A DNA stretch of 63,695 bases, filler included, from Octopus bimaculoides (GCF_001194135.2; 5 parts of 4 records of this genome joined end to end with filler, not necessarily neighbours in it), one strand, 5' to 3'; shown: positions 1-63,695, counted from the whole stretch's first letter. Notes: a model not told the origin generated them from the letters alone. A program made the numbers and translations.

Positions 1-3000
1 ATGGCCGCAGTCAAATGATTGAAACAAGTAAAAGAGTAAAGAGTAAGAGTGTGAAAGAATAATAAAATTAAGACATGACTCAGAGAAAATTGAAGATAAA
101 GATTTCTCCCAAGTGAAACAAGTGCAAAACAGGCAGAATAGAAAGTAAATGTAAGACTGTAAAACCAAGATGACAAAATGTTGCAACAAAGAAGAAAGTA
201 TAAACAAGATGTTGCATAAAGAAAATGGTAATGTGACAAAGAAGAAAGTCATAAATATGAAAGTTAAAAATAGAAGAGTAAAAATGCTGTTAGATACTGG
301 AAGTGATATTGTGAATGAAGAAACTTGGAAGTATATCGGTAAGCCAAAATTAAGTAAATCTTCAAAAATAGCATTCGGTGTTACAGGTAAAGGATTGCAT
401 TTTGTAGGTGAATTTGTGTGTTATGGGACATTTCGTGACTAAATGAAAACAGCAAAAGTAAATGTGTTTAAAAATTCAGTTAATCTATTCAGTACAAAGT
501 GGAAGGAACTGTTCAACTTGATGGATACGTCTATGAGTGTTTTGTGTGGGAATATAGTCAGTCCAGTCAAAAGTTCGAATGCAAGTGAGGGATTGAAACA
601 AAAAATAAAGCATTTATTTCCAGAGGGTTTCTTGGATGAACTGGGCGGCTGCATGAAAATGAAGGCTAAAATTGTAGTAAAAGAAAGTGCAACACCTGTA
701 TTTAATCTATTGCCCCGTTTGGAGATCTGCTAAAAACAGTCTCACTGCCGGTTGTTCGTTGTATTTAAAGTGAATTGCTTATCTACATTGCATTTGAAGA
801 AGTGTGTTTTAGAATATTAAGTAGTTATAAGTTTGTTATTGTTAGCTCTGGCTAATTCTAGAGGACATTTTATGTCATAAATCCCAATTTTTGGACTACA
901 AAAATAATGACTGTTTTGAAAACGTTTTTTTATTTCTTTTGTATTTCCCATCTTTATCATTCATTGATATTTCATACACATTCACATTTGACACTATAGT
1001 TTCAAAAACAAAAAAAAAAGGTTTATTATTGAAGAGAAAAAGATAAATATGCGTTTTTTCAGCGATCCCCATTTGGGACTTTTTGAAAAATGTATCGTAA
1101 TTTCCAAAATAATTCACATTTGAAGAAAATTTAAATACTATATATTATTTTAACTCCTAAGACATCTGACAAAGCCACAAAATATGAATTTAAAAAATTG
1201 GCAGTTAATGGGTTAAACCAAAATGGAATGTACCATTCGCAGCAGTAGAACAAATAAATAGGGGACTTGAAAGACTTTAAAGCTTAGGAATAATCGAGAT
1301 GATGGAACCACTCAGATTAGGCAGCAACTATGGTCTACGTAAAAAAAAAAAAAATATGTTAAGAGTTTGTGCAGATTTTTCAATGGGGGTGAATGATTGC
1401 TTAATCTCACATAACTACTTATTGCCGACTCCTGCGGAAGTGTTTGCACAACTGAATGGTGGGAAATTCTTCTCCCCAAAAAATATCTCTTGGAGGAATA
1501 TTTACAAATCCAAGTAAAAGAAGAATGCTCACACTTATTAACCTTTAATACAAACCAAGCGACTTCCCTTCGGTGTAAATGTGGCTCCTTTCATATTTCA
1601 GCAAGTAATGAATACAATGCTGGTGACTATTATTTTGCTATGGCCAATTTAGACGATATTCTAATAATAAGCGAATCACACAAACATGTAGAGAATGTAA
1701 AGAAGGCATGTGCAAAGTTAAAAGAATATTGTTTTAAGTTACGTGAAGAAAATGTGATTTCTTTTTGAAAACAATTAAATACTTGGGCTAGATAATAGAT
1801 AAAAATGGACGGAAACCGGATTCATCCAAAGCAACTGCAATAAAAATATATACCCACACCAAATAATGTGACTATGCTACAAATATTTTGGGGTTTAGTA
1901 AATTACTATCAAATTTATATTCCCAATATGCACAGTATAAGGGCCCCGCTAAATGATTTGTTATAGAAAAATGCAAAATAGTGCTGGACTGATGAGTGCC
2001 AGAAGGCATTTGACAAATTAAAAGATATTTTAACATCAAACTTATCGTTAACACATTTTGATTCAAAGTTGGATATTATACTGGCTAGAGATACCAGTTG
2101 TTATGATGTACAAATATGACGTTGGGAGTTAAAAGGCTAGAGCCCATGCGTCATGATCTTTATTACCAGCTGAAAGGAACAAATAGGTAAGGAAGCATTG
2201 GCAATCATATTTGGTGTGAAAACATTCTATAGATGTACTCATGGAAGAAGTTTCTGTCAACAAATGGACCATCGCCCTCTACTGCCAGTATATGGTTCTA
2301 AAAAAGGAATACAAAACACACACAGTGAATAGACTACAGCAATTGGGTACTACATTATTGAATTATGATTATGATTACAAAATAGAATTTTTACCCTCAA
2401 AGAAACTAGGGCACACAGATGGTTTGTCCAGACTGATACTGAAACACTGCAAGCCTTTCAAAAATACAGTAATTGCAGCATTAAGATCAGAAGGAAAAAT
2501 AAAAATGTAACGTGAAATGTGCTACACGAATTACTGGTAACCCTTGAAGACAAAACGAAATGCAGAAAAGGACAAATTCATAACAGAAATAGAAAGAATA
2601 CTGTGGAACAGGATTGGTGTGAAACGAAACCAAGATGTGAACCTGTACTCAATTTGTGATGGCGTACTGACGTAAACACAGAGAGTAGTAATACCTAAAA
2701 CTTTGCAAAAGAAAATGTTGAGGGAATTTCATGTTGGACATCCTGGTGTTTCGAGGATGAAATCATTAATGCGTAACTATGTGTACTGGACAAAAATGGA
2801 TAGAGAAATCAAAACTTTAGTGAAAGGCTGCAGAGGATGTGCTCTAGTGGCAAAATTACCAATGATAAAAAGTGAACCTTGGCCAAAAGTAGATGTTCCA
2901 TGGTTGAGGCTACACATCAATTTCGCTGGTCCCTTAAACATACTGATACTACTTAGTAGTAGTAGATAGTTTCTCTAAGTGGCCAAAAATTTGTAAGTGC

Positions 3001-4020
3001 AAAAAACCAACTTCCTCAACCGAGAAAATTTCCTACATGAGCTGTTTGTGAGATTTGGTGTCCCACATGCAATAGCGTGTGACAATGGAATGCAATTTGT
3101 GTCTTTTCAGTTTAAAAAGTTTTGTAAAACGTTCGCTGTAGAACATGTAACTATGGCGTCCATACCATCCCAGATCTAATGGACAAGCAGAACACTTTGT
3201 CGATATGTTCAAGAGAGCCCTAATAAGGCTGAATAAGGAAGTCACGGATGAGGTAGCTCTACTACAATTCTTAAGAGTACACCTTGTGACATCAAATCCA
3301 AGTACTACAGCAGGTATGTCACCAGCAGAGCTGATGTTTGCAAGGAAAATAAAATCAGTCATTGACAAATTGTTACTTGATAAGAAAATGAAAATTGCAA
3401 TGGATAAAACAGCAAGATATTTCAAAATTGGTGAAAATGCATTTGTGAGGGCATATAAGAATGGAGAATAAAGTTGGGAAGATAGCATGATTACCAAACA
3501 CATAGGGAAAATGTTATACATGGTAAAAGGAAGAAAATGGGTATATATGCGACACATGAATCAACTAAAAAAAGATTCGTTGAGAGCAGGCCCAAGAGAA
3601 TGGAAGAACCAATGGAATGGTTATATGATACATTTCAAGTACCAATGCCACTACAAATAATTGAACTCAGACGCACAAGCAAAAGAAAATGTACGGAGTT
3701 CCTGGAAGTGGATGCCAAACAAAAAAATATTAAATTTTAACTATATGAAAAAGGGGAGGTGGGATAATGTAAAAATTATTGCTAATAAAAGAAATAAAAT
3801 GACACTCCCTAAGAAAAAGTTAAAACGGGAAATGTTATTGGGATAATAGTAATAATGGAACACCCCTTCACGTGACGAGTGGTATGTGTTTGTCGCTACA
3901 AATACGGTGACGTCGAGCAGTCGTCAGTTGGTCATAGATAGATAGTCATCTCTTACTTGTCTAACTAACTATACTGCTATACCGGAGTGGACATCATTTG
4001 ACAGAAGATTACAACAAGAC
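1..4020 (+). mobile_element. Decayed Ty3/Gypsy LTR retrotransposon (pol plus probable 3' LTR)
   Basis: Frameshifted fragments in Gypsy order: aspartic protease (LLDTGSDI), RT (YLLPTPAEVFAQLNGGKFFS; YLQIQV; NLDDILI), RNase H (KKLGHTDGLSR), integrase zinc finger (HVGHPGVSRMKSLMRNYVYW...CRGC) and core (IACDNGMQFVSFQF). A purine tract at ~3747-3759 is followed by TG; the LTR boundary is approximate. Confidence 0.92.
706..1212. mobile_element. Non-autonomous insertion with TTAA target duplication (piggyBac-like) inside the Gypsy pol
   Basis: Flanked by TTAA at 702-705 and 1213-1216. Removing it restores the Gypsy frame VKESATPVF-KPKWNVPFAAVEQIN. The right end (revcomp) reads TTAA CCCATT; the left TIR is poorly conserved. 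Confidence 0.65.
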
Positions 4021-4364
4021 ATGAACATATATATTCACACATACACACAAACTTATGCACACTGTTACACAATTACGATCAAAGACAATCATCTTCAAGC
4101 ATATTCATATTTACACACTCATATTCACGCACAATTACATTCCTACCACTTACATTCACACCATACATTAACACGGAAATGTATTCACACTTATGTTTAC
4201 ATACAAACGCTAACATTTAAGCATATTCACATTTATACATGCATTCGCACACATATGTGGAAAGAGACAGTAACACAGTTACAGACAGGCAACAAGAAAG
4301 AAAACACATTAAATATTGAGAAATATATCATTAGTCAAAGAGTATCAAGACTGATCCAACTTAC

Positions 4365-4436
4365 AAGTTCTTTAAATTGTGAATATTTTGGGATATTCCT
4401 ACGCCAATACTTGTGATATCATTATTACTGAGGTCT
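4365..4436 (-). CDS. LRR gene exon 6 (72 nt): DLSNNDITSIGVGISQNIHNLKN(L/F)
   Basis: ttttacAG|agacctcagt...aagaactt|GTAAGTtggatcag; 72 nt, same phase. The conserved F of the repeat is replaced by S. Confidence 0.82.
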
Positions 4437-4698
4437 CTGTAAAATAAGTAAGTTGATAAATTGTACAGAAGAGATATATTAAAATATTAAATATTCATGG
4501 GTAAGCAATTAGATGAAAGAAAACAAACAGTTAATGATAATCATGATGATGATGATGATGATGGCGTTGGGAATGATTGTGCTGCTGATGATGATGATGT
4601 CGATGATGGGGAACTAAAATGAACAAGAACAGGAATACAGAAAGAAGAAAAACATTATTTACATTTGACGGATATTTGTCCTCATCTTGTTTGTTGTT

Positions 4699-4744
4699 AA
4701 CACAACGTTTCGGCTGATATACCCTCCAGCCTTCGTCAGGTGTC
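4699..4744 (-). ncRNA. Minimal type I hammerhead ribozyme (Penelope-type)
   Basis: Minus strand: GACAC CUGACGA A GGCUG gagggUAUAU CAGCC GAAA C GUU GUGUU. Core intact, stem II 5 bp, stem I 5 bp (one G-U), stem III is the palindrome AACGUU, cleavage triplet GUU. Confidence 0.8.
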
Positions 4745-4825
4745 TTGGGGAAATTTTGAACTTGGGTTCTCATTCCTAACGATGTTATTATTATTATATT
4801 ATTATTATTATTACTATTATTAATC

Positions 4826-4897
4826 AGGTCGCTGCCGTGAATCGAACTCGGAATCTTGGGGTTAGTAGCCCGCGCTCTTAACCACTACGTCATATGC
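4826..4897 (-). other. tRNA-derived segment (Pol III A/B-box-like) within the Penelope 3' region
   Basis: Minus strand gcatatGACGTAGTGGttaagagcgcgggCTACTAAcccc aagattccGAGTTCGATTCacggcagcgacc, followed by (AAT)n. The cloverleaf is imperfect. Confidence 0.6.
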
Positions 4898-5615
4898 TCG
4901 TGGGCAATTATGGAGTGAATTTTAGGGCTTATAAATCTATTATTTTTCTATCCTTCCTCAATACCGGTTCCCNNNNNNNNNNNNNNNNNNNNNNNNNNNN
5001 NNNNNNNNNNNNNNNNNNNNNNNNNNNNNNNNNNNNNNNNNNNNNNNNNNNNNNNNNNNNNNNNNNNNNNNNNNNNNNNNNNNNNNNNNNNNNNNNNNNN
5101 NNNNNNNNNNNNNNNNNNNNNNNNNNNNNNNNNNNNNNNNNNNNNNNNNNNNNNNNNNNNNNNNNNNNNNNNNNNNNNNNNNNNNNNNNNNNNNNNNNNN
5201 NNNNNNNNNNNNNNNNNNNNNNNNNNNNNNNNNNNNNNNNNNNNNNNNNNNNNNNNNNNNNNNNNNNNNNNNNNNNNNNNNNNNNNNNNNNNNNNNNNNN
5301 NNNNNNNNNNNNNNNNNNNNNNNNNNNNNNNNNNNNNNNNNNNNNNNNNNNNNNNNNNNNNNNNNNNNNNNNNNTTTTCTTCATAATTGGAGTAGATAGT
5401 ATGTTCTTGGGGTAGTTGTTTCTTAATAGATTGTTACTGAGCTTGATCATTTCTTCGTGGTGGGTATCACGATCGCTACTTATATTCTTTGCTCGATGTT
5501 TTAGGCACTGAGCAATTCCTCTCTTTACATTGTATGGATGGTGGGAATTGAAGTTAAGGTATCATCCAGTGAAGGTTGGCTTGCGATATACGGATGTCCT
5601 GAATCTATACTCGGT

Positions 5616-6209
5616 TGACTTTCTGTGTAGAAACTACCTACTTCAGTATAGACACTGATATATATCGACAAGAAGATGGTTTAGCTATGGGTTCGCCATT
5701 ATCACCGATAATAGCCAATATATACATGGAATACTTCGAGAATTTGGCTTTAGGATCAACACCACTAAAACCAACCCTATGGCTGCGATAGTTGATGACA
5801 CCTTTATTCTCTGGCGCCCACCAGCAAGATGTCCAAATGCTGTTAGATCATGTGAACCCAATAAATACATCCATACAGTTCATCATGGAAAAGGAACAGA
5901 ACAATCAGCTGGCATTCCTGGACGTATTAATAACACGCACCGAGTATGGATTCAGGACATCCGTATATCGCAAGCCAACCTTCACTGGACGATACCTTAA
6001 CTTCAATTCCCACCATCCATACAATGTAAAGAGAGGAATTGCTCAGTGCCTAAAACATCGAGCAAAGAATATAAGTAGCGATCGTGATACCCACCATGAA
6101 GAAATGATCAAGCTCAGTAACAATCTATTAAGAAACAACTACCCCAAGAACATACTATCTACTCCAATTATGAAGAAAAGAGAGGATGAAACCAATAAAC
6201 TATCTACAG
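5616..6209 (+). mobile_element. Penelope-like element RT region (continues into gap 6210-7120)
   Basis: Translation LTFCVETTYFSIDTDIYRQEDGLAMGSPLSPIIANIYME...WLR*VDDTFILW...LAFLDVLI...YRKPTFTGRYLNFNSHHP is typical of Penelope RT; stop and frameshift present. Confidence 0.93.
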
Positions 6210-7120
6210 NNNNNNNNNNNNNNNNNNNNNNNNNNNNNNNNNNNNNNNNNNNNNNNNNNNNNNNNNNNNNNNNNNNNNNNNNNNNNNNNNNNNNNNNNNN
6301 NNNNNNNNNNNNNNNNNNNNNNNNNNNNNNNNNNNNNNNNNNNNNNNNNNNNNNNNNNNNNNNNNNNNNNNNNNNNNNNNNNNNNNNNNNNNNNNNNNNN
6401 NNNNNNNNNNNNNNNNNNNNNNNNNNNNNNNNNNNNNNNNNNNNNNNNNNNNNNNNNNNNNNNNNNNNNNNNNNNNNNNNNNNNNNNNNNNNNNNNNNNN
6501 NNNNNNNNNNNNNNNNNNNNNNNNNNNNNNNNNNNNNNNNNNNNNNNNNNNNNNNNNNNNNNNNNNNNNNNNNNNNNNNNNNNNNNNNNNNNNNNNNNNN
6601 NNNNNNNNNNNNNNNNNNNNNNNNNNNNNNNNNNNNNNNNNNNNNNNNNNNNNNNNNNNNNNNNNNNNNNNNNNNNNNNNNNNNNNNNNNNNNNNNNNNN
6701 NNNNNNNNNNNNNNNNNNNNNNNNNNNNNNNNNNNNNNNNNNNNNNNNNNNNNNNNNNNNNNNNNNNNNNNNNNNNNNNNNNNNNNNNNNNNNNNNNNNN
6801 NNNNNNNNNNNNNNNNNNNNNNNNNNNNNNNNNNNNNNNNNNNNNNNNNNNNNNNNNNNNNNNNNNNNNNNNNNNNNNNNNNNNNNNNNNNNNNNNNNNN
6901 NNNNNNNNNNNNNNNNNNNNNNNNNNNNNNNNNNNNNNNNNNNNNNNNNNNNNNNNNNNNNNNNNNNNNNNNNNNNNNNNNNNNNNNNNNNNNNNNNNNN
7001 NNNNNNNNNNNNNNNNNNNNNNNNNNNNNNNNNNNNNNNNNNNNNNNNNNNNNNNNNNNNNNNNNNNNNNNNNNNNNNNNNNNNNNNNNNNNNNNNNNNN
7101 NNNNNNNNNNNNNNNNNNNN

Positions 7121-8162
7121 AAAGAAAAATAAATATGAAGAATGAGAAAAAAAGAAAAATTAGACGATAAAACAGAAGAAGAAGAAGAAGAAGAAGAAGA
7201 AGAAGAAGAAGAAGAAGAAGAAGAAGAAGAAGAGGACATGAAAAGAGTAAGAACATAAAGTTGGGAAGGAGGAGGACAAAAGAATAACAATAAGAAAAAA
7301 GAAAAGGAAAATTAGAAGGCAAGTCTATAACTATAGATAATGTAGTTAGACATATACAGAAAGACATAGTGATATATATGCATATACAAATATAAACTGT
7401 ATAAACTAGATAACACACTGACGTACTCACATACACACATTAAAAACACACACATTCTCACATAAAAATATAGAGACAGTTAGAAAAGGCGATAGAAACA
7501 ATAAAAGGAATGGAAAAACATTAACTCTTTAGAAATAGGTCAAAGAAAGATAAACAAGACTGATCTAACTCACAAATACTCTAATTTGGTAAGAATTTGG
7601 AAGGATCCTTCGTCAATATTTTCGATATTGTTATATTTCAGATCTCTGTAACATATAAATGAATTGATAACTAATGGTATAGAACAAATTTGCGGTGGTA
7701 AAATATTAAATATTATGGCTAAGCAATTACATGAAATAGAGAAGTAGCAGAAGCCACTACTGCTCGTGTTGATGGTAATGATGACGACAATAACAATGAT
7801 GATGGTTTTGATGTTGATGATGATAATGATGAAGAGGATGAGGAGGAGGAGGAGGAGGAAGAAGAGGAGGGCGATTATGATGAAGATATTTAAGATGATG
7901 ATTATAGTGGTGGAGATGATGAAGATAATGATGAACGATTATATCAATGTATATGATGATTCAGATGATAATAATGATAATAAAGAAGGTAATGGAGACG
8001 AAAAGAGTACTAATGTTGATGATGGTGATGATTATATTAATGGTGATGGCAATGTTAACGATGAAGGTGATGGAGATAATAACGGCACAGGCGGTGATTA
8101 TGAGGATGTTCATGATGTGGTGGTGGTTATCATGATGGTGATGATGATGGTGCTGCTGCTAC

Positions 8163-8226
<64 letters not shown>

Positions 8227-8469
8227 TGCATGAGGAATAAAATAGGAAGAACAACAAGCAGAAGAAAGAGAAGCGAAACAAGAAAGTGAAAGGAAACAGA
8301 GAAGCAAAAGAAACAGTAAAAGTAGAAGATAAATAACAAGTATATGAAGAGGAGGTATAATTAATTTAAGATGAAGAATACGAAGGCTACAACGACAACA
8401 AAGAAGAAGAAGAAGAAGAAGGAGGAGGAGGAGGAGGAGGAGGAGAAGAAGAAGAAGAAGAAGAAGAAG

Positions 8470-8500
<31 letters not shown>

Positions 8501-8580
8501 GGAGGAATAAATAGATCAAGTAAAAATATATGAAGTTGAAGAGAAAAACAAATATAACTGAAGAAAAAGTGCACAAAGAA
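7121..8580. repeat. Intronic (GAA)n/(GAT)n/(GAG)n low-complexity tracts flanking LRR exon 5
   Basis: Seen directly; similar tracts recur at 24230-24660, 25210-25840, 26230-26440 and 26960-27780. Confidence 0.9.
7574..7645 (-). CDS. LRR gene exon 5 (72 nt): DLKYNNIENIDEGSFQILTKLEYL
   Basis: tgttacAG|agatctgaaa...gagtattt|GTGAGTtagatcag; 72 nt, same phase, LRR consensus. Confidence 0.87.
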
Positions 8581-8868
8581 GAATTAGGTTGACATGCAAA
8601 GCCCTAAACGTCGACTTTTTGTGACCACCATCAGGAAACTACCTCAAATTCTCACATATTATTTATAAATAAAATAAAAGTTATCCCTCAAACTCAACAA
8701 GCATAAGAGTTGCACATTTTATAGAAAATTGAGAAAATGTGGGAAAAATAAGTAACTTTCCAGAATAATCATAAACCAACCACCATGGTCGTTTAATTTG
8801 CATTTTGGAAGATGATTCCTATGTCGGCCAATCATATGCCTCGTTGCATTCACCGCTCACAGCACAAG

Positions 8869-11800
8869 ATGGAGGTGTGCATGTCATCTTCGTTGTCTTC
8901 TGATGCGGATGATTCTAAGGGGAAATCTTCGGCATTTTGTTGCATGCATGTGATTAAGACTCACGGAAGAGTTCTCCCATTTCCAGAGAAAAGTTTCAAT
9001 AAGTTCAAGGAGTGTGCTACATTGTGGAAAGAATTCAAAAATTGTCCGGAAAGTGTCATTGCGGATAAAGCAGAACGGCTTGCTGAATTCAACGATGTGT
9101 GCAAAACAAACATGGAACTGGAAGGCATATGCATATAGCATATGCATATAGCATATGCATATAGCATATGCATATAGCATATGCATATAGCATATGCATA
9201 TAGCATATGCATATAGCATATGCATATAGCATATGCATATAGCATATGCCTATAGTACCGAGATCGGCAATAGAAAGTGGGTCAACCAAATTCAGTCGTA
9301 CAATTGGTCAGTACTAATCCTTGATAATGTTTTATTTATTCCGAGATTTCTTTTAAGACTTAGAGCTCTACCTATTTAGCTAAAGATGAAAATGAGCGGA
9401 AATAATACAAATACTATACTGTCACTAGGTCTATGTAGATCCAAGACAGGATCAGGGCCTGGCTGGCATGACATGGCTAAACTGGGTTTTTTTCTGATTT
9501 CTCACAATAGTCTAGACCTCTAGATGCATCTACATTATTCTACAAGTTATATATTAGTTGCTCACTCCAAGTGTAATTTTAGACCTTCTTTAGCAAATTA
9601 AGTTCACCAAAATGAGTGAGCCATCAAGATAATGTAATTTGAAATGTACAGTAGCTAAGTTTCTAGATCTACTAAAATGATTCATTAGTCATGGCATGGT
9701 TGAGGTGGCCTCAAGGTGAACAAAGTTAAAGCTAGACTCTGACATCATTCTTGACTGATTACCTATCAAGTATCCTTCATGTCATAATGAGGGGGAGGGG
9801 CATGTGGGCAAAATCTTAAATACTGAAAGGCCACATAGGCCCAGCCCTATGGCTATGTACATGTTATAGTCTTGTACGTATATGATATATGTCTTGAACG
9901 TACATGTTATTTCAAAGTTTAAGTGATCTTTTTGCATTTCATTGGTGTATATATGTAGTAAAATTTTCAATTTTTCATGCATACAGGTTTCCAGCTGATG
10001 GTGGTAGTAGCACAGTTACTGTTAAATAATTAATTTCTTTCTTTCTTCTGCTTAGAAAATGACAGGGTAGGGCAGGGTACCATGTAGACTGCTACCGGCA
10101 TTTCTGTAGCATGACTATCATCAGGCGAGCACAAGACAAGGTAAAGAAAGCACAGATTTCAACAGGTTTGTTATGTGTAAGCCATCTTTGTATATTATAC
10201 AGATGCTGCCATTTAATTTGGTGACTTTTAATAGTTTTGATACATTAAATCTTGCCATATTTTTATGATATTTTTTTTAATGATGGTAATACGAACATTG
10301 CAGCTTGGACAGCTATGACAGTTGTTTAACAAAGTAATTGTAACTAGTGTTCATGTAGTGCAGTTTGTGCTAGTTAACAATGGGGGAAGAATTCTTTGGA
10401 TACTGATTAAGGAGAATAACAAGATTGGAGCGGTCCTCAATTAGGATACAATCATTCCAGAATCAATTACACTATTCAAGGTATTTGCTGGGAAATGTCA
10501 AATGTTTCTCACTTGTCATACAATTGCTATCAGAAATCACTGTCACAATAGAATTTAACATGTAGCTTTGTGTCACCTCAATTTCTATCATGGTTATACA
10601 TTAATTCAAAACTGATAAACAGATGTGCATGCTTGTTTCTCTTCAAGCAAGCAAAGTCAAAACAAATCCTTCAAGCCTTGATGTACACTCTGGTGCATAT
10701 ATACATTGGTATTTGTGAGGATTTTTGACAGGTGCCAATCATGTCACTGTCCTTTAAAGGGTATAACTTATATAGTATACATTAAATAACATTCTGTGAT
10801 TCTGCTTTATATTGAGGCAAAGATTTGTACTTTTTTCTATCTTTGCAGAACTTGAAGATTTAGCAGCTAAAAACTTGCAGGAGGCATCAGTGTCACAAGA
10901 GGAGACAGAGCCAAAGTGTCTTCTATGGTCAGATATCAGCAGCACTTCCTGTCCAGACAGACCGCATGTCCTACCCATTGAATGCATAATTTGTAAGACC
11001 ACTAAGTATGTAAGAGAAAGCTATTCTAGAAAAAGAAAAAATGAAAGGCTTATCAGATGTGAAACATAGGGGTGCAACTTCTAAAGACAGCTGAAATCTG
11101 TAATGAGCATTTGCTCCTTGATATCAGAGGGAAAGATCTTGTAGCACTTGGAGCTAGGTATCATCATTCATGTAGAGTTGTGAGACCCAAGAAGAGGATG
11201 ATGAAGGTTGGAAGCAGTATGAGGCTGCATTTGTTACATTCTGCAAAAGTATAATAGAAAGGAGGATAATACAGGGGCAGGAAATCCTTTACCTGACTAA
11301 GCTCTTGAAGCTTTTCATTAAGAAAGTGAAAGATGTAGAAGAATTTGAAGCAGCCAGCTACAAAAGCTCCAACCTTAAGGGGAGACTGGAGCAGTCCTAT
11401 CCAGCCCTGTGTTTCATCAGACCATCCCAGAAGTATGAAAGCGAAATTGTATTCATAGAAAACGTTGGTGTGGAGGATGTCATTCAATCAGCTGTAACTG
11501 AAATCTCCAGTGAGAAGAATCCTAGTCAAAGTGATGCGAATGTACATGCTACAAACGAAGTTCATACAGAAGAGCATACTTTAAGAACTTTATATGCTGC
11601 AGCACAAATCATTAAGTATTGCCTGAATGATGTAAACATGAAGACAACATGGCCTACAACATCTGATGACCTTATTCCTTCAGAGCTTTTCAATTTTCTT
11701 GCCTGAATGTTACAGGCCAATGAAGATCTTAAAGAGAAAGTCACAATTTCTGCTGATGAAGAACGGAAAGTTCTGTCCATAGCACAGGACATTGTGTACC

Positions 11801-14800
11801 TGAAAACTAAAGGTAGATGTGTTTTACCAAAGCATAATATACTGGGAATGTCTGTGAAGCGTCTAACAGGGTCAGCAAAACTAATTGGCATCTTGAATGG
11901 GCTTGGCCACAGTGCGTCAACATCCATTGTACTTGCACATGATACTTCTCTTGCTAAGCATCAGCTTACCTTGGGTAATCGGATACTTCCTCCTGGAGTT
12001 CAGCACATCTTCACCACTCTCATTTACAACGATAATGACTTTGGCAAGGATACTGTCTGCAAGAAGGGTACCACACATAATACCAATGGCATCATTATTC
12101 AGTACCTCACTAGCCAAGCAGAGCATAAGCCTCCCAAGATCGCTATTCCAAAGGAAAATAGCATTTGAAATTCCTCCAGTGGAGCTCAAAACGTACTATG
12201 GACGTACTATGGACGTACTATGGATGCAAGAAGATTGTACCTCAACAATTCAGCAAATTCAGCCTTAAGTGTAACGAACACCAAGATGCACAAATAAGTG
12301 CACGGGATATTGATGTTGCATGCAGCCTGCTGAAGACAGTGGAGATTGATGAGAAATTACTCCCAGGATGGACAGGAATGAATGTAATACTGAGTAAACC
12401 TATTCCAAAGCAGTCTACAGTCCACTACTTGCCAATCATCGATACCAGTCCTACAGAATTCGACACTGTGAACACAATCCTTGCAAATGCCATGTCAACA
12501 GCTGATACACTCCAGCAAGAAACAGTTGTAGTTTTGACCAGACCATTTATTCAAAAGCTCAGCAGATACAATGGGTTAATGAACTTTATTGAAAGAGGAT
12601 TGTCATTCACTTGGGTGCATTTCACACCATCCTATCTATGTTTGCATGTCTTGGGAAACGGTTTGAAGATGCAGGTTTTGAGAACATCATGATAGAGTCA
12701 AACATCATAGTACAAGGTTCAATTAACAGTGTTCTCAGTGGACACCACTACAATCACAGCATAAGTGCATTGTGGAAGCAATGGGCTCCCTCCCAGATGT
12801 GGACTACACATTGACATATGAAACCCTTGCTAAGCTTCATGCTGATTTTCCCTCTTCCTCTTTCAGTTTGTAAAGGGAAAAGAATTTCAGGCTGTGGCAC
12901 ATCTTCCTGTCATTCTTTTGTGGAACAACATTCAGCCAAAGAGCCAACGTATACTCTGATCAAGCTACACTGAGATGGTTGATGTCATCCTCTTATTTCT
13001 ATGCGCTACAAGGCAAGGAGACTCGAAATTACACCTTTCTTGTATTCTCAGTTTCCTACCTTGGGTCTTCGCCAATTATGCCAGATATCTTCTAGTTTAT
13101 TGGCATGAGATGAGTCAACTACCTGACAGTCATCCACACATTCATTTAAGGGAAGTTTGCTGTCCACCGCCAGACAGACCACAGATTCTGCGGAGTTGCT
13201 TGTGATCAGACAATAGAGCAGACATGCAACAGGGACACGAAAACAAAAGGTGGCATGATTGGATTGACAAGGAACAAAGGTGCAGTTGCCCATTGGATTT
13301 TTCCCAACATGAGTGAAGTGCTACCAGCAAACATTGTGATGAGAGAGCTGGAAGATGGCAAATCCACACAAAAAAAGATCTTAATGTGGCCAACATGGAA
13401 AAATATGAAGAGGATATCTGTAGAGTTGTTGAATCAGTAGAGGCCATGATCAATCCCTTCCCAGAAAATACCGACAGATTCGTGCACATTGCATCAGGAA
13501 TGATAACTTCCTCCAACTCTGTGATGACTATATTTCTGCATATGCAAATGGAGATAATGCTTCCGAGGCATTTTGTGAAGAACATTTACAAGGAGATGGA
13601 GACTTGTTCAAGGTCCTCAAAAAGCACAGCTTCAATGACCAAAGTAAAAGGGAAAGAAATTACAATAAAAGATGATCACAATTTGTTTCAGCATTTGGCT
13701 GTTATTGCTGGAGTAAGGAAACTTCATCTCCAAAACATGATGATGTATAATCATAGCCCTTTCCCACTCACCTTTGCCACAGTTGATGGTTCTTTGACCA
13801 AGACTACAAAAGCAACTCTTCTTCATTCTATTGAGTTCAGTGTAGAGCCTACTCCAGTTGTGGAAAGTATTCCATTGGGTAGTGTGTAGATTGTAGATGG
13901 AATGGCAATGCTCCAATAACCCAAAAGGTTGTGCCAGGTCCATTCAGTGAACTTTCAGAATATGTAGTCAAACAGCTTATTCACTGTGCACACACTGTCC
14001 ACAGCAATACTGTTCACTTTGCGGGAGACACCTACCGAACAGTGAGCATTAAGGCAGCAAAGCGAGGAAGACGAACTGCAAGTGGAAGCCAACTCACTAA
14101 GATCTATGGTCCAGAGCAAAAAGTGCCCAGTCAATGGAAAAAGATTTTGTCATGCAGTCAAAACAAAGGAGCCTTAATTCAGCCATTCATCAAAATGTGG
14201 CAAGAATACCCAATCTTGCTTTGTGATGTCAAAGTTGTCATTGCTCATGATGAAGAGTGTCATTTGCTGCAGAATGGAGATGGTAAAGTCAAGATACAAG
14301 TTGTGAAGGAACTTGAAATGCAACCATGAAGAAACGGACACCAGGCTGTTCTCGCATTGTCAATATGCTGCTGCATCTCTCTCTTCGGCTTCGAGCAGTA
14401 CACCAGCAATCATTATAAAGAGTCCAGACACTTATGTCTTCGTTATTGGCAGAGCAAAGGCTCATCAAATTCAGGGCTAGCTATTCTTTCACACTGGTAG
14501 AGGCAACAACAAGCGTGCACTTAATCTAACAGCTATACAAAATCATCTCAGAGACAGTCTTGCAGATGTCCTTATCAGCCTTCATTGTTTTACACGCTAT
14601 AACTCAACAAGCTGTTTCTTTGGCCGGTCTAAGAAGAAAACTTTGAAGCTCATGACTGAATTTGTTGATTTTCAAGCAGCCTTTCAACAATTTGGTGAAA
14701 CATTCTCTGTAGAAGATGGTCTGGTACACACAGTAGAGAAATTTGTTTGTAGACTGTATGATCAAGATTGTTCGAGTGTCAATACAGCGCCGTATAACAA

Positions 14801-15199
14801 GTTCTTGATGAGCACTAAAGCAGAGATGCACATGCCTCCCACACATGATACCATGGTGAAATACCTGATGAGAACAAACTACCAAGCAGGAGTACATACA
14901 GATGTTTTGAACAGTTTCCCAGTATCCCCAGCCCACACAACCATGGATGGAAGGTAACAGAGGTATTGTGGGGTGATCTTCCACCTGCATCAAGTGCTCT
15001 GCTTGAACTTACTTATTGAAGTTGCAAGATGAATAGCTGTGAGGAACCCAAAGGTGAAGGAAAGGTTCAGTGCTCGTGTCAACAGCACAAAGTAATCTGC
15101 ACAGATCTGTGTAGATGCATTCATTGCCAAATTTTAGCTCAAACAGGAAATGAAGTAGAAGGTGATGAAGATGATACAGACAAGGAGGAAGAAGACTAG
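8869..15199 (+). pseudogene. Academ transposase pseudogene (transposase core + XPG/PIN-like nuclease + Cys-rich tail)
   Basis: Motifs across frames: GYHVDCY, ARYHHSC, LNGLGHSAS, KKGTTHNTNGIIIQ, LPGWTGMN, YLPIIDTSPT, MGAFH, NYARY, GGMIGLTRN, HEETDTR (14325), SPDTYV, HCFTRYNSTSCFFGRSKK, MPPT. It ends SCKMNSCEEPKGEGKVQCSCQQHKVICTDLCRCIHCQILA + acidic tail + TAG (15197-15199). Many stops and frameshifts. Confidence 0.85.
9125..9254. repeat. 13-bp minisatellite (GCATATGCATATA) x10
   Basis: Nine perfect units and one with a single mismatch, counted directly. Confidence 0.97.
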
Positions 15200-15801
15200 A
15201 GGTGTGAGAGCTCACCTCAAATGAGAATGTTGACTTGGATTATCTGTAAATTTCAATTTTACTTGTTTGCATATTCATGCATCAAATTAAACTGTAATTT
15301 ATTACAAGCATAGTTTGTCACTTCTCCAGTGAGTTACAGAAGTGGTACTGGATTCCCATATTTAAACCAACAATATTATTTTACAGACATTTACCTCTAT
15401 GGTAAAGTTTTCATCCTGCATTAACTGAAAATGTATATGATGTTAGACACAGCTTTGAAATGATGGTCAGATGTAGGTATGAAGTGCATTTATCATGCTG
15501 TACATGGTCAATGCAACATGGTCATATAACAAACTGCTTGGGCTCTTTGAATTTATTTGGTTCAGTTTATGCAATCATTAATACGCTACCAACATAAAGT
15601 GTTATTAATGAAGACAAGCTGAAAATGGATATCAGTAACGGTTTTATGTCACATATCTCAAATGTCCAACTTACTTATAGTAAAGTTGACTGGTATCAAT
15701 ATTACATGTGTGGATATTTCTAATCATTCCTCAAAATTTTCTGTTTGGAATGAAGAGATGTGGAGTGAGAGAGAGTGAGGGTGTCTGTGTGTGCATGTAT
15801 G

Positions 15802-15846
<45 letters not shown>

Positions 15847-16561
15847 NNNNNNNNNNNNNNNNNNNNNNNNNNNNNNNNNNNNNNNNNNNNNNNNNNNNNN
15901 NNNNNNNNNNNNNNNNNNNNNNNNNNNNNNNNNNNNNNNNNNNNNNNNNNNNNNNNNNNNNNNNNNNNNNNNNNNNNNNNNNNNNNNNNNNNNNNNNNNN
16001 NNNNNNNNNNNNNNNNNNNNNNNNNNNNNNNNNNNNNNNNNNNNNNNNNNNNNNNNNNNNNNNNNNNNNNNNNNNNNNNNNNNNNNNNNNNNNNNNNNNN
16101 NNNNNNNNNNNNNNNNNNNNNNNNNNNNNNNNNNNNNNNNNNNNNNNNNNNNNNNNNNNNNNNNNNNNNNNNNNNNNNNNNNNNNNNNNNNNNNNNNNNN
16201 NNNNNNNNNNNNNNNNNNNNNNNNNNNNNNNNNNNNNNNNNNNNNNNNNNNNNNNNNNNNNNNNNNNNNNNNNNNNNNNNNNNNNNNNNNNNNNNNNNNN
16301 NNNNNNNNNNNNNNNNNNNNNNNNNNNNNNNNNNNNNNNNNNNNNNNNNNNNNNNNNNNNNNNNNNNNNNNNNNNNNNNNNNNNNNNNNNNNNNNNNNNN
16401 NNNNNNNNNNNNAATCCTATTTATTCTGAAATCAGATTTGATGCAACATTCTGTACGTCATAATCTTTCCTTCACAATAAAAAAGCAGTCTAATACACAC
16501 GCCATTGGCCTCGTTTCCAATTTTGGAATCAAGAGGGTGACAGACATAATTATGAAATATT

Positions 16562-19500
16562 AATCATCATCATCATCATCATCATCGTTTAACGTCCGCT
16601 TTCCATGCTAGCATGGGTTGGACGATTTGACTGAGGACTGGCGAACTGGATAGCTGCACCAGGCTCCAATCTGATCTGGCAGAGTTTCTACAGCTGTATG
16701 CCCTTCCTAACGCCAACCACTCTGAGAGTGTAGTGGATGCTTTTACGTGCCACCAGCACGAAGACCGGTCTCGCGGTACTGGCAACGGCCACGCTCAAAA
16801 AGGTGTTTTTACATGACACCTGCACTGAAGCCAGTCCAGTGGCATTGGCAACAACCTCGCTCGAATGTTTTCTAACGTGCCACTGGCACAAGTGCCAGTA
16901 AGGCGACGCTGGTGACGATCACGCTCAAATGGTGCTATTTACGTGCCACTGGCACGGAAGCCAGACAGCTGATCTGGCAATGACCACTTCAGGACGGTGC
17001 TGTTAGTGCTCCACTGGCGCAGGTACCAGTCAACGAATTTGGTTCAATTACGATTTCGATTTCACTTGCCCTTCGATCTTCGCAAGCAGAGTTTAGTGTC
17101 CAATGAAGTAAAGATACGAATAAGTGAGCTGGTTACACTTCTGGCAGAGGCCACAGATTATGGTCTCACTTGGCTTGTCGGGCTGTCTTACGCACAGCAT
17201 ATTTCCAAAGTTCCCGGTCACTAGTCATTGCCTCGGTGAGGCCTAATGTACAAAGGTCTTGCTTCACCACCTCATCTCAGATCTTCCTGGGTGTACCTCT
17301 TCCACAGGTTCCCTCAATCACTAGGGTGTTCCACTTTTTCACACAGCTATCCTCATCCATTCTTGCCACATGACCATACCAGCGCAATTGTCTCTTTTGC
17401 ACACCACAACTGATGCTTCTTAGGTCCAACTTTTCTCTCAAGGTACTTACACTCTGTCGAGTATGCACACTGACATCACACATCCATCGGAGCATACTGA
17501 CTTAAGTTTCTTGCGAGCTTAATCATGTCCTCAGCAGTCACGGCCCATGTTTCATTGCCATGTAGCATGGCTGTTCGTATACATGCGTCATACAGTCTGC
17601 CTTTTACTCTGAGTGAGAGGCCCTTTGTCACTAGCAGAGGTAAGAGCTCTGTGAACTTGCCCAGGCAATTCTTATTATAGCAGCTACACTTTCAGCGCAC
17701 ACTCTCCCGCTACTAACTTGGTCACCTAGTTGTTGGCACTCCGTCGCTTATGACGTCGAGGGTTCCAGTTGATCCAATCAACGGAACAGCCTGCTCGTGA
17801 AATTAACGTGCAAGTGGCTGAGCACTCCACAGACACGTGTACCCTTAACGTAGTTCTCGGGGGAGATTCAGCGTGACACAGTGTGACAAGGCTGGCCCTT
17901 TGAAATACAGGTACAACAGAAACNNNNNNNNNNNNNNNNNNNNNNNNNNNNNNNNNNNNNNNNNNNNNNNNNNNNNNNNNNNNNNNNNNNNNNNNNNNNN
18001 NNNNNNNNNNNNNNNNNNNNNNNNNNNNNNNNNNNNNNNNNNNNNNNNNNNNNNNNNNNNNNNNNNNNNNNNNNNNNNNNNNNNNNNNNNNNNNNNNNNN
18101 NNNNNNNNNNNNNNNNNNNNNNNNNNNNNNNNNNNNNNNNNNNNNNNNNNNNNNNNNNNNNNNNNNNNNTGGAATGTGGCAAAGGTTGCTTTCTGCACAT
18201 TTTCAGTGTTTATTGTTCCTGAGCATCTGCCACATACAAAAACTATCTTCCTAGTTAGCCTTCCTTTGATATTGCTGCACCTCTTATGTGTCCATAGCTT
18301 ACACTGGGTACATCTTATGGAGTTTCTAACTACGCCTTTTCTACAGATCGAGCAGGGCCATCTACCTGAAGGGGTTTGTGTTTTGTCTACCTTCCTACTT
18401 ATTAGGACTTTGGTTTTAGTTAGGTTGGTTCTTAGGCCCTTCGATTCTGGTCCTTGCTTCCACACATGAAACTTCTCCTCTAGTTCTGGTAGTGACTCAG
18501 CAATTAGGGCAAGGTTATCAGCATAGACGAGCTCCCAAGGGCATCCTGTTTTGAATTCCTGTGTTATTGCCTGGAGGACTATGATAAATAGGAAGGGGCT
18601 GAGGACTGAACCTTGGTAGACCCCTACCTTTATCCGGAATTCTTCACTGTGCTCGTTGCCAACCCTCACCTTACTGACAGCGTACCTGTACATGGCTTGC
18701 ACAGCTCTCACTTACCATTCATCTATCCCTAGTTTTCTCATTGACCACCAGATAAGGGATCGGGAGACCCTGTCAAAGCCAGGTACAGAGGTTTATCTTT
18801 GGCTAGGTATATCTCCTGCAGCTATCTTACTAGAAATATAGCACCAGTGGTGCTTTTCCCTGGCATGAACCTAAACTGCATCTAATCTAAACTGACTCTC
18901 TCCCTAATTAGTTGGGCTATGACCCTCTCCGTGACTTTATTACCTGATCCAACAACTTGATACCTCTGTAATTATTTGTATCTAAAGCGTCACTTTTACC
19001 TTTGTAGCAGCTGACTACGGTGCTGCTACACCAGTCATTGGGTATGACTCTTTCGTGTATCACCTGGTTAACTATACGGGTGACTAGGCTATAGCCGACA
19101 CAGCCAGATATTTTGAGTATCTCTGCAGTAATTCCTGATGGGCCAGGGGCTTACCCTGTCTTCATACTCTTAATTGCTTTATCTACCATGGTACTGTCAA
19201 CTCGGATAGCTGGTCCTTCTGTTGGGTCGACATTCGGCAGACTCTTTTTCTCCCATTCATTCTCTTTATTGAGCAACCTTTCATAGTGCAAGTGAACCAT
19301 CATCCATGCGTACACATTTCTCTCCTACGACATCACGATTCTCTCTCACACACTGTCTTGCAACACGAAATACCTCAAGTCTTTGGTCCTCACGGCGCAG
19401 AACATCAGCAATTTTTTTTCTTATCTGCATCCCCTCTGGCTAAATAAACCTGTCTCCTAGCTTCTCTTCTGGCAGTCTGATACAATTCCCTGCTACCACC

Positions 19501-20283
19501 GTTCTTCCAAGTCTGTTTCTTTTCTCTAATAGCCCTGTCAACAATATTGTTCCACCACCACGTTATTTTGGGTCAAGGGGACTTTGCACCATCCACAGAT
19601 CTGGTCAGTGACTCTCAGCAGGTTTTCCCGTAGAAACCTCCAGTTGTCTTCTACATTGTGTGAAGCTATATCCCCTTCTATTTCGTCAAAGGCTTCGAGT
19701 AATAAGTCTCTAAATCTCTNNNNNNNNNNNNNNNNNNNNNNNNNNNNNNNNNNNNNNNNNNNNNNNNNNNNNNNNNNNNNNNNNATAAGCAGCCATTTTC
19801 CCCCCTTTTCTGGCGAGGATGTAGTCAATGTGGCTAGTGTGTCTGCCAGAACGGTAGGTGACAAGGTGACTGGCAGGTTTCCTGAAGTTAGTATTGCAAA
19901 CCATAAGGTCATTTGCATCGCAGAACTCCAGCAGCCTGGTTCCCTTCTCATTGCGGGAACAAAAACTATAGCCTCCATGTATGCCATGGAAGCCCCCTGT
20001 ATGTTGTCCAACATGTCCATTGAAGTCACTAGCCACAAAGAGAAGGTCCCTGTCATTCGTCAACGAGGTAGTCTGCAAGAGGGTGTCATAAAATCGGTCT
20101 TTCTGTCCATCGGGTAGCCCCGGTTGAGGGACATAGGCCAAAATAATGGTTGCTAACCCATGATGTAGCACTAATCTAATATTAAGTATTCTATCGCATA
20201 CTCTGACTACCTCGATTACTTTATCCACCCATTTCTCCGCAAGAAGTATACCCACGCCCCGACCCAGTCTGTGTTCCTTGCCC
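16562..20283 (-). mobile_element. RTE-clade LINE, 5'-truncated, with APE endonuclease, RT, PHD-like finger and (GAT)n tail
   Basis: APE: GVGILLAEKWVDKV...AYVP...SDFNGHVG...NEKGTRLLEFC...HIDYIL (19710-20285). RT: QGSVLSPFLFII...YADNLAL (18170-18711). C-terminus MLRWMC...QLRWYGHVARM...GRGTPRK, then a trinucleotide tail at 16562-16586. Confidence 0.93.
17731..17922 (-). mobile_element. tRNA-derived SINE (family B, 3' part) inserted in the RTE
   Basis: Near-identical reverse complement of 50140-50331 and similar to 38195-38390; it interrupts the RTE C-terminal coding region. Confidence 0.8.
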
Positions 20284-20468
20284 AATGTGCACTTTTCATG
20301 CTTGACAAGTTTGTGTGGTTGTTAGTCATATTTTTCTCTACCGTTGTGCAAAATTTCATGTAGCTTCCACGTGTTGGTCACAAAAATAAAAACCTATAGC
20401 AATTTTAGATGTCTGCATCCCAGCCTAAATAAGGAAAGGAAAAGGAAAGTATAAGAAGAAAAAGTAAA

Positions 20469-21500
20469 ATGGCTGCATTAGTATTTTTTATAGTAATTGC
20501 TGTGGAAGGATCCTGGCCACCCCATGTGACTGAAAGTGGACTAACGCATTTCAATAACGTAAACAAACTGTGTGAACTCTCAGTAGTTGACAGAAGAATG
20601 CTCCATGAGAAATATTGTAATTACATAGTGCCAAAGGGACTGGTTGAAGTCTGTTTTAAAGAAACCTTGGATATTCTATCTAAAATTTTCAGTGAATGAC
20701 ACTCTTTACTTAATGCACGCTGGCATGAATATTACGAAAAAAGAGGACGAAGATTTTATTACATATGCTGGACTCGTGAATAGGAAATGTGAGAGATTTA
20801 AAATTAATGAATTAATACCAGACATGTTGAAATGTTTAATTTTTGCGCAAGGTTTTACGGCAAAGAAAAACGAGCAGATTCGTAACTGATATCTGACTAA
20901 ATTAGAGCAAAATCAGAAGCTAACACTACATGAAATACCTGATCAATGCCAGAGAATAATAAACATAAGGCACAAAACGAAAAAGATTGAAGTAAGAAAC
21001 TGCTCACATATACAACCAGTGAGACTAAAAGTAAGCAATGAAAAGCAGAAAATTAGCCCATGTTTTGGATGTGGAGAATTACACTACAGATTCAACTGTC
21101 CTTATAAAAAGCGATTATTTAAGATACTATAACTATCAATTACCTAGCCCAGAGGAAATCGTCTCGAAATTAAATGGTGGAAAATAGTTCTCGAAATTAG
21201 ATATTTCTGGTGCCTACTTACAGATACAAGTGGAAGACGAATGTACCAAACTACTACCAATTAATACCCATAAAGGTCTATACACATTTAACCAGCTTTC
21301 GTTTGGCATAAAAGTTTCTTCAGCTATATACCAACAAGTGATGGATATGATGCTTGCAGAGTGTGACTTTGCGATGGCCTGGATGATATAGTAATTAAAA
21401 GTGAATTCTATGGTCTGCATGTCAAGCATGTAAAAGGTGTTTTTGAAAAAAATAAGATATTACGGTTTCACATTGAGTGAAGAGAAATGTGAATTTTTCT
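20469..21500 (+). mobile_element. Second, internally deleted Gypsy copy (gag, zinc knuckle, RT fragment)
   Basis: KKEDEDFITYAGLVNRKCERFKINEL...CLIFAQG; knuckle CFGCGELHYRFNCP; RT LQIQVEDECTKLLPINTHKGLYTFNQLSFGIKVSSAIYQQVMD, homologous to the copy at 1490-1640. Confidence 0.85.
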
Positions 21501-22149
21501 TACCTAAAAATTCACAATATATACACTAATAGAACAAAAGATTCAATCACAAGCCCCATAACAAAACATTCTGATGCAATATAGTACAAGTAGAGTTTGT
21601 ACTTCCCAAGCAATAACAAAACAAAAATGCTTAACCCACCACTGCAAGGCTGTGAACACTGTGAATACTAGTGCAGTACAGCCCATTTAAATGAAGGTAC
21701 ACAGACCCCCCTCCAAGCTTGATGAAGCAAATCTTTCTAGAGTAGTGACAAAAATCACTCCTTACCAGTAAGTTAAAATGGGATTCTTCACGCAAAATGA
21801 AGACTAGAAATAGATTATACCGCATCGTCCATCACGAGGGTCACTAAGGGACGTATCCCCCAGGAAGGAACCAACCAGAGGTCGAAATGTTGAAAATTGG
21901 AACAAACTCACGTACATACAAGTCATTAGTATTTACATACCAGTTCCAGGAAATCGTTTACTATGTAAATTGGTATATCTAATAACTACATACTGCTAGA
22001 TATAGTGGCTATTTAAACATTAATGGATTAGATGGGTGCTGATGAAGGGGCAAAACCCGTGAAATATGGCATATATGCCCATTACTCATTTTGCATCTTT
22101 GATCTCATTGTTTGTTTATGAAATGTAGTAACAGAAGTCAGTGCTGGTA

Positions 22150-22420
22150 ATAACTTCTATTGATATCTGTAGAGATAACCTTAACAATGTTTGCCATAGG
22201 ATGTCTCAGTGACAACAGGATCAAAGAAGTAGTAAAAGAGAACAAGTATGACGAATTGAAGTAGGAAATATGCAGTAGTAATTGGCGTGCTTGAAGTATC
22301 AGCGCTCAACTATCAACATGGCTCAAGAAGATTGGGACAAATGTAAAGATAGAACACCTACAGAAATCATCATTGATGGAACTGCAAGAATTCTCTGCAG
22401 AGTTCTTGAAGCATGATCGG
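22150..22420 (+). mobile_element. 3' fragment of a restriction-like-endonuclease LINE (R4/Hero/NeSL-like)
   Basis: Ends ...TEIIIDGTARILCRVLEA*, resembling the GTARILRxVL terminus of these elements; heavily decayed. Confidence 0.5.
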
Positions 22421-22591
22421 TAAACTAGTGTCACCTTAGTCTGCTGGCTGTAGGCAGCTGAAACTTTCCATCATACCCAGCAAAATAAGCAAAGAGTTTT
22501 CAACAAAATAATAAATTGTATAAAGATTGACGTAACTCTTCACGAAGGTAAATAGGCAATAAGAAGAGCTCGATGTCATTGTAACAGATTG

Positions 22592-22637
22592 TTTAAACGA
22601 TATTTCGACAGTTTGTCTGTCTTTTTCAAGTTCAAAA
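22592..22637 (-). ncRNA. Minimal hammerhead-like motif with U3-A8 variant core
   Basis: Minus strand: UUUUGAAC UUGAAAA A GACAG acaaa CUGUC GAAA U AUC GUUUAAA. Stem I 7 bp (one G-U), stem II 5 bp, palindromic AUAU stem III, AUC triplet. Confidence 0.6.
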
Positions 22638-23665
22638 TGAACGAGGAGATTCTGTTTTCCCACTTTGACAGAATTACATCAGTCTTCAACTTTGCAACTG
22701 GCAAAAGGAAAAGAAAAAAAAAAAAGAAAAAAGCATATTTAGTCGAACAGTTTTGTATAAATGTGAGAAATTCACCTGTCATTTTATTCCTTCCTTCAGG
22801 AAGTGATGTCAGCAACTCACAAACATATCTCTCTTCATGCATTTTGAAGACTGAAAGTGTAATAGATTCAGAATATTTTCTGAGAATGAGCACTCTCAGG
22901 TGTTCTTCAAAATTGCAGACGCTTGATGTAAAATGTTCAGCAAGTTCTACAGAACTACTGCCATTGAGTCTCACGTCATGCCTGTGCCCATTGAATCTTT
23001 GGTTTAATTGTTGTACAGCCAACATAAATTAAGTCGGGTTTGGTGCATTCTGCTGTGTACACCAAATAGGAATCTTTACCCTCCCACCTTCTGTATAACT
23101 CATAACATTTCTGTTATGATTCCTGATAGAACTGATTTGACTTGTTGTTGCACAATGAATGGGGTTTACCTCTCTTGCAGCTGCTTTTCAAGGCATGGCA
23201 TTCAGAAACTCCAATGTTAGTTTTCTTGGAGTCAGAAGTAGAGGTTAATATTTCTCTTATATTCTTATTCCATCTAAAGGCTACAATAGGCAGCTGAAGG
23301 AATATTTGTTTGAAGCGAGGCGACTTTTTTGCAATATGCTGGTAACTATAATATATAACACTCTTCAAATGCCAGCGAAATTTCTGAGCCAGTTAACCAC
23401 CAAAGGAATTGCATCACATATTTCACTTTCTTTTCTAAAATTATACGTTGAAGTTTTACTTTCTTTGCTAATTTTAGCTATGTCATTTAGCTATTCCTTT
23501 TATTATGGTTTACTGTAACCGCATTTGACACAACGTGTGCAAAAGCATTTGCAATATTCCAGTAATCCCCTGTTATCAGTACAAATCCTAAAAACTTTGG
23601 ATTTCAGATTTGACCGAATTAAAAAATGTAGATGGTCAGAGCAGTGGTGGAGGTAAATGTGAGAT
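22592..23665 (-). mobile_element. Penelope-like element fragment (RT thumb + GIY-YIG endonuclease + 3' hammerhead-like motif)
   Basis: YLHHCSDH...LKSKVFRICTD (RT thumb); VYTAECTKPDLIYVGCT...QLNQRFNGHRHD...LAEHF...ERYVCELLTSLPEGRN (GIY-YIG). Confidence 0.8.
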
Positions 23666-24076
23666 GACATAGGCAAAATCCTGAAGATAGTGAATATGAG
23701 GTAGAGGGTGTAGAGGAAGAGAAATATGAATAATGTAGTCCTAAATGTATAAATAGAAATGAGACTTGCGGTTTTTGTCAATCACCATTGATCAAGATCT
23801 GAGGCACAGTAAATGATTTGCAGGCAGAATTACGTACACAAGCTGATAGATTCGTATATAATCACACATACACACAAACATACATATGCACTTCAAAGAA
23901 ATCATACAGACACTATCACATTGTCATACACATCCACATAAACATTCGTACACATTTACACACGTGGAGGAAAAGTTAGAGAGATAAAGAAAAAGAAGAA
24001 ATGAAGATTGGAAGACATTAAATATTTTAAAATATAACAGCAGCGAAAGAGTATCAACAAGATTGATCCAACTTAC

Positions 24077-24148
24077 AATTTTATTAAACTAGGAAGATTT
24101 TGGAAGGTTCGCTCTCCAATACGTGAGATTTCATTATTCTCCAGGTAT
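24077..24148 (-). CDS. LRR gene exon 4 (72 nt): YLENNEISRIGERTFQNLPSLIKL
   Basis: ttttatgttAG|atacctggag...ataaaatt|GTAAGTtggatcaa; 72 nt, same phase, LRR consensus. Confidence 0.88.
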
Positions 24149-25075
24149 CTAACATAAAAATGAGTCAATAGAAAATCTTGTATAGAACAGATCCATGATA
24201 ATAGATAAATTATTAAGGTTAAATATTTAAATGAACGAAGCAAAGAAGTAGTAGAAGATGAAGGCTAGAAGTACAAGAAGGGAAAGAGGAAGAATGAGAA
24301 GCAGAAGTATAAGGGAAAAGTAAAAGGAGAAGAATAAAGGAAAATATATAACAGAAAAGAAAGGGAGTGAAGAAGCAAGGGGGAAATAAGTTAATGAATA
24401 AGAACAAAAACATAAAAAGAAGAATTTTATGTTGATAATAGGGATGGTAAAGAAATGAAGTCATAAAAGCTGTAGAGGCAAAGAAGAAGCGGAATACGAA
24501 GGGGAAAAGAAAGAAGCAGAATTCGAAGAAAGAATAGACAAAAAGGAAAAGATGGAGTTGGAGGAAGAGAAAATGAAGAAACAGAAGAGAAGAGAAAAAG
24601 AAGTGAAGAACAAGAAGGGTGTGGAGAAATAGAATGAAAACAAGAAAGCAGTGACAAAGGAGAAAGGGGACAGAAATACAAATATTTATTCCATTAGGTG
24701 TGAGGGTCATGGTTTGCAATTAGTATTGACCTAGCATTAAAAAACTTACTGAAATAATTATTGTATACACATGCTGATATATTCGAATATATTCATACAT
24801 ACATACAAACATATATATGAATATTCTCACGCATAATTATACACATGCAAAGATCCACAGACAATGACATGGAGACACTCACTTTCATACAACCTCACAT
24901 TCGCTTACACTAACATTCATGCACTTACATGTAAGTTCATTCACACTTACCTTCACAAACATGAAGAAGTATAGAAAAGAGTTGGAAACAAATGGGGAGA
25001 AAAAGAAGGATGGGAAGAAATTATTTAGAAATATCACGTCAACAAAAGAGTATCAACAAAACTGATCCAACTTAC

Positions 25076-25147
25076 AAATTCTCTAAATAGGTAAGATTTT
25101 GGAAGGTTCCATTTTCAATAGTCTTGATTTTATTATAGCCCAGATAT
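25076..25147 (-). CDS. LRR gene exon 3 (72 nt): YLGYNKIKTIENGTFQNLTYLENL
   Basis: tgttatAG|atatctgggc...gagaattt|GTAAGTtggatcag. The peptide is visible at the end of ORF 25072..25299(-). Confidence 0.9.
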
Positions 25148-26083
25148 CTATAACATAAGGAAGTTGATAAGCAATACAGAACATATTTGCGATAAAATAT
25201 TATGGCTAAACAATTAGATAAAAGAAAAGAAGTAGAAGATAATGATGATGATGATTGTGAGGGTAATGACGATGATGTTGATGTTGAGAAAGATGACAAT
25301 GGCAGGTTGAGGGCTATGATAATGAATGATGGTGATCACAGTGATGATGATGATCATCATCATCATCACCATGACAACAATGAAGAGACAATGATGAGGA
25401 TGATGAAGGTAATAATGATGACGGTGGTGGTGGTGATAATGATGATGGTAATTGGGATGCTGGTGATGATTTTCACAGTGATGTTGACAATAATAAATTT
25501 CACTATGATGAGGAGGATAAATGTTGAAAAGATTGTAATAATGATGATGGTGGGGGTCTGCAGATAATGACAGTACTGATGAAGATGATGTTATATAAGG
25601 AGAAGATGATGTTATATAAGGAGAAGATGAAAATAATGTTATATGAGAAGATGAAGATGATGCTATAAGAAGAAGAAAAAAAGAAGAGTAATAAAATCAG
25701 CAAGAAAATAAAGATGAAAAACAAAAAAGAAGAGAAGTTGAAAATGAAGCAGAATAGAAAGAAGAGGAGAATGGAAGAAAGATAAGGAAATGGAGAAAAG
25801 GAAATGGAATATTGGGAAAAAAGAAATAGAAGATGAACACAAGAATAATATATAAATATAATGTAATCACGTATACACACAAGAACACCAACAAACATGC
25901 ATATACACCCACACGAAAGACATAAAATGACACACACAGCAGCACAGTAACATTCATACGCATTCAATTACATTCACACACAAATATGGAGAAAATGTTG
26001 TTGAGAAGTTAAAGGATGGGATAACATTAAATAGTTAGGAATATAACGTCAATGGAAATGTGTCAATGAGAGGTCGAACTTAC

Positions 26084-26155
26084 ATATATTTTACATTGGG
26101 AAAATTTTGGAAGGTTCTTTCTTCAATATCCGAGATTTCATTAAAACCCAGATAT
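26084..26155 (-). CDS. LRR gene exon 2 (72 nt): YLGFNEISDIEERTFQNFPNVKYI
   Basis: tgttatAG|atatctgggt...aaatatat|GTAAGTtcgacc; 72 nt, same phase, LRR consensus. Confidence 0.88.
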
Positions 26156-26785
26156 CTATAACATAAAAATGAGTTGATAAGAAATTGTACAGAATAGAAG
26201 TGAAAAAATATTAATATCATAGCTAAAGAATTAGATAAAGGAAGAGAAGAAACAGTAGTTGTGGGTGATGATGTTAATGGTTATCAAAAAGAAGAATAGA
26301 AGAAAGAGAAGAAAGAAAAGAAGAAGAACAACAACAGCAATAACAACAACTAACAAAGAGTTGAATAAGAAATACAATGAGAAGAGGAAAAAGAAGAAAA
26401 GGAAGCAAATAGAAGTAGAAAAATGAACATGAATGAAATGAAAGGTAGCCCTAAATAGAACTAAAACACAATTATCTGCAGACAGAATTGTACATGCAAA
26501 TTCAAACACACATAAATTCACACACAAACACACGACACATATTTATGCATAAACAGAAACTTATAAACACTATCACATACTTATACGCACCCACACATGC
26601 ATTCACAAACGTGTTTTTATTCACAACATTCACACACACACTCCCACATACATTCTCAGTCATACTCTCACACACATATCGAGAAAAAGTGAGAGTGACA
26701 AACTGAAAAGAAATGACGAGAAGACATTCAAAATTTAGAAATATATCATCAATGAAAGAGTATCAAGAAGACTGATCCAACTTAC

Positions 26786-26857
26786 AATCTTTCTAATCTG
26801 GAGAGGTTTTGGAAATGTTTTTCTTCAATATTCTGTAATTTATTATAGGCCAGATAT
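26786..26857 (-). CDS. LRR gene exon 1 of 6 visible (72 nt): YLAYNKLQNIEEKHFQNLSRLERL
   Basis: Minus strand reads tgttacAG|atatctggcc...gaaagatt|GTAAGTtggatcag. Exactly 72 nt, open in the frame starting at exon nt 2, matching the typical 24-aa LRR pattern xLxxNxIxxIxxxxFxxLxxLxxL. Confidence 0.88.
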
Positions 26858-27249
26858 CTGTAACATGAAAGCGAGTTAATAAGATGTTGTAAAGTACAGG
26901 TACTGTATAGATAATACGACGTTGCATAGATAAATTATTAAATAATATCACTAAAAAATTACAGATAAAAAGAGAAGAAAAGGTGAAGTTGAGGATGAGG
27001 ATGATTTTTGAGAAGAAGAAGAAGAAGAAGAAGAAGAAGAAGAAGAAGAAGAAGAAGAAGAAGAAGAAAAGGAGAATATGTAAATGAAGTACAAAGATAA
27101 GTAGAAGAAATAGAAGAGACAGAAGACGAAAACAAAGAACATGAAAGAGAAGAATATAAGACAAAAAGAGCAATTACAAGAAAAGCTAAATAATAATAAC
27201 AATTAGAATGATGATGATGATAATACTTTCTACTGGAAGCAGAAGACCT

Positions 27250-27437
27250 CAAATTTAGGGGAAGGGATTAAGTCGATTACATCGACCTCAGTGCGTCACT
27301 GGTACCAATTTTATCGCCCTCCAAAAGGATGAAGAACAAAATTGACCTTGACAGAATTTGAACTCAGAATGTAATGGCAGACGAAATACCACTAAGCATT
27401 TCGCCCGGTGTCCTAACGATTCTGCCAGCTCATTGCC
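27250..27437 (-). mobile_element. tRNA-derived SINE (family C)
   Basis: Homologous to 47590-47797; the minus-strand head gagctggcagaatcgttag...gttcaaattc is tRNA-like. Confidence 0.7.
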
Positions 27438-27846
27438 TTAATGATAAGAAAGAAAGGAAGAAAAAAAGAAAGAAAGAAGAGGATTATGGAGTGTGGCATA
27501 AACTGGAGGAAAACAGGAGAAAATAATGGAAAAGAAAAAGAAATAAAATGTGCCGAATAAGGCGATGAAGACATAAGACGTAGATGAATAAAAATAATAG
27601 AGTATTGAAATGCAAGGAAAATAGAGCAGGAAAGCAACAAAGAGGACAACCCTTGAAGAAGCAAAGGAAGAAGTAATGAGCGAGAAAAATAGAAGGCTGA
27701 AGAAGATGAAGATGAGGATGAGAAAAAGTAGAAAAAGATGGATATGTAAAAAGCGTGAAGAAGAGAGATAAGTGACCATCAGAAGGAAGTGAACTATGAA
27801 GCTGGAAAATTTGAAGCTAACAAGACTAAAAAGACAATGAAAATTC

Positions 27847-28010
27847 TGAAGATAGTGAATATGAGGTAGAGGAAGAGAAATATAAATAATGTAGTCCTAA
27901 ATATAAATAGGAGTGAGAGTCACGGTTGTTGCAAAACAGCATTGATCAAGAATTAAAGTACAGTAAAGGATTTGCAGGTAGAATTACATATACAAGTTGA
28001 TAGATTCACA
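27847..28010. repeat. Paralogous intron block, homologous to 23681-23860
   Basis: Both read ctgaagatagtgaatatgaggtagagg...aataatgtagtcctaaat...cattgatcaaga...gatttgcagg.agaattac.ta.acaag.tgatagattc. Confidence 0.85.
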
Positions 28011-28195
28011 TAAACATACATATACATTTAGAGAAAACTAGCAGAGATACCCGGCCTTGCTCCAGGCATGTGACTGGGGCCATGCCGTTGGTCGAACAAA
28101 TCGATCACAAGATTTATTCTTTGTAAGCCTAGCATGTATTCTATCGTTGTCTTTTGCCAAACCGTTAGTTTATGGGAACGTTAACAAGCAACACA

Positions 28196-28251
<56 letters not shown>

Positions 28252-29705
28252 NNNNNNNNNNNNNNNNNNNNNNNNNNNNNNNNNNNNNNNNNNNNNNNNN
28301 NNNNNNNNNNNNNNNNNNNNNNNNNNNNNNNNNNNNNNNNNNNNNNNNNNNNNNNNNNNNNNNNNNNNNNNNNNNNNNNNNNNNNNNNNNNNNNNNNNNN
28401 NNNNNNNNNNNNNNNNNNNNNNNNNNNNNNNNNNNNNNNNNNNNNNNNNNNNNNNNNNNNNNNNNNNNNNNNNNNNNNNNNNNNNNNNNNNNNNNNNNNN
28501 NNNNNNNNNNNNNNNNNNNNNNNNNNNNNNNNNNNNNNNNNNNNNNNNNNNNNNNNNNNNNNNNNNNNNNNNNNNNNNNNNNNNNNNNNNNNNNNNNNNN
28601 NNNNNNNNNNNNNNNNNNNNNNNNNNNNNNNNNNNNNNNNNNNNNNNNNNNNNNNNNNNNNNNNNNNNNNNNNNNNNNNNNNNNNNNNNNNNNNNNNNNN
28701 NNNNNNNNNNNNNNNNNNNNNNNNNNNNNNNNNNNNNNNNNNNNNNNNNNNNNNNNNNNNNNNNNNNNNNNNNNNNNNNNNNNNNNNNNNNNNNNNNNNN
28801 NNNNNNNNNNNNNNNNNNNNNNNNNNNNNNNNNNNNNNNNNNNNNNNNNNATAACACAGACCACACGTTGCGTAGTCAAACTAACATTTTTTTCAAAACA
28901 AAACAAAACAACATTCCATAACGATAATTCTTGCTTTTGAAATAACACATGTAACATTTAACAATAGAGTTTCCAAGCATTTTAGATTACAAAGTTTCTC
29001 AATCATGTTACGTAATCATAAAGTTCGTTTATCAAGAGTCATTTAAAAGTTCTTTTGCTTCTTTTGTTTTTCTTTTCTTTTAACAACACAGTTAACAAGA
29101 GTTCTTTCTTTTTCTTTTTTTTCTTCACAAAAACATTTAACCAAACGCAAGTACATTTTCTATAAAGAAATATAAACAAACCTTCATCGCAAGAGTTTCC
29201 TTTCCTTCAAATCTCCTACTACTTCGACAAGAACTGACCAACGCAGTCCACTACAATCTGCCACTACATCACTTTGCCTGCCACAACAGTTCTCTCTGTC
29301 TCTCTCTCAGACTGCCTCAGTCCTTCTCTGCCTCTCTTACGGGCTATACCTTCTCAGTCACTGGTTCTATCCATTTCGATGATTGGTACCTTCTGTCAAT
29401 AGCCTCTTTCTCTCAGTCTCTATCACCGACTACTCTGTCCATCTTCACTGACCGCTGCTGTCACTCCACTCGTTCTTCACCGACTGACCTGTCCATCTGG
29501 CTTCTCTTCACTCACTGACCGCATTTACACCGACAGATAATCAGCTAGGAAGATCGGCATACCGTACCCAAAAGTGCTGCGTTCCCCCTCCAAAGCTGGG
29601 TACAGTTTCTATCTGCCTTTAAACTTTCGATGACCGGAGAAGGTCAGAGATCACATTCCTATGGCCATAAATAACCGTGCTCGTTGACAGGACAAAGGAA
29701 ATACC

Positions 29706-29805
29706 NNNNNNNNNNNNNNNNNNNNNNNNNNNNNNNNNNNNNNNNNNNNTTAATTAATTAANNNNNNNNNNNNNNNNNNNNNNNNNNNNNNNNNNNNNNN
29801 NNNNN
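29706..29805. other. Artificial 100-bp scaffold spacer N44-TTAATTAATTAA-N44 (also 49984-50083, 59658-59757, 62418-62517)
   Basis: Identical 44+12+44 layout four times; the 12-mer has stop codons in all six frames. Confidence 0.95.
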
Positions 29806-30364
29806 ATCACCACTAAGTGATGTTCAACATCGTTATGGGTCCAGCCAGTTCTGATGGAAACTTCTTCGTACGAAATATTTTAGTTTGGACTAAAGAAGCT
29901 TTTCGTTGGCCCAGCCTTAGAAGCAATAGTTTGTTAAGATCCAAAGTTCGTACCATCCACATAAAGAAGGTTTTTCTTCAGCTCCAAGTTAGTTCTGGTC
30001 ATGTAAATGTGACCATTTAGTTCATTTTTCAGGCAATTTAGATCAGACTATATTATTCAGCATGGTTTACCCTGTATTAAAAGGCCGCTTGAAATGATTT
30101 GAAAAAAAAAAAAAAAAGATGACTGATATTTCTAGCAAATCGTACGACCAAGTGCAGGTTCATTTATAGACTGTTGCTTTACATTTGTTTGATAACTATA
30201 ATTTTCTACATCTTTGAAATTCCAGCATCAGTTTGATAACATTAATGACAGAAAGTATTATTACATTTTTTTCATTATTCAGCTTATCTAATTTACAGAA
30301 TCCGCTTTATGTGCTCAGCTTTTTTTTTATCCCCCCCACCTCTACATTTGGACTACAAACTTAA

Positions 30365-30570
30365 CCCTTTGCTTGTTCAAAGTATTTTCATATGTTTTTC
30401 CTAAACGGCCAAGCATTTGGTTGGCCCTTGTCTCATACATTCTGAGTAACATGAAGCTTTCTTTTAGTCCCAAATTAATCAAGTAACTGAAAAAAAATTG
30501 TGGCTGTGTAATCATATGATGCATGGAAGCCGGGGAAATATGTCATGTGACACTCGGGACAAGCAAAGGG
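30365..30570. mobile_element. piggyBac-like MITE (206 bp)
   Basis: Perfect 12-bp TIR CCCTTTGCTTGT / ACAAGCAAAGGG; TTAA on the left, CTAA on the right. Confidence 0.75.
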
Positions 30571-31056
30571 CTAAGGTTTCTGATTATATATATACATATA
30601 TGTATGCACTAGACAATAATAAAAGACGTAGTTTACGAAATCACAAATAGTAGAAATTACAGTTGCTGAAGAATGTAGCTTCTTTACTAATAATTAGTTC
30701 TGAATAGTCTCTAAGTGAAGAAACTAACTTCCAACATTGAAATTCAAACAATTACGTAGTCACATTCTAAATTTAAGAGAAATCATAGTTATTTTCACTA
30801 TCTACTTACTGTCGCAATTTGCACAACTGCTACTAAGTGCTTTTCCTTTTCTAGTAGATATGCTCTTCCTTTTTATTTAACTCTTTGAATTCATCATATA
30901 AATAAAGAACTATGGCGGGATGTATGCGTAGGGAAATAGGTGAGATCCTTCAGTATGAACGTTACATCAAGTCTGACAAAACATCCTAGTTGTTTCTGAA
31001 GTGTACAGTAAAGTCTGCGATTAACTAACAAATCTCACTGAATTTCTCTCCTCCCT

Positions 31057-31093
<37 letters not shown>

Positions 31094-33102
31094 GCGCAAA
31101 ATCTAAAATGGATCGAAAACTTCAAAACATTGTTTTAGCACAATGGTAGAACGGCTGTCATGTTTACATAAGATGTGGGTTCGAGTCACACAAAGAGGTT
31201 TTCAACCCAATATTTACATTATTATTTATAGCTTTATTTGTTTCGAGATCCACCGTTCCATAAAAAAAAAAACAGAATCACATATATATTTCAAGTTTAG
31301 AAAGAAATAGTTGTATCAAGTTACTCGCTAAACTTTAGAAAAGACTTACATCTTTTTTTTTTTTTTTTTTTTTTCCTAATCTAATTTCAGATTAAATTAC
31401 AATGCGTGATAGTATTTTTCTTTACTTCAGAATTTCAAAAATAAAAGTTATAACTATATATATTTTTGAATGTATAACCAAGAGAAATACGAAATAGGTT
31501 TCCAGGGAAAGTTCTTTTAAAATGCTCTCGTTACTAATAATTCCTTAATGAAACAGTCACAACTTCCAAGGTTGATCTCCACAACAGTGCAAGATATTTT
31601 TCTTTTCTGTCCCAGACAAGTATTTCAGGCCCGTTGTGTTTGCATTTGGAGGATGTTTTGATGGGAACGTTACACCAATATTCATTTTTTAAAAAAATTA
31701 TTTATTTATTTATCTATCCCACGGCAAACCTCTCTACAGATGGTATTGTATATTGTTTTAGCAAGAACATCATGCCACATAGGAATGTATAACCTTAATA
31801 ACATTTCGGGGCAGCTGCTGATTATGTGCGCAATGAATTCTACAGAAATATGACACAATCTATATTTCGGTCACATATACGTGCAGGATTTAATGATATT
31901 GTTTTGTTTTTAATTTCCTTTCAAAGGAGAAAGAGCTAAATTTCAATCCATAGACAAACGGGTAAGCCATTACTTAAGTATCTATGTACGACAACGACGA
32001 TGATAACCACAAGACTATATGTTCGTGTTGTTTATCCACCAAATCACTTAAACTAGCAGACCTACAACCAAGAGCTTTCAAGCTGTGATCAACCCGTATT
32101 AGATTGAGACATAATGTCATTTGCCAGCTATTTTTAACTTATCGAACGGTCACAGAGAGGCTAATTTGTTCTCTGGAGGCCTTTTTGATTAGAGATTACG
32201 AACAGGACAATTTCAAAAAGTTCTCGAACTTGATACGACTACAGACCAGGGAGTAGGGCTTTAGGTCATGTTCGACATTTATGGGTCTGTTGAAACCGCT
32301 AGCAACTGAACTTGTCTGAGACTCAAGCAGGATGACAAAACCATTTTACACGCATTCGTCCAGTATCCGTGCCTTTGCTGATTGGTGGGTTTATATCAAA
32401 AAGATGTTATCTCCAGTCTTTTTCTGCCCGTCGCCCTAACGTGAAAGAAGAGTAATAGATGTAGCTGAAAGGTCTGAAGGTAGAAATTTTCTTCTTAGAC
32501 CAAACCTCCATCAACACCTTGAAAAAGGAGGGTCTGCGCTTCAGTAAATTTTATAAAAGGGAGTGGAAAAATTGGCGTAGTTAAGTGAGCCTACACTATG
32601 AAGTAATACGTTGGCAATAAGAACTTGAAAGAAAGTATTTATGTTTGATGTGTCGCGGCTGAGCAAGGATGCACAAAATTCATCCTTTCTTAATTCAAGG
32701 TTCATTTCTAATAACCGACCGACTTTAAAAAAAAATTGTCAAAATTATGAATGAACCAGCCTGGGACTACCAGTTTCTAGTAAAAAGATTACAAAGTGGT
32801 CGGACTGTGTATGCATGCGGAAAATTTAAAAGTCTGGTGAAAGGCGCGAATAGCTACAAAAAGGTTTGTCACCGTTAAACAGTTCCACACTACTCTATTT
32901 TCTATGTGATTTGACAACAATCAGATCCCTCGAAGTTCGAACTGCAAAGAAAACAACCTAATTGGTAATTTTATACTTGATATAACGCACGCGTTCCCTG
33001 TTCGGAGAAGTTACTCCATTGGCTTATGTACTAGACACAATCGGCTTAGAGAAACGCGCATATGTTATTTAAAGATTAAAAGTACCAATCACATTTTCTG
33101 CG

Positions 33103-33148
<46 letters not shown>

Positions 33149-33728
33149 GCGCGCGTGTGTAGATATCTAGCTGATGTCACAAATTTTCTCTAAATTTTCT
33201 ACCCTTATGATTTTCGCAGTATATATATAATGTGACAAATCAGCATTCTCGTCTCCATCGCTGGTTGGTATGTATGTATGTATGTATGTATGTATGTATG
33301 TATGTATGCATGCATGCATACGTAGCTATTTCATTTTACTTAGATCGCTAACATGCTTTTGGGAACATCGCTAAAGTATGAACGAAACATCTTTTTTTCC
33401 CACAAGTCTCAAAATGCTTACACCAACTGCCATCTCGCTGGGTCAATCAAATATTACTTTTTGTCTTTCTCTAGGGAACCGGGTGTCAATTCAGTCGTGT
33501 TTACAACACATTTTCGTGTATTTTGTTAGCCCTACTTGCCGATGTCAAAATGAAGCTGTTGTTTTTTAACCCCAGGCAGTCTGTCTGAAAAATGAGCAGT
33601 ACATTCCTTTTTGGCGTTTGCTTTTTATTTTATATTATTTTATTTTTATTCCAATATTTGATTCACTCACTTGACTGCGGTCATGGTGGAGTCTGAGCTT
33701 GAAGCGTTTTAGGACTTTTTTTTTTTAA

Positions 33729-34371
33729 TCCTTTCCGTTTGGCTGCCAAGGCTTCAAAAATTAAAGTTTATCGAAAACTTTAAAATGTGATACATTAATG
33801 TAGTTTTCCAAGCTGAATTGCTGGAGATATTTCACTTTTTCAGAAATTTTATTGAAAGGTTATAGAGGTTTAAAGTTTGATCATTTTCATCCAGTCAGAA
33901 AACAGGATTTGGAAACTGTCATTTTGTGCTGGACAGCACATTTTGTCAATATCTTGAAAATAGCGTGTATTCTACACACGAAAAATGAGTAAACAACGTC
34001 TTTTGTAGTTTTAAGAATCTAATATGCATTTAATGCAATAGACAGCATATTAAGAATTATTTTAAAAAAAACAAAAAACAAAAAACATTTAAGCATTCGA
34101 TATGCATTTAGGTGGGTAAAACAGTAGAACAACATCAACAAGTGGTTTCAATATATTTGTCAACACGTGCTTTCTCGCAAACAAAATAATTCTCATGGTC
34201 GGCTTGTTACTATGGAAACAGGCATGAATATGTTTATGGCTTACGATTGGCTATACGATTGATTTATAGCGAAAATGATTTCCATGGCATTGATTAGCCT
34301 ATAATAGTGTATCATTACACTGAATATGAAATTAGGTCGAAGAGATTTTGAAATTGGCAGCCAAACAGAAA

Positions 34372-34373
<2 letters not shown>
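33729..34373. mobile_element. piggyBac-like non-autonomous element
   Basis: Inverted termini TTTCCGTTTGGCTGCCAA (left, after TTAA) and TTGGCAGCCAAACAGAAA (right); the right TTAA is not preserved. Confidence 0.6.
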
Positions 34374-34403
<30 letters not shown>

Positions 34404-34574
34404 TGAAGTCTGCTACTTATTCGTTCTATTCTTTTTTTTCTTCTTTTTCGACAAATCTCTAAGTTGGGGATATAACAAATGCCGGTTGCTAGGCTGTGAG
34501 AAACGGCGCACCAAGCACGAGGAGCACGCGCGCACACACACACATCTATTCATATGTATATTCTTTTATTCTTT

Positions 34575-34950
34575 TACTCGTTTGTCATTTTGACTGCGGC
34601 CATGCTGGAGCACCGCCTTAAAGGGTTTTAGTCAAAGCAATAGACTCCAGAACTTATTCTTTGTAAGCCTAGTACTTAATTTATCAGTCTTCTTTGCTGA
34701 ATCGCTAGATTATGAGGAGGTAAACACACCAACATGGGTTATCATGCGATTGTGGTGGTAGTGAGGAGGGGAGACAAACAGACACAAAGAACACACACAC
34801 AAATATATACATATACGACGGGCTTCTTTCAGTTTCCATCTACGAAATCTACTTACAACGCTTTGGCCGGTCCGAGGCTATAGCAGAAGACACTTGCACA
34901 GAGTGTCACGCAGTTGGACTGAACTCGGAACCATGTAGTTGAGAAGCAAG
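34575..34950 (-). mobile_element. tRNA-derived SINE (family A); other copies ~28060-28250, 35165-35665, 36845-37195, 37575-37742, 37975-38160, 38700-38800, 55695-55972
   Basis: Shared blocks gactgcggccatgctggagcaccgcc...aagcctagtactt...gacgggcttctttcagtttcc...gaggctatagtagaagacac...ggactgaacccggaacc; boundaries approximate. Confidence 0.85.
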
Positions 34951-36180
34951 TGTATATAGGGATAAATTATTCAGGCGGGTACCGTACGAGGACTCCGATA
35001 TAGTCCAGGTTCAGACTAACCGTAATGAGTAATAAGAAAGAGTCAGTAATCCCGTTGCAATTCATCCGATAGGTAAGCCCTGCATTCGCTTCACTGGATT
35101 ATTGATATTTACGGTGGTGTGCGCGTGTGTGCATGTGTGTGTAAGCTTGTATGTATTCTTTTATTCGCTTACTTGTTTCAGTCGTTAGACTGCGGCCATG
35201 CTGGGGCACCGCCTTGAAAAACTGATCCCAGTACTTAATTTTTGCTAAGCCTGGTATTTATTGTATCGGTCTCTTTTACCCAACCGCTAATTTACGAAGA
35301 CGTAAACACACCAACACTGGTTGTCAAGAGGTGGCGGGGGGGGGGACAAACATAGACACATACTCACACACATTATATATTACGACAGTTTACTTTCAGT
35401 TCCCGTCCACCATACCCACTCGAGGCTTTGGCCAGCTCGAGACTATAGTAGAAGACATTGCTCAATGTGCCATGCAGTAGGACTAGGTAGATAGATAGAT
35501 AGATAATGTATACACGCACACGCGCACACACACGACAGATCTCCGCAGTTTCCGTATACCAAATTGTTGGATATCGGCCTGGAACTGTATTAGAAGACAC
35601 TCTTGTCTAAGGTGCCTCGCAGTAGATCTGAACCTAAACCGTCATCATTGCGAAGTGGCTCCTTAAAGCTACGCAGCCATACTCTCTCATGATTGAAAAA
35701 GCAGTTAGAAAACGAAAAGAAAGAAAAGAAACTTCAGTCATGGCCAGCCAGTTTTATTTTGAGCACAAAGCCCTACATTATCTGATGTAGGCATATAATT
35801 TTAAGAAAACTTTTGACTGTTATTTCCAGCAGATCGAGGGAGCAGAGCAGAATCGCCCCATTGCTACGAGTTGAAATCAGAAATCATTTCCTATGTTGGT
35901 CACCCAGGAAGAAGAAATTGAATTGTTGTAGCAAATTCTACTTATTGTCTATTTTATATTCAGTCCTCACAAAAGAACCAGCAAACTACCACGACCACCA
36001 TCACCACCACTACCACTACTACAACTACCAGCTACCTGTGTTTCCATTCACCCTTTATGTTGCACGCAAACCCATACACGAATATACGCCTTTATTCTCT
36101 TACCATACTTTCTCTGTCTCTCTCCTCCCTTTATATAAACATATGTGTGTGTGTACATGTTTGCATACACATACATTAAA

Positions 36181-36213
<33 letters not shown>

Positions 36214-50419: not shown

Positions 50420-51350
50420 AAAAAAAACATGTTTGGTGAAGCTATTGACCAGATATATATTATGAGGTTATGAGGTAATGAACACTTTCGGTCGCACATT
50501 GAAGGTTTGAAGGTTTCTTTGTTTCTTTTGTACATTGGTAACTATCTCCAGCTCTTGGATAACAAGAACTCTGCAATGTGATATGATGTAACAGTCACAA
50601 GTCCAAGTCAACAAATTCTGTCGGTATTAGCTTCATTTTAAAGTTTCATAGAAAATTGCTAATCCGTAACCTTTAGTTAGTATGCGGAGTGTTTCCTCCA
50701 AGCTTGTGCTAGGCTACGTTCATCCAGGGTCGCAAGCAGCATGTTCGGGATAGTAGTAAGCTGTTTCTCTCCTCGAAATTAATCGTATTTTCCTGTTTTT
50801 GTTGATTTTAGTAGATGCTATCTGAATGCTATTATATAACGCATGGCACCTATGTAAAGTGACCTTAGGTGTCTTCTCTCTGTCTTTATCTCGGTCATGG
50901 AAGTCTGTCGCTATCATTATTCCTGTAATAGCTTCCAACTGATGTCAGAACTTTTCGGGTTTTAACATAAATGGAATGGAACTTGTCTATATCCCAATCA
51001 AGCTTCCTAAATTTTGGTACTGAAAATGTGCTATCGTATGTTGCCAATTCAGCGAGAGGAAACCTTCCACCATCATATCGTTAGTAAATAATATTTCAAG
51101 CATAATATTCGTTGGTCATTCTATCTTTGTTCACATAACATTGTACTATACGTTTATCCAAGTATCAAAGTATCTGAAGCACTTATTGTATGGAAAAGTG
51201 TCGATATTTGAGAAACATTATTAAAACTATTAATTTTAATGTTTAGGTTTCAAAATCTGTTTTATACACACTTTACAAGCATGAACATTTCTTTGAGTCA
51301 AATTACATCTCTGTATCAAAAGATCTTAAAATCATTAACAAATGAAATAT
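50420..51350 (-). mobile_element. Decayed RLE-type LINE (R4/Hero-like) RT C-terminal remnant
   Basis: Minus translation FSVPKFRKLDWDIDKFHSIYVKTRKVLTSVGSYYRNNDSDRLP*PR resembles the xxDxKTRKxLT...SDVDRLYxPR block of these LINEs; boundaries approximate. Confidence 0.55.
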
Positions 51351-51398
51351 AGATTACACTATTGCTATTTGTAGTTGTAAAAGAATTACTTCCAGAAT

Positions 51399-52301
51399 GG
51401 ATCTTGTACAAAACGGGGGCACCATTTTTCATTTATGCTTTATGTAGTGTTTTTGGTACTGAAAGACTTTCAAACTTCGTATACTTATCTATTTTGTGTT
51501 ATAGAACAGAAAAAAATGTTTGTATTCGAATTTATTTCATGTAAAAAATTGTCTTATTTCGATAATTTCTACTAATCACTGACGTCTATTCAGTTGAAAA
51601 CAGTTAGCGTTGTAACAGTGTATATCGTATTAATCCCCTAACCCTAACCCTAACCCTAACTAGACTGTTAACCCTAACTAGACTGTTAACTCTAACTAGA
51701 CTGTTAACCNNNNNNNNNNATTTTGTGTTATAGAACAGAAAAAAATGTTTGTATTCGAATTTATTTCATGTAAAAAATTGTCTTATTTCGATAATTTCTA
51801 CTAATCACTGACGTCTATTCAGTTGAAAACAGTTAGCGTTGTAACAGTGTATATCGTATTAATCCCCTAACCCTAACCCTAACCCTAACTAGACTGTTAA
51901 CCCTAACTAGACTGTTAACCCTAACCCTAACCCTAACCCCAAAACTAACCCAAACTCTAGAATCCGAACTCTAAAATTGTTACACACATAGATACGCACA
52001 GCGTAATTTATTATATAAACAATATATGCGTATAAATTACGATTAAACCGGATGAAATATGTCACAGGGAATAACATTTTTATGACCGGTCAGCAGTAAC
52101 TCTATTCAGCTGAATAGACGTCAGTGATTGGTTGAAATTACAGAAATACGACAATTTTAACATGGAATAACTTGCGATGTACGTTTTTTTGTTAAGAAGA
52201 CTAAGAGTAAAAGATGTTTTATATGACACATTCTACCAGTGTCCCAAGTTTCAAAGTGTTTCGTTAAGAAAATACTGGTGCCCCCGTTTTGAACAAGATC
52301 C
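51399..52301. mobile_element. Non-autonomous DNA transposon with 8-bp TSD and GG-starting TIRs (Merlin-like), carrying telomere-like repeats
   Basis: TSD TCCAGAAT at 51391-51398 and 52302-52309. TIR GGATCTTGT(A/T)CAAAACGGGGGCACCA matches 25/26, with further subterminal inverted blocks. Internal (CCCTAA)n and 18-bp CCCTAACTAGACTGTTAA repeats. Confidence 0.8.
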
Positions 52302-52904
52302 TCCAGAATAAATAGAAACACATTCAGACTGTCTTTGGAATATTCCTTAACAAAAATCTATAGCGCTTGAGACACTCCTTAAGATTTCAGGTGCTTTAAA
52401 CCCTTTCAAAAAGAAGCATCTAAGTACTTTTCAGCAAATTTCAAGAACTATGCACTGTATCGAAAAATATTCATTTCTAATCAAGTTAAACAGTTCAAAT
52501 TTTCTATTTTAACCCCTTCGCAGGACAGTTTTATTTATCAAAAGTCATTCGGTACATTCATACACTCCTTTCTTTCCGCATACATACATTCCTATAATAA
52601 ACGCATGTATGTCCGTACAGCATGTAGTGTGTGTGTGTGTGTGTGTGCGTGTGTGTGCGTGTGTGTGTATAAGTATGTGTGTGTCTGTCTGTTTGTCTGT
52701 GTTCTATTGAGATTTATTATAGAATATATCCCGGTACTTAAAACAGGTGTACTTTCTTCTATATTTAGAACTACAATCGTAGTTTTGATTTGATAATTAG
52801 GCAACAATGAGTTTAGTCACAACATAGTATTTATAGAATATATTTGATGAATTTGGGGATACAATCCTCTCAATTTTATTAAGCAAATAATAAATTTACG
52901 AAGA

Positions 52905-52939
<35 letters not shown>

Positions 52940-53145
52940 GTATCATACCTTATACAAATGGGAGAAATAGACGCCCAAACATCAAATAAAGTGCTTACAT
53001 TATTTTATTCATAAAAGTTACAACAGTATTCAGGAAGTTACAACAGTGACTCTACTTTAAATTTTAAATATAATAGCATATAATTAAACACATACAGACA
53101 CACACACATACATACGTACACACACACACACACGCNNNNNNNNNN

Positions 53146-53187
<42 letters not shown>

Positions 53188-53599
53188 AAATTATCTATAT
53201 ATAATGTTTTTTTGTTGTTGTTGTTTTTTGTTTTTTTGTTTTTTTGTTTTAGTAAGTCTCATGCTACTCTGAACTTTGCCTGTGGGTGCACAGGGTCTTC
53301 TGATAGCTTGCCTGAAGATCCTGTACAAAGTTAAGTTCAGACACTCTGGGGTGAAATGTTATTTGCAGTTCTCAGGCATCCTGTTGAGGTGCATATTTGT
53401 CTGTCATCCACATTACACAACGGAAACTAGAGACAGTTGCTAGCCGTTGCACTGCGGAAGTTGAGTGAAAAAAAATTAACAAAATAAAATTATTCTCAAA
53501 CAGCACAACAGATCTATGGCATGTATTCAAAAGAAAGCATTAAAATTTCTCGTAGAGGTGAAGATAAAAGTGGGGAAAAAAAGAGTTGATTCCTGATAG

Positions 53600-53800
53600 A
53601 TTTTCTTTGCCCAGATTTATTTTACTTTTCACCAAGTCTTTTTGATGTCGTTTGGCTGAGGATACATTGCGAAGTTAAGATAAAATCTGTTTTGGACTAA
53701 ATGATTGATGTGGACAAATGTCCTCTTTCAATTAGGTATATTTACTCTGCATCTTCCGCTGTGATGAAATGATATACAGGATACCCCTGCGTTGCGAGAG
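53600..53800 (+). mobile_element. CR1/L2-like RT fragment
   Basis: FTKSFDVVW...(SG)YPC resembles DFxKAFDxV...SGVPQG; very decayed. Confidence 0.4.
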
Positions 53801-54115
53801 TAATTAATTCGCTCTTGAAAATCTGGTCGTAAAGCGAAATAAGTTTTTCCATTGATTTACATGTATTAAGCGATAATGAGTTCTGCAAGATTTTTAAAAA
53901 ACCAATCGCAAAAGAAACTACCTTTATGCATGAAAATAATATTATCTAAGCATACGCAGTATAATATACATAAAAACATTTTAAAAGTAATACTTTAGGA
54001 AATAAGTAAGGATCGTAATATCGTCATCGGATACGTTCTCACCACAAAAAAGGTTGACTACTGTCAAAATAAAGACACTAGACGAAAGCATAACAAACGG
54101 GAAACTGGACAAATA

Positions 54116-54158
<43 letters not shown>

Positions 54159-54610
54159 ATATCTGTAGTATAATATGTGATAATTATTCGGGTGGCATAA
54201 TAAAACTNNNNNNNNNNNNNNNNNNNNNNNNNNNNNNNNNNNNNNNNNNNNNNNNNNNNNNNNNNNNNNNNNNNNNNNNNNNNNNNNNNNNNNNNNNNNN
54301 NNNNNNNNNNNNNNNNNNNNNNNNNNNNNNNNNNNNNNNNNNNNNNNNNNNNNNNNNNNNNNNNNNNNNNNNNNNNNNNNNNNNNNNNNNNNNNNNNNNN
54401 NNNNNNNNNNNNNNNNNNNNNNNNNNNNNNNNNNNNNNNNNNNNNNNNNNNNNNNNNNNNNNNNNNNNNNNNNNNNNNNNNNNNNNNNNNNNNNNNNNNN
54501 NNNNNNNNNNNNNNNNNNNNNNNNNNNNNNNNNNNNNNNNNNNNNNNNNNNNNNNNNNNNNNNNNNNNNNNNNNNNNNNNNNNNNNNNNNNNNNNNNNNN
54601 NNNNNNNNNN

Positions 54611-54667
<57 letters not shown>

Positions 54668-55662
54668 GCATTCTTTTTCATTCCTGTGCTTGTGAGTGAG
54701 TGGTTGTGCTGTATGTAATATAACATGTAAATACACCATAGATGGTAATTATTACACGCATACATACACTGAAAATATATAATATGTAATATGTAATATG
54801 TAATACACATCAAATGTACAACGCCCATAAACGCAACACAGACTATATAACACACTCAACCTTGTCCCAACTAATGCCCCCAAGCATCACCCACGTTACC
54901 ACAATGCTCACCACCTTTACTTCCTTTGCCACCACTATCGTCACAGCAACCCTCAGTACCATATCAAACCATCAGCAGCAGTAGCAGCAGGGCGACTACC
55001 AAAACTATCATTACCGCTCTAAAACTAACTTCATTACTAGCCCACCACAACTACCCTAATACTATTAGCATCACTACTGTTCCAGCCAGCCCCCCTAACA
55101 TTACCTCTAACAACAGCACTGCCAACACTAGCAGAAATAAGCAGACACACATTCAAGTAGCAAAAACATAGTATATACCGAACCGTTTCATAAAACCGGA
55201 AACTAAGCATAATTATTGCCCTCAACGTGGACTGTTTTCCAGCTGTTGTTTTCTTTTCATTCATTTTTTTCGAAAACTCCCTTTATTTTTTTTTTCTTCT
55301 TTGCCCCTGCATATAAAAGTTCGCATCTTTCTCCCAGATTTTAAAATTACACGACTGTCTTCCAGTTTATCCATTGCAATTCATTGTATATTCTTTCGCA
55401 TCTTGAAGAAAGGTGGGTGGGGGTGGGGGTTTATAGCTAGAAGAAAGAAGTGCTAATATGTCTTTATATAACTAAAAGTTTTCTGAAGTGCATAAGCCCT
55501 ACATTGCAATAATAATAGCTTGTCTCCTTTTCCACTTTAATATACACAAACGAATACGTATAAGAACTTTTGAATTTCTTCACCGATAATGGTGTTTGCA
55601 TACCGAAGGGCTTGGTAAAAATTATTAATTGTTAATTTATTAATAAATTAATAAATTGTAAG

Positions 55663-55693
<31 letters not shown>

Positions 55694-55986
55694 CCGAACA
55701 GCTAAATTATGGGGAAAAACACACCAGTTGTCAAGCAATGGTGGGGGCACAAACATAGACAATCATACACAAATATATACACACATGCATATATATATAT
55801 ATATATATACACGACAGGATTCTTTCTGTTTCCGTCTATCAAATCCACTCACAAGGTTTTGGTTGGTCCGAGGCTATAGTAGAAGACGCTTGCCCAAGGT
55901 GCCACGCAGTAGGACTGGATCCGGAACAATGGCGGTTGGGAAGCAAGCTTCTTACCATACAGTCTCGCCTGTGCTTAAAAAAGATG

Positions 55987-56078
55987 TTTCCCAAGTGAGG
56001 ATCGAACTCACGACTTTCAGATACCTGTTTTCTAACTTGATTATGAGCATGACGCGCTGCCTACTGCGCTACCTGCGT
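55987..56078 (-). pseudogene. Elongator tRNA-Met(CAT)-like pseudogene with a 19-nt insertion at the canonical 37/38 intron position
   Basis: Minus: acgcagg TAGCGCAGTAGGCAGCGCG TCATG CTCATA [ATCAAGTTAGAAAACAGGT] A TCTGA AAGTC GTGAG TTCGATC CTCAC ttgggaa. D and T arms match eukaryotic tRNA-Met; the acceptor stem and one anticodon-stem pair are broken. Confidence 0.75.
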
Positions 56079-56139
56079 ATTTGGAGTTACTTAATTATCA
56101 GTATATTACTCTCATCAAACCAATATTCTGCCATCTCAC

Positions 56140-56700
56140 CACCTTGGTGTGTCAAATAATATTAGAAATTTAAGTTTAATTGTGGAAAACAACCTAATTT
56201 CGAATGCACACGTCAACAATAAAGTTGATATGACCTCCAGAATATGTTCATCGGTCCTTACAACTTTCCAGTACAGTGTTCCAGATATCATCAGGTTTCT
56301 CTTCTCCATATTTGCTAGGTCTTTTCCCTTGAATACTGCTGCCTACTGTAGTTCCTCAATATGAAAGAAAATTTAAAGCGCTCAGAGGTCGATCACACGC
56401 GCCTAAAAGTCATGATAAAACCTTGATTATTAGGGTCGCCTTAAAAAAACCTAAAATTGTATTCCCTCTAACGTTGCTTTGAGCACTGCATCATTTGTAC
56501 AATGTGGAAATATTCCATCAACATTGTCCATACTATGCCAGTTCCAAGTTCGCAAGAAATCCAAGATTCCCCCACACACACTCACATACACACACAACGT
56601 GTACCATACGCTCCCGAAAAAAATCCGGGCAGCCCGAAGGAAATTAAGGGGAAAGACTTCATAACATTCAAAAAGTGCATGAGAGATTATCATGCGAGTG
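56140..56700 (+). mobile_element. CR1-like LINE 3' fragment
   Basis: SNNIRNLSLIVENNLISNAHVNNKV...IIRFLFSIFARS...EYCC matches the decayed RT C-terminus of CR1/L2 elements. Confidence 0.5.
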
Positions 56701-57436
56701 TGTTATATGCTTTATGGTGACTTAAAGATAATGCTATTAACTTAGACATGGCCCAAACCTATGTGAATTATTCAAGTTTGTATATATATATATATNNNNN
56801 NNNNNNNNNNNNNNNNNNNNNNNNNNNNNNNNNNNNNNNNNNNNNNNNNNNNNNNNNNNNNNNNNNNNNNNNNNNNNNNNNNNNNNNNNNNNNNNNNNNN
56901 NNNNNNNNNNNNNNNNNNNNNNNNNNNNNNNNNNNNNNNNNNNNNNNNNNNNNNNNNNNNNNNNNNNNNNNNNNNNNNNNNNNNNNNNNNNNNNNNNNNN
57001 NNNNNNNNNNNNNNNNNNNNNNNNNNNNNNNNNNNNNNNNNNNNNNNNNNNNNNNNNNNNNNNNNNNNNNNNNNNNNNNNNNNNNNNNNNNNNNNNNNNN
57101 NNNNNNNNNNNNNNNNNNNNNNNNNNNNNNNNNNNNNNNNNNNNNNNNNNNNNNNNNNNNNNNNNNNNNNNNNNNNNNNNNNNNNNNNNNNNNNNNNNNN
57201 NNNNNNNNNNNNNNNNNNNNNNNNNNNNNNNNNNNNNNNNNNNNNNNNNNNNNNNNNNNNNNNNNNNNNNNNNNNNNNNNNNNNNNNNNNNNNNNNNNNN
57301 NNNNNNNNNNNNNNNNNNNNNNNNNNNNNNNNNNNNNNNNNNNNNNNNNNNNNNNNNNNNNNNNNNNNNNNNNNNNNNNNNNNNNNNNNNNNNNNNNNNN
57401 NNNNNNNNNNNNNNNNNNNNNNNNNNNNNNNNNNNA

Positions 57437-57617
57437 GAATGAGAGAAAATTGTGGTGAAAGAGCACAGCAGGGTTCGCCACCATCCCCTGCCGGAGCCTC
57501 GTGGAGCTTTAGGTGTTTTTGCTCAATATACATTCACAACGCCCGGTCTGGGAATCGAAACCGCGATCCTATGACCGCGAGTTCGCTGCCCTAACCACTG
57601 GGCCATTGCGCCTCCAT
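57437..57617 (-). mobile_element. tRNA-derived SINE (family B, 5' part)
   Basis: Near-identical to 43143-43316. Confidence 0.85.
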
Positions 57618-58744
57618 TTTCAGTGTACGTTATGATTTCCCCCAGTATATATGTATATAAAATATTAAGGGTTTTAATCTCCTAAATATCATATACTCAG
57701 TTAAACAGATTCTTCTCTGCAATGTTTAACTTTTTTATTTTGGTATTTGTTTGCTTCTTTTTTCTTTTATGCTTTTATTCTTTCGAGACGTCTTTAACTG
57801 GTCCCTCTTCTGAAGGGTCAATTATTTTGATCGATGCCATCAGATGTTCTAAACACTTACGCTCATCTTACACTCAGTTACTTGCAGGTCAAATTTGAAT
57901 CAGTCACCTAAAAAAAGAGGTATCATAAGGCGAAATAAGCGTGACGGGATGGTGTTTGTCTTTCATGAATGGCTTCCTTTAGTTGTATATAATTTAATTA
58001 AGGAATGTGAAGGATGAGGGCTTAGTTTGTAGACAAACAGAACGTCGGTCGAATGGAGATGGGGAAAGAAAAATAGAAGAATAAGGAGAGGAACAGTGTC
58101 TTACATGCTTGTAGACGCACACATACATGCGCATACATACATACATTCATACATACATACATGCATACATGCATACATACATACATATATGTGTGTGTGC
58201 GCGCGCGCGTAGTGTGTGGGGACACAAGCATGATTGTGTGGTTAAGACGTTTGCTTCGCAACCATGAGTCGTTTTGGGTCGATCCCACTACATAGAATTT
58301 TAAACACATATTTTACAATAGCCTAAGGTTGACACAGAATTAGGTAGATTGAAACATTATATAAACCAATTGAGCGGACTGTTCTTTGTCCACATTGTGT
58401 AAAGCATGTTCCTGCTAGTTATGTTAAAGACTAGGTATGTACTTATAATTTCGATATACATCAGGATTTCTTATATGTGTGTATATAGCGTATTTAGGAG
58501 TTTGCACTGCCGCGTGTCAAACTCCTAAATATCTGTGNNNNNNNNNNNNNNNNNNNNNNNNNNNNNNNNNNNNNNNNNNNNNNNNNNNNNNNNNNNNNNN
58601 NNNNNNNNNNNNNNNNNNNNNNNNNNNNNNNNNNNNNNNNNNNNNNNNNNNNNNNNNNNNNNNNNNNNNNNNNNNNNNNNNNNNNNNNNNNNNNNNNNNN
58701 NNNNNNNNNNNNNNNNNNNNNNNNNNNNNNNNNNNNNNNNNNNN

Positions 58745-58805
<61 letters not shown>

Positions 58806-59277
58806 TGTGTGTGTGCGTGTGTAAGTGTGCGCGAATGTGTACACAAAAAAGTGGAAAAACAAAAGCAAAAAGGAAAGAAAGTTAAGTTCGTGATTAAAAT
58901 TATTAGGCTGACGCCTAGAGAAATTATAAGAGTTGATTGTTATGACGCTTCGGATAATGGCTTTCTTCCGACTAGAGTGTAAGATGAAAAACGAATAGAA
59001 AATGGGATAAAAACCTGAACAAATAGAAGAAACACTTCAGACGAAAATGGAATGGTCTACAAACTCATTGGCTCACTAGAAGTTAAATAATGGACTAAAA
59101 GGAAAATAAATGTGGAAAGATAGGTGTATCTATATACGTCTTAGTATATTTGTAAATGTATGGTTATGTGAAGGATTGAAAATACTAGTGTTTCATGTAT
59201 GCATGAACTTCTGTATTTGAGTATATGTGACTGACTGAGTGTATTCGTGCATAGTTATTATATATATGTATATTCTT

Positions 59278-59645
59278 TTATTTGTTTGTCATTTGACTGC
59301 GGCCATGCTGTAACACTGCCTTTAGTCGAGCAAATCGACTCCAGAACGTATTCTTCGTAAGCCTAGTATTTATTCTATCGGTCTCTTTCGCCGAATCGCT
59401 AAGTTACAGGGACGTAAACACACCAGCATCGGTTCTCAAGCGATGTTGGGGGACAAACACAGACACACAAACATATATATATACGACGAACTTCTTTCAG
59501 TTTCCATCTACCAAATTCACTCACAAGGCTTTGGTCGGCCCGAAGCTATAGTAGAAGACACTTTGTCAAGGTGTCACACAGTAGGACTGAACCCGGAACC
59601 ATGTGGTTGATAAGCAAGCTTTCTTATCACATAGCCACTCCTGCA
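59278..59645 (-). mobile_element. tRNA-derived SINE (family A), full length
   Basis: Complete body plus tRNA-like head. Confidence 0.88.
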
Positions 59646-61331
59646 CCTTTATATATANNNNNNNNNNNNNNNNNNNNNNNNNNNNNNNNNNNNNNNNNNN
59701 NTTAATTAATTAANNNNNNNNNNNNNNNNNNNNNNNNNNNNNNNNNNNNNNNNNNNNATATATATATAAAATGTGTGTGTGTGTATGTATGTATGTATGT
59801 ATGTATGCATATATATATATATATATATAGGAAAGTTGTAACTTGATATTGTTATAAATTTTCTTTTGGCCAGTTAACATATATCCTTTCGGCATTTCAA
59901 ATGCTTATCAGTACTCATGAAGGATTATATATGTATTCTCTGTTTGAATAGAACCAACTTGCCTATGAAGTGTTATAAATATATTTTGCATTACATATTT
60001 ATTTCAAAGTCCATTGTTTCAAAATAATGATATCCGACGTGGTGAACAAACATTAATAATGATTATTTTATACTATTTTATTTTATTGCTTATTACATAT
60101 AATGCGTTTATGTGGTATAAAATAAATGTTTTTGTTTTTTTACTGAAGCGATGGTAACATCAATTTCAATTTCTCTTTTCTTCGTTTTAATTAAGTTTTA
60201 ATACATACATACATACATATCAATAAACAGATACGAACTACTAAGAATTTCTTGCTTTAAAGACACTATCTAGGCAGGTTTTTATAACACGCCTTGCATC
60301 TCCCAGTAATCTTCAAGATCTGAGCACATAGTTTATTCTACAGAAAAATTACAGAAAAAAATGAGAAGGTTGATACAAAAAGTGGAATTAAAACGGAGAA
60401 AGAAACGAAAAGAAAATTAGTTACGTCCCCTTTGACTGTAAAAACCAAAGTTAAATAAATGTTATTGAATAATTCAATGGAGAGGGGTCCAAAGTCTGCG
60501 AGACAGCTACTCAATTCGCATAGGGTGGTGTTCTCCAGTTCGCCAAATGAAATTTGTCCAGATGCTTGCATATGCAGAAAATTTCGGATCTGGAATTAAG
60601 TAGTGTGGTGGGATTCTTAGATCTAGAAAGAATGCGCTGTAAGTATTCCACTGCAGTTGTATTTTAACGTTTTGAACTTCTTCTGCCAAAGAGGGACACT
60701 TTGCGACTGTAGTTTTGGTCAGGAAAGATTGGAAGAAATGTTTTAAAAGAAAAACTGAAGTGCGGCAAAATTTGTGGAACATCTGCTGAAAGATCGACAA
60801 AAAAGAGATGGATTCGATGGATAAACAAACAAGTAACTACTGCTGTGAGTTGACTCATCATTGCAGCGCCCCAAAATAGGACATCAGCTTTGCTCCGATG
60901 TGAATAAGACAGCGATTTTTTTTAATTAGGACATCGTTCGTCATGAGTTTGATCCACATAATCAGACATCAATATTGGATTTTACTTGGATGGAGTCAAT
61001 TTTTGATCTCAAAATTGAAATCGACTCTTTTAGAGAATAAAAATAAACGAAGAAAATTCGATATTATATCCGACGTTCCACCCTTTGAAATTTGGTCCAA
61101 GGCACGTTCCAACACTAGAAAGGATATGTGGAGCGATGTACTGACAGTTGTGGGATACTATGTGAAAGTAGGCCAGTCTGATTAAGCTGTAAGTAAATTA
61201 ATAAGAATGGATTAGTAGTCTTTGAGCAGACGTCGTGTATGTTGTAAGAGTATGGAAAGTGAGAAAGAGAAAAGAGTAGATATAGACAGACACACAAACT
61301 GCCGGACAGACAGACAGACAGACAGGCAGAC

Positions 61332-61399
<68 letters not shown>

Positions 61400-61799
61400 G
61401 GGTAGGTTATTATAAATAAATTTTCTTGTTAACATTTATATGTATTTTTACAACTTGGTTCATCGACACTTTCCATCATCCATAATCACATACATTATTT
61501 ATTTATACACTTTTACATACCCTGTCACACGCACACATATAAACAGAGATTATACTATCACCATACAACACAATTTACCGTTACAGAACCACATACTTAT
61601 GCGCGGGATTATACGCATTTCACACATATATACGTAAATACATATAGCGTTAGACTCATTTAAGGCAATTGCCCGTAAATAAACACAGTCTCTTAAATAT
61701 ACACTAATAACCAAGCTCACAGCTAGTTACGTATTTTACACACACGCGCTCACATACTCAGATGCGAGGAAACATAACACAAAAAACACACAGGTGTAT

Positions 61800-61859
<60 letters not shown>

Positions 61860-62599
61860 ACGCGCGTACACACACACACACATATACTCACGCATTCACA
61901 AACACATACAGACATATGTGCGTATATAGAGAATAAACAATAATGGAAGAGAAACAACAAAAATAACATGAAACAAAATGTAACTGAATCCAGGGTAAAT
62001 AGTCAACTCAACAGTGATATTCTAGCTCCTGCTGTGGACACAGTTTGAAACTGTGAAACCGGGTGAACTCCACCCAACACCCTGATTTAGCAGTACAATT
62101 AGCTGTAGCGAGCAGACAGCCAACACGCCGCCATACGCGACGTTCCTAATGCTTGCATTATAAACAGACTGCATCACAGGCAGACGACACATATTCACAT
62201 GGCGTTTATAATATGTGTGGCTTCGCTGTGCAGTCGGCCGGCTTGTCTTGTTCAAATTCTACACAGGTCTTATGGTGATAACTCTCCATCCCACCATCCC
62301 TCTTTTCCTCTCTTTCTCCCTCTCTTTTTCTATCTATCTATATGTATGTGTGTGTACATATTATATACATACAAATACGTGAGACAAGGGGGATATATAT
62401 ATATATATATATATATANNNNNNNNNNNNNNNNNNNNNNNNNNNNNNNNNNNNNNNNNNNNTTAATTAATTAANNNNNNNNNNNNNNNNNNNNNNNNNNN
62501 NNNNNNNNNNNNNNNNNCATTTCAACAGAAGGACATATTTTTATAACTACATTTAAACTCTCCAAGTCGAAAGGAAGAATACAAAAAAACCATTTTGAC

Positions 62600-62830
62600 T
62601 TAGCCAGACTATATGGGTTAGTCTTGTATTCCAAAGATAAACTGAAAGCAAGAATTATGGCAGCATTCACCAACTTAAACAAGAAGACTGTCCAGAGGAG
62701 TTGCAGAAGATTCCGAAGTTATCTGGAGGCCGTGGTTGAAGCCAATGGTGATTTTATTGAATAAATTTACTCTTTAGTATTTCAAGATATTTTTACATAA
62801 TTTTGGCAAATATATCTTAAAATGAGACGT
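62600..62830 (+). mobile_element. Tc1/mariner transposase C-terminal fragment
   Basis: DKLKARIMAAFTNLNKKTVQRSCRRFRSYLEAVVEANGDFIE* is the typical mariner/Tc1 C-terminus. Confidence 0.75.
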
Positions 62831-63047
62831 TAGTTTTATTTTCATTTTTGTGTAATTTAGACGACAATATATATATATGTATACATATATGTGTGTGTAT
62901 ATACATATATATATATATATATATTTACACTTTGGATTACATATATATGTATATATATATGTGTGTGTATATACATATATATATATATATTTACACTTTG
63001 GATTACATATATATGTATATATATGTATGTATGTATTTACAGTCTAG

Positions 63048-63115
<68 letters not shown>

Positions 63116-63408
63116 TACATATATACATTCACAATGGTAGCTGTGTTGTTATGGTCCATCTCTGCGGCAGCAATTCATTGTGTGTAGGCATAATAAATAT
63201 AAATAGAGACAAAAAATATTCAGAATGCATGGAAGATGATGCGGCAAAGAAGAGAGAAACAAACAAACCCTGGAGCCACATGTTTTAGCTTGTCTGACTC
63301 CGTGAAAAACTTCAATTTGGATCGGTTGCTGCCTCTTCACTTTGGATTCTTATCTATCTATCCATCTATCTATCTATCTATCTATCTATCCATCTATTTA
63401 TCTATCCA

Positions 63409-63441
<33 letters not shown>

Positions 63442-63695
63442 CTCTATATCTACTTATCTGTCTATCTGCCTATCTATTTATATATATATATATATTTATC
63501 TATCTGTCTTTCTGTCTAAATTTTCCAAAACTAAATCTGTCGAAGAGAGAAAAGAAATATATATATATATATATAGATATAAAATGATTGAATGAGAAAT
63601 GGTTAAAAAATGGAACTGGAATGGAAAAATAACACTAAAAATGTGTCTAAAATAATAATAATAATAATGATAATAATAATAATAATAATAATAAT

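What the first reader, a model, noticed from the sequence alone, without database searches (positions are those of the whole stretch)
4365..26857. Hidden array of six interchangeable 72-nt LRR exons: candidate combinatorial (splice-diversified) LRR receptor
Seen: six exons absent from the ORF track, each exactly 72 nt with the same phase (start with A, end with TT/AT). They splice into YLAYNKLQNIEEKHFQNLSRLERL-YLGFNEISDIEERTFQNFPNVKYI-YLGYNKIKTIENGTFQNLTYLENL-YLENNEISRIGERTFQNLPSLIKL-DLKYNNIENIDEGSFQILTKLEYL-DLSNNDITSIGVGISQNIHNLKN. Any subset can be joined in frame. Each junction splits the ligand-facing LxxL|xLxxN beta-strand, so skipping an exon would make a new hybrid binding strand rather than just a shorter solenoid. 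Established: 72-nt same-phase LRR exons are normal in LGR/RXFP/GRL101-type receptors and other LRR ectodomains, so symmetry alone does not prove alternative splicing. Inference: recent exon multiplication with near-identical splice contexts is the architecture expected for a Dscam/VLR-like diversified receptor. The host gene family cannot be named because no N-terminal or transmembrane exon is visible.
Basis: partly seen in the sequence, partly recalled or inferred. Interest (0 to 1): 0.8.

Follow-up and report, generated by a model that had tools for sequence, protein, structure and literature searches.

The report
Octopus receptor gene's modular LRR exons
Six small exons, each encoding one leucine-rich repeat, are real and belong to an unannotated gene of an octopus-specific receptor family; relatives have predicted isoforms that mix such exons, but nothing shows mixing at this locus.

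Summary
Six 72-nt exons lie on the minus strand. Each has a canonical AG...GT(A/G)AGT boundary and the same phase, and together they read as six 24-residue LRRs (Pfam LRR_8, E = 1.9e-48). No assembly gap cuts an exon; all five gaps are in introns.

The host family can now be named provisionally. A one-repeat profile built from the six exons ranks octopus proteins first among 1.84 billion. The closest is O. bimaculoides LOC106882527 (LRRs, GPS, 7tm_2, Death domain). The roughly 60 nt of intron on each side of the exons is homologous to the flanks of that gene's fifteen 72-nt LRR exons.

The splice-diversification idea is partly supported, by relatives only. One O. sinensis relative has 13 NCBI model isoforms of 409, 385, 361 and 337 aa. 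A second has 525, 501 and 477 aa. The differences are whole LRR exons. Three of the 13 carry chimeric repeats, so haplotype or paralogue mapping is a live alternative to splicing.

The window's exons are old duplicates (51-76% nt identity), not recent ones. I found no Dscam-like intron pairing. Modular 72-nt phase-2 LRR exons with alternative splicing are already described in gonadotropin receptors, NLRP3 and brown-algal ROCO genes. Verdict: a new member of a known kind, of moderate interest.

The parts
26786..26857 (-). LRR exon E1 (72 nt, phase 2/2): (L)YLAYNKLQNIEEKHFQNLSRLER(L)
   Evidence: acceptor ...ttacag|A, donor TT|gtaagt
26084..26155 (-). LRR exon E2: YLGFNEISDIEERTFQNFPNVKY(I)
   Evidence: acceptor ...ttatag|A, donor AT|gtaagt
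25076..25147 (-). LRR exon E3: YLGYNKIKTIENGTFQNLTYLEN(L). Best single match is 17 of 24 residues with LOC106882527 exon YLEHNKIKTIENGAFQNLVNLRRL.
24077..24148 (-). LRR exon E4: YLENNEISRIGERTFQNLPSLIK(L)
   Evidence: acceptor ...tgttag|A, donor TT|gtaagt
7574..7645 (-). LRR exon E5: DLKYNNIENIDEGSFQILTKLEY(L). Separated from E4 by a 16.4-kb intron full of transposable elements, with three gaps.
   Evidence: donor TT|gtgagt
4365..4436 (-). LRR exon E6: DLSNNDITSIGVGISQNIHNLKN(L). It ends in phase 2, so a further exon is required downstream, outside the piece.
26858..26927 (-). Example of the conserved 5' intron flank (about 60-70 nt before each exon; consensus ...ATCTGTTCTGTACAATTTCTTATCAACTCATTTTTATGTTACAG). 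CTTAT is a likely branch point. The same element lies upstream of E2-E6.
   Evidence: 75-76% mean pairwise identity; flank-only profile hits only next to LRR exons in octopus loci
26716..26785 (-). Example of the conserved 3' intron flank (consensus GTAAGTTGGATCAGTCTTGTTGATACTCTTTCATTGATGATATATTTCTAAATATTTAATG). The same element lies downstream of E2-E6.
   Evidence: (82% at +1..+30, 74% at +31..+60)

Best explanation
The window holds the middle of the ectodomain-coding region of an unannotated gene from an octopus genome, or one very close to octopus. Each 24-residue leucine-rich repeat is a separate 72-nt, phase-2 exon. Each exon sits in a roughly 200-nt conserved unit: about 60 nt of intron carrying a probable branch point and pyrimidine tract, then the exon, then about 60 nt of intron beginning GTAAGTTGGATCAG.

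The gene belongs to the octopus-expanded family whose full-length members are adhesion GPCRs. Their layout is LRRNT, up to about 17 LRRs, a CGCHLP-type LRR C-terminal cap, a Cys-rich module, GPS, 7tm_2 and sometimes a Death domain. Other gene models in the family have LRRs only.

By default the six exons, plus at least one more on each side, are joined into a curved LRR solenoid that forms the ligand-binding surface.

Shown: the exons, their phase, the LRR identity, the flank conservation and the homology to the family's loci.

Inferred: membership of the adhesion-GPCR branch rather than an LRR-only branch. Also inferred is that the conserved flanks exist to secure or regulate recognition of very short exons in long, transposon-filled introns. 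They may permit in-frame skipping of single repeats, as NCBI models annotate for relatives.
For: Exons and phase. LRR identity.

Functional constraint: scaffold codons have pN 0.11 against 0.41 at variable codons. All six reading frames and all twelve splice sites are intact.

Family: a 24-position profile of the six repeats, searched against 1.84e9 proteins, gives only 768 hits. Its four strongest hits (E below 1e-30) are octopus proteins. The best pairwise match is 46% over 142 ungapped residues to O. bimaculoides LOC106882527, which has LRR_8, GPS, 7tm_2 and Death domains.

That gene has fifteen 72-nt phase-2 LRR exons with the same flank motifs. The window's unit profile hits the units of that locus at E = 1e-39 to 1e-16, including the flanks. 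Flank-only profiles give 9 and 5 hits, all abutting LRR exons. Flank identity between window and L002 is 0.62-0.65, against 0.36 for random intron controls.

The window's repeats match transposable elements of the O. bimaculoides locus at 87-94%.

Literature: an octopus-specific adhesion-GPCR expansion with LRRs in 5 of 22 members and one Death domain, expressed in axial nerve cord, suckers and skin (PMC6408891).
Against: No LRRNT, LRR C-terminal cap, GPS or 7TM exon lies in the window, so the receptor class is inferred from paralogues.

Protein identity to the octopus family (42-46%) is barely above identity to unrelated LRR proteins of Mytilus and Branchiostoma (43-44%). The assignment therefore rests on the repeat-profile ranking and on intron-flank homology.

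No orthologue or product of this locus was found in the protein collections. Transcription is unproven.
Confidence: 0.7

Rival explanations
1. The array is a splice-diversified receptor module. Subsets of the six exons are included combinatorially, giving many ectodomain isoforms from one gene.
For: All exons are phase-symmetric, and the junction codon is always Leu or Ile. Intron flanks are more conserved than synonymous sites (18-26% divergence against pS 0.40) and are conserved across paralogous genes. That pattern is typical of regulated exons.

In one O. sinensis relative, 13 NCBI isoforms use different subsets of the first cassette exons: ABC, BC, BJ, B, A, J, none, and one that skips a downstream exon. 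A second gene shows 525, 501 and 477 aa forms. Two intact LRR exons in L001 are used by none of the 13.

In that relative, concave-face codons are hypervariable (65% nt identity) while the introns are 97-99% identical.
Against: There are no expression data for this locus. The isoforms are computational XP_ models. Three of the 13 carry chimeric repeats (d/b, d/f) that whole-exon splicing cannot produce, and the reference 'd' exon is 73 nt. LOC106882527, the closest relative, is listed without an isoform label. All six donors are GTAAGT or GTGAGT with good pyrimidine tracts, as in constitutive exons. The same flanks occur next to both the variably and the constantly included exons of L001.
Confidence: 0.3
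2. The isoform diversity in the relatives is not splicing. It reflects copy-number or haplotype variation produced by unequal crossing-over between near-identical exon-intron units, or transcripts of unassembled paralogues mapped onto one reference.
For: In L001 the introns of same-type units are 93-99% identical over 100-150 nt, which is an ideal substrate for unequal exchange and for mis-mapping. The chimeric LRRs I, K and L combine the 5' half of exon d with the 3' half of b, f or another exon. The switch point, AAAGAAG|GT, is one where a GT-AG 'intron' can be drawn between homologous positions. The locus is an unplaced 52.7-kb contig.
Against: At least eight isoforms are clean whole-exon combinations bounded by canonical sites. 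A second gene on a 28.9-Mb scaffold shows the same 24-aa steps.
Confidence: 0.3
3. The host gene is a rhodopsin-class LRR receptor (LGR, RXFP or GRL101 type), or another classical LRR gene such as Slit or LRIG.
For: 72-nt phase-2 LRR exons are the classical gonadotropin-receptor layout (PMC11378527 citing Koo 1991). PDB sequence matches include LRIG1 (3.7e-57) and LGR4/5 (1e-34 to 1e-39), along with many other LRR proteins.
Against: These PDB matches are generic to LRRs: TLR3, IGFALS and LRRTM score equally. No hit that was checked is an LGR: of the 17 top hits looked up, 10 are octopus proteins (adhesion-GPCR or LRR-only models), 4 are unrelated Mytilus or Branchiostoma LRR proteins, and 3 are unnamed. 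Intron flanks are homologous to adhesion-GPCR family loci.
Confidence: 0.05
4. The array is a dead remnant, a pseudogenised fragment of a duplicated LRR gene.
For: No annotated product was found. The E4-E5 intron is 16.4 kb and packed with retroelements. Overall dN/dS is about 0.7.
Against: There are six open frames out of six and twelve intact splice sites out of twelve. The LRR scaffold positions are strongly conserved (86% nt, 77% aa), while the other positions vary.
Confidence: 0.07

Closest known systems
Octopus-specific LRR-bearing adhesion GPCR expansion ('group 3' of Ritschard et al. 2019, PMC6408891), e.g. O. bimaculoides LOC106882527 / XP_052821851.1
   Same: Same 24-residue repeat consensus (xLxxNxIxxIExGxFQNLxxLxxL). 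One repeat per 72-nt phase-2 exon. Homologous intron flanks on both sides of the exons. Same transposable-element families in the introns.
   Different: Only 46% identical over six repeats, and no one-to-one correspondence of repeats except E3-E4 with two adjacent exons, so it is a paralogue. The defining GPS and 7tm_2 parts are not in the window. The published description does not mention exon structure or splicing.
O. sinensis LRR gene on contig VCDQ01004985.1 (XP_036355612-23, annotated 'slit homolog 1-like' isoforms X1-X13)
   Same: 72-nt phase-2 LRR exons, and a 3' flank beginning GTAAGTTCGTTCAGTTTCTTGATA..., related to the window's.
   Different: Its units are very recent two-exon (A/B) duplicates. 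Their introns are 93-99% identical, and hypervariability is confined to concave-face codons. The window's units are old and diverged throughout. Isoforms are annotated there and none here.
Brown-algal LRR-ROCO genes (Zambounis 2012; Teng 2024, PMC11378527)
   Same: Each LRR is a 72-bp phase-2 exon. They show tandem exon duplication, diversifying selection on LRR positions and several transcripts with different LRR combinations.
   Different: Cytoplasmic GTPases of a different kingdom, so this is convergent architecture. Nothing on flank conservation in them was checked here.
Glycoprotein-hormone/LGR receptors and human NLRs (NLRP3 exon 5 skipping; PMC6642158)
   Same: Strict exonic modularity of LRRs and frame-preserving exons. 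Skipping a single LRR exon yields a shorter but folded solenoid.
   Different: Different receptor classes. Those genes have one or a few splice variants, not a combinatorial set, and their LRR exons are not recent tandem paralogues with shared intron flanks.
Dscam1 mutually exclusive exon clusters and lamprey VLR cassette assembly
   Same: Tandem arrays of interchangeable modules that encode a binding surface.
   Different: Dscam chooses exactly one exon per cluster through docking-selector RNA pairing; no such pairing is detectable here. VLR cassettes are joined somatically at the DNA level and lack splice sites; here every unit has canonical splice sites.

Membership tests
Octopus LRR / adhesion-GPCR expansion (LOC106882527-like) | Typical 24-residue LRRs matching the family's repeat consensus better than other LRR proteins do | tested here: met
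   The one-repeat profile ranks octopus proteins first among 1.84e9. Pairwise identity alone (46% against 43-44% for Mytilus and Branchiostoma) is weak.
Octopus LRR / adhesion-GPCR expansion (LOC106882527-like) | One LRR per 72-nt phase-2 exon | tested here: met
   Window: 6 of 6. L002: 15 exons. L001: 11 exons.
Octopus LRR / adhesion-GPCR expansion (LOC106882527-like) | Shared intron-flank sequence around LRR exons (evidence of common descent of the exon units) | tested here: met
   Unit profile hits in L002 at E = 1e-39 to 1e-16, and in L003. Flank-only profiles: 14 hits, all abutting LRR exons. Identity 0.62-0.65 against a control of 0.36.
Octopus LRR / adhesion-GPCR expansion (LOC106882527-like) | CGCHLP-type LRR C-terminal cap plus Cys-rich module | tested here: inconclusive
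   tblastn of eight family proteins finds no such exon in the window. E6 ends in phase 2, so the gene continues beyond the piece.
Octopus LRR / adhesion-GPCR expansion (LOC106882527-like) | GPS motif and 7tm_2 domain | not testable with these tools
   Not in the window, and the genomic neighbourhood of the window could not be retrieved.
LGR / RXFP / GRL101 receptors | 72-75-nt same-phase LRR exons | tested here: met
   The phase-2 layout is described for gonadotropin receptors.
LGR / RXFP / GRL101 receptors | Closest relatives are LGR-type proteins; 7tm_1 and (type C) LDLa modules | tested here: not met
   Of the 17 top profile hits looked up, 10 are octopus adhesion-GPCR or LRR-only models, 4 are unrelated Mytilus or Branchiostoma LRR proteins, 3 are unnamed, and none is an LGR. 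No 7tm_1 or LDLa exon is in the window.
Dscam-type mutually exclusive exon cluster | Docking/selector complementary intron elements | tested here: not met
   RNAalifold finds only a 6-bp AU-rich helix, -2.2 kcal/mol, with no helix-wide compensatory support. In L002 one arm changes (TATGAAC) while the other stays GTTGATA. Duplex energies of -13.0 match shuffles at -12.1 +/- 4.3.
Dscam-type mutually exclusive exon cluster | Exactly one exon of the cluster per mRNA | tested here: not met
   Annotated isoforms of the relative include 0-3 cassette exons. Not testable for the window itself.
VLR-type somatic LRR cassette assembly | Cassettes without splice signals, joined by DNA copy-choice | tested here: not met
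   Every unit has a pyrimidine tract with AG, and a GTAAGT or GTGAGT donor.
Modular LRR-exon genes with alternative splicing (brown-algal ROCO, NLRP3) | Frame-preserving single-LRR exons | tested here: met
   definitions.
Modular LRR-exon genes with alternative splicing (brown-algal ROCO, NLRP3) | Several transcripts with different LRR-exon combinations | not testable with these tools
   No RNA data for the window. Relatives have model isoforms in 24-aa steps.
Modular LRR-exon genes with alternative splicing (brown-algal ROCO, NLRP3) | Diversifying selection on solvent-exposed LRR positions | tested here: inconclusive
   Window: pooled dN/dS about 0.7, with concave and convex codons equally diverged. 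Relative L001: concave codons 65% identical against 95-100% elsewhere and 97-99% in introns.

The most novel reading that the evidence does not exclude
Octopuses have evolved a lineage-specific family of LRR-adhesion GPCRs and LRR-only relatives. In this family, arrays of 72-nt phase-2 LRR exons carry a conserved intronic 'cassette' signature. The exons are combined by alternative splicing, and reshuffled by unequal exchange, while the concave-face codons evolve under diversifying selection. The result would be a cell-surface recognition repertoire parallel to the octopus protocadherin expansion or to invertebrate immune diversification. The window would be a previously unannotated member of it.
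Probability: 0.25. Interest if true: 0.8.

Novelty: new member of a known kind. Interest (0 to 1): 0.5.

Why it matters
Octopus-specific adhesion GPCRs are expressed in the axial nerve cord, suckers and skin. They have been proposed to complement the expanded protocadherins (PMC6408891).

If their LRR ectodomains are diversified by exon choice, with hypervariable concave-face residues, that would be a new example of receptor diversification in a large-brained invertebrate. It could be tested directly with long-read cDNA.

Even without splicing, two patterns are measurable signatures of selection on both the binding surface and the splicing signals. First, intron flanks are as conserved as, or more conserved than, the coding repeats. 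Second, in the O. sinensis relative, near-identical introns flank exons whose concave-face codons are hypervariable.

For annotation, the locus is an unannotated multi-exon gene that ORF-based tracks miss.

Tried and rejected
1. Intron-bridging or exon-looping RNA pairing between the upstream TATCAAC and the downstream GTTGATA. RNAalifold picked the helix, but its energy is -2.2 kcal/mol with no helix-wide compensatory support. The paralogous locus changes one arm only. Duplex energies equal those of shuffles. Rejected.

2. Direct search of the spliced 143-aa peptide in the 5.8e9-protein index found only three weak hits at 29-37% identity. I got round this with an alignment of window-exact exon translations.

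3. A profile of six-repeat windows from family members returned only short, mostly metagenomic LRR proteins and nothing closer. A search with P0007 gave many octopus family members but none closer than 46%.

4. tblastn of family proteins for LRRNT, LRR C-terminal cap or 7TM exons in the window found nothing. The apparent LRRNT match upstream of E5 is the conserved intron flank read in frame.

5. P0007's locus could not be fetched.

6. The first Pfam call failed on coordinates. Seven ORFs of the 10.8-15.2 kb block tested on the plus strand have no Pfam hit.

7. The LGR literature search was used only for context. The starfish relaxin-receptor paper states LGR intron phases only for introns in or just after the transmembrane region. 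LGR5 exon 5 is 216 bp, not 72.

Full report
**1. The observation**

Their coordinates are:
- E1 26786-26857
- E2 26084-26155
- E3 25076-25147
- E4 24077-24148
- E5 7574-7645
- E6 4365-4436

Each exon is exactly 72 nt. Each follows a T-rich tract ending in AG and precedes GTAAGT (GTGAGT for E5). Each begins with A, which completes a TT|A or AT|A codon, and ends with two bases of a codon. That is intron phase 2 on both sides. Any subset therefore joins in frame, and the junction residue is always Leu or Ile.

The joined 432 nt is open in one frame only and scores Pfam LRR_8 at E = 1.9e-48. A mechanical scan for AG-72nt-GT exons with an LRR motif finds these six on the minus strand. It also finds one plus-strand match (23320-23391) that no other test supports. 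A profile of the exon with 150 nt on each side finds exactly six copies (E = 1e-82 to 1e-86) and nothing else with an exon. So the feature is real and far beyond chance.

**2. The assembly gaps**

No exon touches a gap; all five gaps are intronic.
- Gaps 17924-18169 and 19720-19784 lie inside a minus-strand LINE. Its RVT_1/PHD and endonuclease ORFs read across them.
- Gap 15847-16412 follows a (TG)n run.
- Gap 6210-7120 cuts a reverse-transcriptase-like ORF.
- Gap 4973-5374 abuts a 241-nt, 99% inverted duplicate of that same element (5375-5615 against 5939-6179). This looks like an assembly artefact.

A 72-nt exon hidden in one of the three larger gaps cannot be excluded. 'Six' is therefore a minimum, and E4-E5 and E5-E6 adjacency is unproven. 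The frame argument does not depend on adjacency, because every exon is phase-symmetric. E1 needs an upstream exon and E6 a downstream one, so the gene runs off both ends of the piece. tblastn with eight family proteins finds no other family exon in the window.

**3. Anatomy of the repeat unit**

The exons are not recent copies. Pairwise identity is 37-55 of 72 nt, with a mean of 67%. Identity at codon positions 1, 2 and 3 is 62%, 72% and 65%. Pooled pS is 0.40 and pN 0.32. Scaffold codons (L, N, I, F) are constrained (pN 0.11) while the others vary (pN 0.41). That argues for a functional LRR domain rather than a pseudogene.

The introns next to the exons are more conserved than the exons themselves:

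| Region | Mean pairwise identity |
|---|---|
| -60..-1 | 75-76% |
| exon | 67% |
| +1..+30 | 82% |
| +31..+60 | 74% |
| beyond about 60-90 nt | about 50% |

Intron homology beyond the flanks is limited to low-complexity tracts. The upstream element contains a CTTAT motif about 25 nt before the AG, which is a plausible branch point (inference). The downstream element, GTAAGTTGGATCAGTCTTGTTGATACTCTTTCATTGA..., extends far beyond what a donor site needs.

**4. Which gene family**

Searching the spliced peptide in the word-indexed protein collection failed. I therefore built a 24-column alignment of the six exon translations and searched it exhaustively against 1.84 billion representatives. Only 768 proteins reached E <= 1e-3. 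The four proteins that stand out (E below 1e-30) are all from Octopus: two from O. sinensis and two from O. bimaculoides. Other high-ranking hits come from O. sinensis and O. vulgaris. Lower hits include unrelated Mytilus and Branchiostoma LRR proteins.

The best pairwise match is 46% over 142 ungapped residues, in several registers. It is to O. bimaculoides LOC106882527 (P0006/P0154). That protein has about 17 LRRs, a GPS motif, a 7tm_2 domain and a C-terminal Death domain. P0175, annotated as adhesion GPCR A3, has the same layout without the Death domain. Shorter models (385-600 aa) end after a CGCHLP-type cap and a Cys-rich module.

This matches the octopus-specific adhesion-GPCR expansion described by Ritschard et al. 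2019. They found LRRs in 5 of 22 members and a Death domain in one, with expression in axial nerve cord, suckers and skin. Their paper says nothing about splicing (PMC6408891).

Protein identity alone is not decisive. Octopus proteins reach 42-46%, and Mytilus and Branchiostoma LRR proteins reach 43-44%. I therefore fetched genomic loci. L002 (LOC106882527) contains fifteen 72-nt phase-2 LRR exons whose flanks visibly carry the window's motifs. Four results support homology:
- The window's unit profile hits 16-17 units in L002 at E = 1e-39 to 1e-16, with alignments running about 100 nt into both introns. It also hits 13 units in L003.
- Profiles built from the window's intron flanks alone give 9 hits (3' flank) and 5 hits (5' flank) in 216 kb of octopus loci. 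Every hit directly abuts an LRR exon.
- Flank identity between window and L002 units is 0.62-0.65, the same as exon identity (0.65). Random intronic 60-mers aligned the same way give 0.36.
- The window's interspersed repeats match L002 at 87-94%, one of them in at least 11 copies.

I conclude that the window comes from an octopus genome, or one very close to it. I also conclude that its LRR array is a paralogue of this family's arrays. No orthologue or product of the locus is in the collections, so it is unannotated there.

**5. Does it splice combinatorially?**

There is no RNA evidence for the window. The relatives are informative, however. One O. sinensis gene (contig VCDQ01004985.1, L001) has 13 NCBI model isoforms of 409, 385, 361 and 337 aa. 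A second has 525, 501 and 477 aa. All the steps are exactly 24 aa.

Cutting the isoforms into repeats shows which first cassette exons each one uses. The sets are ABC, BC, BJ, B, A, J and none. One further isoform skips a later exon. The last five repeats are otherwise constant. These blocks map onto intact 72-nt phase-2 exons in L001. Two further intact exons (28668 and 31667) lie before the cap exon (about 38985) and are used by none of the 13.

- The isoforms are computational models.
- Three of them carry chimeric repeats. These join the 5' half of exon 'd' to the 3' half of b, f or another exon. The reference 'd' is 73 nt because of an A-run. Whole-exon splicing cannot make such chimeras. 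They point to haplotype or copy-number differences, or to paralogous transcripts mapped onto this contig.
- The closest relative, LOC106882527, is listed without an isoform label.
- All six donors in the window are strong, GTAAGT or GTGAGT.

I put splice diversification at this locus at about 0.3.

**6. A stronger signal in the relative**

Within L001 the units fall into two alternating types.

| Unit type | Intron flank identity | Exon identity |
|---|---|---|
| Type A | 97-99% over 100-150 nt | 89% |
| Type B | 93-96% | 82% |

The exon differences sit almost entirely in the codons for x5, x7 and x8 at the 5' end and x2 and x3 at the 3' end. For type A, nucleotide identity is 0.65 at concave-face codons, 0.95 at convex-face codons and 1.00 at scaffold codons. 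This is the signature of diversifying selection on the concave binding face, or of gene conversion that spares those codons (inference).

That property is, however, common to all phase-2 LRR-exon genes. In the window itself, concave and convex codons are equally diverged (0.54 against 0.60), so the test is inconclusive there.

**7. Mechanisms tested and rejected**

The upstream TATCAAC and downstream GTTGATA are complementary, which suggested Dscam-like pairing. Three results argue against it:
- RNAalifold gives -2.2 kcal/mol with no helix-wide compensatory support.
- L002 has TATGAAC upstream but keeps GTTGATA downstream.
- Duplex energies (-13.0 kcal/mol) equal those of shuffles (-12.1 +/- 4.3).

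VLR-type DNA assembly is excluded because every unit has canonical splice sites. What the conserved +7..+60 and -60..-30 intron segments bind remains unexplained. My working inference is exon definition, or regulated inclusion, of very short exons in long introns full of transposable elements.

**8. Comparison with what is known**

Single-LRR, 72-bp, phase-2 exons are the classical layout of gonadotropin receptors. They are also the layout of brown-algal LRR-ROCO genes, where exon shuffling, diversifying selection and up to nine transcripts with different LRR combinations are described (PMC11378527). Strict exonic modularity of LRRs as a precondition for alternative splicing has been shown for human NLRs, for example NLRP3 lacking exon 5 (PMC6642158). 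LGR5 also has a variant that skips an LRR exon.

The architecture and the idea are therefore known. What is new here is the host: an octopus-specific LRR/adhesion-GPCR family. For that family, neither the exon structure, nor the flank conservation, nor the isoform series appears in the papers I could search.

**9. Verdict**

- Observation: confirmed.
- Interpretation: partly supported.
- Best explanation (confidence 0.7): an unannotated paralogue of the octopus LRR/adhesion-GPCR family. Six or more modular LRR exons are joined by default into one solenoid.
- Combinatorial exon use is plausible from relatives but untested here.
- Novelty: a new member of a known kind.
- Interest: 0.5.

Noticed in passing
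window 5375-5615 and 5939-6179: A 241-nt, 99% inverted duplicate of retroelement sequence. Its left arm begins exactly at the edge of gap 4973-5374. This is probably an assembly artefact inside the E5-E6 intron.
   Followed up: partly
window 16563-17108: A short interspersed repeat with at least 11 copies (80-90% identity) in the O. bimaculoides locus L002. Smaller repeats at 4652-4753, 6054-6209 and 17771-17923 match at 92-94%.
   Followed up: partly
window 10812-15199 (+): A block of about 4.4 kb with many long plus-strand ORFs (up to 175 aa) inside the E4-E5 intron. The seven ORFs tested have no Pfam match. It is presumably an uncharacterised mobile element.
   Followed up: partly
window 17277-20285 (-), 2703-3179 (+), 5615-6209 (+): Retroelements in the introns: a LINE with a reverse transcriptase, a PHD finger and an endonuclease, on the gene's own strand; an LTR-type integrase (H2C2 and rve domains); and a reverse-transcriptase fragment.
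   Followed up: yes
window 27840-28026 and 23675-23874: A 200-nt repeat, 80.5% identical, present in the sequence upstream of E1 and in the E4-E5 intron. It is not an LRR unit.
   Followed up: no
L001 11131-11203 (O. sinensis): LRR exon 'd' is 73 nt because of an A-run, so it shifts the frame. Even so, three NCBI isoforms contain repeats that are chimeras of d with exon b, exon f or another exon. This points to haplotype or paralogue differences, or to a homopolymer error in the contig.
   Followed up: partly
L001 28668-28739 and 31667-31738: Two intact, same-phase LRR exons with canonical splice sites lie between the last used LRR exon (27354) and the cap exon (about 38985). Neither occurs in any of the 13 isoforms read.
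   Followed up: partly
L001 LRR units (12934...31667): The introns of same-type units are 93-99% identical, while the exons are 82-89% identical. Almost all exon differences fall in concave-face codons. This is a signature of diversifying selection, or of selective gene conversion.
   Followed up: partly
window exon-intron junctions, e.g. 26755-26800: RNAalifold also proposes an 8-bp hairpin pairing the exon's CCAxxTTA with the intron's TAAGTTGG. That would sequester the 5' splice site. There is no covariation, and it was not pursued.
   Followed up: no
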